The notes beneath the pieces were generated by a model. That model made no database searches, was not told the origin of the DNA, and worked only from the letters and a program-made list of their open reading frames with translations. From contig NIVC01000110.1 of assembly GCA_002269645.1 (NCBI GenBank), positions 1 through 64,000 of the forward strand: a DNA stretch of 64,000 nucleotides, read 5' to 3'. Numbering within the stretch: the stretch's first letter is position 1; each line of letters starts with the position of its first letter. This DNA is from Macrostomum lignano. Taxonomy: Eukaryota. The position numbers and the translations under genes were made by a program. Positions 1-64,000 of this stretch are shown in pieces.

Positions 1-161
<161 letters not shown>

Positions 162-958
162 CACTAGGACACCAATACAGACAGACAGACAGGCAGTCAG
201 GCAGCCCATGGACAATCAAAAAGCGGTCAGTACACCCAACCCAGAATCAACGCAATCAGTCAGCAGTCTATTTATTGCTTTCCTTTGTCCCTTCGCTCCC
301 GTTGATGCCCCAAATAGCGCCTGTCAGTCCTTTGTGTCGCTCCGCTTCATTAACCTCTTTTTCTGCTTGCCCCAGCCAATGACACAGCCAGACGGGGCTC
401 CATTGGCCAGCGGCAGGTAGGTGAGACAGAGTGAGACAGAGCAGGTGTTCTGCACTGGCAAGCCGCGCTTCTTAAATCAATCGATGATCAGCTCTGGACA
501 TCTCGAACTAATAAGAGCTCCAGAATCCTTTCCCCATCTAAGAAAAAGGGATCTTTTTGGCTTCTCCTCGCAGCGGTTGTATAAAGCAATTCCATTTAGT
601 TATTTCTTCAACAGCAACACTCAAGTCAGCTCCCTTGCAGTGTCAGCAGGAGACAGCAGCCCTGAGTCTCGGCTTAGACTCTTCTCAACTCTTCGAGTCT
701 GAGCCCATTACCGAGTTTGAGCTGATAACCCAGCAGGACTTCGATAGGAGGAAAAACAATTAACAGTGGCTGACCCCAAGCGAGGAAGCTTTAATAGGAT
801 AATCTCTAAGAGAGCGCTCGATCGAATCCCTAGAACCCAGATCGAAGTGGAGAAGCCAGTATAAGATAAAATAAGCAGAATTTCCGGCTTTATCGACGCG
901 TCTTGAGTCGGTCAGTCTTGGCAGAAGAGCAGAGTGAGCCACCCAGCCACGCACCGGC

Positions 959-3900
959 ATGAGCTGCAGATTTCGGCTGTGCTACTTGCTGGGGATTCTG
1001 GTGAGTTGGAACTCCTCGTTAATCTGCTGCTTACAGGCCTTGGTCTCTAATAGCCGGGATAATGAGATTAAAGTGGATATTGGGATAATGGATTAAAGGG
1101 GATATTGGACAATGGGATATTGGGATAATGGGATATTTGGATATTGGGATAATGGGATATTTTCAGAATGGGATTTTTCAGAATGGGATTTTTTGAAAAA
1201 AGGGATAATGGGATATTGTGAGCCTGGGCTAAGAGAAAAAAGTTTAACAAATACTTTAATCCCTGTCCTCAGTCTGCAGCAAAGGACAAAATTAGACAAG
1301 AAATGTTGTCACGAATTTTGCCTCAGCCCATTTTTTACAGAAAAAGTTTGTGTCAGATAAAGAAGACGTGCCGAAGAAGCAGGGAGCAGGTGAGGGAATT
1401 CTATAGCGGCTTGATAATTGAGGGGCTTCGGTAAGCAAGAGAGGATGGCCTGTACGAAAGAGGTTCAAGTTCACCTCTGAGGCAACCCCTGTAGAATTCT
1501 TACCTTATCCAGTCGATAAATTGTTCACTCGGGCCATTGAGTGAGTAGAAAATTGCAGTGCAAACGTTTTAATCAGCACTTCCATTGAAATCAGACCGAA
1601 CAGAAAGCGTCATGAGACTTCAACTTGAAGGCTCGATAGCACTATAAATGCCATAATTTTGTTTGCCTTTTGTTCTCACTTAACTTCTCTACCTTCACTA
1701 TACTTTTCTGAAGTCTAACCAGGTGTCACTGGCAGTCCCTGGCACTGAATTGCAGATGTCACTGGCACTGAATTGCGGGTGTCACTGGCACTGAATTGCA
1801 GGTGTCACTGGCACTGAATTGCAGGTGTCACTGGTACTGAATTGCAGGTGTCACTGGCACTGAATTGCAGGTGTCACTGGCACTGAATTGTAGGTGTCAC
1901 TGGCACTGAATTACAGGTGTCACTGGCACTGAATTGCAGTGGTGTCACTGGCACTGAATTGCAGTGGTGTCACTGGCACTGAATTACAGGTGTCACTGGC
2001 ACTGAATTACAGGTGTCACTGGCACTGAATTGCAGGTGTCACTGGCACTGAATTGCAGGTGTCACTGGCACTGAATTGCAGGTGTCACTGGCACTGAATT
2101 GCAGGTGTCACTGGCACTGAATTGCAGGTGTCACTGGCACTGAATTGCAGGTGTCACTGGCACTGAATTGCAGGTGTCACTGGCACTGAATTGCAGGTGT
2201 CACTGGCACTGAATTGCAGGTGTCACTGGCACTGAATTGCAGGTGTCACTGGCACTGAATTACAGGTGTCACTGGCACTGAATTGCAGGTGTCACTGGTA
2301 CTGAATTGCAGGTGTCACTGGCACTGAATTGCAGGTGTCACTGGCACTGAATTGCAGGTGTCACTGGCACTGAATTGCAGGTGTCACTGGCACTGAATTG
2401 CAGGTGTCACTGGCACTGAATTGCAGGTGTCACTGGCACTGTTGCCCCAGATTTTACTGAAGTAGACATAAGAAGGTCACCGAAAGGCAAGATTTATTAA
2501 CAAAAGACAAAATTGATCCCTCGAGTTTTCGCATAAAAGTACACAAGCGTCAGTCGAGCGAGATGAGCGAGGACTTGAAGGAGAGGAGATGATTAGGACA
2601 AATAAGGACCCTCTGAATTTTATTCCGAAGCGAACTTCCCTCGTCACTGTCAAACTCGCGACAGGCAAGAGTAAATTACATGTGGCAGGACCTCGACAAC
2701 TGACATTCAATACAGATACGCCGAACTGTCGTCTTGTTGCTATGCCATCCGTTGCTATGGCAACCAATCAACGCCGGAGACGCAAACACTGGCCGAATTC
2801 AAGCGGAGATGGTCATGGTTCGAATTGGCCAGCCAGTCCTGCTGCAATGTCCGGTGCTTCAACGAAGCTTCTACACCGTCAGCGTCAAGCCGAAGTACTT
2901 GGAGTGGTCTCTGCCCATGGGCCGGCCGCAACCAACCAAGTGTCCGGTCTACCTGATGAAGAGCGAAGACGAAGAGCCCGGCTGTCCGGGTGAGCTGACG
3001 GGACTCGGCGTGTCCTTGTGGCACCTCACCCAGCTCAGGGTTCACTCGGCGGAGCTGAGGCACGAAGGCCTCTACAACTGCTCGGTGTACTGGAATGCGA
3101 CCGGGTGAACGGGGCGGTGCAGCTGCTGGTGCAGGGTGAGTCGTGGGGTGTAGGAAATGGAGTGTGGGTGTGGGAAATAGGGTGCGGGAAATAGGGAGTG
3201 GGAAATAGGGTGTGGGAATGAGGTGTGGAAAATGTGGTTTGGGAAATAGGGTTGTGGGAAATGGAGTGTGGGAAATACTGTAAATTAAGACAGGTAATGT
3301 GTCTATCTGAGAGTCTATCAGAGTTTTTGTTTCTCTGTCTGTCTGTCCTTCGTTTCTCTCGCTCTTTGTCTCTCCCTCATTCGCCTTGCAAAACAACTCT
3401 CGTCTCTGTAAAAATTAGTGGTCAGTGAGCAGAAAACTTGGCATGTATAACACAGGTAATTTGCTGTTTCAACTGACTAACCAGACGATAATCACAATGA
3501 AGGTCATTTTAATCGCAGTTTACAGCGTCAAGCACTCTTAGAAATCAGGCATGCCCTGCTAGCTTTGCTTGATGCATGTGGCAGCGAATAGAAAAAGTGG
3601 TTAGTCAGAACACAAGCTCCTTCTTAAGAATAAGATTGGTAAAAGCACAATAGTGGTCTAGCACGGCGCTCTGATGTGCCAGCGGCCCAGGCTCGATTCC
3701 AAGTGCAGTCACATTCATTTTGGGCTAAATTGGAATCTCGGCTTGGCTCTGCTCGTGCAGTTAACGGCCTTGAGGGCCAACCCCCAAGGCACAGTGAAGT
3801 GTACATGCCTAACAATAAATAAAGTTAGGGCCGCTGTACACTCCTGTGTGAGTGTGTGCCTGTGCGTATGACTGCGTACGTATCCGCGCGCTTGTGTGCC

Positions 3901-6900
3901 TGCTCAGGGGAGTCGGCGGAATGGGCAGCAATGCCTCTCGCCGGTTGTGTGACAATGTCGCTTAAAGTGCGCCAGGGTGCACACAGCCCCTGCTTCTCAA
4001 AAAAATGGTACCCACCGCCCCGTGTGTAGCTAAGGTTGGCTCAGGAGGGAAGTCGCTTAGAACCGATGAATACGCACTATGCCTCAGCTTAAAAGAGGTC
4101 AGAAAGAGTCAAAAAACGGAAAGTAAAAAGATGAGCAGTTCGATTATATTTAGCGGAGAGGAAGTTAATTCGCACGACCGTAAAACGTAGTGCCGGAGTG
4201 AGGCGGCAAAGAGCTCCTAGGAATAATTGAAATCGGGGGTACCAGGCCTAAATGCACATCGCAGTGGATAAAATTAAATATTTCTGTCTCCAGGCCTTTT
4301 AAAGCCTTTGCAGATCCACTGCATTAGCGGGAATTTCTTCTTATAATTTATTGTCACTTGGACTGAAACCAGAGCTCCTGACCCGAGAGCTTCGAGAGAT
4401 TATAACCTGGAGCACTTGATCCTGAAGTTGAAGGACATTGGGAGTGACTAGATTTTCGATTCTCTCGTACTTCTATTTTAAAAGACATTCACTTTGTTGA
4501 AGTTTTGTAACTTTCTCAGTTGATCCGCGCAGTACCGCTTGGACTTTTGTTGAATCAAAAAATCTGTTTTTGTTTATTGCGCGCTAAAAAATGCTCATGA
4601 GGCCCCAGCCCTCAAGGCACAGATTGTGTGCATGCCGGACACTGAGAAAGTCAGTGTCAGGCCGCCGTAAACTCTGTGAGTGTTCGTGCTCGGAGCTGCG
4701 TGGAACGGGCATGCTGCCTCTTCGCTGGCTTGTGGTTCGACCGTCGCCCTGACTAATTGCGACAGCGCCCACAGCGCTTTCCTGAGCTGTTTGGCCGGGT
4801 TCTTGGGCGAGCGGTTCTCTTCACGCTCGTAACTTCCAACTTGAAAAAAACTACTTTAGACTAGAAGATTTCGATCCAACCTAAATCATTGACGATTCAT
4901 TCACTATCGAATACCCCGAGTAGTCTTTATTCAGGATTTATCGGGAATCGTCGAAAACACCTGACAGACAAGCCAACAGCGCCGCTGCACTTGAACGCTA
5001 CTGTGCTTGGCTCGCACGCGATTCACCTGACTTGGCAGCCTCCGCGTCATCTGCGCCACCTGCCGTTGACCTCCTACGAAATTGCCACGAGCAGCGGCAC
5101 CTATCGTCACCTTGGAGACCGATTGATCTGGCATAGAGTTGAGCCTAGACGACTCAGCTACAGGGTGACAGGCCTGACAGCATACACTGAGTACTGCACC
5201 TGGCTGCGAGCCGCTAATCAGCTGGGCCCGGGACCGAGCACTCGCCGCTGCGAGCTACGAACTCTGGAGTCTCCACCGCAGCCAGCGGCCCTGTCCGCTA
5301 CCGTCACCAACGTCCAAGCCACCAGCGCCAAGCTTCGATTGAGCGTTGCACCGGCCGGGCATCCGTCTCTGGGCGGCAGACTGCGCGAGGTCCGGGTGCG
5401 ATGGCGTCGGACGCGCCACCTCGAATCGCACGCAGGCATGGAGGATCAGTGGACTGAGAAGACACTGGTTGCTAGGCAGTTTCGCAGCCGAACCACTGCC
5501 AGCCAGGACGTTGATCTGATGCTCGATGATCTCGAAGCTTTTAGCGGCTACAGTGTGCGATGCACCGTGCACAACTGGAGATACGCTGGGCCGGAGCTTC
5601 TACTGACTTTTGAAACACTGGAGGGCGGTGAGGAGTCTTATCTGTAGTTTTTCTCTGAACCTGGATGCAGTGCCTAAAGTGGGGTCACTTTCAGAAAATC
5701 AAAATTTGCATAATAAAAAATTCACATTGTTACTTTCACCGGAGAAAAGCTTCACAAGCTCGAAATTTTCGATTCAGCAGAAGTGCAGACTAGAATGCAA
5801 GCCTTTTTGAACTTGTGAAATTTCGATCTCACGACCCCATAAAGTGGTTTTCGGTGCAGAAAATTTAGAAAACATACGTCATGTGCAGTCTGGCGTGTTT
5901 TATGAAGACTTTGCAAAATGTAGTGATACAATCGATCTTGGTTTCTAACCAATAAAACATTCAATTCGATTAGAACGTTCTGGGTTTGGATGCATTCAGT
6001 AGTTCTTAGCATCTTGAATCGATGCGGGATCAATGTTTTAAAAGGATACTTAGATTTCAAACTTTTCATTTCAATGCAGAAGCCCCAGCGCCCACGCTGG
6101 CCCAGGACACGCACGCCCTGTTCGACACGAATGTCAGCGTCTCCTGGTCTCGTCTAGCCAGAGTGCCGGGCCACCTGACCGGCTACCAGCTCTCGTTGTC
6201 CGGCCCCTTCAACAGTCGCCGGTTGATCAACATTTCCAGCGAGTTCACTCGGTACTGCATCGCTGGACTAAAGCCGGCCACTCGATACTCAATCACCATA
6301 GCAGCTGTCACTCGCGTCCGAGGCCCTGGGCGCGCGTCTAACCGAGTAGACATCGCCACGGAGCCCAGCTGGCCAAGCCGGCCGCGAGATGTCCGGGTGG
6401 ATGAGAGAAGCTACGAAGCCGGCCTGTTGGTCTCCTGGGCCAGTCGCGGCTTCTTCGTCGGTTCGCCCGCGGTTGACCGCTCAGAAACACCGTATCCGCC
6501 CAACCTGCTGCTGTTCAGAGTTGAATGGCGGCTACGCAAAGTCTCCCAAGGTCTGCGGCTGGCAGGACGTCCAGGTGGTTCGAGGGAGACCCTCGTGCTG
6601 AGTCAGCTGGGCCAATGCCGGGTCAATGCGGCGTGGAGGCCCAGGGCCCAGGTCGCGAATGCAACAGTCTACCCAAATGAATCAGCAGAGGCGAGGACTA
6701 AATACCTGAGCACGCGCATCTGTGTAGGTTTTTATGCTAGCCTAAGATGATCTATTTCAAATAGTATTTCCTTGATCCCCCTAGACTGATGTCACACGAG
6801 TCTTTTTGGTCAGTTTCACTGGATCCATTCGTCAGCTAATAAAAACAACTCTGACTTTGCACGGGCTCAATTTAATCTAGAGCATATCTAAATTTTCAAG

Positions 6901-9900
6901 CAAAAGATCAGGAAAAGGCATGGTTAAATGAATCGAATGCTCTTTAGATGATAGAAGAAAGAATATTTCTCGTACAATAAAGGTTGGGGCCTAATAGTAC
7001 TTTGACGGCTTTCGTCATTTCATGGCTAATTTTATACGTCAAATTCCGTAGCGGAATGCACTTTTTCAGCTTCTGCAAGGGCAGCTGTTTTCTGCTGTTT
7101 CTGATGGGCGATTTTGAGGCTTTGTAGGCGAAAAAATATCATTTTTCTCTTTGTTCATCTATTCAGGAGCTTTGGCTTGCTGCTGGGCTGTTTGAGAACT
7201 GGGGAAGGGGCGCAAGACTGTCTTGTAGGGATGGCAGCAGGTAGCAACTGAAACCTGACTCCCACGAGTTGACAAAATGATAGCCCTCTCATCCTGTGCT
7301 TGTATAATTGTAGTCTGCACTGTCTTTAGTAGCTAACAGTCTGCTATTTAGGAGCTATGTTTTTTTCATAGCAGATATAGAGACAGCTTAACCTCGGCAA
7401 GCTTATGTTGAAAATGAACAACGCTTGCGGAACCTCCCTACGAGCGTACTACTCTAGTTGCATGCATTGACTTCCTTCTCTTTCCGCTTCGCCAATCGTT
7501 ATAAAACGTGACATAAAACGCTATCGTTTTATATCAGATTCCATTGACTAAAAATGCGGAAAAATGGGGTTGTCAATCTGCGCACTGCTAGAAGTCAACC
7601 AGTTCGTAGAATTTGGGCAGTTACATATAACAGGCAATTTGATATCTCTTTAATAACAAGGATAAAAGTTCAGTAGCACTGGCGGTCGAACTCAACTTTA
7701 AAAAACATCCACTGAAACAATTTCTTAAATCTGCCTCAATCAACTCAGGAGTTAATACCCTGGACAACACTGGCAAGATCAATCGGAATTGCAATCCAGC
7801 AGCATTCGAATCCATCAGCGCATGTCAGCCTGGACGTCGTGGTAACAAGCGTTGGATTGTCCCAGTGGGACCGCGACCGCAGGTATCCGGGCACAAGGCA
7901 AAAACCGTCAGCGTCTCTGTGCCTCTTGCATATCTGTTAATCGACCGTTCGACTTGGGACGGCCTGGCTGACTTTAACAACGAATTCTCTAACGGCGACG
8001 AGTCGGCGATAGCTACAGGAGATCGGCGACGCCGGCAAGTGACGTCGGTGAGCATTGGACTCGGCGTTGGCTGCCTGTTTGCAGCGCTGGGACTGGTGGC
8101 GGCCGTGCTGCTGGCCTGGCAGTGGCTCTGCGGCAGGGCGACGCGTCGGAACCGAGGCGTCGGCAGTGCCAGCTATCGCAGACGAAGGCTGCGCGCCGTT
8201 GGCAGCAGCATAGGCGGCGGTGGAACCAAAAGCGGCTGCGGAGTGGAGATTGGAGATTCCGGTTAGGACGCATGTTTGACCTGCATAAGAACTCAATATT
8301 AGAGTCTTTTTTAGAATTTTCATGGTAGATAATTCTTTTAGCTTTAGACATTTTGTCGCGATTTTTTAATCCATTGCGTCATGGAAGCATGGCACTTTAA
8401 CATAAAAGTTCTCTTCGATACTTTGCTTGCTGACCTAATTCTGTCAGCATCAATTCACAAGTTGCAAGCATCTAGCTTAGCCCAAAGCCATGCAATCCTT
8501 TCAGATCCACACGACCCTGCTCAAACATCGGCTCTTCTGAGTAACCCGGCGGGCATGACTATAGCCGAATTCCGGGATCACGTGATCGCTTGTCACGCCA
8601 ACGACGATTCCGGCTTTCAATCGGAGTTCCAGGAGCTCCAAAGCTCGGACCCGCCGATCTCGTTGACTGCATTAGATTGCAAACCAGAGTCCGAGGACAA
8701 GGAGAAAACGACGCGCGAAGCTTTTGTAGCTGCGTGCTGGAAATATCCAGAAAATTTGAGTAAAAATCGACACCCAGATGTTTACCCGTGTAAGTTTGAT
8801 TATTTACGTTGTCCTTTGTCGATCTAAGATATTGATTGTACTTTCAATGGCATCCTTAAACTAGTTGCTATAAAATTTTTACCAGGACACAGTTCTTAGT
8901 TGGTCAAAAGTTGCCTTTCTTAACCGTCAATACAAATGTCTCTTGATGGTCGCTCCTGTCTCTTGGTAGACACTCCTGTCTCTTGGTAGGCGCTCGTGTC
9001 TCTTGGTGGTCGCTCCTGTCTTTTGGTAGACGCTCCTGTTTCTTGGTAGGTGCTCATGTCTCTTGGTAGGCGCTCCTGTCTCTTGATGGTCCCTCCTGTC
9101 TCTTGGTAGGCGCTCGTGTCTCTTGGTAGGCGCTCGTGTCTCTTGGTAGGAGCTCGTGTCTCTTGGTAGGCGCTCCTGTCTCTTGGTAGGCACTCCTGTC
9201 TCTTGGTAGGCACTCCTGTCTCTTGGTGGTCGCTCCTGTTTCTTGGTAGGTGCTCATGTCTCTTGGTAGGCACTCCTGTCTCTTGGTGGTCGCTCCTGTC
9301 TTTTGGTAGACGCTCCTGTTTCTTGGTAGGTGCTCATGTCTCTTGGTAGGCGCTCCTGTCTCTTGATGGTCCCTCCTGTCTCTTGGTGGGCGCTCCTGTC
9401 TCTTGGTAGGTGCTCATGTCTCTTGGTAGGCGCTCCTGTCTCTTGATGGTCCCTCCTGTCTCTTGGTAGGCGCTCGTGTCTCTTGGTAGGAGCTCGTGTC
9501 TCTTGGTAGGCGCTCCTGTCTCTTGGTAGGCGCTCCTGTCGTTCGTTGTTATCTCCTAGACATAAAAATGGAGCCAAAAAGTTGCTATCAGATGTGCTCC
9601 TGTCATTCGTCGAGTCTAGCTTGGTTACCAGTTTCATTTAGTTTTTGAGGGTAGCGCAATTTTCGCGGGGGCGATTGGTGACCTCCTGACCGAGCCCCCC
9701 ATCTGCTTACGTATTGATAATCCTGTGTATAAGCTGCTTTTCTCAGTCGCAATCAGAAGTAATAACTGCCGCTACTTCAGACGATCACAACCGGGTCATA
9801 CTTCGGTCAACTTCAACTAATAAGAAAAATGCCGACTACATTAACGCCAGCTATATTAGTGTAAGTAAAGTTTATTTATTTTGCTCAAGTATACTGATAG

Positions 9901-12900
9901 CACATACGCTAACACCTATTACCATCATTTTAAACTTTGAGCAGGGATTTAAAAAGGAGCGAGCCTACATCGCCTGTCAGAGCCCTCTGCAGTCAACTTT
10001 TGATGACTTCTGGCTAATGGTTTGGGAGAATCGAGTGAGCAGCATTGTGATGCTGTGCAACCTGGTTGAGGCCGGTCGGGTGAGTTATTATTAGTTCATT
10101 GACAAGATTAAATCTTGTCAAGATTAACTCTCTTTTCAAGATTAAATCTTAAGGGCAGAGTTTCTTCTTTGAGATCCTGTTCTCAAAACCTAATTATAAT
10201 GGAGAGATGGGATCGAACAACAAATATGAACAGCTAGTTTAAAAGAAGATTGCAGTTACTGCGCTCGTATGGTCATCGCTGGATAAAATCTTTTTGTGCT
10301 TTGCATGACTCCATAGGATCTGAAGATGTTTTGCATAGCCGAAGCAATATTGTTTCGTCAGGGTCTTTTTGTGCTATGGCATAACATATTAATGCTAACC
10401 TGTCAACTAATTCACCGTTTTACAAATTGCTTTAAATCCAACGAAACAGCGCAAATGCGATCAATACTGGCCTAGTGGCGGCAGCAGCCAGGTCTACGGT
10501 CCGGTGACTGTTGAGCTAATTGGACAAGCAGTCAGGTGGGATCACAAGGTGCGCCTGTTCGAGCTGCACTGGACAGGCAGCGGCAGCGACAGCTCGCTCA
10601 GTCGCCGCCGAGTGAGGCAGTTCCAGTACTGCCGATGGCCCGACTGCGGCGTCCCGGCGTCGCCGCTGGCGCTGCTGAACTTCGTCCAACTGGCTGGGGG
10701 CATCGACGAAGACAGAATGAACTCAACAGCCAGCTGCACTGGTGGGCCAATCGTTGTGCACTGCAGGTGAAGCTTTTAACGATCTGTGTGTAGCACGAGG
10801 GGAAGATGGGTTTATCGTGCGATTGGCAGCCATGAGGGTCAACCCTGGTCAAGAGAGTGTTCATGCCTGACGATCAGAAAGTCAGGACTGCTGTACACCC
10901 TGTGTGAGCGAGTGTGTGAGTGCGTGTCTGCAGAATGGGCAAAACTGCCCCAGTGCAGGTTGTGGGGAAACTAAGTCGCCGAAGGAAGTTCGTCGGCGAA
11001 TAATTCTGATATTCACAGCTGTTTTTGTTTTTCATTCTTAGTTTTCATCTCAAAAGACTAGGCGACTTTGAAAATGTAGAGTCAGTTTGGAGAAAAAGAT
11101 TGATTAAAAGGATAAAAGTTTTGACGTCTGAGGAAAGTCTAGTTAAGCAATGATTACCTGAAGCTTTAGTGACTTACGGTCAAAATTGAGCGGATTAGCA
11201 ACTCATGAAATCGAGGGTTGTTTACAGAGTTTACAGAGCGTGTAAACAACAAATATTTTTAAGTGAACGAGCTTAGCACGGAAAAAACTTTTTGCTGTTT
11301 TTTGATCCATTTACTTCAGTAGTTCTCACAGCTGAGTCTTGGATGCATTAAAACTAGTGAGGTGCTCTCAGTCAACGAAAATGGAATGCTTCTAAAGTAT
11401 TTCGAATGAAATTTCACTAAGGATATTAGCAAAGTCAAAAAATAAGCGTACCAGCGCGGTACTTCTTATTTATGAAGCATTTCCTATTCGAAATTTTCAA
11501 GACAAATAGCGAATTATACGATTTACCAAAACATCCGGCAACCTCCCTTGCCCCAGCGCTGGCACAGGTCGCACGGGTGTCTTCATCACTGTCGACGCTC
11601 AGATGCGCAGAATGCTCGGCGATAGGTCCGTCGACGTGCGCAGCTTCCTGGCTCATGCCAGGCGGCAGCGAATGCGGCTGGTGCAGACAGTGCAGCAGTA
11701 CGCTTTGGTGCACGAAGTTCTACTGGAGTTTCTGCTGTGCCCCGAACGGAGGATCTCACGGCATCGGCTGACGTCCTGGGTTCGATCGTTGGCCGACAGA
11801 GAGCCGTGCGGTTGCAGCCGATTGGAAACTCAGTTCCAGGTGAGTTCACGATTCCAGTAGAACTTACTGGACAATGCTATTCGCTGAAAATTGACTTCAT
11901 AAGTCCACTTTCAATTTTGGAACTCGTGAGTTTAATTTTGTATTGGCAACGCACGGGCGTAGTTACCATATTCTATCAGTTTCTTGTTGCCTACTTATCC
12001 TTTATCTTTAGGCAGAAATTCACTGTGTATGAATCTCTAGTCTTACTGTAATTTTAGCACTCGCCGTGCCGAAGTTGGCTATGGTTGGAAATGGCGTTCG
12101 GGTGCTATAAAGGAAATTGAATCCAAGTTCCGCGCACTCGAGCGAAAATTGACGAGGAGAGGAAGCTCGTCATTCCCGAAGAAGCCATCGCCACATGACA
12201 CCGTGTACAGTGTACGACAACAAACAAGCATTGAAGATTCACGTACCTTCACTTTCTTTGATAACCATTGCTCAATGAGTTTTCCGGACAGGGCGACTCT
12301 CGCGTGACGGGCCTGCTTTCAAAGAGCCAAAGTGTATCGGTATCAGGTTTAACTTTTAGGAGCTACTCTGCAACAAATGGCTTTGGTTGAAAGCGTGGCT
12401 TGCGTCATTCGGAAAAATGGAAATAGCAATGGAATCAGAGTGCTCTATTTTTGTTCTCTTTAAAGGGACTCTGAGCAGTTCACATTCTTTGATTTTTTGT
12501 CTTGATTTTCACAATCAAATGCCGATGTCCTGAGAAGCTAAAATGATTTTTACGTCTATTTTTACCTGCCCATCTTTCTCACTTAGCTTTGCGTTGCTCA
12601 CGAAGCCAGCCACGGTGACTTTGAGGCGGCACTAAAGCCGTGCAATGCACAGAAAAACCGGGCGGATCCGAACTCTGGGGACTCCCCGGCCTACTTGCCG
12701 GCCGAGGAGGGCAGAGTCAAACTGACGCCAGAGCCTGGGGTTGAGGGGTCCGACTACATCAACGCAACGATTTTGCAGGTGAGCTAATACAGAGCGACAC
12801 TAAGGCCGGTTTCGTTGCCACTTGATTAATTCTTAATCCACTTGATCAACACAACTTTATCAGCTTTAGTTGACCAGGATTCTCACGCAGTCTCAAGACG

Positions 12901-14857
12901 AATCTCCAAGGCTAGCTATACCTAATTCCATTATGCATCTCATGACCAAACAAGCCTAACTTTAAACAAATAATCTTTGAATACAATGTGAATTCTGGCA
13001 TTTATTTTAGGGTTATCATTCAGCCAGTGAGTTCATTGTAACTCAGCACCCGACAGTCAATACCACTGGAGATTTTCTTCGAATGGTCTGGGAGCAAAAC
13101 TGTGCGACAATAGTGTGCCTCCAGCCGCCCGAGGATCCGCTACCTTGCTGTCCTTGGGCTGAACACAATTCTGAACACCTGCAGTTGCAGCTTCGGTAAG
13201 GGCTTCTGAATTGTTTGGGTGCATTCCAACCCACAGAATATACCGCGATGTACACCATGTTTTTTAGTGGATGTCTTGGATGTCAGCTGGTTATGGAGAT
13301 GATGTCACCGAAGGGCCGATATAGCTTGAGATCACACTTAGGCTGAAGTCAATTTAGCAGCACAAATAAGCGCTTCGTTCTTTGATTAACTTCGCAATTC
13401 TGTAGATTTACGGAATGCCCTATGCATTTTAGCTTTTTATGAAGCCATATGTTGGAGACGGACCAACGCGTTAATCTGATGTGCCAGCGGCCCAGGCTCG
13501 ATTCCAAGTGCAGTCACATTAATTTGTGGCTAAATTGGAATTTCGGCTTGGCTCCTGCAATTGACACCCTCGAGGGCCAACAGTGAGGTGTGCATGCCTA
13601 GCTATAGCGATAAATACAGTCAGGGCCGCTGTAAACTCCTGTGTGAGTGTGTGCCTGTGCGTATGACTGCGTACGTATCCTTGCGCTTGGTGCCTGCTCA
13701 GGGGAGTCGGCGGAACGGGCAGCAATGCCTGTCGACAGTTGCGTGACAATGTCGTTTAAAGTGGAAAATTTTCACCCTCGCTTTCAAAGCCATCGAGAAG
13801 AGTTTTCGTTTGCTGTGCGTCAGGAACTCCAGCTATCAACGCCCCGAGACGACTGCAGTCTCGCCACGGCCGTCTGGACTCTGCGACGATGGCCGCAGAC
13901 GCTGGGCGAGTCGCGCGAACTCATGCAGCTGGTGACAGCCGTTGAAGGCGAGACTTCCTGCGCCTCGAACCCGGCCGGTGGTAAAAATTCGCCAATTATT
14001 GTAGTTGACGGGTGAGTCTTATCGGTCAGCCTAGACTCAGTTTTTATATAAGCACCGTATTTGAGTACTGATATGCCAATAATTATTTCAGTTTTGGTGG
14101 CAGCTATGCCGGCATATTCTGCTGTCTTTGCACTCTTCATCACCAGCTGCTGCACGAGGACTGCGTCGATGCTTACTCGTTGTTTAAAATCTACCACAGC
14201 TTGAGACCTGGAATCTTTTACTCACAGGTAGGCGTCTCGAAAACTCACATAATATTTGTTATTTGAGGTGCTACCAACTGACAAGATGTAACATCCTCTC
14301 ATAAGTAAAATCTAGTTAAGTAATATCAAAGTAACGTCTCAATAGCATCTTTCTAACAATTACGGCGCATCTCCATTTCGGCTAGGTAACTTTTACGTAA
14401 GTACGTATTATACGTATTACATATTAACTACAAGCTTTAAAGAGCACCTAGAGGTCTTAGTATCTCTGAAGGATTGATTTAACAACATACAGTACACGTA
14501 TAAGTAAAAAAATCTAGCTAAATAACGTCACTTATCTCTCAAATTAAGGCCGATCTTCAGTTCATCTACGAGGTGATTGAGTACCACGCCAGACTATTGA
14601 CGGCGGCCAGAACTTTGGCGAGGTCAACGGCTTTGTCAGCATCGTTGGCTACGTCGGGCCATTCGCGGCGGCAGCAGCAGCAGAGAAGGCGGTCGCCGGG
14701 TCGGCAGTGGTCTCTGACAAGGCTGAGACAAGCGCTGGGCTCGACTGCGTCCTCGGCGACGCTATCGGCTCCTCCTGGAGAGTCCAGCGCCGCGACGCCT
14801 CTGGTTGGCCTGGCGAGCGGCTCGACTGGAGCCGGCGGCTGCGGGGTTCTGCCTTGA
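959..14857 (+). CDS. Receptor-type protein tyrosine phosphatase (signal peptide, Ig, FN3 repeats, TM, active D1, pseudophosphatase D2); PTP99A/PTPRG-Z-like
   Basis: Phase-consistent GT-AG exons: 959-1000 (MSCRFRLCYLLGIL), 2716-3135 (Ig, C...W...GLYNC; 1-nt frameshift near 3102), 4935-5627 (FN3), 6080-6727 (FN3), 7749-8261 (TM; this junction is the least certain), 8505-8789 (KNRHPDVYP), 9781-9860 (YDHNRV..DYINAS), 9945-10079 (YIACQSP..DFWLMVWE), 10450-10766 (KCDQYWP, WPDCGVP, VVHC), 11557-11839 (SAGTGRTG, VQTVQQY), 12587-12778 (GSDYINA), 13011-13195, 13790-14011 (PIIVVDG), 14092-14227 (FGGSYAG..RPGIF), 14549-14857. An ATG-free 5' leader exon starts at about 615. Confidence 0.93.
1075..1225. 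repeat. Degenerate GGGATA(A/T)T low-complexity repeat, intron 1 of RPTP
   Basis: Repeated ggataatg/ggatatt/gaatgggatttt units. Confidence 0.85.
1719..2442. repeat. 23-bp minisatellite (CAGGTGTCACTGGCACTGAATTG)n, about 31 copies
   Basis: Period of 23 read directly (e.g. 2041 to 2064). Confidence 0.98.
3143..3278. repeat. Degenerate (GGAAATAGGGTGTG)-like repeat directly after a splice donor
   Basis: Repeated ggaaat..gtgtg units starting about 7 nt after the GT at 3136. Confidence 0.85.
3650..4004 (+). mobile_element. tRNA-derived SINE, copy 1
   Basis: B-box-like GGCTCGATTCC and an A-rich tail at 3998-4004. The body is homologous to 13477-13764 and 30937-31185. Confidence 0.8.
8936..9540. repeat. 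20-bp minisatellite (CTCCTGTCTCTTGGTAGGCG)n with a 280-bp higher-order duplication
   Basis: Period of 20. The variant block starting at 9001 recurs at 9281. Confidence 0.97.
13460..13764 (+). mobile_element. tRNA-derived SINE, copy 2 (RPTP intron)
   Basis: atgtgccagcggcccaggctcgattccaagtgcagtcacatt...acaatgtcgtttaaagtg matches copies 1 and 3. Confidence 0.8.
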
Positions 14858-15998
14858 TTGAGTCTGTGCTCAATCAGCCTGAATGATTTTTTCGAATACA
14901 TAAGTTTTGTGCCTTGTAAAACCGCCGCGCACCAAACACAATTACGAGAAAAGTACAAAAGTTTTACGCAAAACAACAGAAAAATCTTCTCGCTACTGAG
15001 CATGATGAACTAAAATTAATTTAGTAACCATTAACTAAATTAACGATGGCTTGAGCAAAACCTGAGCAAGCTTGTAACGTTCTACTGTATCCCCACGATT
15101 GACTCACAAATCATCGGATCAGCAAGATGTGATTTGTTAAAACTAATTGCACCGATCTTTGTTTCAATTGTTGCGAACTTATAATTTATAGTTACCATCT
15201 ACCAAATACCCACTGCTAAAAAATTCAACTAATGTAGCTCGTATTTTGCTCTTTTTGTTTTGCTTTTTTTCTTGTGAAATTGCTATACACACTGCGCTCT
15301 TGCTTAGCTGCTGTGCCATCTTGACTTGCTCTAGACAGAGTGGCATATTCCGGCCACTTCAATGCTATATTTAGAGTGCAAAGCTACCGAGATCTTCACT
15401 GATCACCTTTGTAAGCTCTGTGAGTTGAACTATTGTATATGACTTGTGGTATTCACTCCGCCATCGATAGACAGATGGCCTTTGGATCAAGTTGACAAAA
15501 ATGTACAGTTCTAGAATTTCAATGATGAATTTGTCGGTTTTAAGCTGCTAGATACTAATAGTAGCCAAGTGGAATTCGAATTCATATGTTTAATTATCCA
15601 AAAGTTTGGTCTGCTCGATCGTATGTAATTGATTGTTGAAGGTGGTGTTCGATAAGTTCTGAATGCCATTCATGGCTCATTCGATTTCCCCTTGGCTTAG
15701 CTTTCAGTCCAGGTGGGAAGTACAGTACGAGTCTGATCTTTGCCGCTTTTTGCTCAACCTCAAGTTGCAGGTTGTGTGGCCGGGGGTGAAATGTTGTGAG
15801 GGGTCGACTGACAACTTCGGCCGCTGAATGAGTCAAGCATGCATGCGAAAGGGGTTTATAAATCCATCGTTGACAAACTTCTTTTGATAATAATCGAAAT
15901 ACGAGACGAATATAACTGTTCCGGATTGGAGAGGCGATGAGGTAAGCAAGACCACACCCATAAATTTTATTAGAAACAGGTGCGCAACTTGAAAACTT

Positions 15999-16150
15999 TG
16001 TAGCCTATAGAGGTTAGAGCGTCGGACTCACAACTGAAAGGTCGAGGGTTCGATTCTCGATCCACTCGGAACAATTTGTGTTCGGGAGCAAAACACAACT
16101 CTGCATTGCTTCAATTTACCCAGCTGTAAAATGGGTGCCAGCATTAGCAG
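15999..16150 (+). mobile_element. tRNA-head SINE of a second family, with a CORE-like segment
   Basis: A-box-like tagcctatagaggtt and B-box GGTTCGATTCT, followed by ...cccagctgtaaaatggg, which resembles the CORE-SINE motif. Confidence 0.6.
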
Positions 16151-17066
16151 CGGCAATTAACCACTTAAGCTCCGCCTGAAATCCAAAGCACGCTGAAAAA
16201 ACCATGGATGAATGAATAGAATGGATTGCTATTCTGGCTCTGGCTATTTTCGTTTTTGACTCTTTTGCATCCGGTTCCCCCCGTGCCTTTTCATTGGTTG
16301 ATGATTGCCATAGACAATTTTCGGCCTTCGCCCCTTTCTTTCGATGCACAAGCGCTTTCGCTCGTGTTTTGAAATAAAGGGGGAAGACCTACGAGCGCTC
16401 GATATTCTCTGCAAGTAACTGACATTCTCAGTTCTTTGCGCCTGTGCATCGAAAGAAAGGGGCGAAGGCCGAAAACTGTCCATGGCAATCATCAACCAAC
16501 GAAAAGGCACGGGGGGGAACCGGATGCAAAAGAGTCAAAAACGAAAATAGCCAGAGCCAGAATAGCAATCCATTCTATTAGTGAAGGGGAGGCAAAGACA
16601 AGACAAACCAAGTGTGGCGATGGCGAGGCAGCGAAAAGCCAGAGGATGCAACCCTCAGACGATCGTATTTATTTCATGACTTGTTAAAACGAATTAAACT
16701 GATTAAAAATTATAATTAGCGAGGAAAAAAAATTCAACCGCGAGCAACCCCGCGCAGCCACAAAGGTGGCGGCCTAAATAGGCACGCGCACGCACCAACG
16801 CACCCACCACCCCACCAGACAGCCAGCACCCAAACAGCACTAACAGCGGTTAGCCCTCGCGGGCTCGCGCAAACCGATGCATTAGTGAAGGGGAGGCAAA
16901 GACAAGACAAACCGAGTGTGGCGATGGCGAGGCAGCGAAAAGCCAGAGGATGCAACCCCAAGGCCAAACAAACAAATGAATGAACGAAGGAGAGAATTTA
17001 CGAAACGGCGGAAATAAGGCTGGGGATAAGAACGGAAATAAAACTTTAAACACAAGCAAAAGTTAC

Positions 17067-18110
17067 TCAAAGGCAACTCTCGTTAAAAGCACCAGCAAAA
17101 CGCGAACCAGCCCGCACAGAATCAGCAGATGGAAGGTAGGCAGTCACAGCATCACTTCGCCAGTCACCGATGCACTTCACCTCCTGAACAGATAGTCCGA
17201 GACGGTAGGCCCAGGTGGCACCACCTCTGCGCAGGCTGTGCGCTGAGAAAGAACGAGCGTCCTGCTCAGCAGTTGCTAGGCAGCGCTTGAGGAACCTGTC
17301 GAATCTTGAGGCAGACAGGACAACAGAGGATCCGCTCGCCAACTGGTAGGAGAACACAGGCTGCCTGCAGCCAAGCTTGCTGACACGGAGGTGACCCTCT
17401 AGCGCAGCCACTGGGCAAAGCGGATGTCCTTCTTTTAGCCTTGGAAGCAACACCCGGTGCAGCTTCGCGCCGAACTGATTCGTCTTGCCATAACTGACAG
17501 AGAGCACAACCCCCTTCGGGTGGCGTTGAAAGGCTGAGACGGAAATCGGTGAAGCGGACTGCTGACTGGGCAGGAGACTGGAGCGCCGAAACATCCCCCA
17601 CCAAGCAATAAGCGTCACAAGCCAGCAGACTCTGTCAAGCGAACTGCTCGAGTTAAGCCGGTTTTTCACAGACAGCAGCATCGCAGGCGAGATCGGCAGC
17701 TTCCGTCTTGGTCGCTGGCCCATCCTCCGTTTAGCGCCGCGAACGAGCAGTGAGACCAGGTGGTGTTTTGTTAGGTCCTCAGCACCACAGGCTTTGAACC
17801 AGCTGGACAGTGCACTGACATGGACACGCAGACTGTTGAACGATCTCAGGCGGCATTCGACCAGGTGAGCCAGGTAGTTGAGTAGCACCGACCGGTCGGA
17901 TCGAGCCGGGTTGGTCCCGTTCTCGTTGCAGAAGCTGTGCCAGGACCGGACGGCCGATGAGATCGCCCTGCGTGACTGCGGTGCGTATGCTGCGGCGAGG
18001 AGGCTGGAGGCGGTGGCGCCGAGGGTCGGCGTTGCAGGGAGGCGGCCTGTGAAAATAAAAAACGGGAGGCAAAAACAGAAAACGCGTGATCCGAAAACTC
18101 CACAGGGCAA
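17067..18110 (-). CDS. Tyrosine recombinase of the YR retrotransposon
   Basis: Catalytic residues visible: GMFRR (R), YGKT (K), HSLRRGGA (HxxR), GDW, TAYL (Y). The ORF overlaps the 3' end of pol. The true start is uncertain and may be spliced. Confidence 0.95.
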   Translation of the reverse strand: MPCGVFGSRVFCFCLPFFIFTGRLPATPTLGATASSLLAAAYAPQSRRAISSAVRSWHSFCNENGTNPARSDRSVLLNYLAHLVECRLRSFNSLRVHVSALSSWFKACGAEDLTKHHLVSLLVRGAKRRMGQRPRRKLPISPAMLLSVKNRLNSSSSLDRVCWLVTLIAWWGMFRRSSLLPSQQSASPISVSAFQRHPKGVVLSVSYGKTNQFGAKLHRVLLPRLKEGHPLCPVAALEGHLRVSKLGCRQPVFSYQLASGSSVVLSASRFDRFLKRCLATAEQDARSFSAHSLRRGGATWAYRLGLSVQEVKCIGDWRSDAVTAYLPSADSVRAGSRFAGAFNESCL

Positions 18111-19759
18111 ACTGGTACAGACCCGTAAACACGGAAAATAAAATTAAGCAACTCATGACGCGAGTGCAGGCGGGACCCTGCATCAGCAAACAGCTGATAA
18201 GCACCAGGAACGTGAAAGACCTCAAATTCAACGTCAAAACGCAGACAGAGCAACGCCACAGACTGCAGCAACCACATCAGACGCGAGTCCTTGGAGACAC
18301 CTCGCCTTAGAATCCAACACGCCGTCTCATTGTCGCAGTACACAGCAAGCCGACAACCAGCCAAGGATTGGCCCCATCTCAAAACAGCCAGCAATATAAC
18401 CACAGCCTCCTTGTAATTGATGCAGTAATTCTGAAAAACACCATTTGCGTCGATCTGCCAGTCAATAAAGCACCAATCACGAATCCCATCACCGTCACGG
18501 AGCACCGCCGCGGCGCCTGAAGACGACGAGTCAGTCTCTATGGCAACACAAGCCCTCGGCGAAGTCCACAGGCCAACACCGATGCGATGCTGCAAAGCCA
18601 ACCGCCACCAGGAGAGGTGGTGCACCACGGAGGGACTAACAAGAACCCTGTCATGAGGTCGATGCAGCTTGTTAACAATGTCGATAAGAGGTCGGAGGAA
18701 AACTCTCCCGTGCCGAACAACTTGCGACGCCCAGTTTAACTTGCCGATCAACTTCTGCAAATACGACTTTGACAGCCTTTTCTTCGAAGAGCAGAGGGAT
18801 AAAACATGCAACAAGTCTTGGACTTTTTCGGCAGGAAGAGACATCTGGCCTGCCACGCTATCAAATAAAATGCCCAGAAAGGTCATCCGCGTTGTCGGCG
18901 GAACACACTTGCTACGGTTAACGGTGAAGCCTAGCCGCTCGAGCAGATCGATGAGATGGTTGTAGAACTTCCAGCAGGACTCCAGATCTCCACAAAAGGC
19001 GAAGTCATCCATGTAGGCCTCCATAGCGTAGAAACCATGCTTCAACATCATAAAACGCACAGCTTGGCTCAGCTCGTAAAAGCAGAAGACGGAAGCCGAA
19101 GCACCAAACGGGAGCCGCGTGTCGTACAGGTACACTGGCTGGCCCTCGCCTTGGAGCTGAATCTTCATGCCTGTGACCCGGTGGTCATCAGGGTGCACAC
19201 CACATGAACGATATGCTTGCGACAGATCCACTTTGCACATGTACGCGCCGCTGTACAGCTTCGAGGCAAAGTTGCTGGCCGAAGTAAAACGCAACTTCCG
19301 TTTCGACTCAAAGAAATCATTCACAGAGGCGCCAGTTGGCAGGCTGCAGTCGTGAATAAGGCGGATGGAAGACGAATCCGCCTTAGGGATCGCACCAAGT
19401 GCACTAACGATGAGCGGCCGGTTGCCTGCCTGGCAGCGCCTGTAGCGGTCCTGCTTGAGCTCCTGGCGCACCTGGGCCTCAACAGCTTGCTGGTGAATGG
19501 TAGCTGATCTGTGATTTGCCATCTCAGTGTGGTTCTTACAATCCATCACTTTATTAGTAATTCGAAAGCCATTCTTCACACCATCGAGCACGAACCTGAC
19601 ACGGTCCTCCGGCATCTCGGTCCCAGCCAGCTCTTCCCGCCAAACCGCAAACACAAGGTCGCTCGACAACTCAGTTGAACTCGGGTCACATAGGGGGAGC
19701 TCCCCCGTGGGGGCACAGGAGGGCGACCCGACGGCAGACATTGAGTCCTGTGCCCCCAC
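17846..19759 (-). CDS. Reverse transcriptase-RNase H (pol) of the YR retrotransposon
   Basis: RLIHDCS, KVDLSQAY, LPFG, YMDDF, FLG; RNase H motifs TDSS, INYKE, YCDN, HVPG..AD. Confidence 0.97.
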   Translation of the reverse strand: MGAQDSMSAVGSPSCAPTGELPLCDPSSTELSSDLVFAVWREELAGTEMPEDRVRFVLDGVKNGFRITNKVMDCKNHTEMANHRSATIHQQAVEAQVRQELKQDRYRRCQAGNRPLIVSALGAIPKADSSSIRLIHDCSLPTGASVNDFFESKRKLRFTSASNFASKLYSGAYMCKVDLSQAYRSCGVHPDDHRVTGMKIQLQGEGQPVYLYDTRLPFGASASVFCFYELSQAVRFMMLKHGFYAMEAYMDDFAFCGDLESCWKFYNHLIDLLERLGFTVNRSKCVPPTTRMTFLGILFDSVAGQMSLPAEKVQDLLHVLSLCSSKKRLSKSYLQKLIGKLNWASQVVRHGRVFLRPLIDIVNKLHRPHDRVLVSPSVVHHLSWWRLALQHRIGVGLWTSPRACVAIETDSSSSGAAAVLRDGDGIRDWCFIDWQIDANGVFQNYCINYKEAVVILLAVLRWGQSLAGCRLAVYCDNETACWILRRGVSKDSRLMWLLQSVALLCLRFDVEFEVFHVPGAYQLFADAGSRLHSRHELLNFIFRVYGSVPVCPVEFSDHAFSVFASRFLFSQAASLQRRPSAPPPPASSPQHTHRSHAGRSHRPSGPGTASATRTGPTRLDPTGRCYSTTWLTWSNAA

Positions 19760-19767
19760 CTCGCACG

Positions 19768-20859
19768 CTAGTTTTTTGAAAATTGGCCCGGGTCCCCATC
19801 AGCGTGGGCTCGGGCTTCAGAGTGCGGCTGTGAGCACCTGCGGCACTGATGGGCGAAGCGGCAGTGAGTTCTGTTGCAGCCGCTAAGACTGTTGAAGTCG
19901 AAACAGACAGGTGGCTGCGTTCGCTTTTTAGGCGCTGTTGCGCTTATCATTTTTGTTGGTGCCATCAAGTGTGTTGCCACCAGACCCAGGTCTGCGCTAA
20001 CAGCGCTCCACCGCGTTCCATCATGCTGGAGAAGCCGACATTCGTCATCATATCTCATGACTTTAGTGCGATCGAAGCCTAAATCTAGCAGGTCACCAAT
20101 TCTAGCGTTATGTCGGAGATGATCGATCAACTCGGATGAATCGATTCTGCCATCAACAATGCGCAGCAGTTTGCCATCACGCAGCATTTGCACCAGTAAG
20201 TTACAGCTACCGGAGATGAAATCGCCAAACGACAGTGACTCGGGACTGACGTGTCTCAACCTCTCTGGCTTTGCCGCTCCCACAACAGACTGGCTTCCTT
20301 GTCTCCGCTTACGCTCACTGATAAAATCAACGACTCTGTACACCGCCGGCGCCTGAGCATGCGAAGTTGCAGCCCCAGCCTGCCCGAGTATACACTCGCC
20401 AACCAAATCATGCCACTCACCGGGAGTCTGATCACGTTCTCTCGCAGCCGCCGTGCCACTGTGACGCGCTTCAGCGAGCTCGGCTTCGAGCTGAGCCTCT
20501 CTTTTTTTCAGGTCCAGCAGCCGAATGCGCAGTTCAGTCTCTCGCAGCTGATCCTCGAGACCGCCTCCCGTCGCCGCCCGACCCTCGGCCGAGGCGCCCA
20601 CCGCCGGTAGCATCTCGTCCTCAGGTGGAGCCAGACTTAGCTCGGGTGCGCCCGCATTCGTCGGTGATGTCTTGTCATCTTGAGCACGACGAGATGAGCC
20701 TCTGTCCTGCTCCAACGCCTGCCGCTCAAGCTCCTTGGCAATGCTGAGTTTTAGACGACTTGTTAGCTCTTGCTTATTGCCATTAGTAGGCAGGCCGCGC
20801 TCACTAAGGGCTTCTCGTAGCGCTTTGTTAGTTGCGGGCAGTACAAGGCTATCTGCCAT
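19768..20859 (-). CDS. Gag-like ORF1 with an N-terminal SAP motif and a C-terminal Cys/His finger
   Basis: LREALSERGLPTNGNKQELTSRL (SAP consensus); coiled coil; C-terminal CFDFNSLSGCNRTHCRFAHQCRRCSQPH. Confidence 0.9.
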   Translation of the reverse strand: MADSLVLPATNKALREALSERGLPTNGNKQELTSRLKLSIAKELERQALEQDRGSSRRAQDDKTSPTNAGAPELSLAPPEDEMLPAVGASAEGRAATGGGLEDQLRETELRIRLLDLKKREAQLEAELAEARHSGTAAARERDQTPGEWHDLVGECILGQAGAATSHAQAPAVYRVVDFISERKRRQGSQSVVGAAKPERLRHVSPESLSFGDFISGSCNLLVQMLRDGKLLRIVDGRIDSSELIDHLRHNARIGDLLDLGFDRTKVMRYDDECRLLQHDGTRWSAVSADLGLVATHLMAPTKMISATAPKKRTQPPVCFDFNSLSGCNRTHCRFAHQCRRCSQPHSEARAHADGDPGQFSKN

Positions 20860-21469
20860 GATTCAGCAAAAAAATTCAACCGCGAGCTTTCGCTCGTGTT
20901 TTGAAATAAAGGGGGAAGACCTACGAGCGCTCGATATTCTCTGCAAGTAACTGACATTCTCAGTTCTTTGCGCCTGTGCATCGAAAGAAAGGGGCGAAGG
21001 CCGAAAATTGTCTATGGCAATCATCAACCAATGAAAAGGCACGGGGGGGGGAACCGGATGCAAAAGAGTCAAAAACGAAAATAGCCAGAGCCAGAATAGC
21101 AATCCATTCTACAATATTCATTCATCCATGGAAAAAACCCACTGGCTGCAGAGCGGCCATAGACAATTCTAACCCCAGATTCACTCACCCCGAGCCTACC
21201 CGATAGGACCACGTAGACAAAGTCGAAGACTCTGATAAAATCTGTGTTCTTGACTCTATGGTGGAGAGTAAAAAAGAGAAAGAAAGAAGTCTCTCCCGTG
21301 AAGCTAAACTGTCACACTCTGTTTTCTTTACTTTTTATCTGCTCTTGCATGGCTGAGCGTCGCCAACCTTTCGACGACTCTTTTTCTCTTCACATCTGGC
21401 CAAATTGGGACCGGTGTAATCATCAATTTTTAAATACTGGCAAATATTTTTACCCATTTAGCCTAAGCG

Positions 21470-22890
21470 TGCACTCGTAACTGCAACAAAATCGCCTGGC
21501 CCTGACAACATCGCCCCCTGTATCCTTCAGGAAGCGCTAAAGCTGCAAAATTTTGCTGATTCTCTCTCTAAATTACTTGTTGACTGTTTTACTACAGGTT
21601 ATATTCCCACGATCTGGAGAATGTCCAGAGTCGTGTTCATCCCGAAGCCCGCCAAGGGTGACTACACCAACGTGAAATCCTTCCGACCCATCAGCCTCAC
21701 CTCTTTTTGCGTTAAGCTGATGCAGAGGCTCATCCTGTGGAGGCTTCGAGAGAGTGACCTGCGCTCCGACCCCGTCAGTAAGTTCCAGTACGCCTTCCAG
21801 CCTGGGAAGACGACTGAGCACGCTCTCCATGCCGCTAGCTCCAAGATCGAGAGTGCTATCTTTAGCAAACAATTCGCGGAATGTTTGTTGACTTCGAAGG
21901 AGCCTTTGACAACGTTCTATTTCGCTCCTTCAGAAACTCCCTTTCCCGCAGGAATGTGAGACACAGAATTGTCCGCTGGATTTACTTTATGACCCGCAAT
22001 AGGTTTGCGACATCTACGCTTATGGGCGTTACCTGCACCCGGGCGGTGATGAAAGGCGGCCCGCAAGGTGGCGTGCTTACTCCACTTCTGTTGAACCTCG
22101 TCATGGACGAGCTCCTGACCGCTGACATTCCCAACAGTATTAACAGGGCGGGCTGCGCCGAGGACGTTGCCGGGGTCGTCAGCAGACCCGACCCCGCCAC
22201 TCTGCGCAACCTGATGCAGCAATTCGCCGACAAGGCGGCTGACTGGACCAAGCAGCATGGCCTAAAAATAAGCGTCACGAAGACCGTCACAGCAATATCC
22301 TGGGCAACGAGCTCGCGGACTCTCTCGCCAAGGAGGGCAGCAACCCAGACGGCAACCACCGTCTGATGAGGCTACGCACTCCCAGGTCGCAAGTCACCCA
22401 CCATATCAACAGTCGGAAAGCTGTACCGACTACAGGCAGACCCGCTCTGCCATGCTTAATCTGAACAGGAAAGTCTCTGACTATCTGAACTCGCTTAACA
22501 GAACCGACCTCAGGGAGATGTGCATCGTCCTAACCGGCCATGGATTCTTCCAGAGACATATCTCGTTGCAAACCGGTTGCCCTCCCACCTGTCCTTTTTG
22601 TGGCATAGGAGAGGAGACCGCGGAGCATCACGTCACCTTCAGCCCTTACTTCAACAAGGCGCGGAATAAATACCTCGGCCACCCCCAGCGGACGGACGAG
22701 CTGACCAACCCGAACAACATCCGTGACCTTCGCGCCTTCGTCCGGGACTCCGGCCGGATGAGGGTCGCCGATGCCTCCCCCGTGAACCTGCCGACTACTG
22801 GCGGGGGCTGGGCGCACCCCAGGGTTAATCCTTGGTCACTCTTACCTTGGGATTGCGATAGCCTGCGCCCCCCCGTCAGTAGTGAGTAAT
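21470..22890 (+). pseudogene. Decayed LOA/R1-group non-LTR retrotransposon (5'-truncated, frameshifted, internally deleted)
   Basis: [56 protein letters not shown]; GTAA-type tail at about 22885-22900. Homologous to ORF2 of the element at 54034-59837. Confidence 0.9.
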
Positions 22891-23647
22891 TAGGTAAGTA
22901 ACTGCAACAATAAACAATGCTTTCGAGAAATTAGGTAGAGAAAAGCAGACTCCTCCTTTGGGTGACTCAAAAACTATAGCTACATAAAGTTCTGTAAAAC
23001 TTTGCAGGTCATTCGCATTATCGAAATGATCGTTTCTTAGTCAAAAAGTGAAATCATTTTTTGGATTTTAGCGTCTGTTTATGACCAAAGCGGTCACAAA
23101 TTTGACGTTAGCTTAATTTTTTAAAATAAAGCGTACAAGGTAAATTAAAACAAATATATTTGCTTTTGAATATTTACATTCAAATTACATTCAAGTTAAG
23201 TTGCTTGGGGTTGAGTTGTTGATTTTGTTTATTTGCACCCGCAACGAAGTCAGAACCGCGTCCAAGAACACCTTCGCTTCACAGGTCACGTTCGATACAT
23301 TTTAAATACGGGAATAATTCTTTAACCCAATTCTTCTCTTTGATTAGTCGATAACGTCAATGACGCATCCAACGCTGGTTTGCATTGTGGAGCCGTGAAT
23401 TAAAGTACATTTAGTACTGCACAAAAGTACGCCAGAATTTTGTACGAGTACATTAAGATGATCGCAGACTTCTACTAAAGCCTGCTGGTAAAAATCTTAA
23501 AAAAACTAATGAAAAAATGAATCGAAATACTTTTTAGTAATAGTTTGTTTATGTAGGGGTTTCTGAATGTCGAATCGATACTGTTACTTGATGTCTCATC
23601 AGCTTTTCGAAGCCTAGCTATTGATTTTTGACTTTTGTGGCGGTCAT

Positions 23648-23992
23648 CTAACGGCTTCGAGCTGATTGGGAACGCTGCAATCCTTTCGAAACTTTTCCAC
23701 CCAGGAGCCCTTTTGGCGGCTTTGGTGGCGGCGGCCCGTTTTTAGTGAGTTGATCAACATTGGAATGCGACCGCTTTAATCCCCCAGCCTGCGTGCTCCC
23801 CTGTGGCGACTTTGGCCGTGGCGGCGGCTTCGGCCTCTTGAACGCATTTTGTCGCTTCAATTTATTAGCTAACTTCGGAGTGACTCGGGCCCTCGGAGGC
23901 GGCGGCTTGGGGACCTTGCCCGAGAACGCGCCCCTCATTGCAAAATTGTGAGCAGTGTTTAGAGAAGTTGGTGACAGCTTCAGAAGGGCCAT
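23648..23992 (-). CDS. Pro/Lys-rich peptide family copy A (signal exon deleted; possible pseudogene or intracellular variant)
   Basis: Intact ORF ...MRGAFSGKVPKPPPPR...KRQNAFKRPKPPPRPK.... The acceptor CAG is changed to CAA, and the signal exon present in copy B is absent from the aligned position. Confidence 0.55.
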   Translation of the reverse strand: MALLKLSPTSLNTAHNFAMRGAFSGKVPKPPPPRARVTPKLANKLKRQNAFKRPKPPPRPKSPQGSTQAGGLKRSHSNVDQLTKNGPPPPKPPKGLLGGKVSKGLQRSQSARSR

Positions 23993-25928
23993 ATACTATG
24001 TAATTAAATATTTGCCGAAGAGCTGAAGGCTAGCAAAACGCCTTTGCGAAATCTTCCCCCGCAATCTGCACTCCAAAGCACGCCAATAATTGTACGCTGG
24101 AATGCACTCATGCATACCCTCACAGGGTATTACAGCGGCCATGACTTTCTAAGACTGCTAAGTTTTCAGCTTTTAGTATAGTCCTGCGTTTCTTATAGCT
24201 TTATTGATATTCAAACCCGTAAGAGCTTTTTGCGTATAAAATTGTGTGTTGCTATCTGTATGTGTGTGTTGCTATCTGTTGCGATATGTTGTGGACAATC
24301 TTTGTCTCGCATCAATCTCGTAATTCGTACCTAAACTAAGCTGTCGCACACGTTTAAACCATAGACATGTCAGAATGTTTACGAGCAGCCTTGGACCGTT
24401 TCTGTCAAAGAGGATACGGCAAGTCGACTTTCGAGCTTCCAGAGATTTTTAATCAATACTGCAACTTCGCGTTGAGCTAAAGCACAAAAGCTCAATAAGC
24501 TTGCACCTACGCGCTCGTAGTTCAAATTACCGCGATTCCAAAAAGAAAAGTAGCTACTTTATTTTAATGAAAAAATTACGGCCAAACTTTCTCAATCAAA
24601 TCAATTTCAATGTTTTTTATTTTTTCAATCAAATTAAATGGAATTCAATTCGCTGTTTTTAAGAGTGTTCGGTTCATTTTGATCGGGCCCTTAAAAGTAC
24701 GAGTACATGCATGTGTCGTGTCTGAAACAATCACCATGGCTTGATTCCACATTAAATAGAATCTTGTGCGGGAACACGTTGCCGGTGGGTTGCTGTGTGC
24801 GATTCACTCCATGAGGGCCAACCTCTAAGGTACAGAGTGTACTTCGCCCGACGATTAGATAGTCGTCGACGGCCCTGAGGGTGTGCTGCTGCGCTGCTTT
24901 TCGACTCTACCATCAAATTTAAAATGAATAAAGGAATATGGAACGCAATAAATGATATCAGAGTACATTTTCTCTATTAATTAGTACTGGTTTCTGAACA
25001 TAACAAAAAGTGCGTCATGCAGTCACTTAGCTAAAAGCTTATCTTTTAAAATTTATCAAATCTGATGCAACTTGTGAAATCCACAAATAAGTATGAAACT
25101 TTCTAAAAGACAAATCAGATTACACTCGGAGGGCCAGAGAGGGCCAGAGAGGCGCAACAACGAATCTGATTCTCTTGTGCCCTTGGTTCGATTCCAAGTG
25201 CGGCCGAATTCATTCGGGGTTAAATAGTGCACTTGTTACTAGTGAACTTTGCATGCCATTTGCATTATCGAACCGTTCGTTTTTTACTGAAGTAGTCAAC
25301 AAGTGAAATCATTTTGGCTTTTAGCTTTTTTACGCGACCAAAACGGTCTCAAATTGACGTTGGTTTAAAAAAATTAAAATATTGCGTAGAACGTAATTAA
25401 TTAAAAAATATATTAGTTTGCTACATTTGTTTTAAAATAAACTACTCGGATATCAATATTTGCACCCAACTTGCATCCCTGTCTAGTTTAGTTCCTTATG
25501 GTTCAGTTGTTTATTTTATTTGCTTGCACTCGCAACGAAGTCAAAACCGCGTCAAAAAAACACATTGGATTTACGGGTCGTGTTCGGTCGATTTTTTCAA
25601 AGGGGAAAAAATCTTTGACCCGAAGCCTTTGTCTTTGCTTAGTGTCGATAACTTCATTGAAGCATCCAACGCTTGTTTGCATCGTGAATTCGGGAATAAA
25701 AGTACATATAGTACTGCACAAAAAGTACACCTGGATGTTGTACATTACGATAATCGCAGACTTTTACTTAAAGCCTGATAGGATATAACAATAAGTCTTA
25801 ATAAACTAATGAAAAATAATAAAAAATACTTATTTTTTTGCAAGGGTTTCTGAATATCAATACTGTTACTTGACGTCTCATCAGCTCGACGAAGCCTAGC
25901 TATTAATTTTTTACTTTTGTGGCGATCA

Positions 25929-26472
25929 TCAAAGGGCCTCGAGCCGATTGGGAACGTTACAATGCTTTCGCACCAGCCTGCGTGCTCCCTGTGGCGACTT
26001 TGGCCGTGGCGGCGGCTTCGGCCTCTTGAACGCATTTTGTCGCTTCAATTTATTAGCTAACTTCGGAGTGACTCGGGCCCTCGGAGGCGGCGGCTTGGGG
26101 ACCTTGCCCGAGAACGCGCCCCTCACTGCAAAATTGTGAGCAGTGTTTAGAGAAGTTGGTGACAGCTTCAGAAAGTTCATATATTGAATATTATGTAATC
26201 AAATATCTGCCGAAGAGCTGGGGGCAACCTGGCGAACCGCCTTCAGCGACATCATGGAGGGGAAACTACGTTTCTAGGAAATTTTTATGAGCAAGGGGTC
26301 AGGAAGTTATCTACTGGAAACATCAGTTTCTATCAGATTATTCAAGAACCCCGATAAAATCTAGATCTGTTCTGCACTTACCTCGCCTAGGGCAGGACTC
26401 CACATCACTTGGCAGAGTCAGAGCCACCAGTAGGCACACAGCAAGCAGTATTTGCAGCGTTAACGAAGGCAT
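25929..26472 (-). CDS. Secreted Pro/Lys-rich peptide, copy B (2 exons)
   Basis: Exon 1 26472-26382 (MPSLTLQILLAVCLLVALTLPSDVESCPRR, G|GTAAGT); exon 2 26125-25929 (ttttgcag|TG AGG GGC...). Phase 1. Confidence 0.8.
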
Positions 26473-27937
26473 GTTTGTTGCTATCGGTTGCTTTATGTTG
26501 TGAGTAATCTTTGTCTCGCAGGCAGCTTTCATAAAGCTCAACTAACTCCAACCTCAACTAAGCTGTCGCACACGGTTAAGCCATAGACATATCAGAACAG
26601 CCTACAAGCAGCCTTAGACTGTTTCAGTCAAAGAGAAAGACGGCACGAAAAAGTTCAAGTCGACTTTTAAGCTTCCAGAGATTTTAAATCAATAACTGAA
26701 ACTTCGGGTTGAGCTAAAGTACAACGGCTCAACAAGCTTGCATCTACGCGCAAGTAGTTTAGCTTATCGCAATCCCAATAGAAAATAAAAGTAGCTACTT
26801 TATTTTAATGCAAAAATTACGACCAAAAGCTAGAACAAAATTTGATTTGATGTTTTTACCAGCGTTTAGTTAATTTAAATCGGGCTCATTTAAAGTACAT
26901 GTAGGTGTCATGTCTCGCGACATCACCTGGGTTTGAGTCCGTGTGATGAAGAGGATGATGAAGAGTGGGCTCTTCAGTGAGGTGGCATGAAAACGAATGA
27001 GCCACGGCATGCATCGGTGCTATTTCTTGGAAGCTGGGCTCGACCAGATGAGGAGAATCAAAGCATAGCATTAAGTTCTGCTCTGCAATTAGGTGTCGAA
27101 CAAAATTGAGGCCATGATTTTCGACAAAGGTGCTGACGGTCAGGTGACGGAACTTTCCGTGATTCTTTTACGTCACCTGTATCCTTCCGACCTGCAAGGT
27201 GTGCTGTCTACAACGGTATTCCGGCTGTCCGAGGTGAAACCTGTTTCACCAGATCACGGTGATCGCCGAAGTGATGGTCGAGATCGTCCAGCTGTACATG
27301 GCCGAGATCAAGTTTCGGATAGACTTGCTCAAAAAGACTGCAGACTAGGGGCTCTAGGTTTTTACCACAGACACAAACTCACTGATTACAAGGTAGAGCC
27401 TGTCAAAGTTATGCGAACTTATTAATAGATCGGCCTCCAAATATTGTCGTTTCCCGTAGTCCCTGGCTGCTGCTGATGCTGCAGACGCCCAATCACATGC
27501 GCGCACACTCCGTTGTTTTGTCGTCTACTTACTGGCCGACGCCTTGAAGAAGTTGTTGACGGCTTTGAGAGGCCTGTCGTTGCTCTGATTTTCGACTCTG
27601 AGTCAAATTTTAAATGAATAAATGAATATTGAACGCAAGAAATGATATCAGAGTACTCTGCTCGTATATCAACCAGTACTGTATTCTTTACAAAACAAAA
27701 ATATTGTAGTGCAATATGTATAGTCACTTAGCTATAAGCTCAGCTCTTAAAATTTATCAAATTTGATGCTACTTGTCAAATAAACAATTAGGTATAAAAC
27801 GTTCTAAAAGGCAAATAAGATAAACCGGTGGCACAACAGTGTTGGTCTTGTGCCCGTAGAAACGTTTACAGTCTCATGTCTAGAACTGTGTTTTGAATTT
27901 GGCGAACAAGTACTGAACGCATCCTTTGTCCGTGATG

Positions 27938-28817
27938 CTACCTGGTCTTATCGTTGCTCATCATCTTCACGGCGTCCTGAAAGCCGCTAGCCATTGCTGG
28001 GGGCTTTGGCGCTGAGTTGAAATTTGGCGTCGGGTTCTTGCTGAAAGCATTCTGCTGCTTCATGTTGACAACCTTGACTTTTCCGGCCTCTTTAAGCCTT
28101 TTCAACTGTTGCGCCATTGCTTGCGTTTCATACTTTGTGGCTGGCGGGCTCGGAGGCTTGGGGACTCTCTTTGAGAATGCGCCCTTCACTGCAGGTGTGT
28201 GACGGAGAGACAGGGGTGTGACACATTGAGAATGCGCCCTTCACTGCAGGTGTGTGACGGAGAGACAGGAATGAGACACATTGAGAATGCGCCCTTCACT
28301 ACAGGTGTGTGACGGAGGGACAGGGGTGTGACACATCGAGAATGCGCCCTTCACTGCAGGTGTGTGACGGAGAGACAGGAATGAGACACATTGAGAATGC
28401 GCCCTTCACTGCAGGTGTGTGACGGAGAGACAAGGGTGTGATACATTGATTGAGAATGTGCCCTTCACTGCAGGTGTGTGACGGAGAGACAGGTGTGTGA
28501 CACATTGAGAATGCGCCCTGCACTGTTAGATGTGTGACGGAGGGACAAGGGTGTGGTACATTGATTGAGAATGTGCCCTTAAGTGCAAGGTTTGCGGCTT
28601 TGAAGGTTAAAATAGATTAATAATTTACAAAGAATAAGGGTGTATACACATGCAATAATTTCAGTTTTAATAGAAGCATGAGCTTAAGCATGAGTTTAAG
28701 AAGTCCTTAGACTCAGTTACCTCTCCTAGGGCAGCTGTCGGCATCTCGAGGTAGAATAAAAAACAGAGCAACCAATAGGTAGACGGCGAGCACAGATTGA
28801 ACCGCAACAGAAGGCAT
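27938..28817 (-). CDS. Secreted Pro/Lys-rich peptide, copy C (2 exons)
   Basis: Exon 1 28817-28721 (MPSVAVQSVLAVYLLVALFFILPRDADSCPRR, G|GTAACT); exon 2 28188-27938 (VKGAFSKRVPKPPSPP...KQQNAFSK...). Confidence 0.8.
28173..28590. repeat. 55-60-bp minisatellite (8 units) made of the copy C intron/exon-2 junction
   Basis: Units gagaatgcgcccttcactgcagg... start at 28173, 28228, 28283, 28338, 28393, 28452, 28507 and 28567. Confidence 0.95.
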
Positions 28818-30303
28818 GGCATCGGTTTCACTTTCAAATGTCTCTTCATTCATAATTATTGGTTCTTTTTACTCAGTAACATTTGAGAAAGCTTTCGCCA
28901 TAGATTTGAAGACAGATTTTGGTTTTGGTGATTTTTTGCTCAGTTTAAAGCATCATGTGTTTATTTAAGCAGCAGCTTCGGGAGCAGAGAGGCACAGCAA
29001 AAAAGTCTGACTCCTCGCTAATCGACCCTTGGTTGGATTCCATGTGCGGCCGCATTCATTTGGGGCTTGTGTGCACGAAAATAAGTTGCGCCATTGTTTC
29101 GGCTTGCAGTCTTCCTGCGAACATATTAGTCCTTTCCAGCGCTCGCTAGTCCAGGTCACGTACGAACAACTTGAAGGAGTTCCTCTGTCTGTCGGTACCA
29201 GATAATTCAGCGCCAGTTCCCTGTCTCCGACCCATACGGTGCTAAAGTGCATGACGTCATTCTACGATTCCACCAAGGCCTCGTAAAGCTGCTCCAAGGT
29301 GCCCCCGCGAATGAAACGGTGCTGCTCACGGACAGCAGGATCGTTGTAGCCGCAGCGCTTCAGTTGGCCGGAGGAAGGCCATCGATCGGCTGCAGAGGAA
29401 ATTCTGGCTGCCCCCCCCATGGCGCGGCAGGCGCAGGCGGTTCCGTCAAGGAGACGCCAGCACCAGGACATCGTGCAAGCGTTCAGCGGCTGGAAGCTGA
29501 TAATCAGACGGTGCACGCCGCTAATTTTGACTGGTACTTCGCCAGAAAGTGACCAAAGCTGTGCGACGGTCTCTGAGAGGTCGACTGGCTGCTCTGCTCG
29601 ACAGCACGTCCACAAACCACAATGTCATAGCAACACAGCCGCACCCTACAAACTAAACGCATCGCATGTACATGCTTACGTAAATTAAACCCAACCACTG
29701 GCTGACACACCTGTTCCCTAATGTCGTTCCGCTAATCTGCGAAATTATCGCATTATGGGCTTTGTACTTTTTTGGTTCGAGAAGAGATGTAGTGCACGCT
29801 CCTCCAGCCTTGAAGCTTTTCTCTGACTAGCTATAACTCTCTCGACAAACGTGCACTAGCGCTGGCCCCTTCAACTATTGAGTAACATTGTAGCCGCCCG
29901 TTGGCAGTGACAATATATTACCGTAGCTCGATTAAATATACGCTCCAAGAAACTATGTTTTATCTCTGTGCACAAACGCACTAACGTTTTAAAGATGTTT
30001 TTACGACTATAGCAGGCTTCACATCCTAATGTTTTGTTTCCAAATGTGCCCTAACTGTTCAAAATGGCTTCGTAAAAATCAAATTTAGTGTAAGAAATTG
30101 GCAGAGGTGTTTAGTTTTGGTCTTCAGATAACAACTCGCGGTACGAAACAAAAACATGTCTATTTGTAAAACCGTATATTTAAGAAAGTTACCTTTCACC
30201 TGCTGACACACATCGGTTAATTACATTACTTGAACGCATTGAATATATTGTACCATAAAGCTTCAAAATTGTATTATAGCTGTGTTGGCTAGCTGGAGAA
30301 AAC

Positions 30304-30461
30304 CAAGGACTACTCAAGTAGAAGGACAGGAAACTGTGTTTCATGGAAAATTTAGGAGACAGATTTTACCCAAAAAACATTACGGTGATAGGAGACTAGT
30401 AAAACCTGCCCCTAAAATTTCCCAAGAAACGTAGCTTCGTGTCCTACTTGAGTAGTCCTTG
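30304..30461. mobile_element. 158-bp MITE, P-type termini (CAAGG...CCTTG), 8-bp TSD GAGAAAAC
   Basis: TIR CAAGGACTACTCAAGTAG / CTACTTGAGTAGTCCTTG; TSD at 30296-30303 and 30462-30469. Confidence 0.9.
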
Positions 30462-30658
30462 GAGAAAACGAAAGAAAATATTGTTGAAGAATGTCATGAA
30501 TTTAATGAAAACCGATCAATAAACCTGGCATACGTTTGGCTACTGATCTCCATTTGTCGATTTTTTATCTCCTGCAGCGCCTGTTTGCCCATCTGACTTT
30601 GCTCATAGCTGTTTTGGGCACCTCGCCGTCTGATCGTAAGAGATACTCGAAGCTGCTG

Positions 30659-31385
30659 CTACATGGCCGCCCCTGGCGGCAACTTGTTGTTGAGGCGTCC
30701 AGCGAGTCGCGGATTTGCCAGGTGCGAGCCCGCTTCCTCCGGGTTGAACTTCGCCTTTGGCGGCGGCGGCTTCGGAATCCGGTTTGAAAATGCGCCTTTA
30801 ACTGCAAAGGTGGGCGAATGGCAGTTTGAAGATGAAACTGCATTTTGGCAGTAATTTTTTCAAAATATTACTTCCAATCGTCGTGGTAACGTGATGGGTA
30901 GCGCCGTGGTAATACGCCGAAAGGTCGCACCAATGTACCCAGGCTCGATTCCAAGTGCAGTCACATTAATTGGTGGCTAAATTGGAATCTCGGCTTTGCT
31001 CTGCAGCTCGTGCGATTACCGCCCTCGAGGGCCAACCCCCAAGTCACAGTAAAGTGTACATGCCTAACGATGTGTACATGCTTGTGTGCCTGCTCAGAGG
31101 AGTCGGCGGAATGGGCAATAATGCCTCTCGCCGGTTGTGTGACAATGTCGCTTAAAGTGCGCCAGGGTGCACACAACCCCTGCCTATAGCTAAAAATGAT
31201 GTACTCTCGGAGTCAGTACTGTATAAATTAATTATATACTTTAAAAAATACGAGCTAAGAAATTTTCAAATGAATTGATTCTCCTCACCTCGTCTAGGAC
31301 AACCCTCCGCCTCGTTTGACAGGGTTAAAGTCAGAGCTATCAGAAAGTAAGTCGCCAGTATCGATCGAAGCAAAATTGGCGGCAT
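30659..31385 (-). CDS. Secreted Pro/Lys-rich peptide, copy D (2 exons; stop probably premature)
   Basis: Exon 1 31385-31289 (MPPILLRSILATYFLIALTLTLSNEAEGCPRR, G|GTGAGG); exon 2 from 30801 (VKGAFSNRIPKPPPP...AAM*). The TAG falls where copy C reads AM-A-QQL. Confidence 0.7.
30890..31190 (+). mobile_element. tRNA-derived SINE, copy 3 (in the intron of peptide D, antisense)
   Basis: A-box-like agcgccgtggt and B-box-like GGCTCGATTCC; the body matches copies 1 and 2. Confidence 0.8.
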
Positions 31386-31417
31386 TTTTGTTATAATCTT
31401 CTTGCTGTTGTTTAGTA

Positions 31418-32162
31418 TAGCATTTTGCAGCCCATTTGGGCTTACGCGCATTTAATTTAATCCAAGATACGTTTGCCAATGTAACAGAGCTTTTGTCTAT
31501 GGTAGCAAGGCTGGCACAGCGGCATTTAATTTGGTCCAAAAAGCATCCATTTGGTCCAAACACTCGTGAGCCATTGGACACTCTTGCCTTCTATCAACCG
31601 TCTGCAGGTTGTTGCGCACCGCTGGAATGTCAGCGTCTCTACCAGCAATTTTCAGTTGCTTTTCCAGAGCTCTGCTGATAGTCAAAATCTGATAACCAAC
31701 TGGAGCTGTTCCCTCAACTTCTGCTGCATTTTCTGAAACGTCAACAAAGGGTTCGTCTCCACTGCATCGAGTAGCAGTTGGACCTGAGGCTCTCGAGCAA
31801 CTTTCCTTGGCGATTGCCACCCTTTCGCAGGCAATCTCTGTCGGCAGAGTTTCAAGGCGCTGCTGGATGCTGTAAACCACCTTTTCTTTTACATTCAGCA
31901 ACCTTGCAATGTCCTTTGGGTGTTTACCTCCGTCTAGTGCTTCGATCACAAGCCAATGACATCCGTTCAACAGCCTAGCATATGGTCCACAATTCTGGGA
32001 CTGAGCTGCAAATGAACTAAATGGACCAAATTGATGCTTGTTGGACCAAATTAAATGCCGCTGTGCCAGCCTTGCTACCATAGACAAAAGCTCCATTACT
32101 TTGACAAACATATCTTGGATTAAATTCAATGCGCGTAAGCCCAAATGGGCTGCAAAAAGCTA
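31418..32162 (-). mobile_element. Internally deleted Tc1/mariner-type element (about 145-bp TIRs, TA TSD)
   Basis: Inverted repeats at 31418-~31560 and ~32020-32162; TA at 31416-17 and 32163-64; HTH-like remnant DGGKHPKDIARLLNVKEKVVYSI on the minus strand. Confidence 0.85.
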
Positions 32163-33643
32163 TATTGACCAGCTTGTCTATTGCAACCTACATGTGGTTA
32201 ATGGCAGGAGAGTAAATTCAGAGAGTAATGATTTTTTAACCATAGATTGTCACTTTTTCCGTAATAAATCCAAAGTATTTTTAGTTTAAAAAGTCCTTGA
32301 ATAAAAAAAATCGATGTACTTTTTAAGCAGAAAAAGCTAACAAAGGGCTTGATTGTAAGACAGGAAGGTACCAAAGGCTGAAAATTTTTTTAAAGCAGAA
32401 AGAAAAAGTAAAAAATTGAATGACAAGACTCGTAAGTCGTCACGTTTAAGTCAGTTTAGTCTATTTTCCCTATTTGTGATGCATTCTCTCGTCCTTTTTA
32501 CTTTCCCATCAGCTAATGTACAGTCTGGTAAGTTTGTTTCCCTGTCCGCTTCCTTCCAGTCCCTGTTCAGTCCCTGTCTGGCTCTCTGCCCAGCCATTGT
32601 CTGTGTTCTCTCAAGGTTCCGACATGTGTTACTTTACATATAGGCATTACTTGTATTCCCAAATGAGAAATAAATTCAACGATATGATGTAACCGCCCTT
32701 GTCGCCTGTCCGCTCCGTTGAGAGACGAACGCGTGACCAGAGGGGGCAATGACCGTAGGCTGCCTATGACCGGGCAATGACCTGACTGACCTCCAGCACC
32801 AGACTGTCCCGCCCATATGATTGATAGCTTTGGTAGCGCTTTCGTGACTAGAGGGCCAAGGACCCACATGGACCCTACCTGTAGCCAAGGTGTAATAGTT
32901 GGTCACTCGGTCATGGTGTGACCGAGTGGCTGCCACCACTCTATGTGACCTGGCGCACCTGGATCTTACTACCAGACCTCTCGAGGCTAGAGCCCCGCCT
33001 GGATTGGTTACCAGCAGGAGATTTAGGCTAACAGGGGAGACACATGCAGCCTAGTACAGGGACTCTGCTTGGGGCATGATCAGGAACTCTGGGCTCAATC
33101 TGGAGGATTTCTCAGCAGGGGATCCTTTGTGGCTGTGAGCGAGGCTGACTTGCGGCTCTAATTACTAAGAGTAGTGTGAGGCGAACATGTACTGTCTCTA
33201 GTTTAGATTGCTCAGGGCGAAGGGACGCGTTAGCATGGGGTTGCAACCTTCCTGCTGCCATTCTGTGCTAAGACTCGCTAATTCCCTCTACTGCACGCAC
33301 TCACGGCCCCGCAGCACGAACTCACAGGCGGGCTTTGCACGGGGAGAGGCCATTAGCTTACCCAACTTCCTTTTGCTTTGCCACCCCGGGAGAAAGGCTT
33401 AGCAAGCCATGAGTGAAATGATGGTGAAAGATTGAATAATGATGAGGTTAGTTAATAGTTAATAATTAGGCCCTTAGGCAAATAATCAGGTAATTAGGCG
33501 GCTTCACTATTGAGTAAAAGTACAGCAAAAGGTACGGTATCACAATTGGCTCAGCTCTCTAATCAAGCAATGGGCAATAGGCAACCCCCGGATAAGCAAG
33601 GGCAATTAGTGCACAAATTAGTAATAGGAACTCACCGGCAGCT

Positions 33644-33646
<3 letters not shown>

Positions 33647-33685
<39 letters not shown>
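33647..33685. repeat. (GA)n microsatellite
   Basis: Direct observation. Confidence 0.97.
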
Positions 33686-33687
<2 letters not shown>

Positions 33688-33923
33688 GCGGAGTGACCGA
33701 GGGCGGCTGTAGGCTGCAGTCAGGCAGACAGTGAAGCGGCGATGCGCTGAAGCGACGAGGCGCTGGTGTAGATCAGGCGATGCTTATGATGCTTGGCGGT
33801 AACAGACCGCGGACCAGCAGAGGTTCGTCCTTTAGACGAATGGGTCAGAACAATGTCTGACAGCAAGTCTAAAGAAGGACGAGGAGACGAACGGTCTGAG
33901 GATTCTCAAGCCGAAATCGCTTC

Positions 33924-34019
33924 CTTATATAGCTATTCCTTATAGTCGCCGCTCCAAGGTCGTTTCCATGGCTCCCTCTCTCTGATTGGCTGCCGGCAGA
34001 ATGACGTCAGAATGAGTCA
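33924..34019 (-). promoter_or_regulatory. Pol II core promoter inside the solo LTR (TATA, CCAAT, CRE, AP-1)
   Basis: TATATAAG 33931-33924 (-), CCAAT 33989-33985 (-), TGACGTCA 34002-34009, TGAGTCA 34013-34019. Confidence 0.65.
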
Positions 34020-34255
34020 TGATGAGAAGCATGAGACCGGCATAGCAACATGAGAAATAGGAGAATTGCGCGATCCGGAGGCGGGGCAGGGATAATTGGC
34101 GCAGCGGGAGTTTGCAAAAGTGTTGCGCAAGCAAACATTGAGAACAGTGGGGCGGGGGTCGAGAACAAAGGAATTGGAAATCGGGGATAATTGGGTAGAA
34201 TTGAGAACAATAGAAAAGCAAACATTGGAGAAAAGGTGATAATTAGGTGCAAAAA

Positions 34256-34414
34256 TGAGAACAATAGAAAGAGAAAATCTGAGAAAATATGATCATTGGT
34301 GGGGATAAAGAGAACAAAAGAATCAAAAACGAGAACAATAGAAAGAGAAAATCTGAGAAAATATGATCATTGGTGGGGATAAAGAGAACAAAAGAATCAA
34401 AAACGAGAACAATA
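34256..34414. repeat. About 75-bp direct tandem duplication within the LTR U3-like region
   Basis: gagaacaatagaaagagaaaatctgagaaaatatgatcattggtggggata...aagaatcaaaaac occurs twice. Confidence 0.9.
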
Positions 34415-35247
34415 GAAGCGGAGGTGGGGTGGGTGTCGCATGAGGAGAACAATGGCATGAGAAAAGGTTGCGCAAGAGAAGGGGATGAGTCATCGATGAG
34501 TCATCGAGGGGAAGGAGGGGTCACATGACTTGCGTCACCGTTTGGGAGTTTGAGAAGGGATGGGGTGACGGTGAGCGCACAAAATACTGTAAGTAGACGC
34601 AGAAAAAGGGGGGACAGCGCAGGAAAATAGTGCGAAAAGGGTCAGATAGAAGGGAGATAGGGGAGGTACAGAGAAAATAGGGTGGAGCGCAGAGGAGATA
34701 GGGTAGAGGGGGAGGTACAGAGAGGGACAGGGAGCTCCGGAAAGGCAAGTGTGGCGGCAGGGGAGACGGAGCCAAGGCAGCAGGGGGTGCAGCAGAGCGG
34801 GAGTCTGCAGGCCTGGTCGAAGACAGGAGGAGCGCGGTGATGGGCGGCACTCTTCGAAAAAGTTCCCCTGCCCTATTCCGCGACCAGAGCGTGGTTACAT
34901 CAGATAGAAGCCCATTTCGCTTTGCGTTTCACATTTGCTCAGTATTGTTTCATAAAAAATAAAATAAAGTATAGATTTTCAATTCGAGTTAAAGCCTACC
35001 AGCCTACCAAGTTAACATTCACATTTCCGCTGTCAACATCCCGTTAGTCTATGGCAAATTCAAGAACTGTAGCCTTCTTTATGAAAGGTTTTAGCTCGCC
35101 TAATAAAAGGCTTAGAAACCATATTGTAATGAACATATAAATTTGATTCGTATCAGCAGCTTCCATATTCCAGACAAAAGTTACTAGCTCGGTCTTTTCG
35201 ACTGCTGCATTTCAACTTGCAACACCGCCAGCCTTCAATCAGCAGCC

Positions 35248-37452
35248 ATGACTAAGGGCACGATTCGCCTGCCGGACCCCATGTTCTTCCGGCAGAAGCC
35301 CCACAGCGGCCGAAAGTTCAGCAAAGCGGAGAAAAAGTCGCAAAACTTTTACCACATGGTGCCGAGATTCTTCGATCTGTACCATCCGACCACATCGTGG
35401 CTGGTGAACGCCATCAGGACTGAGAACGAGAAGGAGCTGAACCGCGTGCTCATGGACAAAGAATCAAAAGGCCTGCTCAAGTTCGAGCCGGACCCGCGAG
35501 CTTTGCAAGCCAAGAAGACTGTAATTGGCGGCAAGAAAGAATTTATCATCACCAAGGCGAAGTACTTCCAGGTGATTGACAGGCCGGAATTCTACTCTCT
35601 GGATCGATCTTCGCTGTTTAACCGGCACGCTGTCATGTACCTGACGCCTCTAGGCCTGGCTATTTACCTGCGAAAGCCCAAAGCGGCAACCATGCTGGTG
35701 CGATGCATCGACCGCGACACCAACAAGAAGCACATTATGGCACGACAGCCGCAGTTCATCACCTTCATCAACGAGCGATTCGGCGACCTGATGTGCCTGT
35801 ACGACCACAATCTGGCTATGCTGAATGAGACCTACGACATTCTTCAGGCCATGCTGCAGCACGAAAACTGGTTCCCAATGGAGCCATACGCCCTCGTCTA
35901 CCGGAAGCGCTTCGTTGAGACCTACCTGAACTTTGACGACTTTCTTGACTACGCGTTCTACGTGATGTTCACGAAGCGCAGCTCGATAGACATTCCCAGC
36001 CTGTGCTCCGCTGTGCTCAAATGCCCGACTGAGCATTTTCGCTTCAACTACATGAGCGAGCCGAGCCGAGCAAATCCCATGACTTTGCTTCGGGACGCTG
36101 AGCGCATCATCAACAATTGCAAAACCTATCCGCGACGGCTGCTACGATGCGCCTTCTACGCAGACAAGAAGCTGAAATCGACGGCTAATTTGGTTCGAGC
36201 GGCCAGTCAGTTTATCAACATGGGCATCTTTAAACTCGTGGGCGATCCCGCTATGCCATTCGTGCCCCGCCCCGGCCGGCGCAAGCGTCTCGAGACCATC
36301 CCAGTCTACAGGGAACGAAGCCGCGGAATCAACATTGAATGGCCGCAGGCTCTCTTTGAGTTCGATGCAGACTGCTGCATCGCTCTCATGGTTGGCCTCC
36401 TGGCGAAGTGCTACCGCCTTGCCAAGATGCCAACCTTCGCCGTGATCATCAAGACGATCGTCAAAACTCTGGCTGATGCCGGCTGGCTGAATTACTTCGA
36501 CATCATCAGCGATCTGGAGTTCAAAGACTACTTCATGGGACTAGATGACGCTGAAAAGGTTCGCTTCCAACCTGAGGTGTTTTCGTTCGTACGAGAATGC
36601 GCTCGGATCACCGTCATCGACCAGCGGCACGAGTTAGCTCGCTTCTTCACCGAGGAGCGCCTGGACCGCGAGCTGCACGCTCTGAACGATGTGCAGGACC
36701 CGGCCGTGCTAACCCGGATGCTGATGTGCAACGACGAGAACATTACTAACTACGTGATATTGGACAAGGGCGAGGAGCTCAAAGCCGCAGGCACAATCAT
36801 CGGTGGCAAACGAACTCGCGGCGTTGGACGCGACGACCCCAAGAACAAATACTACATGGACCGGCTGGAGTTCCCCAGAGAATCTACCAAGACCGTCATG
36901 ACCAACACCGCCAACACTGAGGAGTCCAGCGGCACCGGTGCCGGCTCCTCTTCCGACTCTGACTCGGACTTTTTCGTTCACAAAATGGCTAAGGAAGCTG
37001 AAGCTTTTCAGAATCTCAGCAACAAGGGCGACCACAGTGCTGCCACGGACACGGCCAGCAACAGCAGCTGCAGCAGTGACGATTTGCACAGGCAGAACCT
37101 GAGCGAGTACCTCCTGACCGCCGAGGTGGTGCCTGAGCAGCCCATTTCGACCACTCCGTCACCGGAGCAGCTGCCTCGGCTTCTGCCGCCGCTGCCGCAG
37201 CCGGCACTGGCGGGCCAGCGGTCAGTGAAGAGGAGCACCCGCAGTGCCAGAGTTCGAATCGCCAATGCGGGCAGCAACCCAGCGGGTGGCAGCCAAATCC
37301 CCGTGCTCATCCGTCGGACGGGTCCGCGACCGCCTCGACTGTTGGAGACCAAAGAGCCCACGGTTGACGAACTGGGCAGCGGCAGCAAAACTTTGGACGA
37401 GAAGCCGGGCAAGCATCAGAGGCGTGAAAGAAAACCATCTGTCAGGCAGTGA
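35248..37452 (+). CDS. Intronless 734-aa protein of unknown function (one ankyrin-like motif, disordered C-terminus)
   Basis: Long GC-rich ORF with coding-like composition; TPLGLAIYLRKPKAATMLV resembles an ankyrin helix pair; Ser/Pro/Arg-rich tail. Confidence 0.88.
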   Translation: MTKGTIRLPDPMFFRQKPHSGRKFSKAEKKSQNFYHMVPRFFDLYHPTTSWLVNAIRTENEKELNRVLMDKESKGLLKFEPDPRALQAKKTVIGGKKEFIITKAKYFQVIDRPEFYSLDRSSLFNRHAVMYLTPLGLAIYLRKPKAATMLVRCIDRDTNKKHIMARQPQFITFINERFGDLMCLYDHNLAMLNETYDILQAMLQHENWFPMEPYALVYRKRFVETYLNFDDFLDYAFYVMFTKRSSIDIPSLCSAVLKCPTEHFRFNYMSEPSRANPMTLLRDAERIINNCKTYPRRLLRCAFYADKKLKSTANLVRAASQFINMGIFKLVGDPAMPFVPRPGRRKRLETIPVYRERSRGINIEWPQALFEFDADCCIALMVGLLAKCYRLAKMPTFAVIIKTIVKTLADAGWLNYFDIISDLEFKDYFMGLDDAEKVRFQPEVFSFVRECARITVIDQRHELARFFTEERLDRELHALNDVQDPAVLTRMLMCNDENITNYVILDKGEELKAAGTIIGGKRTRGVGRDDPKNKYYMDRLEFPRESTKTVMTNTANTEESSGTGAGSSSDSDSDFFVHKMAKEAEAFQNLSNKGDHSAATDTASNSSCSSDDLHRQNLSEYLLTAEVVPEQPISTTPSPEQLPRLLPPLPQPALAGQRSVKRSTRSARVRIANAGSNPAGGSQIPVLIRRTGPRPPRLLETKEPTVDELGSGSKTLDEKPGKHQRRERKPSVRQ

Positions 37453-38002
37453 CGCAGCAGTCAGGTGGGAGCCGCACTAAAACTCAAACACAAATTTAGT
37501 AAACAAACTTGCAAATATTGTTTTTATAACTAAGAGCAATGATAGTGGCCCTACTTCAGCTTACTCTATGTACTCTAGTTACTTTTTTAGTTAACAATAC
37601 GTCGATATGCTTGTCGCACGGATAAATTTGATTTTTTATTTAATCAAAAACCGATTGCGCAAAACTGGATCTGTACAATTCTGTAAGTTTCTTTGCCCCC
37701 AACAAAATGCGCTGCTTTACTGACGCACTTTATGTAATTAATTTATTTCTTTGCAAATATAACGACACTGTGTGTGGACGATATAAGTTTTATTTATAGG
37801 GACTGGCTATTCAAGGGGCCAGTATTTTTAGTCTACATGCAGACAAAAATATTTGTTGACTTTCTTTTTTATGCCTAGACGCCATTAACTTGTTCTATGG
37901 GCTTTGGTCAGGATCCATTTATAATAAGGTAGGAATTGCTTTAAACAAATTTATGATAAGTGACGGGTTGTACAAACTTGAACAAATGTAGCCTACGTTT
38001 CA

Positions 38003-39255
38003 ATGATTGGAAAAAAATTAATAGTCACGTGGTCGCTGTTTGTGCTGATGCTGTCTACCATTCACAGCTCCGAGGGTTGCTTTTCGAGATTTAACGGTAA
38101 GTTGAACATCGACTGGGCCTTATATAAACATGCTATAATTTTTGCTAAAATACTGATAGCTATTCAGAACCGAGCTGAAACACGCCAATGCTTTACCCTC
38201 CCCACCCTACCTCGTGACCCGTTATATAAATCAATAATATAGCTTCCAGATGCCAAAATGAGTGTCTGTGGTGCCTAAATGAGTGTCTGTGGTGCCAAAA
38301 TGAGTGTCTGTGGTGCCAAAGTGTCTGTGGTGCCAAAGTGTCTGTGGCGCCAAAATGAGTGTCTGTGGTGCCAAAGTGTCTGTGGCGCCAAAATGAGTGT
38401 CTGTGGCGCCAAAATGAGTGTCTGTGCGCCAAAATGAGTGTCTGTGGTGCCAAAATGAGTGTCTGTGGCGCCAAAATGAGTGTCTGTGTTGCCAAAATGA
38501 GTGTATGTAGCGCCAAAATGAGTGTATGTAGCGCCAAAATGAGTGTATGTAGCGCCAAAATGAGTGTATGTAGCGCCAAAATGAGTGTATGTAGCGCCAA
38601 AATGAGTGTATGTAGCGCCAAAATGAGTGTATGTAGCGCCAAAATGAGTGTCTGTGGTGCCAAAATGAGTGTCTGTGGTGCCAAAATGAGTGTCTGTGGT
38701 GCCAAAATGAGTGTCTGTGGTGCCAAAATGAGTGTCTGTGGTGCCAAAATGAGTGTCTGTGGCGCCAAAATGAGTGTCTGTGGCGCCAAAATGTCTGTGG
38801 CGCCAAAATGAGTGACGTCTATGGCGCCAAAATGAGTGCGTAACTCCTAGTGCTAACAACACCTATTCCCAAAATATAGAACGAATTTTATTTAATCATG
38901 TAGAATTCTTGGTTTTGTTGCCCCACCATAAAAACTATGGCGATACCCCTGAACTGAAGTAGTCAGTTTTATTAACAATACGCCGGTTCAAAAGGTGGTT
39001 CTAATAAATATTTTAAATAAATAAATGCGCAATTTTGAATTCTTTTCAGTCGGCAAAACTCAAGCCAGCCCGGCTTTGCGCGCCTTCGTTGCGCAGTTGC
39101 GAAATGCACTCGGCATCAAGGATGACGGATCAGTTGGTGGTGATGTCGGCATATCTCAGACGGATATCGACAACTACAGGCGGATGTACAAGAACCAGAC
39201 TGCTAGGGCTGTTGCGGATTCAGATGGCAACGCCAACACAAAGTACATTGCTTAA
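38003..39255 (+). CDS. Small secreted protein E (2 exons, Cys at predicted +1)
   Basis: Exon 1 38003-38096 (MIGKKLIVTWSLFVLMLSTIHSSEGCFSRFN, G|GTAAGT); exon 2 39050-39255 (ttttcag|TC GGC: VGKTQASPALRAFVAQLRNALG...KYIA*). Phase 1. Confidence 0.75.
38250..38840. repeat. 21-bp minisatellite (GCGCCAAAATGAGTGTCTGTG)n in the intron of gene E
   Basis: Period of 21, with 18-bp variants. Confidence 0.97.
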
Positions 39256-40265
39256 TGTCCCCTTTACCACCCGCATTCAGTAGTATCAAAAGAAGTTTTT
39301 TATCTGCTGTGATTTTGAATTTCCTATTTATTTTAACGCCACTTCCACGCTCGTAAATTTTTGTTACAATCCTCTTAATTCGTATTAACATTTATTGCTT
39401 AAATTAATAAGTCCAGTCTTGTCTTGTTAAGCAACCATAAATTTCCCTACCATTGCGCGTGATAGCTATGACACGACTACCATCAGGTTCCCACCAGATA
39501 AGCAATTACTCACAGTCACAGCAGATTGTTAAAATATTGAATATGTATGGGAGACAGTAATAAATGTCACAAATAGTTCACCTAAGTTATCTGCTTCAAT
39601 GCAGACTCGGACTGCCGACCTTTGCTTAGCCTACGAGTACAAAACGCAGCTAATAGTCACGGGGTAGTCAACAAAACTAAAGCAAAGTGCGTCTACGGTG
39701 CTCAAATTTTAATGCTCAACGTACATTTAATTTTAAAGCTATACATGCACCTGCATTTGCAGGAATATTCTACTTCTTAGAGTACACAGGCCTATAGCTA
39801 CGCTCGTAGTCCAAATAGATCAAAGTTCAGTGCTTTTTCAACCCGTCATGTCTCACTAAGCAGTCTGAGTTCGTTTGTGTTTGTTTCTTAGTAGAGGTAT
39901 TGAGTTGGCTAACCATTGCCAGCGGATTCAGAGTAGCTGGTGGTGCTTCATGTCTTGTACAAAACGCATCACTTGTGTAATTGTTAACTTTACATATGGT
40001 TAACATATGGTTAACTTTAACTGAGGCTGATATTGACTGGCTGAGAAACTGATTATGTCATAAACTGTTTCGTGTGAGTGTTTAATTATATAACTGCTAC
40101 AATTCATTCTATTAATTCAATGAGAGCTAGCCTAGATGTGAACAGATTGGAGTGCTTCTGCAGTGGCCAGGGTTCGAATCTTTGTAGTGTAAACTTTTTT
40201 ATTAAAAGTTATAAATAAAAGATTTAAATCATGCGATTTAAAAAATATTGTACTCGATGACAAAA

Positions 40266-42588
40266 CCATTACTGCACTAGATGTGAAATCTATAATTGCA
40301 CTAGATGTGAAATCTATAATTGCACTAGATGAGAAAACAAAGATTGCACTAGATTAGACAACTATTACTGCACTAGATGAGAAAACTATTATTGCACTAT
40401 ACTAGACATCTATTACTGCACTGGGTGAGAAAACAAAGATTGCACTAGATTAGACAACTATTACTGCACTAGATGAGAAAACTATTATTGCACTAGATGA
40501 GAAAACTATTATTGCACTAGATGAGAAAACAATTATTGCACTAGATTAGACATCTATTATTGCACTAGATGAGAAAACAATTATTGAACTAGATGAGAAA
40601 ACTATTATTGCACTAGATGAGAAAACAATTATTGCACTAGATGAGAAAACAATTATTGCACTAGATGAGAAAACAATCATTGCAATAGATGAGAAAGCAA
40701 TTATTGCACTAGATTAGACATCTATTATTGCACTAGATGAGAAAACAATTATTGCACTAGATGAGAAAACAATTATTGCACGAGATGAGAAAACAATTAT
40801 TGCACTAGATGAGAAAACAATTATTGCACTAGATGAGAAAACAATTATTGAAATAGATGAGAAAACAATTATTGCACTAGATGAGAAAACAATTATTGCA
40901 CTAGATTAGAAAATAGTTATTGCACAAGATGAGAAAACAATTATTGCACTAGATGAGAAAACAGTTATTGCACAATATTAGAAAACAGTTATTGCACGAG
41001 ATGAGAAAACAATTATTGCACTAGATGAGAAAACAATTATTGCACTAGATTAGACATCTATTATTGCACTTGATGAGAAAACAATTATTGCACTAGATTA
41101 GACAACTATTATTGCATTAGATGAAAAAACTGTTATTGCACAAGATGAGAAAACAATTATTGCACTAGATTAGACATCTATTATTGCACTAGATGAGAAA
41201 ACAATTATTGCACTAGATGAGAAAACAATTATTGCACTAGATTAGACAACTATTACTGCACTAGATGAGAAAACTATTATTGCACTATACTAGATATCTA
41301 TTACTGCACTGGATGAGAAAACAATTACTGCACTAGATGAGAAAACAATTATTGCACTAGATTAGACAACTATTAACTGCACTAGATTAGACAACTATTA
41401 CTGCACTAGATGAGAAAACTATTATTGCACAAGATGAGAAAACTATTATTGCACAAGATGAGAAAACTATTATTGCACTAGATTAGACATCTATTATTGC
41501 ACTAGATGAGAAAACAATTATTGCACTAGATGAGAAAACAATTATTGCACTAGATTAGACAACTATTACTGCACTAGATTAGACAACTATTACTGCACTA
41601 GATGAGAAAACTATTATTGCACAAGATGAGAAAACTATTATTGCACTAGATTAGACATCTATTATTGCACTAGATGAGAAAACAAATATTGCACTAGATG
41701 AGAAAACAATTATTGCACTAGATGAGAAAACAATTATTGAAATAGATGAGAAAACAATTATTGCACTAGATGAGAAAACAATTATTGCACTAGATTAGAA
41801 AATAGTTATTGCACAAGATGAGAAAACAATTATTGCACTAGATGAGAAAACAATTATTGCACTAGATTAGACAACTATTATTGCATTAGATGAAAAAACT
41901 GTTATTGCACAAGATGAGAAAACAATTATTGCACTAGATGAGAAAACTATTATTGCACTAGATTAGACATCTATTATTGCACTGGATGAGAAAACAATTA
42001 TTGCACTAGATGAGAAAACAATTATTGCACTAGATTAGACAACTATTACTGCACTAGATGAGAAAACTATTATTGCACTATACTAGACATCTATTACTGC
42101 ACTGGATGAGAAAACAATTATTGCACTAGATGAGAAAACAATTATTGCACTAGATTAGACAACTATTAACTGCACTAGATTAGACAACTATTACTGCACT
42201 TGATGAGAAAACTATTATTGCACAAGATGAGAAAACTATTATTGCACTAGATTAGACATCTATTATTGCACTAGATGAGAAAACTATTATTGCACTAGAT
42301 GAGAAAACAATTATTGCACTAGATTAGACATCTATTATTGCACTGGATGAGAAAACAATTATTGCACTAGATGAGAAAACAATTATTGCACTAGATGAGA
42401 AAACAATTATTGCACTAGATGAGAAAACAATTATTGCACTAGATGAGAAAACAATCATTGCAATAGATGAGAAAGCAATTATTGCACTAGATTAGACATC
42501 TATTATTGCACTAGATGAGAAAACAATTATTGCACTAGATGAGAAAACAATCATTGCACTAGATGAGAAAACAATTATTGCACTAGAG
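40266..42588. repeat. 24-bp satellite (CTAGATGAGAAAACAATTATTGCA)n with interspersed variant monomers
   Basis: Period of 24; second monomer type CTAGATTAGACATCTATTATTGCA; variant blocks recur (e.g. about 40850 and about 41740). Confidence 0.98.
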
Positions 42589-43060
42589 CTTTAGCATTTT
42601 AGCAAGGCAGCAACAGCCGACAACTGGGATAGGGAATCAGATGATCTGATGGATGCTGTGCGATGCACTAGGACGGCATACCGGAAAACAGCTATATAAT
42701 TGACCATGCGTCTGCTTTATGCACATAGTCCCTGCCCCCACCAGTTGCAAGTTTTTAGTTGGTAGCTTTTTAGGCTATTTCTGAACTTTTTAAGCTCCTT
42801 TAAAGCAAATCCAAATTCAGGTTTAGCTGAACTCAAATTTAAATCTGGCGTCTGTGTGCACATCAGGTAATATTAGACTTTCTCTCTGGCGATTTAGACT
42901 CATGAGAGTCAGTCCTAAGGCACTCACGAGCGAATCGTATCATATGTATATACACTGCCTAATAATACAACAAATAAGCCACAAACGTAACGCCTTTATT
43001 TGTTTGAAATTGCCTACAGCAAACAAACCTGTGGCACTTTTTCAGATTGAATACCTGCTC

Positions 43061-44764
43061 ATGGCGAAAAAGTTAGCGGAGACAATCGCCTCCAGCTCGG
43101 CTCACGGCATCAGTCGAGCAGCTGCCTCGGAGAACAAACTGCTTCGAGTGATGTGGATTCTGCTATTCCTCATTTGCCTGGCCGTTTTTCTGAAAAGCGG
43201 CATCAACCTTGTGCTCAAACTGCAAAAGAGCGAGATGACAAAGAAATACCAATTGGATCAGGCAACTTTCGTGCTCCCAGATCTGTACTTTTGTCCCATC
43301 AACCCGTACTCGGGCAGCTATCCCTTCACACTGACAAAGGAAGAGGCTGATTTGGTAAACAGCCGCATCAAACAGCTGATTGACCGCTTCGGAGAACTGT
43401 ATGATGTTCCGAAAAGCATTTTATTTCATGCCTTCTTGTGGACGCCTCAAGTGCAGTTGTCGCTTCCATTTGATCTGCTGGCAAAGTATTTGCTGGTTCG
43501 AAAGGAGGAATCAGTTCAATTCGCGGCCATCACCGATGATTTTGTAGCGCATAATGTTGATGTGGAAGCGTTTTACAACTACGAGAATCTAGTTTGCTTT
43601 CGGCTGATTCTCAGTGACAAACTAAAAAAGATGATCATGAATCCAGGTAGCACGCTGAAGTTGCGACTGTCAACTGACCCTTACTTGGCTGAGCTCAACT
43701 TCACTGGGCATCCGATTCAGCCCATTGCTGACAGCAATGGAAATTCGGTTCCGTTTCTTGAGTGGCACCCATACCGCTATTATGAACAGTTGAGAACATC
43801 CGGCTTTACTATGCTGATTGTGCCACCAGGAGCTTATCCGTCGCTAAGGTTCGAGGAGAGCTTCCACATGTCTCCAGGCTTTGAGTACTCGGTTCAGCTC
43901 AAGATGACAGAAAGCACCTGCAGTGAGGAGCTGCACGATAAGTTCTGCCTGTTGGAAACTCCGCCAGTCGAGTTCATGAACTCGCTATCAGGCAAGCGGG
44001 AACGATTCAACTACAGCAATGCTGCCTGCTACTATAGAAATGTTAACGTACAGGTAGTTGACGAGATTGGATGTCAGCTGAGTCAGCGGCCGTCGCTTTG
44101 GGAATTTCGCGACTATCCGCACTGCAGCAACATGTCTGAGATGACAGCAGCTACTGTCAAAAGAATGAGAAAAGCTGGCTCTGGACGACGAATCGAGCTT
44201 GAGACTCTTACCCAAAAGTACTGCAAAACTAGAATCCCCTGCTCGTATCCGATTTACTCCACCAGTTACTCGTTTGGCAAGTGGCCAAGCGCCGGCAGTT
44301 CGATTTTAAGGTACTTCGCCGAATACTTCAACCGCACCTCTGTAAGCAAGGCTGAGGCGCCAGCTTTGGCTAGGGTGTCCGATATTGCAAAGCAGCTTCA
44401 AATGGGTGACCACTCAGCCCACCTGGAGGGCATCTTCCACTCCTACGTGTCCGAGTCGATGCTTAGTGTCCAAATTACTATCGACTCGCTTCTCTCGCCA
44501 CAAGTCATGCTAGCCTGGTCTTACACATTCGCTGACCTTCTGGCTGACACCGGAGGTTTGCTGGGTCTGTACATCGGCTGCAGCGTGCTCACCGTTTGCG
44601 AAATGTTCGAACTCATCTACATCTGCGTGTCCCTGCTGCTCAAGCGTAGGTCGGCCAAGAGAAGCAGCTCAAGGACCGGCGATCAAGAGACTGCAGGATG
44701 CGATGTCGGAGAAAAACAAGCGCTGGGTGGAGAAAATGCTGAGGAAATCGAACTTAGGAGCTGA
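43061..44764 (+). CDS. DEG/ENaC family sodium channel subunit (intronless CDS)
   Basis: N-terminal SSAHGI (HG motif), TM1 VMWILLFLICLAVF, Cys-rich thumb, TM2 DLLADTGGLLGLYIGCSVLTVCE (GxS filter). The ATG at 43061 follows an acceptor ttttcag at 43045. Confidence 0.95.
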   Translation: MAKKLAETIASSSAHGISRAAASENKLLRVMWILLFLICLAVFLKSGINLVLKLQKSEMTKKYQLDQATFVLPDLYFCPINPYSGSYPFTLTKEEADLVNSRIKQLIDRFGELYDVPKSILFHAFLWTPQVQLSLPFDLLAKYLLVRKEESVQFAAITDDFVAHNVDVEAFYNYENLVCFRLILSDKLKKMIMNPGSTLKLRLSTDPYLAELNFTGHPIQPIADSNGNSVPFLEWHPYRYYEQLRTSGFTMLIVPPGAYPSLRFEESFHMSPGFEYSVQLKMTESTCSEELHDKFCLLETPPVEFMNSLSGKRERFNYSNAACYYRNVNVQVVDEIGCQLSQRPSLWEFRDYPHCSNMSEMTAATVKRMRKAGSGRRIELETLTQKYCKTRIPCSYPIYSTSYSFGKWPSAGSSILRYFAEYFNRTSVSKAEAPALARVSDIAKQLQMGDHSAHLEGIFHSYVSESMLSVQITIDSLLSPQVMLAWSYTFADLLADTGGLLGLYIGCSVLTVCEMFELIYICVSLLLKRRSAKRSSSRTGDQETAGCDVGEKQALGGENAEEIELRS

Positions 44765-45469
44765 TGGGGATGGCGAATATCGACTACAGAACGACGAATG
44801 ACTCTCAAATATGATTGGTTTGCACTGGCTTCTTCTGAACAGCCTGACCATGTCAGGTTGGGCAATCTTGCTTATTCATATATAGACTACGAGCCGTATT
44901 TGTTGATCAAGTTGGAAGACAAAACTCGTCATAAGCTTTAATAACCATTACGATTATTGTGCATTGACGTCAAACTTTATATTAAATGTATTACAATACG
45001 TTGAGTGTAAGTCTACACTTAATTGAACTTTTATTTTACTGATTATGTCTAGCTTTAGTTACACGCTCCTAAACTATAATCATCCAGACCAGTTTCTGGC
45101 TTCTCCTCGTAAAAAGCGACCAAACATAATCTCTATTCTTTAATGTTGCAATTTTATATTGATATAAACTATTGACAGACTGTTGAATAGAACTGACTCT
45201 GTCTCCCTGGAACCATACCACTTTATGATTGATCCGGTGTTTTGGGTTAGAACGGGCAGAAACTAGCCATCAATTATGCTTGCACAGTGCTTATCTGAGC
45301 CTATCTAATACACTCTGGGACAGCTCTGAAACTGCAGGAAACGTAGAATCTGCTGACTTTTATTCAATTTGCCCCGATAGACAGGCACTGGATAGGAATT
45401 AAATGCAAAACTCTAGTGGCGATGGAAGCATCATATTTATGGCGCCATAGTAGAGTGGCGCTATAATAG

Positions 45470-47706
45470 GATTACAGTGGTGCTAGTAGGGTTGCAGTAG
45501 TGCTAGTAGGGTTACAGTGTACGAGTAGGGTTGCAGTAGTGCTAGTAGGGTTACAGTAGTGCTAGTAGGGTTGCAGTAGTGCTAGTAGGGTTGCAGTAGT
45601 GCTAGTAGGGTTGCAGTAGTGCTAGTAGGGTTGCAGTAGTGCTAGTAGGGTTGCAGTAGTGCTAGTAGGGTTGCAGTAGTGCTAGTAGGGTTACAGTAGT
45701 GCTAGTAGGGTTGCAGTAGTGCTAGTAGGGTTACAGTAGTGCTAGTAGGGTTGCAGTAGTGCTAGTAGGGTTACAGTAGTGCTAGTAGGGTTGCAGTAGT
45801 GCTAGTAGGGTTGCAGTAGTGCTAGTAGGGTTGCAGTGTGCTAGTAGGGTTGCAGTAGTGCTAGTAGGGTTGCAGTGTGCTAGTAGGGTTACAGTAGTGC
45901 TAGTAGGGTTGCAGTAGTGCTAGTAGGGTTACAGTAGTGCTAGTAGGGTTGCAGTAGTGCTAGTAGGGTTGCAGTAGTGCTAGTAGGGTTGCAGTGTGCT
46001 AGTAGGGTTGCAGTAGTGCTAGTAGGGTTGCAGTGTGCTAGTAGGGTTACAGTAGTGCTAGTAGGGTTACAGTAATGCTAGTAGGGTTGCAGTAGTGCTA
46101 GTAGGGTTACAGTAGTGCTAGTAGGGTTACAGTAGTGCTAGTAGGGTTGCAGTAGTGCTAGTAGGGTTACAGTAGTGCTAGTAGGGTTGCAGTAGTGCTA
46201 GTAGGGTTGCAGTGTGCTAGTAGGGTTACAGTAGTGCTAGTAGGGTTACAGTAGTGCTAGTAGGGTTACAGTAGTGCTAGTAGGGTTGCAGTAGTGCTAG
46301 TAGGGTTGCAGTAGTGCTAGTAGGGTTGCAGTAGTGCTAGTAGGGTTACAGTAGTGCTAGTAGGGTTACAGTGTACTAGTAGGGTTGCAGTGTGCTAGTA
46401 GGGTTGCAATAGTGCTAGTAGGGTTGCAGTGTGCTAGTAGGGTTGCAGTAGTGCTAGTAGGGTTACAGTGTACTAGTAGGGTTGCAGTGTGCTAGTAGGG
46501 TTGCAATAGTGCTAGTAGGGTTGCAGTGTGCTAGTAGGGTTGCAGTAGTGCTAGTAGGGTTACAGTGTACTAGTAGGGTTGCAGTAGTGCTAGTAGGGTT
46601 ACAGTGTACTAGTAGGGTTGCAGTAGTGCTAGTAGGGTTGCAATAGTGCTAGTAGGGTTGCAGTAGTGCTAGTAGGGTTGCAGTAGTGCTAGTAGGGTTA
46701 CAGTGTACTAGTAGGGTTGCAGTAGTGCTAGTAGGGTTGCAATAGTGCTAGTAGGGTTACAGTGTACTAGTAGGGTTACAGTGTACGAGTAGGGTTGCAG
46801 TAGTGCTAGTAGGGTTACAGTGTACGAGTAGGGTTGCAGTAGTGCTAGTAGGGTTGCAGTAGTGCTAGTAGGGTTACAGTGTACGAGTAGGGTTGCAGTA
46901 GTGCTAGTAGGGTTGCAGTGTGATAGTAGGGTTGCAGTGTGATAGTAGGGTTGCAGTAGTGCTAGTAGGGTTGCAGTGTGCTAGTAGGGTTACAGTAGTG
47001 CTAGTAGGGTTGCAGTAGTGCTAGTAGGGTTGCAGTAGTGCTAGTAGGGTTACAGTAGTGCTAGTAGGGTTACAGTAGTGCTAGTAGGGTTACAGTGTAC
47101 TAGTAGGGTTGCAGTAGTGCTAGTAGGGTTGCAATAGTGCTAGTAGGGTTACAGTGTACTAGTAGGGTTACAGTAGTGCTAGTAGGGTTACAGTAGTGCT
47201 AGTAGGGTTGCAGTAGTGCTAGTAGGGTTGCAGTAGTGCTAGTAGGGTTACAGTAGTGCTAGTAGGGTTACAGTAGTGCTAGTAGGGTTACAGTGTACTA
47301 GTAGGGTTACAGTGTACTAGTAGGGTTGCAGTAGTGCTAGTAGGGTTGCAATAGTGCTAGTAGGGTTACAGTGTACTAGTAGGGTTACAGTGTACGAGTA
47401 GGGTTGCAGTAGTGCTAGTAGGGTTACAGTGTACGAGTAGGGTTGCAGTAGTGCTAGTAGGGTTGCAGTAGTGCTAGTAGGGTTACAGTGTACGAGTAGG
47501 GTTGCAGTAGTGCTAGTAGGGTTGCAGTAGTGCTAGTAGGGTTACAGTAGTGCTAGTAGGGTTACAGTAGTGCTAGTAGGGTTACAGTAGTGCTAGTAGG
47601 GTTGCAGTAGTGCTAGTAGGGTTACAGTAGTGCTAGTAGGGTTGCAGTAGTGCTAGTAGGGTTGCAGTAGTGCTAGTAGGGTTACAGTAGTGCTAGTAGG
47701 GTTACA
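45470..47706. repeat. 20-bp satellite (GTAGTGCTAGTAGGGTTRCA)n with 19-bp variants
   Basis: Direct periodicity; core TAGGGTT. Confidence 0.98.
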
Positions 47707-48063
47707 GCCTGGTTCCCTGGCTGCAGCACTGAGCTGCGGAAAGGGAACTAGAGATAAGCTACACATTGAACTGTCAATTTTGGGCGTCTAGTTTTGCAAG
47801 GCTCAGAAATATGTTCATTAATCATAAAATTATTTGATTTTTTAATAATTAGAGAACATTCGCAATATAGAATTCGAACTTATGCTCAAAGATTCCTATG
47901 GCTGTCTATGGGAAATCTTGCAATGAGGCACCTTGCCGTATCTGCTTTCAAAGCTTATAAAAGCGTGTTTCAAGACGCATTAAATGAATAAAATTAGTAA
48001 TGCTTTTAGTAGTAGCTACAGTACCTCTAAGCTGCATTAGTGTTAACTATAAACACCGAAGTA

Positions 48064-49204
48064 ATGCAGATTGGCCAGATCGTTCTGTCGCTTGCAACAC
48101 TGCTGGTTTTGGCACTGTTAATCGAGACCGGAGACACTTGTGCTTATGGTAAGCATTTTTGACCAAAATTTTCTCTTATACGCGCTGCTTTAGCACCAGG
48201 GGCTTTAGCACCAGGGGCTTTAGCACCAGGGGCTTTAGCACCAGGGGCTTTAGCACCAGGGGCTTTAGCACCAGGGGCTTTAGCACCAGGGGCTTTAGCA
48301 CCAGGGGCTTTAGCACCAGGGGCTTTAGCACCAGGGGCTTTAGCACCAGGGGCTTTAGCACCAGGGGCTTTAGCACCAGGGGCTTTAGCACCAGGGGCTT
48401 TAGCACCAGGGGCTTTAGCACCAGGGGCTTTAGCACCAGGGGCTTTAGCACCAGGGGCTTTAGCACCAGGGGCTTTAGCACCAGGGGCTTTAGCACCAGG
48501 GGCTTTAGCACCAGGGGCTTTAGCACCAGGGGCTTTAGCACCAGGGGCTTTAGCACCAGGGGCGCCAGCACCAGGGGCTTTAGCACCAGGGGCTTTAGCA
48601 CCAGGGGCTTTAGCACCAGGGGCTTTAGCACCAGGGGCTTTAGCACCAGGGGCTTTAGCACCAGGGGCTTTAGCACCAGGGGCGCCAGCACCAGGGGCGC
48701 CAGCACCAGGGGCGCCAGCACTAGGGGCGCCAGCACCAGGGGCGCCAGCACCAGAGGCGCCAGCACCAGGCGCACCAGCACCAGAGGCACTATGCAGCGC
48801 CAGGGGCGCCAGCACCAGGCGCACCAGCACCAGAGGCGCCAGCACCAGAGGCGCCAGCACCAGGGGCACTATGCAGCGCCAGAGGCTTTAGCAATAGGGC
48901 TTTTAGTACCAGAGGCGCCAGCAACAGGCGCCCAGTTTATTAACTTTAAGAGACCCACATTCTTAATCCCATATGAAAGCTTTTTGTAGCTTAACAACTG
49001 AAATTTATTTATTAACTTTCAGTTGCCCGGACCACCACCAAGCCTTTAGTTGACCGCGCCGTGGCAAAAATACAAGAGAAAATCGGGAGCATTAGCAGAG
49101 ACTCAAAAAGGCCGGAACCAACAGGTAATACTTCCCCGAGTAGTCCGAATGTCAATAGGGAGAGCTCGGAGTTAAATAAACACATGAACATTTCTGCTCC
49201 ATGA
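48064..49204 (+). CDS. Small secreted protein F (2 exons, Cys at predicted +1)
   Basis: Exon 1 48064-48148 (MQIGQIVLSLATLLVLALLIETGDTCAY, G|GTAAGC); exon 2 49023-49204 (actttcag|TT GCC: VARTTTKPLVDRAVAKIQEKIG...SAP*). Phase 1. Confidence 0.75.
48186..48935. repeat. 15-bp minisatellite (GGCTTTAGCACCAGG)n in the intron of gene F
   Basis: Period of 15; homogeneous at left, diverged at right. Confidence 0.98.
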
Positions 49205-50999
49205 AGACAATAACTGACTGTGAGCCTTGAATAGTACGCTAGTACATATGCTTGTTAATTTATTTAAACTTTTTAGTGCAAGCCATTGTGCAGAGTATCA
49301 CTTTCAGCGATTTCTTTTTTAATTTGAAGCTCATTTTAGCCTACTTATACGCTCGTACTACGAATTTGAGTTGATTTTTTTTCTAATTACTCATCTAATG
49401 CAAATGCAACCTTATGGACATTATTTTATTACCGTATGTCCGCCTTAATGGCTTAATCTTTTTTCAGTCGTCTGCGAAGAGAAGTTTTGTAAGATACTGT
49501 ATTTTTTGGTATTTGATACACTTCTCTTTAATAAACATAATCATATGCATAAACCATCAAATATCGATGCTTTCATTGACTTTGATTTACTTATTGACAA
49601 TCTTTTTTTTCTGTATAGTGCTATAACTACTACAACTAGAACGCAAAAGTACTATTTGATTTTAGCACGCAAATTAAAATATTGATTTTCCTCGCAAAGA
49701 ATTTTTATTCTACTTTGATCCATGGATAAGAAAATTCATAGCTAAATCTATATTCAACTCGCTCTAAAAGAAATTAAAACATTAAAATTGCTTTTTTGAG
49801 GCCCAGAAAGTCAGATTCAAAACAAATCCGGCGAGCGTACACGCGAAGCTATTTTGAATTTCGATAAGTTTTATTATCGATTTTTACTTAATTAATAATT
49901 TTTGAAAAAATTTTGAAAAAATTCTATTTTGCCTTGCTTGTAACGCATATATATGTACTTGATCGTTTGTAGGCATTTACTGCGTTATTTTTTACTTCAA
50001 ATAAAATATTTGTTTAAAATGTTTTTATTTTACTTGCGCGGCGCTGCGCTGCGTTCGTCTTTCAACACGTGCCCAGTGCAGTTTTCCGATATTTCTTCGT
50101 ATCTCGTATCGATGGCGACGGCGTTTATACAAAGTAATATATAGGGTGCAATAGATACTAGTGGAGAGATGTAGTTAAGCCTTTATAATCGCTTGTATGA
50201 GTTAAATAGGAGGCCTATTTTTAGAATTCAGCAACTAATAGGATTGCGATTGTATTTAACAGCTACCACTTTAGCATTTTTCTCAGCATAATCTGCAGTA
50301 ATATCATTTGACTTGTGCCTTTTATTTTTACAGACGTTTTAAGCCAGCCACACAACAATATTTATACTTATGGGCTTTATGGCTGTGTACAAGGTCAATT
50401 GATTCTTTAAATATAGGCCTAATGCTAACATTAACAAATGGCTTCAAATAATATGTATATAATTCTACTTGTCATCAGTGTACAGCCACCCCAGTCCCTC
50501 TATGTACTTTTTGATGTTGGTTTAACATTGGTAAAAACAAATTGGCCAAAGTTATATACATCTACCATATTGGCCATATAATAGAATGCAGAGCAGCAAT
50601 CCTAGGTTACGCTTAGGCCTAGTCCTAAGTCCTAGTCCTAGACTCCGAGGGTCTAGGCTATGGGCAGGGCCTAATTATAAATTATGGATGTAAGCCTGGC
50701 CTAGGCCTATTTTGATAGAAAAAAAAGTAATATTATTAATGTTAGACCTAGCTCTAGCCTCTAGCCTCTAGACAAAACAAAAAGCCATAGGGCCTAGGCC
50801 TATCTATGGTCTATTGCATAAATAAGTATAATATTCTATGGATGACTAGGCCTAGGCCCCTATAGATTGTACAATATGAAATACAAGCATATTATATTGT
50901 TGCTTGATGCCTATTATATAATATTAGTTTGTGTCAATGCACTACTACCTCATTGGCAGACAGTCTAATGCTATTACAAGAGATAGGCCTACCTTTGCA

Positions 51000-52152
51000 A
51001 ATAGAGAAAAGTTTCAGTTTAGCACCAGTTAGCATAGCTGACATTATGAGGCTTGCCTAATAGTCACCAGATAGGAAAGCACTGGGTCTAGACAAGATGC
51101 TTATTGAGGTGCTATATAGGCCTATCCATTGTATGGCCAATGAAGTGGCCAATGATAAATTGTTCTTTAGTAAAAAGGCATCCAACCCAAAAAATGGACC
51201 ACTGTATACATATTATCACAATTCCTAAGAAGCTAGACACCACAAGGCTTGATGATCATTGAAGTATCTACCTTTAGTCCTGACTCCTGCGCTGCAAAGT
51301 TGTTCAACTAGATTCTGTAATTGTGGTTGCAGCTGTTGCTAGATCTGTGCCTATGTCCTGAAGAGAATGGCTTTTGGCCCCATTGTGACATAGTGATGCA
51401 AATTGTAGATCTCTTTGCTGAGTCATCAAGGAGGCGCGGACATGCCAGCCAATCCTGATTGTCATCTTCATAATTTCAAGAAGGCACTTAGCTTGGTTGT
51501 TAGGTCTGTGCTTCCAAAGGTGCTCTGTAAATACAATCTGCCAGAGCAGTTGATTTCTACCATCATGGCAATGTACTTCAATACAAAAGCTGCTGTTTCA
51601 ACACTAGACAGCCTAGGCCCTATTATAATTTGAAAAATATTCTGGGGTGCTTCAGGGAGATATTCTTATACCAATCCTATTCTTTCTTGTACTTGACTGT
51701 GTGGTATGGACTGCTTTTCTTACCAACAATAATGGCTCTCTATTGTGTTAATGCATAGAATATATTAACTAGAGAGGTGGCTCAGTATGCTTGGCTTATC
51801 TTGCCCTGCTAACTAGATATGCTAATTGCTATTGTAGCAAGTGTCAACCTGGTGGTCAAGGTCAACACACAGAAAACCATCATGCTCTATATGCTAGACA
51901 ACTGTGAGGCTGCAATCTTGTGTTGAAGTGCTAATGGACTGGCGACAAAGCTTCCCCATTGTCAGCAGTTTGTGTGACTAGGTGGTCTGGTTCCTGGCAT
52001 TTGCAAGAATTTGCTGCATTGCCACAGGCTTGCTTGGGTTGCCTTTCATTCTGTGAAGGCAGTCTTGCAGTCTGAAGCCCTACCTGACTACTAGAGGGTG
52101 GCACTGTTCCAGGCAGTGACCAAGACTATCTTGTACAATGCAGAGACAACTT
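51000..52152 (+). pseudogene. Highly decayed RTE-like LINE reverse transcriptase fragment
   Basis: Remnants ITIPKK, NGFWP, KYNLPEQLISTIMAMY, SGVLQGDILIPILF, KVNTQKT, TILYNAET, with stops and frameshifts. Confidence 0.75.
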
Positions 52153-52280
52153 TAATCCTATCTATCTTTTATATAGTCTTTTGATAAGATATCTATAGAA
52201 CTAATACACAGATAATATATAGCTTGTCTTCAAAAACTTTTTGTGCTTTTCTTATCAATGTACCTATGGAAACTTATGTG

Positions 52281-53071
52281 TAGGGATTCCAAAATCCCAA
52301 CAATTTAAAATCCTAAAATTGAGAAATCCTGAAATCTCAATGGTTTAAAATCCCAGGATCACTTATCCCAGAAAATCCTGACTAAGAGTAATCCTGGGAT
52401 CTTGCTTCAAAGTTCAAAAAATCCTGGGATCCCGAAATCAAATGTATTGTATTGTAACATCTGCATCCAGCTTCCACCACGACCACAAAGTATAATTATG
52501 ATATCTATAATGATAGCTAATGGTCCAAACTGTGGTATATTTTCGCAATAAACTTCTCTTTGCTTAGTTATTGTACAAGTAGAAATAGAAAATTGTTTGA
52601 TAATAATAAATACTATTTATCCATAAAAGATAATTGAAAATAATTGATTACAACAATAATAACTTGTTTTAATATAGGTTATATAGCTAGCTATGCAATA
52701 TCAATGTAAATTATCAAAGTGAATGTCATGTTTAATGCCACATTACAGTGTTAGACATCACGCAACAGATGAACATGTGAAATTAAATTATACTTTATGA
52801 AAATGAAAAAAAAATTTCTGCTTAACAAAGTGCTCTAACATATTTTGCTACTTTTTATGTGTGATTTCGATACAGACATGCAGGCTGCAGTTGTATTATT
52901 TCATAATTTTTAAAGTTGAATCTTTTTTTTCAAATTTTACATGATTATTTTAGTTGAAAAAAGAGAATTAAAATCAGTTTGAATCCCAGGATCCCAATCC
53001 TGCACTGTTGTAATCCCGAGGATCATAAATCCCAAAATTTCAAGTCCCTAAAAAAGGGATTGGAATGCCTA
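52281..53071. mobile_element. hAT-type non-autonomous element (791 bp, 8-bp TSD CTTATGTG)
   Basis: Termini TAGGGATTCCA / TGGAATGCCTA; TSD at 52273-52280 and 53072-53079; subterminal GGGAT/ATCCC motifs. Confidence 0.85.
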
Positions 53072-54141
53072 CTTATGTGCCATACAAAATAGGCCTATTT
53101 TTAGTTTTAAAAATTTGAGGCAGGGTTGTATAAGTAATCTAATTATTCTACTAATAGTAATTAACCATGTTTATTTTATTCCTACCAATCAGAAAAATTG
53201 TTCTCTTTTGTTTTAATCTTGTAAAAAAATTGTTTAAATTCTAATTTATAAATTTCATTAATTTTTGTTTCAATGTGTGGTGCCCACCCCCTCCTCTTGT
53301 AATCTACTATAAAAGGAAGCAATTCGGAATAGAAAATAAATTCTCTCTCTTGCTTAAAACCATTTTACTGCTTAATAACTCTTAGAATTCCAGGTTCAAC
53401 TCTAAACTTCAGCTAAGACTTGTTTCGCTATTTCTTTACTGAATAGGGAAAACTCAAGGTCGTGGAGACCTAGAACTAGGGATCTGGAACAGGTGTCTTA
53501 CCACTCGGGCACTTAACACTACCACAAGGCTTCTAAGAAACCCACATCAACTAGGAATTTCTAGGAAAGAATCATAGTTTGGGGCAGCTAATGCTACTTA
53601 GAGTAGACAACTTGGTGGCATTAGTGGAATAGCTAAAAGAGGGAAGCAAAATGCTGGTTACAAAGTCTAGCATTTGAAAATTATATAATTAGTATTACCT
53701 TCTTTACTATGACATAAACAGCTAATTACCTATGGGAAGCTTGCTCAATTTTTTTGTACAACAATGTGCCTTTAAATTGGCTAGATCTTATGCCATCTAG
53801 AATTATATATTAGGCTTTCTTTTGTATATGCTAGGCCTAGTCATCTTTAATTAATACCTAATCATACTAATTTTATTATTTTTATTTTATAAAAACAGAA
53901 TTTGGTAAATAGATGGGCCTAGATTCTTAAAACTACAATATGCCTATATGCAAATTGCAAATTTGCTAAAATAAATAAGTCAAATCAGGGACAGGGACAG
54001 ACTAGAAGAGAAAATGAAAAAAATATCCAGTTAACTTAACTTAGCTGCAGGGGGCGTCCGGCGGATGCAGCGGGGAGGCAGAGGAGACCGCCCATTCCGC
54101 TAGCCCCTGGCGACCAATGACTTCCGTTGAAGTGAAGTCGC

Positions 54142-57100
54142 TCAGGGGGACCCGTCGGTCTCGCCTGCAGCGCGGTCCTCCTCACCGACGGTGGGGAAGA
54201 AATCAGCTCGTCCGGTGTCCCTGAGGTACCGGGCGAGCAGCGGGATGCTCTCGGGCTTGCAAACGTCGGAGAGAACCGGGTTTGGCCCGAGGTGAGTAAG
54301 CCTGGCCCTGGTGAAAACCGGGCAGTGGCAGATAAAATGCTCGGCGTTTTCACTGCCTGAGCGGCAGAAGGGGCATCGCTCCTTGGGTACTTGGCCCTGA
54401 AGGAAACGGTGGCGAGAGAAGCAGCCATGCCCGGAGAGGGCCATGCTAACTGCTCTGAGGTCTCTGCGGTTGAGCCTGAGGAGGGCTCTACGCAGGAGAG
54501 GAGAGGGGCAGGGGACAGCCGCCCGGGATTGCCTATAGTTCCGGGTGTCGTGCCACCTGCGGAGATGCTCGGAGTCAGCCCAGCGCTTAACGCGGGAGTT
54601 GATCACCGAGGCGGGGATGGGGGCTCCCGGGCCCGGCCCCAGCAGCGCGCCGGCGGAGCCAGCCTTGGCCAGCAGGTCGGCGCGCTCGTTGCTGAGGAAG
54701 CCGGCATGGCCCGGGATCCATCTGAGCTCCACCTGGTTGCCTAGCGCAAGCCCGTTGAGCTGGGTGTTGCAGTCCAGGACAGACCTGGAGCTGGTGGTGC
54801 AGCGGCAGAGGGCCCGAAGGGCTGCTTGGCTGTCAGAGTGAAAAATAAGCTTCCGACCGCTAAGTTGCCTTCGGCGCAGTTCTGCCGCGCAGGAGCTGAT
54901 GGCAAGCACCTCGCTCTGAAAAACACTGGAGTTGAGCCCAGTGTGCTGGGAGTAGCTCCACGCCACTTCTCCCTTGAAGAAGACGCACGCTCCGAAGCCT
55001 GAAAGACCATGCTTCATAGAGCCGTCAGTGTAACAGTGGACTTCAGAATCGCTCCAGCTGTCACTCGCCTCATGTCGAGGCTGAATAGTGACCTTATACC
55101 TTTGGCTCAGGAGAAGGGTGGCTGGGATCGAGTCCGAGAGGATGTTGAGCCCGCCACATTCTTCTAGAGCCTTGAGGCAGAGGTCAGAGTGCGGGATAAG
55201 CGACCGCTTCTAAAAAGCCCGCACTTTCTTGAAGGCCACCCCAGCATCCAGAAGACGCCGGGTGCTCTTCGCCGCCTCTCCTTTGATATAAATATCCAGA
55301 GGAGGGGTGCAGAGGAAGGCATTCATGCCTTCAAAAGGAGTAGAGGGTGGAGCGCCCATAGTCATGCGGCAGGCTCTGCCCTGGATTTTGTAGAGAGCGT
55401 CGAGGTTACTCTTGACGCCCAGACCGCTAGCCCACACGAGGCTGGCGTAACTGATTGAGGGGCGGATGATTGCAGTGTAAATCCACCACAGCTTCCTGGG
55501 GGTGAGCCCCCAGGTAGTGCCCACGGCGCGCCTGATCTGAGCCAGGACAGCCAGGGCTTTTTTGGCTTTAGTTTGAATGTGCGGAGTCCAGTTGAGCCTG
55601 TGGTCCAGATTGAGGCCGAGGCAGCGGACCTGCTTCTTCATGGAAATGTTCTTTCCATAGAGGGTGAGGGGCTTAATGGTCCAGAGCAGTTTGTTGGTAA
55701 ACATGACCGCTGTGGTTTTCGACTCTGAGAGTCTAAGACCACATTGGTTTGCCCAACGCTCCGCTCGTCCCAGAAAGCCCTGCAGAAGATCTCTGATGGT
55801 GTCAACCGAGGGGCCCGCGCAGATCGCGGTCACGTCATCGGCATAGCCCACCTTGAGAATGGGGTCGTGGAGATCACTGCAAAGCAGCTCATCCATGACC
55901 ATGTTCCAGAGAACGGGGGTGAGAACTCCGCCCTGGGGGCCCCCTTTTTGGACAGGCGCCGAAAGAGAGCTGCCGTTCAGGTGGGCCACAACAGTGCGGT
56001 TCCGGATCATGAACATGATCCACCGGACAAGGTGAGGGTGCGTGGCCCTGGATTCCAGGGCTCTGCAAAAGGCCTCGAAGATGACGTTGTCGAAGGCCCC
56101 CTCAATGTCCAGAAAAAGCGAGAGGGCAAAGCCGCTGCCAAGAACGGCCCTCTCCAGGAAGTCAACAATGACATGGAGGGCACTCTCGGTAGACCTGCCC
56201 GCGCGGAAGGCGTGCTGGTTCTGCGAGAGTGGGAAGCGCTTCAGCTCGACTGAAAGTAGGCGCCAGAGCACCAGTCTCTCGAGGAGCTTGAGGCAGAAAG
56301 AAGTGAGGCTGATAGGCCTGAAGGCCTTCACCGATTGGTAATCGCTCTTTCCAGGCTTGGGGATAAAGACCACCCGGGCCTCTCTCCACGCAACTGGTAC
56401 ATAGCCCAGTTCCACACAAGCTCGGAGGAGACGACAGAGGAGGTCCAGAAAGCGGTGGTTTTTCGCCGCCTCGTGCAAGAACGCTGGGTAGATGCCGTCG
56501 GGCCCAGGCGCCTTGAACGGGTTAAAGGACCTTGCCGCTCTAATAATGCGGTCTTTGGTGATTATAGACTTTGCTAGGCCTTGCCCTCCCACTGTGTGGT
56601 CAGGCGGGCCCTGCTGAGTCGGAGATTTAGGGAAGAAACTGTTGAGCATTAGCTCCAGAGTCTCTTCAGAGCTCCCTGTGACCGAGCCGTCAGGTCTCTT
56701 TACAACAGAGAGTTTAGAAAAACGGTCATTTGTGAGTGCCTTAACCACGCGGGCTACGGGGCGAGAGCCCTCAAGCCCTTCGCAGTATTGGCGCCACTTG
56801 GCCGTCTTGGCCCTTCTGACTTGGCCCTTAAACTCGTGGATCGCACGGGTATAGGCCTCTGTCAGATGGGTCTTTGGTTTTGAGCGCTCGCCTTTGGAGG
56901 GTCCTGGCTCGGCGCCGAAGGGCCCCGAGCTCTGGGTTCCACCAGGGAGCAGATTTCTTGCCTTTATAGGCTTTTAGAGGGCAGGCTGCTTCAAAGGCAG
57001 TGGTGATCGCCCCACTCAGGGAGGAGGCGAGATCATCCACCACCTGGCAGTCAGAGAGGTCACTGGGGGGGTCAAGATCCCGAAGGCCGCGGCTCAGCTT

Positions 57101-57844
57101 CGAGCCAAAGGCGGCCCAATCGGTGTTCCTGACGTTCCGACTCCAAGTGACCTTAGGCTTTTGATTGGTCGGCCCAATGCAAAAGCGGATAAAGCGGTGG
57201 TCCGAGAGCGAGTCCTCGTCCCACACTCGCCAGCCCGTAACTGCGGAAAGCAGTCCGGGTGAGGCGATGGTGGTGTCGATGACTTCGGCCCACCGCCCAT
57301 TATTGAACGTTGGTGCGTTGCCCACGTTACAGAAATTGAGGTTAGTGCTGCTGACATAGGCCAGCAGCTCCTCGCCTCTGCTATTAATGTTTTTGCTGCC
57401 CCAATGCAGGTGGTGTGCGTTCACATCCCCTGCAATGAGCAGCTCGAACCGATGGGACGCAGCATAGTCAATAAGGTTGACTAGCGCGTCGCAGACAACT
57501 GGGGCATCGCCTGGGAAATAGGCAGATGCTACCAGCACAGGTTTATTGGGAATGAGGTTATTGATTTGAACAACACAGATGTCCCCAGACGAGAGATCCG
57601 GTCTCATCCATGCCTCAAAAGCTTTCGCAGCAAAGACCAGAGATCTTGGGCGAGGCTGAGAGCCCGCCATGCAAAAACAGTGGTAGCCAGATGGCACATT
57701 ATTTGGCTTACCTTTAGTCATCCAGGGCTCCTGTACGAAGACCAGGCCCGGAAGCTGTTGCTCTGCCGTGCGCATCAGGTTGACTGACGCCGCCACGCAG
57801 TGCTGGGTGTTGATCTGCAGACACCAGGTAGTCGCTGGCATCAT
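54142..57844 (-). pseudogene. LINE ORF2 (endonuclease-RT-RNase H) with one frameshift and one in-frame stop
   Basis: The EN frame shifts to the RT frame at about 56860 (GAC AGA GGC versus GAG GCC TAT). A single TAG at 55212-55210 lies between the in-frame RT and RNase H. Confidence 0.9.
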
Positions 57845-59361
57845 TGCAGATCGGATGTTGCAGCCGCCAGGAGTTCCTCCTCCTCCTCGGCGCTCACCGG
57901 CTTCGGGTCGGGGTCACCGGTGTCCATGGGCTCTTCTTCAGCAAAAGGCCCCCGATTGGCTGGAAGGCAGTAGGCAGCGTTCGCCGCCCTTTGCCCACCA
58001 TCCATGGGGTCCTCCGCCTCAGATTGGCCCAATGCCCTGGAGCAGCCAGCCGCCTGGGCAGGCGGGTCCGTCTCCAGTCGGCCCTGCCCCGAGGGGTTGG
58101 GCCCAGCTGGGACGTCCCCACCCTCCCTGGACGAACTGGTGCGCCTAGGCGTCCCGGCGACCTCTCGCCTCAGCTGGGCGATTTTGGCGGTACGGACTGC
58201 CTCAGCTGCACGCTGGTACAGGCCGCGCCGCTTGGTGCTGCGCGCCGGGCGTCGGTCGCCTCCGCCCTCAGCAGCGCGTTCAGCTTTGCCCGCGTGGCCG
58301 TGCTGCCGGGCAGGGCGGTTTGCTTTGGCAGTCTGAGCAGAGGCTTGCGCCTCGGCCCCGGCCGCCTCCGCATCCCGCCCGCCCTGCTCACTGCCACGGG
58401 GAGGGTCGGCCTCGTAAGAGCGGATGCGCAGCTTCCAAAGGCCGACGTTGATGAAGCTGCCGTGTGGATAACGCCTCATCCAGGCGTCCGACAGCCCCAG
58501 GATGGCTGTGAAGCCAGTGCCGTCGGTGCGCTTAAGGGTGTCATGCACCACAAGGCCCGCGGCGGGAAGCTCTCGGTTGACTGCTAGCAGTCCTTTCCGG
58601 AGCTCGTCAGCAGAGGTAACAACGCTCCTGGCCGGGACCCAGATTCGATGCCTCTTGGTCCGGGGGCGCTCGTCCTCTCTGCAGAAGGCTAGGTTGAGGT
58701 CCCAGCTCTGCTCGGGCAGCAGCTCAAGGAGCCGCCGACCCGAGTCAGCATCACTGGGCCAAATGAGAAGGCACGAGTCCCTCGTCGCATTCGAATGAAT
58801 GTTCAGAGGCGTGCCCTTCAGAGTTTGCTTCCACAGGAGGCCATCAACGGCACTTCTCACCTGCTTCAGCTGATCGGGAGACAGGCGCGCGTCCTTTCCC
58901 AGGATGACAACCGCCGGTTGCCTCTTTGCCGCATCAGCGTAGGAGGCCCGGGGGTCAGTGGAGCTTTCTTCAGGTGGGCTGTCCACCCTCCCGGCTGCAT
59001 CGGCCTCCCTATCCTGGGCAGGGGCTTCCGTGGGCTCGAGGCCCTCTTCCGCCACCGCCCCAGACTGGGAAGCTTCCGCTGCCGCGGGCCGTTGGCCCCT
59101 GGCACCGGTTTGGCTTCCGCCCTCCTTGGCCCGCCTCGCCTTGTTAAGTCGACGGCGGGCAGCTCCAGAGGTGGTGCTGCGTTGCTTAGCAGCTGGAGTA
59201 GCAGGTGTCTTCTCGGAGGCACCGCTCAGAGTTGGCTCCACGGGTCTCGCCGAGGCGTCCCCGATGGTAGCAGGTGGTATGGCCGAGGAGTCCACGGCCC
59301 CAGCCGAGGCCGGAGGCACTGTGTCATCCACAGCCGGTTTGTTACTTCGGTTAGAAGCCAT
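57841..59361 (-). CDS. LINE ORF1 (DUF4780-like C-terminal region, long disordered flanks)
   Basis: Intact ORF from ATG 59361 (MASNRSNKP...). The segment ELRKGLLAVNREL...INVGLWKLRIR resembles LOA-clade ORF1 proteins. Confidence 0.85.
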   Translation of the reverse strand: MASNRSNKPAVDDTVPPASAGAVDSSAIPPATIGDASARPVEPTLSGASEKTPATPAAKQRSTTSGAARRRLNKARRAKEGGSQTGARGQRPAAAEASQSGAVAEEGLEPTEAPAQDREADAAGRVDSPPEESSTDPRASYADAAKRQPAVVILGKDARLSPDQLKQVRSAVDGLLWKQTLKGTPLNIHSNATRDSCLLIWPSDADSGRRLLELLPEQSWDLNLAFCREDERPRTKRHRIWVPARSVVTSADELRKGLLAVNRELPAAGLVVHDTLKRTDGTGFTAILGLSDAWMRRYPHGSFINVGLWKLRIRSYEADPPRGSEQGGRDAEAAGAEAQASAQTAKANRPARQHGHAGKAERAAEGGGDRRPARSTKRRGLYQRAAEAVRTAKIAQLRREVAGTPRRTSSSREGGDVPAGPNPSGQGRLETDPPAQAAGCSRALGQSEAEDPMDGGQRAANAAYCLPANRGPFAEEEPMDTGDPDPKPVSAEEEEELLAAATSDLQ

Positions 59362-60243
59362 TGGCTGGAAGTAAAAAGGTGGGACTTCCTGCAGAACACA
59401 GGCAAAGAGCCGCAAGGCCGCAACCCCAAACCAAGCGGCAGGCCCCCAAAAAGCAAAATACCACCCTGCGGGGGGACCCAAAAGCGCAAGGGGAACCGTT
59501 AGCGACCAGACTACTCCCTGGCCAAGCGTCCATCAGCACGGAGTTACACTGGGACATTAGAGGGTGCGTTTATGGTCACACCAGGACTCGGCGCCAACGA
59601 ATCAGCTCGGCAGGGCCCAAAGGGGCCTGCCTTAACACCCACGGGACGAGTACCCTTCGAAGTGCGCCTTGCAAGGTGAAAATCAGGAGACAGAGTCTCT
59701 TGAGCTATCGGCCCGCCAGGGGAGGCAGGTGTGAGCATCGCTGGCTGGGATAAAGGCCATACCAGTCTCATACTGCACAGATAGTTCACCACGCCATTAC
59801 GTGCAGGACCCGGGGTCCTGGGGGCAACAGCCCCGGCGAAAAAAATATCCAGTTATCTAGAAAACTATTTTGCATATTTATTTGATTTTCATTGTACATA
59901 AATTTAGCTGTGTTTTAGTTTTAAAACTTTTCTTATTGAAAAATTATGGTCTTTTGAATGAACTGCAATATGCATTAGAAGTTTTATTTAAAACTTTTAT
60001 TTTTCAGCTCTTAATATGAACCTGCAATAATCAGTTATGAAACAAAAACTAAATAATTGTAAAATTGTCTGACAGACTTGAAGTTTTAGAAAGCCAATAA
60101 AGTTTTATGATTTTATTTGTTTTATTTTGTAATTTTGCTAGACGTATTTTTAGTTAATTGTTTTTCATATATTTATTTTTTCACATTTTAGCTGCTTACT
60201 TAACCAAAAAACTAGTTTAAAGTGCATAATATTCCTTAAATAA

Positions 60244-63200
60244 TTGCTGTCAACTCGTCGCCTTGGCAACCTGCTGCTGGTTTGGTCAGGCGGCCTGGCC
60301 ATCGGCACAGCCGCTGCTGCTTTCAGTGGCAGCGAGACATTTTATCGGGATGTTGCCATGCCATCTGTTCACCGCTTGCTGGACCCGGAGACTGCTCACC
60401 GCTTGGCTATCTGGGGTCTGGCCCGGGCTCCATCCTGGCTTCTGACCAGGTAGCATATTCTGGGTGACTGACTGGTTTATAAGAGGCCGGCCAGAGCCTC
60501 CCTGCCCGATCCTCAGTTGCTGGGCCAGCCTCCCAGATCCTCAGTTGCTGGGCCAGCCTCCCAGATCCTCAGTTGCTGGGCCAGCCTCCCAGATCCCCAG
60601 TTGCTGGGCCAGCCTCCCAGATCCCCAGTTGCTGGGCCAGCCTGCCAGATCCCCAGTTGCTGCTCCAGCCTCCCAGATCCTCAGTTGCTGGGCCAGCCTC
60701 CCAGATCCTCAGTTGCTGGGCCAGCCTCCCAGATCCTCAGTTGCTGGGCCAGCCTCCCAGATCCCCAGTTGCTGCTCCAGCCTCCCAGATCCTCACTTGC
60801 TGGGCCAGCCTCCCAGATCCTTAGTTGCTGGGCCAGCCTCCCAGATCCTCAGTTGCTGGGCCAGCCTCCCAGATCCTCAGTTGCTGGGCCAGCCTCCCAG
60901 ATCCTCAGTTGCTGGGCCAGCCTCCCAGATCCTCAGTTGCTGGGCCAGCCTCCCAGATCCCCAGTTGCTGGGCCAGCCTCCCAGATCCTCAGTTGCTGGG
61001 CCAGCCTCCCAGATCCTTAGTCGCTGGGCCAGCCTCCCAGATCCTCAGTTGCTGGGCCAGCCTCCCAGATCCTCAGTTGCTGGGCCAGCCTCCCAGATCC
61101 TCAGTTGCTGGGCCAGCCTCCCTGATCCTCTGTTGCTAGGCCAGCCTCCCAGATCCTCAGTTGCTGGGCCAGCCTCCCAGATCCCCAGTTGCTGCTCCAG
61201 CCTCCCAGATCCTTAGTCGCTGGGCCAGCCTCCCAGATCCTCAGTTGCTGGGCCAGCCTCCCAGATCCCCAGTTGCTGGGCCAGCCTCCCAGATCCCCAG
61301 TTGCTGGGCCAGCCTCCCAGATCCCCAGTTTCTGGGCCAGCCTCCCAGATCCCCAGTTGCTGGACCAGCCTCCCAGATCCCCAGTTGCTGGGCCAGCCTC
61401 CCAGATTTTCAGTTGCTGGGCCAGCCTCCCAGTTTTTCAGTTGCTGGGCCAGCCTCCCAGTTCCCCAGTTGCTGGGCCAGCCTCCTAGAGTGTCAGTAAC
61501 TGGGCCAGCCTCCCAGATCCTCAGTTGCTGGGCCAGCCTCCCAGATCCTCAGTTGCTGGGCCAGCCTCCCAGATCCCCAGTTGCTGCTCCAGCCTCCCAG
61601 ATCCTCAGTTGCTGGGCCAGCCTCCCAGATCCTCAGTTGCTGGGCCAGCCTCCCAGATCCCCAGTTGCTGGGCCAGCCTCCCAGATCCTCAGTTGCTGGG
61701 CCAGCCTCCCAGATCCTCAGTTGCTGGGCCAGCCTCCCAGATCCTTAGTCGCTGGGCCAGCCTCCCAGATCCTCAGTTGCTGGGCCAGCCTCCCAGATCC
61801 TCAGTTGCTGGGCCAGCCTCCCAGATCCTCAGTTGCTGGGCCAGCCTCCCAGATCCTCAGTTGCTAGGCCAGCCTCCCAGATCCTCAGTTGCTGGGCCAG
61901 CCTCCCAGATCCCCAGTTGCTGCTCCAGCCTCCCAGATCCTTAGTCGCTGGGCCAGCCTCCCAGATCCTCAGTTGCTGGGCCAGCCTCCCAGATCCCCAG
62001 TTGCTGGGCCAGCCTCCCAGATCCCCAGTTGCTGGGCCAGCCTCCCAGATCCCCAGTTTCTGGGCCAGCCTCCCAGATCCCCAGTTGCTGGACCAGCCTC
62101 CCAGATCCCCAGTTGCTGGGCCAGCCTCCCAGATTTTCAGTTGCTGGGCCAGCCTCCCAGTTTTTCAGTTGCTGGGCCAGCCTCCCAGTTCCCCAGTTGC
62201 TGGGCCAGCCTCCTAGAGTGTCAGTAACTGGGCCAGCCTCCCAGATCCTCAGTTGCTGGGCCAGCCTCCCAAATCCTCAGGTACTGTGTTGAGTCTTGGA
62301 AGATTCTCATTCAACCAACAGGAACTTATTCCCAAAACCTCCTCACTCTACAGCACAGCAACCCAGGCGGCTCCCCAGCTGTCAATCAAAGCCTTCAACC
62401 GCGACTTCCCGCACCCCGTGGGCCTGGCTGCCGGATTCGACAAGGACGCCCAGGCCGTGGACAGCCTGTTCCGGCTCGGCTTTAGTTTCGTTGAAGTTGG
62501 CAGCGTGACGCCTCTGCCGCAGCCTGGCAACCCTAAGCCGAGGGTGTTCCGGCTGTCGGCAGACTCCGCCATCATCAATCGCTACGGATTCAACAGCTGC
62601 GGCCACGAGCAGGCTCTGGTTAACCTGCGCTCAGCGTCAGCTAGCGGTTGGGTTGGAGTGAATCTTGGCGCCAATAAAAGCAGCTCAGACCCGGCTGGTG
62701 ACTACGCGTTGGGAGCCCGCAAGTTTGCTTCCACAGCAGACTATCTGGTCATAAACGTGAGCAGTCCCAACACTCCCGGCGTGCGTGATCTTCAGCGGCG
62801 TCAGAAATTGCAAAACCTTCTGGCCGGTGTGCTGGCTGCCGCAGATGAGGCTGTCAAGCTGGATGGCTGGAAAGGCAAGCGGGGAGTCGGTAGGCCGCCC
62901 GTACTATTGAAGGTCAGTTTTGAAGTTAATTCTATAAACAGTATTTAGCATTAACTCCATGCGTATCTGTCAATTCAATCTATCAATATAGTCTGAAGAC
63001 TGCATGTCACAGATGGGGGGGGGCATTGGGAGTTTTCTGCTGGCTGTTACAGTTGCAAAAATGCAGACTCTATGAATAGTGTTCTGCAGATGGTGCTGAA
63101 TGCATCTGTGGCGCTCAGTGCCCATCTATTTGATCCCGCCTTCTTGACTGCTTTCTCTCCTTTGTCCCTCTCTTTCTCCTCTCTCCCCTCTCCCCTCTCT

Positions 63201-63812
63201 CCTCTCTCCCCTCTTCTCTCCTCTCTATTCTCTCCCCTCTCCTCTCCTTTCTTTCCTCTCCGCTCCCCTCTTCTCTCCTTTCTCCTCTCCTAGCATACAT
63301 ATAGCATAATGCTACATGCATTCCTAGTTACCATGGCAACCCCGCCTCCGCTGTCTCCGCAGATCTCGCCAGACTGCTCAGACCAAGAGTTAGCAGACAT
63401 TTGCGCCGTGGCCGAATCAGTTGGAGCAGACGGTCTGATCATCTCCAATACTACGGTTTCTCGACCATCCAGCCTCTCGGCTTCATCAGATCTGACAGGT
63501 CAAGCTGGCGGCCTGAGCGGTCAGCCATTGGCTGTCCTGGCTAATCGAGCCATCAGCTCAGCTTACCGGCTCACTGGAGGCCGAATGCCAATCATTGGAG
63601 TTGGCGGCTTGTGCAGCGGAGCCGACGCACTGGAGAAGCTGGAGTCCGGAGCCTGCCTGCTGCAGCTGTACACCGCACTGGTCTATGAAGGCCCACCCGT
63701 GGTGAACAGGATCAACCGGGAGCTGGAGGCACTGCTGAAGGCTAAGGGCTATCGCAGTGTTGCGGATGCTGTGGGTGCGAAGCACCGAGCTGAGAAATGC
63801 TCTGGTAGGTGA
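60244..63812 (+). CDS. DHODH: Dihydroorotate dehydrogenase (quinone), mitochondrial, class 2
   Basis: Exon ~60244-60449 (TM, LLDPETAHRLAI), exon 62354-62912 (PVGLAAGFDK, VEVGSVTP.PQPGNPKPRVFRL, INRYGFNS, NVSSPNTPG), exon 63363-63812 (ISPD, SNTT, GGLSG, IIGVGG, QLYTAL). Phases 2 and 0 are consistent. The start codon is unresolved. Confidence 0.96.
60488..62281. repeat. 28-bp minisatellite (CCAGATCCTCAGTTGCTGGGCCAGCCTC)n in the DHODH intron, with a 728-bp higher-order duplication
   Basis: Period of 28; the diagnostic variant block at about 61400-61505 recurs at about 62128-62233 (26 x 28). Confidence 0.98.
63165..63292. repeat. Polypyrimidine (CT-rich) low-complexity tract in the DHODH intron
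   Basis: Direct observation. Confidence 0.9.
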
Positions 63813-64000
63813 TGAGGCAATGTTCGGCTGTTGCGGTGGCCGGTTCGGCTCGTCTTTGACTGCCTCTGCCTCTTAATCCTCGCGTCACCTTGCTCTCTCT
63901 CTCTCAAATTCACTGTTATACTCATATCCCACAGGACCCTGTTAACGGTGACACTCATTTAATTCTATAAGATCTCTCTCCTTGTCTCTTCCCTCTCCCC

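Follow-up and report, generated by a model that had tools for sequence, protein, structure and literature searches.

How did a YR retrotransposon come to lie inside a small foldback MITE, with part of that MITE present on both sides of it? This arrangement occupies 4.9 kb of the window, the whole 64-kb stretch of Macrostomum lignano DNA analyzed here. The original prediction described an intact retrotransposon wrapped in the inverted repeats of a DNA transposon, flanked by an 8-bp target-site duplication, with a partial inverted copy of one arm, a 224-bp direct repeat and junction microhomologies of 2 to 3 nt. We found every feature of this repeat anatomy, each within about 5 nt of its predicted position (Table 1), and the division into a resident MITE and a YR retroelement holds. 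The outer inverted repeats are present as described, but they end about 5 nt further inward, at 16355 and 20970.

Table 1. Features of the MITE and of the retroelement within it (positions in the window).
Feature	Position	Strand	Remarks
8-bp target-site duplication, left copy	16195-16202	.	GAAAAAAC; identical to 21131-21138
Foldback MITE left arm	16203-16355	+	Starts CATGG; inverted repeat with 20970-21130 and 16438-16579
224-bp direct repeat, left copy	16354-16577	.	Loop and truncated arm; 97.8% identical to 20886-21111
MITE loop (spacer Y of the original prediction), left copy	16356-16437	.	Identical to 20888-20969
Right MITE arm, inner copy	16438-16579	-	Without the terminal 19-24 nt; three private T-to-C substitutions
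Repeat B2, native 3' terminus	16577-16654	-	Ends CACTAAT in element orientation; 77/78 identical to B1
A2-B2 spacer	16655-16725	-	AATAAA at 16673 to 16668, 13 nt before B2
Repeat A2, complete internal copy	16726-16880	-	155 nt; directly after B1; by analogy with L004, L011 and L012
Repeat B1	16881-16958	-	77/78 identical to B2
Tyrosine recombinase ORF	17067-18110	-	Overlaps the end of the RT ORF; motifs HSLRRGGATWA and GDWRSDAVTAY
Reverse transcriptase (RT)/RNase H ORF	17846-19759	-	Without methyltransferase domain
gag-like ORF	19768-20859	-	N-terminal SAP domain
Repeat A1 remnant, 5' end of the copy	20868-20887	-	Last 20 of 155 nt; followed by conserved GCTGAATC, then gag ATG
224-bp direct repeat, right copy	20886-21111	.	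GC at 20886-20887 common to the A1 remnant
Foldback MITE right arm, complete	20970-21130	-	Has 5 bp (21112-21116) that are absent from the left arm
8-bp target-site duplication, right copy	21131-21138	.	GAAAAAAC; identical to 16195-16202

The MITE has CATGG at both ends and a perfect 8-bp duplication around it. Its outer arms begin with CATGGATGAATGAAT (at 16203 on the plus strand and at 21130 on the minus strand), a 15-mer that has no further exact copy in the 64-kb window and for which the shuffle control gave a mean of 0.13 matches with up to two mismatches. The left arm is 94% identical to the complete right arm, indels included, and 96% identical to the inner arm copy. The reconstructed MITE is about 396 bp long and non-coding, with long arms and a short loop, a build that it shares with P-superfamily and foldback-like MITEs, as it does the 8-bp target duplication. 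The CATGG termini fit the CANRG rule of the P superfamily; hAT-type elements also give 8-bp duplications, and their terminal consensus fits CATGG less well. No transposase was found among the large ORFs of the 64-kb window, BLAST of the 4.9-kb unit against the full 64 kb returned internal repeats only and no second copy or composite, and Rfam and ARAGORN gave no relevant match over 15000 to 22000. The long RNA hairpin, expected at about 135 bp, folds in our prediction as a stem of about 140 bp (-296 kcal/mol, z = -33.5).

Over 226 alignment columns, the inner copy of the direct repeat departs from the outer one by three T-to-C substitutions and by the length of a G-run (7 versus 9); with four differences between them, the two copies are not one sequence read twice. 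All three substitutions lie in the stem and are A-to-G on the sense strand of the retroelement. At these three sites the outer right arm agrees with the left arm and the inner copy stands alone, as had been noticed from the sequence. The outer arms differ from each other by the 5-bp indel CAATA (21112-21116), by the length of the G-run and by one loop-adjacent substitution, which is common to both right-arm copies.

The insert is a 4.3-kb copy of a YR retrotransposon on the minus strand. Its three reading frames are open and follow the order gag, RT/RNase H, tyrosine recombinase, the last opening about 55 codons past the end of the RNase H match. Matches to RVT_1 and RT_RNaseH both exceed their cut-offs. 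The recombinase frame matches Pfam Phage_integrase at E = 1.4e-4, under the gathering score, and its alignment with relatives displays the conserved motifs RKLPI, HSxRRGGATWA and GDWRSDA..AY. The domain search gave no Dam-like methyltransferase match at E <= 0.01. One Macrostomum lignano database entry is 99% identical to the retroelement protein; in the search with the RT frame, this kind of near-identity was confined to one Macrostomum entry, and the other relatives reached at most 50% identity. Exact-protein look-up in the contig index found neither the gag nor the Macrostomum protein P0067, and a metagenome scan yielded five loci only, which were short, distant and uninformative on termini.

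Gene content indicates that the retroelement is of Ngaro type (order DIRS), and the split repeats, incomplete in this copy, follow the pattern of that family; the database proteins nearest to the RT frame carry no element name. The gene order, the lack of a methyltransferase and the overlap of recombinase and RT frames are shared with Ngaro-type elements, and the architecture is that of the relatives L004, L011 and L012, whose RT is 36-38% identical to this one. The SAP domain on gag is a difference. Of the Ngaro-type repeat series A1 ... B1 A2 B2, the copy has B1, B2 and a complete A2 after B1, and A1 is represented by its last 20 nt only. In all three relatives A2 likewise follows B1 directly, and their repeat A measures 132-216 nt. 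The textbook Ngaro arrangement has the three repeats adjacent, whereas the element here and these relatives have a spacer of 52-339 nt between A2 and B2. Terminal repeats were not detectable in L005. The contigs of the relatives at 50% identity (L001-L003) stop short of the termini, and a conserved GCTKARTC-ATG leader is visible in them.

The two ends of the copy have different characters. On its 3' side the copy stops at the native terminus, where repeat B ends. B2 stops at exactly the same base as B1, and the junction GAATGAAT^AGAATGG shares AAT (ATT on the plus strand, 16577-16579) between the B2 end and the MITE arm, much as in L004 and L012 the B end has TTA(A) in common with its flank; the B2-arm junction therefore looks recombinase-made. 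At the other end, the A1 remnant is joined to the last loop base through a 2-nt overlap (GC, 20886-20887), giving the junction string CGAGCGAAAGCTCGCGGTTG. These are the two microhomologies that had been foreseen. The copy starts with GCTCGCGGTTG / GCTCGCGG, without 135 nt with which, by our analysis, a full-length start should read GCATCGGTTTGCG. The retrotransposon had been called intact; this stands for its reading frames but not for its left terminal repeat A, of which about 135 nt are missing.

The 5' end at 20887 is thus not a native terminus, and the loop-to-element junction does not connect two native ends. In A2, where the equivalent of the retained 20 nt runs from 16745 to 16726, a TATA-like TATTTA (16780 to 16775) lies 35 nt upstream of these 20 nt. 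The 5' break therefore coincides with the expected RNA 5' end: the copy appears to begin at about the place where a transcript would start, as predicted from the TATA-like motif.

This junction of the MITE loop end with an apparent RNA 5' end suggests a read-through, 3'-transducing transcript as the source of the captured MITE piece. The origin of that piece had been left unexplained, and our analysis points to the read-through transcript as the missing step. Tentatively, and at somewhat short of even confidence, we favor the reading that read-through cDNA of a MITE-resident copy entered this MITE through 224 nt of transduced homology. Because the left end is lost and the element lies between two 224-bp MITE copies, entry was probably by homology and not by the element's own recombinase.

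The proposed sequence of events would begin at a hypothetical source, where a full-length copy had been integrated by the recombinase into another member of the MITE family at the same arm position. Transcription of that copy from its own start, which would lie some 30 nt past the TATA-like box of repeat A, would give RNA without the left 135 nt; passing the AATAAA signal, it would run through B2 into the flanking MITE arm and loop. If this RNA were reverse transcribed and its left end, contrary to the usual course, were not restored, the cDNA would consist of the element minus its left end plus 224 nt of MITE, and could enter the resident MITE by that homology. Two routes are conceivable. The cDNA may have been circularized and then integrated by a single crossover, or the MITE loop may have been broken at its base and repaired by annealing on the 3' side and end-joining at the GC microhomology on the 5' side. 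Either route would duplicate the 224 bp and leave the cDNA-derived copy as the inner one. The inner copy is taken as the incoming one, since it departs from the left arm at the three variable sites whereas the outer arm copy agrees with it there. The three A-to-G differences could then be private variants of the source MITE or traces of editing of double-stranded read-through RNA; from only three substitutions, no firm argument can be built on their pattern.

The original prediction had MITE sequence from another locus enter by homology, and such an event does yield exactly the observed order of parts. Its more specific proposal, a circle and a single crossover, gives the product, but a circle is not required, since break repair with linear cDNA does equally well. 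That the duplication arose together with the insertion is supported. Two observations weigh against the read-through reading. An AATAAA or ATTAAA in the loop in this orientation would have explained why the transduced piece stops there, and none is present; and the 5-bp indel of the outer arm falls at the position equivalent to the arm-element junction, a coincidence of about 3-5% under this reading.

The individual steps have counterparts elsewhere. Recombination of Ty1 cDNA and capture of cDNA at chromosome breaks are known from yeast, and read-through 3' transduction is known for LINE-1 and read-through LTR retrotransposons. In 3' transduction, too, flank past a weak poly(A) signal is copied with the element; here, unlike there, a poly(A) tail and the signature of target-primed insertion are absent, and the transduced piece is proposed to have served as a recombination substrate. 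Tf1 provides a demonstrated case of homology-driven, integrase-independent cDNA insertion at resident repeats (PMC11042837). As in our proposal, Tf1 cDNA entering by single-strand annealing uses homology to a resident repeat in place of an integration enzyme, and the products carry duplicated repeat sequence (PMC11042837). The Tf1 homology is the element's own, whereas here it would be host-transposon sequence carried by read-through; this is moreover a tyrosine-recombinase element, with one homologous junction only (compare PMC11042837). DIRS-1 of Dictyostelium produces RNA without both element ends and cDNA that is mostly linear and single-stranded (PMC7192593). In the DIRS-1 model the transcript likewise lacks the element ends, which are restored from an internal joined-end copy (PMC7192593); the role of that internal complementary region would be taken here by B1 and A2, and the cDNA intermediates are linear there. 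DIRS-1 differs in its inverted terminal repeats, its internal complementary region and its methyltransferase (PMC7192593), all three of which the present element lacks.

The main rival needs no second locus. It supposes a normal full-length insertion in this very MITE at GAATGAAT^AGAATGG, with faulty repair of a later break. That break, at or near the left junction, would have removed the first 135 nt and left a 15-nt arm stub as the broken left end; the stub would then have been extended by copying arm and loop, with the downstream copy, the sister chromatid or a further MITE as template, leaving a 5-nt filler, and the end would have rejoined the element through the GC microhomology. This account explains the sole non-homopolymer indel of the outer arms, which lies 0-3 nt from the position where the inner arm meets B2. 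Polymerase-theta end joining and synthesis-dependent repair typically leave short fillers and 2-3-nt microhomologies, to which the filler and the microhomologies here correspond, and a halt of copying where loop meets stem agrees with stalling at a hairpin. However, a search for a nearby template for the 5-bp insertion found none, and the left breakpoint would fall at the predicted transcription start by a coincidence of about 6%. If the downstream copy was the template, the old copy must have received all three of the later mutations, each of the same type. The invading end would have had only 15 nt of homology. We consider this course of events rather unlikely, while keeping it as the main rival to the read-through reading.

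It is also conceivable, but improbable, that the 4.9-kb composite formed elsewhere and arrived whole through a P-type transposase acting on the outer arms, so that the 8-bp duplication would be that of the composite. Both outer termini are complete and the duplication is perfect, and the window is silent on whether MITE or composite made it; on the other hand, a second composite and a transposase gene are both absent from the window, and the arms differ by a near-terminal 5-bp indel. Because arrival leaves the origin of the composite unexplained, this model supplements the others and does not replace them.

An assembly artefact, in which the duplication and the loop-element junction would be chimeras, is very improbable. 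Redundancy is said to persist in the Macrostomum lignano assembly Mlig_3_7, and the species is described as a hidden allotetraploid (PMC12801592); near-identical copies of the element exist. Yet no merger of a filled with an empty haplotype can join the loop end to the last 20 nt of repeat A, and the structure is exact to the base.

Least of all do we credit the arms and loop as the retroelement's own DIRS1-style inverted terminal repeats, with no separate MITE: inverted terminal repeats of a few hundred bp do occur in DIRS1-type elements (PMC7192593), but an internal region repeating both outer ends is required. The outermost 15-27 nt of the arms do not recur internally, and it is precisely these bases that are missing from the inner arm copy. 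The element has a Ngaro-type repeat set of its own, as do relatives without such arms, and neither the 8-bp flanking duplication nor the truncated A1 would be expected. Given the lack of internal outer-end copies and of a methyltransferase domain, we rejected this idea. We also rejected templating of the new arm copy by fold-back on the left arm, since the loop is direct and not inverted and the loop-adjacent substitution is common to both right-arm copies, and insertion by LINE machinery in the manner of a processed pseudogene, since the insert has neither a poly(A) tail nor a duplication flanking it.

Replication and integration of DIRS/Ngaro-type elements are known mostly from models and one experimental system. 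The copy described here combines a presumed RNA-start 5' end, a native 3' end and carried flanking DNA; taken as a single locus, it amounts to an instructive rearrangement rather than a system of a new kind. A wider extrapolation, which we regard as quite unlikely, is that YR retrotransposons could spread recombinase-free, MITE-carrying read-through cDNA homing to the MITE family and giving composites that a DNA transposase could move and whose transcripts would carry 140-bp hairpins, with the A-to-G changes as a fossil of RNA editing. If the read-through reading is true, the locus would be a natural record of unrestored read-through YR cDNA reaching the genome by host recombination, and it would show a way for a retroelement to merge with a DNA transposon, the resulting unit having transposase-competent ends and a long hairpin of its own.

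Judged from its sequence, the retroelement inside the foldback MITE is a new member of the Ngaro kind. Its gag-like, reverse transcriptase (RT) and recombinase frames are listed in the table, the recombinase motifs conserved among relatives were also kept in the alignment, and Pfam detected no methyltransferase domain in the element frames. The closest database protein is a fused Macrostomum lignano gene model, which matches the window at 336/337 in the corresponding gag part, diverging after it, and at 325/326 in the recombinase. On this match, the window very probably derives from M. lignano or a near relation. The gene model stems either from a second copy of the element or from this locus itself in homeologous or redundant form; M. 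lignano is described as a hidden allotetraploid whose assembly is redundant (PMC12801592). The remaining database relatives show RT identity of 50% or less, and a metagenome scan for relatives returned distant fragments only.

Ngaro elements are defined by the split direct repeats A1 ... B1 A2 B2 (PMC3783388, PMC9210276). For the layout, we used three full relatives from long contigs as the comparison set (L004, L011 and L012, 36-38% RT identity). A2 directly abuts B1 in all three, repeat A is 132-216 nt long, and 21-23 nt separate the end of repeat A from the gag start codon in L011 and L012. By the same rule, the full repeat A of the window element is the 155 nt right behind B1 (16880 to 16726). 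The 5' copy corresponds to the last 20 nt of these 155; therefore, the element is complete in its coding part but is missing some 135 nt of repeat A at its left end. It had been predicted to be intact, which agrees with the three open frames but not with this end. In the internal copy, the only promoter-like sequence, TATTTA, precedes the retained 20 nt by 35 nt; it belongs to the stretch that the 5' copy is missing.

A leader, GCTKARTC, preceded by a T-run, stands directly ahead of the gag ATG in the window (20860-20867) and in the relatives of about 50% RT identity (L001, 1-42; L003, 1-41; L002, 373-383). The Logan contigs L001 and L003 begin 39 and 38 nt ahead of the gag ATG. This conserved leader is consistent with, but no proof of, a clade-wide repeat boundary located 8 nt ahead of the ATG.

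Coordinates of the composite, the repeats of its relatives and other features of the window
Feature	Position	Strand or orientation	Details
8-bp duplication GAAAAAAC	16195-16202 and 21131-21138		sequence read directly
Left arm	16203-16355		inverted repeat with right arm 20970-21130 and inner copy 16438-16579; computed repeats, alignment
20-nt repeat, 5' copy	20887 to 20868	element	then 8 nt, then gag
Gag-like protein with SAP domain	20859 to 19768	minus	open frame, Pfam
Reverse transcriptase + RNase H	19759 to 17846	minus	open frame, Pfam
Tyrosine recombinase	18110 to 17067	minus	open frame overlapping RT frame end, Pfam
Gap after gag, pol and recombinase, ahead of B1		element	108 nt
B1	16958 to 16881	element	78 nt
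Stretch from B1 to internal 20-nt repeat		element	135 nt
20-nt repeat, internal copy	16745 to 16726	element	
Spacer from internal 20-nt repeat to B2		element	71 nt, with AATAAA
B2	16654 to 16577	element	
L004 repeats	A1 3701-3916; B1 8541-8709; A2 8706-8921; B2 9261-9429		A2-B2 spacer 339 nt
L011 repeats	A1 3674-3805; B1 8131-8333; A2 8334-8465; B2 8535-8739		A2-B2 spacer 69 nt
L012 repeats	A1 3585-3765; B1 7460-7669; A2 7666-7846; B2 7899-8108		A2-B2 spacer 52 nt
Non-LTR AP endonuclease ORF	56828-57844	minus	
Non-LTR reverse transcriptase ORF	55210-56748	minus	
Non-LTR RNase H ORF	54142-55017	minus	
Seven minisatellite arrays	1735-2441, 8937-9540, 38252-38838, 40246-42587, 45467-47707, 48187-48867, 60501-62280		

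Direct reading, computed repeats and alignments bore out all the repeat features of the original prediction. Both MITE termini just inside the 8-bp duplications read CATGGATGAATGAAT, a 15-mer without a further exact match across the 64 kb (shuffle mean, 0.13 matches at ≤2 mismatches). The 8-bp duplication and CATGG ends fit the P superfamily, whose terminal consensus we take to be CANRG; the hAT consensus fits less well. The reconstructed empty MITE spans about 396 bp, of which the arms take up 153 and 161 nt and the loop 82 nt. The 224-bp direct repeat of loop and truncated arm (16354-16577 vs 20886-21111, 97.8% identity) shares ATT (16577-16579) and GC (20886-20887) with the element at the two junctions, and the arm's outer 19-24 nt are missing from the inner copy. 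Between the two repeat copies, three sites are substituted (C in the inner copy, T in the outer) and a G-run differs in length (7 vs 9); the left arm equals the outer right arm at all three substituted sites. The outer arms differ from each other by G-run length, one loop-adjacent substitution and a 5-bp indel (CAATA, 21112-21116; compare 16217/16218 and 16577-16579), the sole non-homopolymer indel separating them.

A tRNA-like stretch (~16005-16075) with a box-B-like GGTTCGATTC precedes the MITE by about 130 nt. Neither ARAGORN nor Rfam made a call on it; a tRNA-derived SINE or a tRNA gene in decay could account for it. The window also carries a non-LTR retrotransposon (54142-59481, minus strand) inside a GC-rich block (56-61% GC), and an uninterrupted 636-aa ORF (42854-44764, plus strand) matching the amiloride-sensitive sodium channel family (ASC, E = 3.6e-35). 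Units in the seven minisatellite arrays are 15-28 nt long, with 28-114 copies per array. The strong GC skew at 46-48 kb (0.52) is due to the array at 45467-47707.

The two element junctions differ in kind. At the 3' end, B2 and B1 terminate at the identical base (CACTAAT), and the B2-MITE arm junction reads GAATGAAT^AGAATGG, with AAT common to both. Repeat B of L004, L011 and L012 begins with GG(G) and finishes with TTTAA, and in L012 and L004 TTA(A) is common to the 5' flank and the B end, so the recombinase of this clade may use a short core for crossover. Recombinase crossover within a short common core would leave such shared bases; the 3' junction therefore looks as if the element had integrated normally into a MITE arm. 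At the 5' junction, a non-native element end lies about where the transcript is predicted to start, and 2 nt link it to the final loop base of the MITE, where loop and stem meet. A cDNA never completed on the left, either end-joined or closed into a circle, would account for the look of this junction. For DIRS-1, the RNA is known to be missing both element ends, and most of the cDNA is linear and single-stranded (PMC7192593).

We tentatively favor a model in which read-through cDNA entered a resident MITE via transduced homology. The source would be an element copy located in a MITE arm, transcribed from the element's own start past AATAAA (13 nt before B2) into the flanking arm and loop. Such a transcript would contain exactly what is seen between the 20-nt remnant and the end of the loop, with B2 and the inner arm copy included. 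Its cDNA would bring 224 nt homologous to every member of the MITE family. It could be circularised and then enter by single crossover with a resident MITE, or, at a break at the resident loop base, its 3' side could anneal and its 5' side be end-joined via GC. Either route would yield the observed order of arm, loop, element, arm copy, loop and left arm; the circle with single crossover originally proposed explains this order, but break repair with cDNA does so equally. That interpretation is partly supported: homology-driven entry is retained, an intact element is not. Both routes would place the cDNA-derived arm copy innermost, in agreement with the inner copy alone departing from both resident arms.

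The main rival, a history played out in situ, is possible but less likely. Here, a full-length element would have integrated at this site, and a break at the left junction would have been repaired by copying arm and loop from a nearby template, leaving a 5-nt filler before the mended end was joined to the element again at a point 135 nt in. The 5-bp insertion of the outer arm lies 0-3 nt from the equivalent of the point where inner copy and B2 meet, otherwise a coincidence of about 3-5% for an arm of ~150 nt. However, no template for the filler CAATA was found nearby, and a left breakpoint at the predicted start site would be a coincidence of about 6%. That the composite arrived as a whole, moved as a DNA transposon, is improbable; this leaves its origin unexplained and cannot be judged on a single locus. 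We consider an assembly chimera quite improbable, since the novel loop-to-repeat-A junction cannot arise that way. A reading of the arms as DIRS-type terminal repeats native to the element is hardly credible and fails, given that the arm outer ends have no internal copy, the relatives lack such arms and a separate repeat set belongs to the element.

Returning to the read-through cDNA model, the private substitutions of the inner copy (16476, 16481 and 16499, vs 21008, 21013 and 21031) are T-to-C on the plus strand, so that 3/3 are A-to-G on the element sense strand. All fall in the stem pairing with the left arm in read-through RNA and none in the loop, and G.U pairs remain. Adenosine deamination of double-stranded read-through RNA before reverse transcription would give this pattern, which at three sites is no more than a lead. 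The hairpin foreseen for read-through transcripts does fold in prediction, with a stem of ~140 bp (-296 kcal/mol, z = -33.5) for a minus-strand transcript leaving the element or begun at the internal A2, and might act as a silencing trigger.

Homology-driven insertion of cDNA at resident repeats, without the integration enzyme, has been experimentally demonstrated for Tf1 (PMC11042837). The composite represents an unusual variation on processes already known: read-through transduction, and insertion of cDNA by homology or break repair.

What the first reader, a model, noticed from the sequence alone, without database searches (positions are those of the whole stretch)
19681..19777. Candidate -1 ribosomal frameshift element (A_AAA_AAC plus three-stem pseudoknot) at the gag/pol junction of a DIRS/Ngaro retrotransposon
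Seen (minus strand): gag ends ...TCA AAA AAC TAG, so the heptamer A_AAA_AAC (19777-19771) is in the gag frame directly before the stop. Pol is in the -1 frame and is open only from 19798, because TGA sits at 19801. After an 11-nt spacer comes a perfect 14-bp stem, GTGGGGGCACAGGA (19759-19746) paired with TCCTGTGCCCCCAC (19720-19707). Loop sequence TCGGGTCG (19731-19724) can pair with TGACCCGA (19688-19681), and the connecting loop holds a further hairpin, GGGGGAGCTCCCCC. Established: AAAAAAC is the MMTV gag-pro slippery site, and H-type or three-stem pseudoknots stimulate -1 frameshifting. Inference: Pol is made as a Gag-Pol fusion. I am not aware of a defined frameshift signal for YR retrotransposons. 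Caveats: the spacer is longer than the usual 5-9 nt, and an in-frame ATG at 19741 offers an alternative start.
Basis: partly seen in the sequence, partly recalled or inferred. Interest (0 to 1): 0.85.

Follow-up and report, generated by a model that had tools for sequence, protein, structure and literature searches.

The report
Frameshift signal in a YR retrotransposon
An intact Ngaro-like (tyrosine-recombinase) retrotransposon has the classic slippery sequence A_AAA_AAC and a very stable RNA stem at its gag/pol junction, and because distant relatives carry the same slippery sequence there, its reverse transcriptase is very probably made as a Gag-Pol fusion by -1 ribosomal frameshifting, a retrovirus-style mechanism I could not find described for this class of element.

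Summary
On the minus strand, gag (20859-19768) ends TCA AAA AAC TAG. The RT/RNase H ORF is in the -1 frame and is open only from 19798. A_AAA_AAC (19777-19771) is the only good shift site in that 31-nt overlap.

The perfect 14-bp stem that starts 11 nt downstream is the only such hairpin in the 64-kb window. The 90 nt after the heptamer are the most stable 90-nt stretch of the element.

The decisive evidence is comparative. In relatives with Pol in the -1 frame (32-59% Pol identity), an in-frame A_AAA_AAC, or more rarely A_AAA_AAU or G_GGA_AAC, almost always lies in the gag/pol overlap. Most of these relatives have no AUG from which Pol could start. Sister lineages instead have one in-frame UGA or UAG in a readthrough-type context.

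The downstream structure is not conserved across the family. The 8-bp pseudoknot stem is not above chance on its own, although the closest frameshift-type relative has a stronger loop-to-downstream pairing at the same position.

Verdict: -1 frameshifting is well supported and the stem is a plausible stimulator. The three-stem pseudoknot is unproven. This is a new member of a known kind.

The parts
20886..21131 (-). 5' terminal repeat region of the element, upstream of gag
   Evidence: 20886-21111 is a 98-100% identical direct copy of 16354-16577. 20970-21131 is the inverted copy of 16202-16355. The exact element end was not determined.
19768..20859 (-). gag ORF, 363 codons: N-terminal SAP domain, a coiled-coil-like stretch, and a C-terminal CCCH-type zinc-finger motif. 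It ends ...FSKN-TAG.
   Evidence: PF02037 SAP, E = 3.6e-07. It is homologous to the L001 gag at 43% identity and aligns with the L001-L003 gag proteins.
19799..19801 (-). TGA in the pol (-1) frame. It sets the upstream limit of the 31-nt window in which a shift can occur.
19771..19777 (-). Slippery heptamer A_AAA_AAC in the gag frame
   Evidence: The same heptamer is conserved at the same junction in 13 other loci.
19768..19770 (-). gag stop codon UAG, directly 3' of the heptamer
   Evidence: L001, L015 and L039 have the same heptamer-then-stop arrangement.
19746..19759 (-). S1 5' arm, GUGGGGGCACAGGA, starting 11 nt after the heptamer
19707..19720 (-). S1 3' arm, UCCUGUGCCCCCAC
19724..19731 (-). 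Proposed S2 5' arm, UCGGGUCG, inside the S1 loop and 3 nt before the S1 3' arm
   Evidence: Complementarity was read. It is not significant alone. It falls in the same alignment columns as the L001 pairing.
19693..19706 (-). Hairpin GGGGGAGCUCCCCC (proposed S3), directly after S1
   Evidence: Part of the MFE fold. Energy.
19681..19688 (-). Proposed S2 3' arm, UGACCCGA
19739..19741 (-). In-frame AUG of the pol frame, inside the S1 loop. This is the alternative start proposed in the rival explanation.
   Evidence: codon 12 after the heptamer.
17846..19798 (-). [quoted passage not shown]
   Evidence: 449 homologues were found, the best at 50% identity.
20415..20420 (-). Candidate 5' splice donor, G|GUGAGU, phase 1, at gag codon ~146
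   Evidence: A consensus donor lies at the same gag alignment column in L001, L002 and L003.
18047..18080 (-). Candidate 3' splice acceptor: a pyrimidine tract followed by CAG. Exon 2 would start at 18046, where YR homology begins.
   Evidence: It is conserved in L001-L003 and is phase-compatible with the donor.
18056..18062 (-). U_UUU_UUA in the pol frame, inside the pol/YR overlap. A possible second shift site, but not conserved in relatives.
17067..18110 (-). Tyrosine recombinase ORF, in the -1 frame relative to pol. It has no AUG until about codon 130. The HxxR motif and the catalytic Tyr region are present.
   Evidence: (PF00589).
16202..16958 (-). 3' repeat region. It holds a direct copy of the 5' repeat (16354-16577), an inverted copy (16202-16355), and a 90-nt direct repeat pair (16565-16654 and 16869-16958).

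Best explanation
The unspliced RNA of this Ngaro-like YR retrotransposon is translated into Gag. A minority of ribosomes slip back one nucleotide on A_AAA_AAC (19777-19771) just before the gag UAG. They then continue in the pol frame and make a Gag-RT/RNase H fusion with the junction peptide ...FSKN-LACEVGAQ....

The shift is probably stimulated by the very stable 14-bp stem S1, 11 nt downstream. S1 may be extended into a pseudoknot by pairing of its loop with 19688-19681, and the adjacent stop codon may also contribute.

Shown here: the sequence features, the frames, the family-wide conservation of the heptamer, and the lack of an AUG in most relatives. Inferred: that slippage actually occurs, its efficiency, and which RNA structure stimulates it.

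My estimates for the separate steps:
- -1 frameshifting at the heptamer: about 0.8.
- S1 acts as the stimulator: about 0.6.
- S2, or a three-stem pseudoknot, forms and matters: about 0.35.
For: 1. The heptamer is correctly framed and is the only efficient shift site in the 31-nt overlap.
2. In-frame A_AAA_AAC lies in the gag/pol overlap of WIN (the window copy), L001, L010, L012, L015, L025, L026, L036, L039, L044, L051, L054, L064 and L070. L019 has A_AAA_AAU, and L016 and L090 have G_GGA_AAC. Of 12 loci with a gag ORF of about 200 codons or more and an overlapping -1 pol, 11 have A_AAA_AAC in the overlap against about 0.08 expected. The same 14 loci contain only 3 other AAAAAAC in 52.6 kb.
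3. The constraint is on the nucleotides. The codon before AAA-AAC encodes S, P, A, T or G in different loci, yet its third base is A in all 15.
4. These loci are only 32-59% identical in Pol. On a Pol tree they are interspersed with readthrough-type relatives.
5. After the heptamer, the first pol-frame Met is at codon 67-216 in 12 of 15 loci. That is beyond the conserved AWExEL...GF.I N-terminal region, so an AUG start is not available (spot checks).
6. Sister lineages have pol in frame behind a single stop: 24 UGA, 9 UAG and 0 UAA. C follows UGA in 20 of 24 cases, including UGA-CUAG. G follows UAG in 6 of 9. So a Gag-Pol fusion made by recoding is the family's strategy.
7. S1 is unique in the 64-kb window, and the downstream 90 nt are the most stable stretch of the element.
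8. The closest frameshift-type relative, L001, has the same heptamer-plus-stop arrangement. It also has an 18-bp interrupted stem 7 nt downstream and a loop-to-downstream duplex of -20.7 kcal/mol (0 of 400 control windows and 5 of 2000 shuffles do as well). Its S2 arms align with the window's S2 arms, with two double compensatory changes. The two readthrough-type members of the same clade, L002 and L003, have no such structure.
9. [quoted passage not shown]
Against: - The spacer is 11 nt, longer than the usual 5-9 nt.
- Shuffle z-scores are unimpressive.
- S2 is not above chance in this copy.
- About half of the frameshift-type relatives have no stable downstream structure. Structure is therefore not a family-wide requirement, or their stimulators are of another kind.
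- This copy and L001 do have a pol-frame AUG close by, at codon 12 and codon 3. In L001 it overlaps the stop as UGAUG.
- There is no close second copy for covariation.
- No expression data were available.
- The element has no protease, so the fate of a fusion protein is unknown.
Confidence: 0.8

Rival explanations
1. Frameshifting occurs at A_AAA_AAC, but only the S1 hairpin (possibly with the adjacent stop codon) stimulates it. The 8-bp loop-to-downstream complementarity (S2) and the three-stem architecture are fortuitous.
For: S2 is matched or beaten by 16% of other windows and 36% of shuffles. Apart from L001, no frameshift-type relative shows significant loop-to-downstream pairing. The MFE fold uses part of the S2 5' arm in a small local hairpin.
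Against: L001 has a highly significant equivalent pairing at the same position. In both sequences the S2 5' arm lies exactly 3 nt before the S1 3' arm, and there are compensatory differences between them.
Confidence: 0.45
2. Pol is translated separately, either by termination-reinitiation or by internal initiation at AUG 19741 (27 nt after the gag stop). The heptamer is incidental.
For: An in-frame AUG exists at codon 12 after the heptamer. In L001 an AUG overlaps the gag stop as UGAUG, an arrangement known from termination-reinitiation systems.
Against: Twelve of 15 frameshift-type relatives have no pol-frame AUG for 67-216 codons, which is past conserved Pol sequence. This model does not explain the conserved heptamer or the invariant A at the preceding wobble position. 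Reinitiation after a 363-codon ORF is normally inefficient in eukaryotes (general knowledge).
Confidence: 0.06
3. Pol is expressed from a spliced mRNA that joins an upstream exon to an acceptor near the start of pol.
For: The family does seem to use splicing for the recombinase: a conserved donor in gag and a conserved acceptor at the YR start.
Against: There is no pyrimidine-tract-plus-AG acceptor between the heptamer and the conserved start of Pol in this copy, and none is conserved in relatives. Splicing would not explain the in-frame heptamer or the in-frame single-stop relatives.
Confidence: 0.04
4. RNA polymerase slips on the A6 run and produces a minority of mRNAs with one A added or removed. 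Ribosomes do not shift.
For: The site contains six consecutive A residues.
Against: Relatives with G_GGA_AAC (L016, L090) have no A6 run. The conserved terminal C and the exact codon phasing are what tandem tRNA slippage requires, and polymerase slippage does not require them. A6 is short for RNA polymerase II slippage (general knowledge). Four independently assembled L001-family contigs all carry exactly A6.
Confidence: 0.03
5. The frame change is a decay mutation in a dead copy, and the heptamer and stem are coincidences.
For: Only one copy is present in the window. Nothing shows that it is transcribed.
Against: The gag, pol and YR ORFs are all intact and the terminal repeats are 94-100% identical. 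The heptamer recurs at the same junction in many divergent relatives.
Confidence: 0.03

Closest known systems
Retroviral gag-pro -1 frameshift sites that use A_AAA_AAC (MMTV, HTLV, BLV)
   Same: The slippery heptamer is identical. The position at the end of gag is the same. There is a GC-rich downstream structure, and the product is a C-terminally extended Gag fusion. The shiftiness of the heptamer is cited from PMC5009743. The named viral examples are from my own knowledge.
   Different: The host element is a tyrosine-recombinase retrotransposon with no protease and no DDE integrase. The spacer is 11 nt rather than about 7. The gag stop codon abuts the heptamer. No Rfam frameshift-element family matches the region.
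Recoding signals between gag and pol of LTR retrotransposons (the 2003 survey summarised in PMC5009743)
   Same: Retrotransposons with pol in the -1 frame carry classical heptamers in the gag/pol overlap. Related elements differ in which recoding mode they use.
   Different: As summarised in that review, the survey covers LTR retrotransposons. The review text held here (its first 300,000 characters) does not mention DIRS, Ngaro or tyrosine-recombinase elements.
Coronavirus three-stem frameshift pseudoknot (SARS-CoV type, U_UUA_AAC)
   Same: The proposed topology matches: a long S1, S2 formed between the S1 loop and downstream sequence, and a third hairpin between the S1 3' arm and the S2 3' arm (own knowledge for the coronavirus structure; for the window).
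   Different: There is no sequence or Rfam similarity. S2 is statistically unsupported here. The spacer is longer, and the S1 loop is large (25 nt).
Luteovirus and dianthovirus -1 frameshift sites (BYDV, RCNMV), where a stop codon directly follows the heptamer
   Same: The 0-frame stop codon lies immediately 3' of the slippery heptamer, as in the window, L001, L015 and L039. The viral examples are from my own knowledge.
   Different: Those are plant RNA viruses with different heptamers, and in BYDV the stimulator includes a long-distance interaction.
Gag-Pol made by stop-codon readthrough (the MuLV UAG-G type and the alphavirus UGA-C / UGA-CUAG type contexts)
   Same: Sister lineages of this element (L002, L003, L087 from Clytia hemisphaerica, and others) have pol in frame behind a single UGA-C or UAG-G stop. 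Readthrough contexts are described in PMC4132726 and PMC3159437, of which I saw only the titles and abstracts.
   Different: The window element itself uses the -1 arrangement, not readthrough.
Totivirus L-A Gag-Pol
   Same: A -1 frameshift produces a Gag-Pol fusion that is not cleaved by any element-encoded protease (own knowledge). This element also has no protease domain.
   Different: L-A is a dsRNA virus with an RdRp and is not a retroelement. The heptamer and the structure are different.

Membership tests
Canonical eukaryotic -1 programmed ribosomal frameshift cassette | An X_XXY_YYZ heptamer phased in the upstream (0) frame | tested here: met
   (UC)A AAA AAC at 19777-19771 in the gag frame.
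Canonical eukaryotic -1 programmed ribosomal frameshift cassette | The heptamer lies where both the 0 frame and the -1 frame are open, and the -1 ORF encodes the downstream product | tested here: met
   The overlap is 19798-19768. The -1 ORF encodes RT and RNase H.
Canonical eukaryotic -1 programmed ribosomal frameshift cassette | A stable stimulatory RNA structure about 5-9 nt downstream | tested here: inconclusive
   There is an exceptional 14-bp stem, but it starts 11 nt downstream. In L001 the stem starts 7 nt downstream.
Canonical eukaryotic -1 programmed ribosomal frameshift cassette | Conservation of the signal in relatives beyond what the coding sequence requires | tested here: met
   The heptamer is conserved in 14 loci plus variants, and the wobble A is invariant although the amino acid varies. 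The structure is conserved only in part of the family.
Canonical eukaryotic -1 programmed ribosomal frameshift cassette | A demonstrated trans-frame protein product | not testable with these tools
   This needs a reporter assay, ribosome profiling or mass spectrometry.
H-type or three-stem frameshift pseudoknot | The S1 loop pairs with downstream sequence (S2) more than chance allows | tested here: inconclusive
   Window copy: 8 bp, -12.9 kcal/mol, not significant. L001: significant, and in the same alignment columns.
H-type or three-stem frameshift pseudoknot | Covariation that supports each stem | tested here: inconclusive
   Only two informative sequences exist. S2 shows 2 double changes and 1 single change across 6 aligned pairs. 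The four L001-family contigs are identical.
Ngaro-type YR retrotransposon | Gene order gag, RT/RNase H, tyrosine recombinase | tested here: met
   Pfam finds SAP in gag, RVT_1 and RT_RNaseH in pol, and Phage_integrase in the third ORF. HxxR and the Tyr region are present in the translation.
Ngaro-type YR retrotransposon | No methyltransferase, protease or DDE integrase domain | tested here: met
   Pfam reports no such domain in any of the three ORFs at E <= 0.01. The definition is from PMC3783388 and PMC3266345.
Ngaro-type YR retrotransposon | Split direct repeats (A1 ... B1 A2 B2) | tested here: inconclusive
   The 5' repeat is copied directly at 16354-16577 and is also copied inverted at 16202-16355. 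A 90-nt direct pair lies upstream of A2. This does not fit the textbook layout.
Ngaro-type YR retrotransposon | The RT groups with reference Ngaro elements in a phylogeny | not tested
   No reference (Repbase) sequences were available. The relatives found are unannotated metagenome and genome hits.
DIRS1-like retrotransposon | A methyltransferase domain after RT/RNase H, and a YR ORF that precedes or overlaps pol | tested here: not met
   There is no MT domain, and YR follows pol. The definition is from PMC3266345.
DIRS1-like retrotransposon | Inverted terminal repeats plus an internal complementary region | tested here: inconclusive
   Inverted copies of about 155 nt exist at the two ends, but an ICR could not be defined from a single copy.

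The most novel reading that the evidence does not exclude
This clade of YR retrotransposons runs a complete retrovirus-like expression programme without a protease.

- The unspliced RNA gives Gag, and gives Gag-RT/RNase H by recoding. Lineages have switched repeatedly between -1 frameshifting at A_AAA_AAC and UGA/UAG readthrough.
- The recombinase has no AUG of its own. It is made from a spliced mRNA that joins a conserved phase-1 donor in gag (window 20420) to a conserved acceptor at 18047. The product is a SAP-domain/coiled-coil-YR fusion.
Probability: 0.4. Interest if true: 0.65.

Novelty: new member of a known kind. Interest (0 to 1): 0.5.

Why it matters
How YR retrotransposons (DIRS, Ngaro, PAT, VIPER) express Pol and the recombinase is poorly described. 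The papers I could search mention only overlapping or frameshifted ORFs and give no signal.

A defined recoding site has three uses:
- It gives annotators a rule for joining gag and pol in these elements. Gene callers currently start Pol at arbitrary internal AUGs, as.
- It gives the frameshifting field a set of natural A_AAA_AAC sites, some with very strong, some with moderate and some with no evident downstream structure.
- It offers a family in which -1 frameshifting and readthrough have replaced each other many times. That is a natural experiment on how the Gag:Gag-Pol ratio is set.

It also raises the question of what an unprocessed Gag-RT fusion does in an element that has no protease.

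Tried and rejected
- Second copy in the window for covariation: self-BLAST found only the element's own terminal repeats.
- Closer relatives: the best Pol hits are 50% identical. The gag search returned only the L001 family. Its four contigs, from four sequencing runs, are 100% identical across the junction and so carry no information.
- Other collections: the viral-contig and prokaryote-genome scans found nothing.
- Rfam: no frameshift-element or other family matches, only noise with E > 4.
- Dinucleotide-shuffle z-scores for the structure are weak. I judged this test uninformative for a GC-rich self-complementary segment. I used window-wide hairpin counts and within-element control windows instead.
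- Loop-to-downstream (S2) significance: not significant in the window, significant in L001.
- Family-wide conserved stimulator: rejected. Percentiles are bimodal, and several loci have C/A-rich unstructured sequence after the heptamer. My hairpin-finder's end constraint did not behave as intended, and the L090 heptamer index was wrong. I use only for the qualitative point.
- A second programmed frameshift at the pol/YR junction: U_UUU_UUA is present here, but no canonical heptamer is present in L001 or L003. Splicing fits better.
- A structure downstream of the stop in readthrough-type relatives: there is no general signal. L008 and L020 share a stem, but it overlaps the conserved AWExEL coding motif.
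- The 2003 survey paper on LTR-retrotransposon recoding could not be opened.


Full report
**What is in the sequence.** On the minus strand the window carries one intact retroelement.
- gag runs from 20859 to 19768 and has 363 codons. It has an N-terminal SAP domain and a CCCH-like motif near its C-terminus, and it ends TCA AAA AAC TAG.
- The next ORF is in the -1 frame. It is closed by TGA at 19801-19799, open from 19798 to 17846, and encodes RT and RNase H.
- A third ORF, 18110-17067, is again in the -1 frame relative to pol and encodes a tyrosine recombinase.
- No methyltransferase, protease or DDE integrase domain is found. By the definitions in PMC3783388 and PMC3266345 this is the Ngaro gene order and not the DIRS1 order.
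- The terminal repeats are unusual. The 5' repeat (20886-21111) recurs directly at 16354-16577 and inverted at 16202-16355. I therefore call the element Ngaro-like and do not assign it firmly.
- Neighbouring genes point to a Macrostomum-like flatworm host. They include an ASC/ENaC channel ORF whose best named homologues are from Macrostomum lignano at 40-43% identity, fn3 exons, and a LINE.

**Checking the observation.**
- A_AAA_AAC (19777-19771) is phased as X_XXY_YYZ in the gag frame. It is the only efficient shift site in the 31-nt overlap.
- The 14-bp stem S1 (19759-19746 with 19720-19707) is perfect and lies 11 nt downstream. It appears in the MFE fold and scores -29.4 kcal/mol, or -39.9 with the adjacent GGGGGAGCUCCCCC hairpin.
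- S1 is the only perfect hairpin of 14 bp or more in the 64-kb window, and shuffles gave none. The 90 nt after the heptamer fold more stably than any other 90-nt window of the element.
- Shuffle z-scores of the segment itself are weak, -1.3 to -1.5. I attribute this to the test: shuffles keep the balanced G/C content of a self-complementary segment.
- The proposed S2 (19731-19724 with 19688-19681) is complementary over 8 bp at -12.9 kcal/mol. It is not above chance, because 16% of other windows and 36% of shuffles pair with the loop as well.

**Comparative evidence for frameshifting.** There is no second copy in the window, and no relative closer than 50% Pol identity in the protein collection. 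I therefore compared gag/pol junctions in 3 close and 80 more distant loci, plus 4 loci from named or long assemblies.
- Where Pol is in the -1 frame behind a long gag ORF, an in-frame A_AAA_AAC lies in the overlap in WIN (the window copy), L001, L010, L015, L025, L026, L036, L039, L044, L051 and L054. The same is true in L012, L064 and L070, which have shorter gag ORFs.
- L019 has A_AAA_AAU. L016 and L090 have G_GGA_AAC.
- In WIN, L001, L015 and L039 the stop codon follows the heptamer directly.
- About 0.08 in-frame AAAAAAC would be expected in the 12 overlaps tested, and 11 were found. The 14 loci contain only 3 other AAAAAAC in 52.6 kb.
- The residue encoded before Lys-Asn varies (S, P, A, T, G), but the third base of its codon is A in 15 of 15 loci. 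Selection therefore acts on the nucleotides and not on the peptide.
- These loci share only 32-59% Pol identity and are scattered across a Pol tree.

**Evidence that the family makes a fusion protein.**
- In 12 of 15 frameshift-type loci, the first pol-frame Met after the heptamer is 67-216 codons downstream. That is beyond the conserved N-terminal Pol motif (AWExEL...F.L.G...GF.I), so independent AUG initiation would truncate conserved sequence (spot checks).
- The other relatives have Pol in frame behind a single stop: 24 UGA, 9 UAG and no UAA. C follows UGA in 20 of 24 cases, including UGA-CUAG in L002 and L020. G follows UAG in 6 of 9. These are classical readthrough contexts.
- In L002 and L003, conserved Pol residues lie upstream of the first AUG.
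- On the tree the two modes are interspersed. The window and L001 (frameshift) are sisters to L002 and L003 (readthrough).

**The stimulator.** Downstream structure is not a family-wide feature.
- WIN, L001, L026 and L036 are in the top 5% of their own elements for 90-nt downstream stability. Six others are average or below, with C/A-rich sequence after the heptamer.
- Within the window's own clade the pattern is telling. Both frameshift members have strong structure in a linker of almost equal length (37-38 codons) that shows no amino-acid similarity. The two readthrough members have none.
- L001 has an interrupted 18-bp stem 7 nt after the heptamer. Its 21-nt loop pairs with downstream sequence at -20.7 kcal/mol (0 of 400 control windows and 5 of 2000 shuffles do as well).
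- In both sequences the S2 5' arm ends exactly 3 nt before the S1 3' arm. In a plain MAFFT alignment, RNAalifold recovers S2 in the same columns, with two double compensatory changes and one single change.
- This raises my belief in a pseudoknot from low to moderate, about 0.35. Two sequences are not a covariation test, and the four L001-family contigs are identical.
- The 11-nt spacer remains atypical.

**Rival explanations.**
- Reinitiation or internal initiation at AUG 19741 is possible for this copy, and L001 even has UGAUG. It cannot explain the relatives that lack an AUG or the conserved heptamer.
- Splicing into pol finds no acceptor near the junction.
- Polymerase slippage on A6 does not fit the G_GGA_AAC relatives or the strict codon phasing.
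- A decayed copy is contradicted by three intact ORFs and near-identical repeats.

**Comparison with what is known, and novelty.** Mechanistically this is the retroviral and LTR-retrotransposon gag-pol solution. The heptamer is that of the MMTV, HTLV and BLV gag-pro sites (own knowledge), and the stop abuts the heptamer as in luteovirus sites (own knowledge). The proposed topology resembles the coronavirus three-stem pseudoknot, but Rfam shows no family match.
- Full-text searches for Ngaro, DIRS or tyrosine recombinase together with frameshifting, slippery or readthrough found no described recoding signal for YR retroelements.
- The class-specific papers speak only of overlapping or frameshifted ORFs.
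- The large 2016 recoding review does not mention these elements in the text held.
- The original Ngaro and DIRS descriptions are not in the library, so an earlier mention cannot be excluded.
- I rate the finding a new member of a known kind, of moderate interest.

**Side finding: how the recombinase may be expressed.** The YR ORF has no AUG for about 130 codons.
- Exactly where YR homology begins, WIN, L001, L002 and L003 all have a pyrimidine tract followed by CAG|G(C/U)CGCC.
- All four also have a consensus donor, G|GUGAG(U/C), at the same column of the gag alignment. It lies in an otherwise unconserved stretch, and the encoded residue even differs (G or C).
- The donor and acceptor are both phase 1 in all four loci. 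Splicing would therefore produce Gag(1-~146: SAP plus coiled coil)-YR.
- A pol-frame U_UUU_UUA (18062-18056) offers a second-frameshift alternative in this copy only.
- This fits a retrovirus-like division of labour between unspliced and spliced RNA. It needs RNA-seq to confirm.

Noticed in passing
window 20415-20420 (donor) and 18047-18080 (acceptor), minus strand; L001 413 and 2775; L002 820 and 3189; L003 460 and 2763: A candidate intron would express the recombinase. A consensus phase-1 5' splice donor lies at the same gag alignment column in four relatives. A pyrimidine tract plus CAG acceptor lies exactly where YR homology starts. Splicing would fuse the SAP/coiled-coil N-terminus of Gag to the AUG-less YR.
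   Followed up: partly
window 18056-18062, minus strand: U_UUU_UUA in the pol frame lies inside the pol/YR overlap, 9 nt before the candidate acceptor AG. It could be a second -1 shift site, but L001 and L003 have no canonical heptamer there.
   Followed up: partly
L002 1533, L003 1107, L020 1878, L008 2666, L087 2845 (Clytia hemisphaerica) and about 28 other loci: Many relatives have pol in frame behind one stop codon in a readthrough-type context: UGA-CUAG, UGA-CUC, UGA-CGN or UAG-G, and never UAA. On the Pol tree they are interspersed with frameshift-type relatives, which implies repeated switching of recoding mode.
   Followed up: partly
L001 1057-1061: The gag stop and a pol-frame AUG overlap as UGAUG, directly after the heptamer. 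This arrangement is typical of termination-reinitiation. It is not seen in other relatives.
   Followed up: partly
L012, L019, L051, L054, L064, L070, downstream of their heptamers: Frameshift-type relatives without stable structure have C-rich tracts shortly after A_AAA_AAC, for example CAGUAACCCCCGCG. These may only reflect a Pro/Thr-rich linker, or they could be a non-structural stimulator such as a protein-binding site.
   Followed up: no
window 16202-16958 and 20886-21131: The terminal repeat architecture mixes direct and inverted copies: a-b at the 5' end and a-b-a' at the 3' end, plus a 90-nt direct pair. It fits neither the textbook Ngaro split direct repeats nor the DIRS1 ITR/ICR layout. 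It could also be a head-to-head partial second copy.
   Followed up: partly
L008 2669-2760 and L020 1881-1972: The two relatives share a strong stem after the UAG/UGA-CUAG stop and rank in the top 0-5% of their loci for stability. The stem overlaps the conserved AWExEL coding motif, so it may reflect a coding constraint.
   Followed up: partly
window 54142-59481, minus strand: A non-LTR (LINE) retrotransposon: an ORF1-like 546-aa ORF, an APE endonuclease (56828-57844), RT (55210-56748) and RNase H (54142-55017), in a region of about 60% GC.
   Followed up: no
window 42854-44764 (+); 4889-6750 (+): An apparently intronless ASC/DEG-ENaC channel ORF of 636 aa, whose best named homologues are from Macrostomum lignano at 40-43% identity. 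There are also fibronectin type III exons. Both indicate a metazoan, flatworm-like host.
   Followed up: partly
window 45467-47707 and 48187-48867: Two large tandem arrays: about 114 copies of a 20-mer (TAGGGTTGCAGTAGTGCTAG), which explains the strong GC skew, and about 45 copies of a 15-mer.
   Followed up: no
window 35248-37452 (+): A 734-aa ATG-initiated ORF with no Pfam match.
   Followed up: no

What the first reader, a model, noticed from the sequence alone, without database searches (positions are those of the whole stretch)
23648..49204. Family or convergent class of two-exon secreted peptides with an invariant Cys at +1 (candidate lipidated peptides)
Seen: five genes share one architecture: signal peptide, then small-acidic-small|Cys, then 2-5 residues, a phase-1 intron and Val at the junction. 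The sites are VES|CPRR-V (26472), ADS|CPRR-V (28817), AEG|CPRR-V (31385), SEG|CFSRFN-V (38003) and GDT|CAY-V (48064). Each spliced product has only this Cys (copy B has one more in its frameshifted tail). Mature parts of B-D are cationic and Pro-rich; E and F are unrelated in sequence. Established: signal peptidase needs small residues at -3 and -1, and HHAT/Rasp palmitoylates an N-terminal Cys exposed by signal cleavage with nearby basic residues (Hedgehog CGPGR, Drosophila Spitz). Inference: an undescribed set of secreted N-palmitoylated or disulfide-dimerising peptides (antimicrobial, mucus/rhabdite, seminal or signalling) built by reusing a signal+Cys exon module.
Basis: partly seen in the sequence, partly recalled or inferred. 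Interest (0 to 1): 0.8.

Follow-up and report, generated by a model that had tools for sequence, protein, structure and literature searches.

The report
Orphan flatworm secreted peptides starting with cysteine
A small cluster of flatworm-only (Macrostomum lignano) genes encodes short secreted peptides that probably begin with a cysteine. The genes are real, but the proposed lipid attachment is untested, and most of the shared gene layout is the ordinary layout of secreted-protein genes.

Summary
The window is the first 64 kb of Macrostomum lignano contig NIVC01000110.1. The sequence observation holds. B, C and D are tandem two-exon paralogues, already annotated in GenBank from RNA-seq-guided models as hypothetical proteins. 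A is a decayed fourth copy. E is a separately annotated orphan with the same layout. F is unannotated but very unlikely to be a chance ORF.

Exhaustive profile search found no relatives of B-D outside M. lignano. Between paralogues, the ten residues after the predicted signal cleavage site (CPRRV[K/R]GAFS, spanning the intron) show 15 synonymous and 2 non-synonymous codon differences. The signal peptide and the tail change freely. This conserved head is the functional part.

E and F have no detectable sequence homology to B-D. The phase-1 intron next to the cleavage site, and Val from a G|T junction, are known generic features of secreted-protein genes.

All five N-termini fit the published sequence rules for Hedgehog acyltransferase. 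However, cleavage is only rule-predicted, and most proteins with Cys at +1 are not known substrates. I favour small cationic secreted peptides whose single N-terminal Cys forms disulfide dimers or tethers. Lipidation remains a permitted minority reading. Interest is moderate to low.

The parts
23648..23938 (-). Copy A: decayed paralogue consisting of exon 2 only. The acceptor AG is mutated to AA, which creates an ATG, giving the ORF MRGAFSGKVPKPPPP... (96 aa) with no signal peptide. The exon 1 region has been replaced.
   Evidence: Sequence, translation. Homology of A to B stops at B's ATG. Not annotated.
25929..26472 (-). Gene B (Mlig006408g1): exon 1 26472..26382 (signal peptide + CPRR), phase-1 intron 26381..26126, exon 2 26125..25929. 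Cys codon 26394..26392. 95 aa from the conserved ATG. The annotated form extends to about 26529-26532.
27938..28817 (-). Gene C (Mlig027608g1): exon 1 28817..28721, intron 28720..28189, exon 2 28188..27938. Cys codon 28733..28731. 115 aa. The annotated form starts at the upstream ATG at 28853.
28171..28564 (-). 55-nt tandem array inside intron C. It carries six decoy copies of the 3' splice site plus the first 18 nt of exon 2.
30659..31385 (-). Gene D (Mlig013154g1): exon 1 31385..31289, intron 31288..30802, exon 2 30801..30659. Cys codon 31301..31299. 79 aa. The annotated partial form extends to 31448.
31409..32171 (.). Foldback element (150-nt inverted arms 31409-31558 and 32022-32171) directly upstream of D. 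It contains D's annotated 5' extension and D's upstream ATG.
38003..39255 (+). Gene E (Mlig031605g1): exon 1 38003..38096 (signal + CFSRFN), phase-1 intron 38097..39049 (holds a 21-nt minisatellite), exon 2 39050..39255. Cys codon 38078..38080. 99 aa.
48064..49204 (+). Candidate gene F (unannotated): exon 1 48064..48148 (signal + CAY), phase-1 intron 48149..49022 (holds a 15-nt minisatellite), exon 2 49023..49204. Cys codon 48139..48141. 88 aa.
   Evidence: TATAAAAG and TCTATGG lie upstream.
26581..26587 (-). TCTATGG motif, 81-200 nt upstream of the ATG. It also occurs at 24359 (A), 28898 (C), 31496 (D, inverted, inside the foldback arm), 35048 (734-aa gene), 37894 (E) and 47905 (F). Candidate promoter-proximal element.

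Best explanation
B, C and D (plus the decayed copy A) are a tandem, Macrostomum-restricted orphan family. E, and probably F, are neighbouring orphan genes of the same general type.

Each gene has two exons. Exon 1 encodes an ER signal peptide plus the first 3-6 mature residues. A phase-1 intron follows. Exon 2 encodes the rest of the peptide.

Signal peptidase is predicted to cut after small-acidic-small, directly before the Cys. For B-D this releases 51-87-residue, strongly basic, Pro-rich, presumably disordered peptides.

The invariant head of B-D, CPRRV[K/R]GAFS..[V/I]PKPPxPP, is the functional part. The tail is nearly free to vary, and is even frameshift-polymorphic in B.

Shown:
- gene structure and RNA-based annotation;
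- restriction to M. lignano;
- the selection pattern across the protein;
- composition.

Inferred:
- cleavage before Cys;
- secretion;
- that the single unpaired N-terminal thiol forms a covalent link in the oxidising secretory pathway. I think an intermolecular disulfide (homo- or heterodimers, or tethering to a secreted matrix or mucus) is the most likely link. N-palmitoylation is a permitted alternative.

The signal-exon, phase-1-intron and Val layout shared with E and F is the generic architecture of secreted-protein genes. It is not evidence of a special module.
For: - Identity of the window and gene models.
- The annotation is built from RNA-seq (StringTie/TACO): PMC5730564.
- UniProt names the long form of B 'Secreted protein'.
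- No relatives among 1.84 billion representative proteins or 5.8 billion clusters. No Pfam family.
- Codon comparison of B, C and D: CPRRVKGAFS 15 synonymous / 2 non-synonymous; signal peptide 21/42; following tail 1/18.
- Composition: pI 10.7-12, 10-21 K+R, 10-14 Pro, one Cys.
- Excess over shuffled sequence.
- Generic phase-1 intron rule: PMC1626468.
Against: - No SignalP-type predictor was available.
- The true start codon and the transcription start site are unresolved. In-frame upstream ATGs exist in B, C and D.
- No expression site, peptide mass or redox state is known.
- A disulfide role is a default expectation for a lone Cys in a secreted peptide (my knowledge), not a result.
- Three of three small secreted-type lineages in 25 kb have [small][D/E][G/S/T]|Cys. 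That is more than a base rate of about 3% would predict, so calling the E/F resemblance generic may undersell a real shared feature.
Confidence: 0.5

Rival explanations
1. One reading: after signal cleavage the N-terminal Cys is N-palmitoylated by the HHAT/Rasp orthologue in the ER. This would make membrane-tethered or short-range lipopeptides.
For: Published recognition rules are met (PMC8061759; bioRxiv 10.64898/2026.08.27.744591):
- a free N-terminal Cys;
- residue 2 may be G/S/A/P/Q but not K (B-D have P, F has A);
- a basic residue within the first 7 (B-D R3, R4, K/R6; E R4; F R6);
- the first six residues suffice for Shh.

The Cys-led decapeptide is the most constrained part of B-D.
Against: [quoted passage not shown] 87 human proteins have a predicted N-terminal Cys, and none but the Hedgehogs is a shown substrate.
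- There is no similarity to the Hedgehog N-terminus beyond composition.
- Residue 2 of E is Phe, which is untested, and E lacks a basic residue 4-6 positions after the Cys.
- The HHAT orthologue in M. lignano was not checked.
- Cleavage is only predicted.
Confidence: 0.13
2. Prohormone-like precursors. The invariant Arg-Arg is a convertase site, the tetrapeptide CPRR is discarded, and the active products start at V[K/R]GAFS. In C this would be the hexapeptide VKGAFS, flanked by RR and KR.
For: RR is invariant in B, C and D. In C the block VKGAFS is followed by KR, and in B by GK, a possible amidation signal.
Against: - The second basic site is not conserved (GK / KR / NR).
- Cys-Pro upstream of RR is as conserved as the rest.
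- There are no repeated peptide copies and no G-KR/RR amidation motif shared by the paralogues.
- The downstream PKPPxPP is also conserved.
Confidence: 0.1
3. Coincidence plus ascertainment. Only B-D are a meaningful unit. E is an unrelated orphan and F may not be a gene. The Cys at +1 in E and F results from choosing, among several allowed cleavage sites, the one next to Cys.
For: - E and F each have three rule-allowed cleavage sites.
- No significant similarity of E or F to B-D.
- F is absent from the protein collections and from the annotation.
- The intron phase and Val are generic.
Against: - Signal-like ORFs with Cys at an allowed +1 and a close donor are expected 0.01 times per shuffled window, against 4 seen.
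- All three lineages share an acidic residue at -2.
- E and F carry the same TCTATGG upstream motif as B and C, and F has a TATAAAAG box.
Confidence: 0.25
4. The hydrophobic N-termini are uncleaved signal anchors, especially if the upstream ATGs are used. This would give tiny type II membrane peptides with a juxtamembrane luminal Cys.
For: The hydrophobic cores are long for signal peptides in C and F (about 18-19 residues). In-frame upstream ATGs add 12-22 residues in B, C and D.
Against: - A helix-breaking or polar c-region with good -3/-1 residues follows every core.
- The upstream extensions are unconserved in sequence and length. D's extension lies in a foldback-element arm.
- UniProt calls the long form of B 'Secreted protein'.
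Confidence: 0.05

Closest known systems
HHAT/Rasp substrates (Hedgehog CGPGR..., Drosophila Spitz/Keren/Gurken)
   Same: A signal peptide predicted to expose an N-terminal Cys. A permitted residue at position 2 (Pro/Ala). A basic residue within the first seven residues. A short N-terminal motif is the conserved part.
   Different: No homology to Hedgehog or EGF ligands. No folded signalling domain. Tiny disordered basic peptides. Acylation is untested. Most Cys+1 proteins are not known substrates.
Linear cationic, proline-rich secreted peptide families of invertebrates (e.g. mussel myticalins, PMC5577615; insect and mammalian PrAMPs, from my knowledge)
   Same: Taxonomically restricted multigene family. 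Signal peptide followed by a short, strongly basic, Pro-rich, probably unstructured peptide. Tandem copies with fast-changing sequence.
   Different: In B-D the N-terminal head is conserved and the rest is variable. There is a single N-terminal Cys. No anionic propiece. No activity data. No sequence similarity.
Single-cystine dimeric peptides (e.g. tunicate halocidin and dicynthaurin; from my knowledge, not checked here)
   Same: A short secreted cationic peptide with exactly one Cys, the expected substrate for an intermolecular disulfide.
   Different: No homology. Dimerisation is not shown. Here the Cys is at the very N-terminus.
Generic signal-peptide exon with a phase-1 intron (Tordai & Patthy 2004; Nielsen & Wernersson 2006, PMC1626468)
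   Same: A phase-1 intron within a few codons of the signal cleavage site, at a G|G/T proto-splice-like junction.
   Different: Nothing distinctive. This part of the finding is ordinary.
Lineage-specific small secreted proteins of M. lignano, such as prostate-limited seminal-fluid candidates (PMC5977470)
   Same: Short, signal-bearing, without homologues outside the genus.
   Different: The four gene IDs were not found in the supplementary files held for that paper or two others. The tissue of expression is unknown.

Membership tests
HHAT/Rasp (Hedgehog acyltransferase) substrates | ER signal peptide whose cleavage leaves a free N-terminal Cys | tested here: inconclusive
   The (-3,-1) rule places an allowed site before Cys in all five. 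It is the unique site in C and the only site shared by B, C and D, but it is one of three in E and in F. No trained predictor and no protein data.
HHAT/Rasp (Hedgehog acyltransferase) substrates | Residue 2 tolerated (G/S/A/P/Q, not K) and a basic residue within the first seven residues | tested here: met
   Rules from PMC8061759. B-D are C-P-R-R-V-K/R and F is C-A-Y-V-A-R. E is C-F-S-R, where Phe at position 2 has not been tested in the literature I read.
HHAT/Rasp (Hedgehog acyltransferase) substrates | Amide-linked palmitate on the N-terminal Cys, dependent on HHAT | not testable with these tools
   Needs labelling or mass spectrometry.
HHAT/Rasp (Hedgehog acyltransferase) substrates | An HHAT orthologue present and co-expressed in the organism | not tested
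The HHAT/GUP1 family is reported in all eukaryotic lineages examined, but M. lignano was not checked.
Hedgehog N-terminal signalling peptide | Sequence similarity to CGPGRGFGKRRHPKK... | tested here: not met
   Local alignment against 2000 shuffles gave z of 1.4 or less and p of 0.1 or more for all five.
One homologous family comprising B-F (shared signal+Cys exon) | Detectable sequence homology of E and F to B-D | tested here: not met
   hhalign probability 0.6-0.7%. Mature parts z below 3. The only notable score, D-E signal peptides at z 7.6, rests mainly on 'EGC'. B, C and D are clearly homologous to one another (z 18-24).
Neuropeptide/prohormone precursors | Conserved peptide(s) flanked by conserved di- or monobasic sites, often with an amidation Gly | tested here: inconclusive
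   RR is invariant, but the downstream site varies (GK/KR/NR). There is no shared G-basic motif and no repeats.
Proline-rich cationic antimicrobial peptides | Small secreted peptide, high net positive charge, high Pro content | tested here: met
   B: 21 K+R against 1 D+E, 14 Pro in 69 aa. C: 18 against 4, 11 Pro in 87 aa. D: 10 against 2, 10 Pro in 51 aa. This is composition only. There is no homology and no activity data, so membership is not claimed.

The most novel reading that the evidence does not exclude
B-D, and possibly E and F, are lineage-specific secreted lipopeptides whose conserved Cys-Pro-Arg-Arg head is an HHAT/Rasp recognition motif. They would be the first HHAT substrates outside the Hedgehog and EGF-ligand families, in an animal where RNAi and transgenesis can test the idea.
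Probability: 0.12. Interest if true: 0.75.

Novelty: new member of a known kind. Interest (0 to 1): 0.33.

Why it matters
If the Cys-led head were an acylation or dimerisation signal, this cluster would be a compact, genetically tractable case of how a new secreted-peptide family acquires a post-translational handle. It would also widen the very short list of HHAT substrates.

As it stands, the finding documents three things:
- an uncharacterised orphan peptide family in a regeneration model;
- a clear target for experiments, the decapeptide CPRRV[K/R]GAFS;
- a candidate promoter motif.

Most of the architecture that drew attention is the normal layout of secreted-protein genes.

Tried and rejected
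- Homologues. A profile of A-D against 5.8 billion clusters and a profile of the annotated B-D proteins against 1.84 billion representatives with full HMMER returned only the M. lignano genes themselves. E returned only itself. F returned nothing. Pfam returned nothing.
- Mimicry of the Hedgehog N-terminus. Rejected: no similarity beyond composition.
- E/F as diverged members of the B-D family. Not supported by BLOSUM/shuffle or hhalign tests.
- Expression data. The IDs Mlig006408, Mlig027608, Mlig013154 and Mlig031605 do not occur in the searchable full texts, nor in the held supplements of PMC5816591, PMC7336406 and PMC5977470.
- Transcript contigs for the spliced proteins. Look-ups of the annotated proteins returned genome contigs only.
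- Second-haplotype comparison for Ka/Ks. The contigs are 98.8-100% identical over the genes, too close to be informative.
- Poly(A) signals downstream of the stops. No consistent pattern.
- Copy A as an annotated gene. Not on record.
Full report
**Source of the window**

An exact-protein look-up of the 734-aa ORF at 35248-37452 places the window on Macrostomum lignano assembly GCA_002269645.1, contig NIVC01000110.1, with window coordinates equal to record coordinates. The fetched locus is base-for-base identical to the window.

The surrounding sequence is ordinary animal genome:
- FN3/phosphatase-like exons;
- a DIRS-like and a LINE-like retroelement;
- an ASC/ENaC channel gene (43061-44764);
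- dihydroorotate-dehydrogenase-like exons;
- many minisatellites.

**Check of the observation**

| Gene | Strand | Exon 1 | Exon 2 | Length (aa) |
|---|---|---|---|---|
| B | - | 26472..26382 | 26125..25929 | 95 |
| C | - | 28817..28721 | 28188..27938 | 115 |
| D | - | 31385..31289 | 30801..30659 | 79 |
| E | + | 38003..38096 | 39050..39255 | 99 |
| F | + | 48064..48148 | 49023..49204 | 88 |

- All introns are G|GT...AG|T and phase 1, so the split codon is Val.
- Copy A (23648-23938) has exon 2 only. Its acceptor AG is mutated to AA, which creates an ATG and an ORF MRGAFSGKV... without a signal peptide. Its exon 1 region is replaced by unrelated sequence, and it is not annotated.
- Mature B-D are very basic (pI 10.7-12) and Pro-rich.
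- Each mature peptide has one Cys, except B, whose tail is frameshifted relative to A and to the other haplotype.

**Are they genes?**

B, C, D and E are GenBank genes annotated as hypothetical proteins:

| Gene | GenBank ID |
|---|---|
| B | Mlig006408g1 |
| C | Mlig027608g1 |
| D | Mlig013154g1 |
| E | Mlig031605g1 |

- Their products contain exactly the junctions CPRR-V[K/R]GAFS and CFSRFN-V.
- The GenBank annotation was made from a genome-guided RNA-seq assembly (StringTie/TACO plus trans-splicing and poly(A) data; PMC5730564). The splicing therefore has indirect RNA support.
- UniProt names the long form of B 'Secreted protein'.
- A second contig (NIVC01003469.1, locus L002) carries D, C, B and A at 98.8% identity over 13.5 kb. 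It is a second haplotype or a very recent duplicate.
- F is absent from the protein collections and from the annotation. At 88 aa it may simply be below an ORF-length cut-off, but that is my inference.

**Start codons**

- The annotators extended B, C and D to in-frame upstream ATGs or to a 5'-partial start, adding 12-22 residues.
- These extensions share no sequence or length.
- The MP[S/P] start and a purine at -3 are conserved in all three.
- D's extension lies inside a 150-nt arm of a foldback element.
- I therefore take the conserved ATG as the likely start. The transcription start sites are not resolved here.

**More than chance?**

A simple signal-peptide heuristic was applied to every ATG on both strands. 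It required a short non-acidic n-region, an uncharged hydrophobic core, and then a (-3,-1)-allowed site.

| Measure | Window | Mean in 200 block-wise Markov shuffles |
|---|---|---|
| Signal-like ATG ORFs | 11 | 7.9 |
| With Cys at an allowed +1 | 5 | 0.42 (maximum 3) |
| With a GTRAG donor within nine codons | 4 | 0.01 |

- A six-frame scan for hydrophobic core + [small][D/E][G/S/T/A]C found only these five plus one non-signal hit.
- Even F is therefore unlikely to be a random ORF.
- The thresholds were set after seeing the data, so these are rough figures.

**Independence of the five genes**

- B, C and D are clear paralogues (shuffle z 18-24).
- E and F are not detectably related to them or to each other. 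Mature parts give z below 3, and hhalign probability is below 1%.
- The best alignments do fall in register on the c-region and Cys. D and E share ...EGC.
- All three lineages have an acidic residue at -2.
- The evidence therefore counts three lineages, not five. It cannot distinguish very old common ancestry from convergence.

**Where the constraint lies**

A codon-by-codon comparison of B, C and D gives the following pairwise differences.

| Region | Synonymous | Non-synonymous |
|---|---|---|
| Signal peptide | 21 | 42 |
| CPRRVKGAFS | 15 | 2 (K/R only) |
| xx[V/I]PKPPxPP | 9 | 7 |
| Next seven residues | 1 | 18 |

- The ten residues starting at the Cys, which span the intron, are under strong purifying selection at the protein level.
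- The tail drifts. In B it differs by a frameshift between haplotypes.
- This is the most informative result. Whatever these peptides do, the Cys-led head does it.

**Cleavage**

- E has three allowed sites (IHS|S, SEG|C, CFS|R) and F has three (IET|G, GDT|C, TCA|Y).
- 'Invariant Cys at +1' is therefore well founded for B-D and only plausible for E and F.

**The generic parts**

An excess of phase-1 introns around signal-peptide cleavage sites is long known. It is attributed to G|G proto-splice sites or to exon shuffling (PMC1626468, citing Tordai & Patthy 2004). Val at the junction is simply G|T. For B-D it is one inherited event. For E and F it is roughly a one-in-four event each (my estimate).

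**The lipidation idea**

The HHAT review (PMC8061759) states the following:
- The first six mature residues of Shh suffice for palmitoylation.
- An N-terminal Cys is needed.
- Residue 2 can be G, S, A, P or Q, but not K.
- A basic residue must lie within the first seven residues.

A 2026 preprint puts the basic residue 4-6 positions after the Cys.

B-D (C-P-R-R-V-K/R) and F (C-A-Y-V-A-R) fit both formulations. E (C-F-S-R-F-N-V) fits only the looser one.

The same review stresses two cautions:
- An N-terminal Cys alone is not sufficient.
- None of the 87 human proteins with a predicted N-terminal Cys, apart from the Hedgehogs, is a shown substrate.

I tested whether the B-D head resembles the Hedgehog N-terminus. 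It does not, beyond composition. Lipidation is thus permitted by sequence but has a low prior.

**Best reading**

- This is a Macrostomum-restricted tandem family (B-D, with relic A) of small, secreted, disordered cationic peptides.
- Their conserved N-terminal head begins with the only Cys.
- It sits next to two further orphan small-peptide genes of the same generic layout.
- For the Cys I favour an intermolecular disulfide (dimers or tethering). That is the usual fate of a lone Cys in the secretory pathway (my knowledge).
- N-palmitoylation (about 0.13) and convertase processing at RR (about 0.1) are alternatives.
- Tissue and function (antimicrobial, mucus or adhesive, seminal, signalling) remain open. 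I found no expression data for these IDs.

**Novelty and score**

The genes are already annotated as hypothetical proteins, but the family is undescribed and has no homologues. It is a new member of a known kind: taxonomically restricted small secreted cationic peptides. The lipidation reading would be notable if true, but it rests only on a short permissive motif. Interest 0.33.

Noticed in passing
window 24359, 26581, 28898, 31496, 35048, 37894, 47905 (also 16308, 21011 and others): The 7-mer TCTATGG/CCATAGA occurs 18 times against 6.6 expected. It lies 81-200 nt upstream of the ATG of A, B, C, D, the 734-aa gene, E and F, but not the ASC channel gene. An AT-rich TATA-like element usually follows 16-50 nt downstream (F has TATAAAAG near 47953). 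This is a candidate promoter-proximal motif of M. lignano. D's copy lies in a foldback-element arm.
   Followed up: partly
window 28171-28564 (intron of gene C): A 55-nt tandem array carries six extra copies of the 3' splice site plus the first 18 nt of exon 2. One copy has TAG instead of CAG. Use of most decoys would keep CPRRVKGAFS (two have a changed residue) and then give short Cys-rich tails.
   Followed up: partly
window 38252-38838, 48187-48867, 45467-47707, 40246-42587: Long minisatellites (21, 15, 20 and 24-nt units) fill the introns of E and F and the intergenic DNA around the ASC gene. Several keep long spurious ORFs open.
   Followed up: no
window 16577-20886 vs L002 17745-17967: A DIRS-like retroelement (reverse transcriptase/RNase H plus a tyrosine-recombinase-like ORF and a gag-like ORF) is present in the window but absent from the otherwise 99% identical second contig. 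This is an insertion polymorphism.
   Followed up: partly
window 31409-32171: A foldback element with 150-nt inverted arms (92% complementary), 24 nt upstream of gene D's ATG. It encloses most of a 215-aa ORF (31497-32144) containing a segment that looks to me like a helix-turn-helix (by eye, not tested). D's annotated 5' extension is encoded in one arm.
   Followed up: partly
window 23648-23938: In copy A the mutated acceptor (AG to AA) creates an ATG in frame with exon 2. A signal-less 96-aa ORF, MRGAFSGKVPKPPPP..., with the longest intact tail of the family, remains open. It is identical in the second haplotype.
   Followed up: partly
window 39050-39055 (gene E, residue 33): The GenBank protein for E has Ser33 where the genome sequence encodes Gly33 (GGC). 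I could not explain this by any alternative splice. It may be a transcript-derived allele.
   Followed up: partly
window 35248-37452: A 734-aa single-exon annotated gene between D and E has no Pfam domain. By exact look-up it was found only on this contig. It is another orphan.
   Followed up: no
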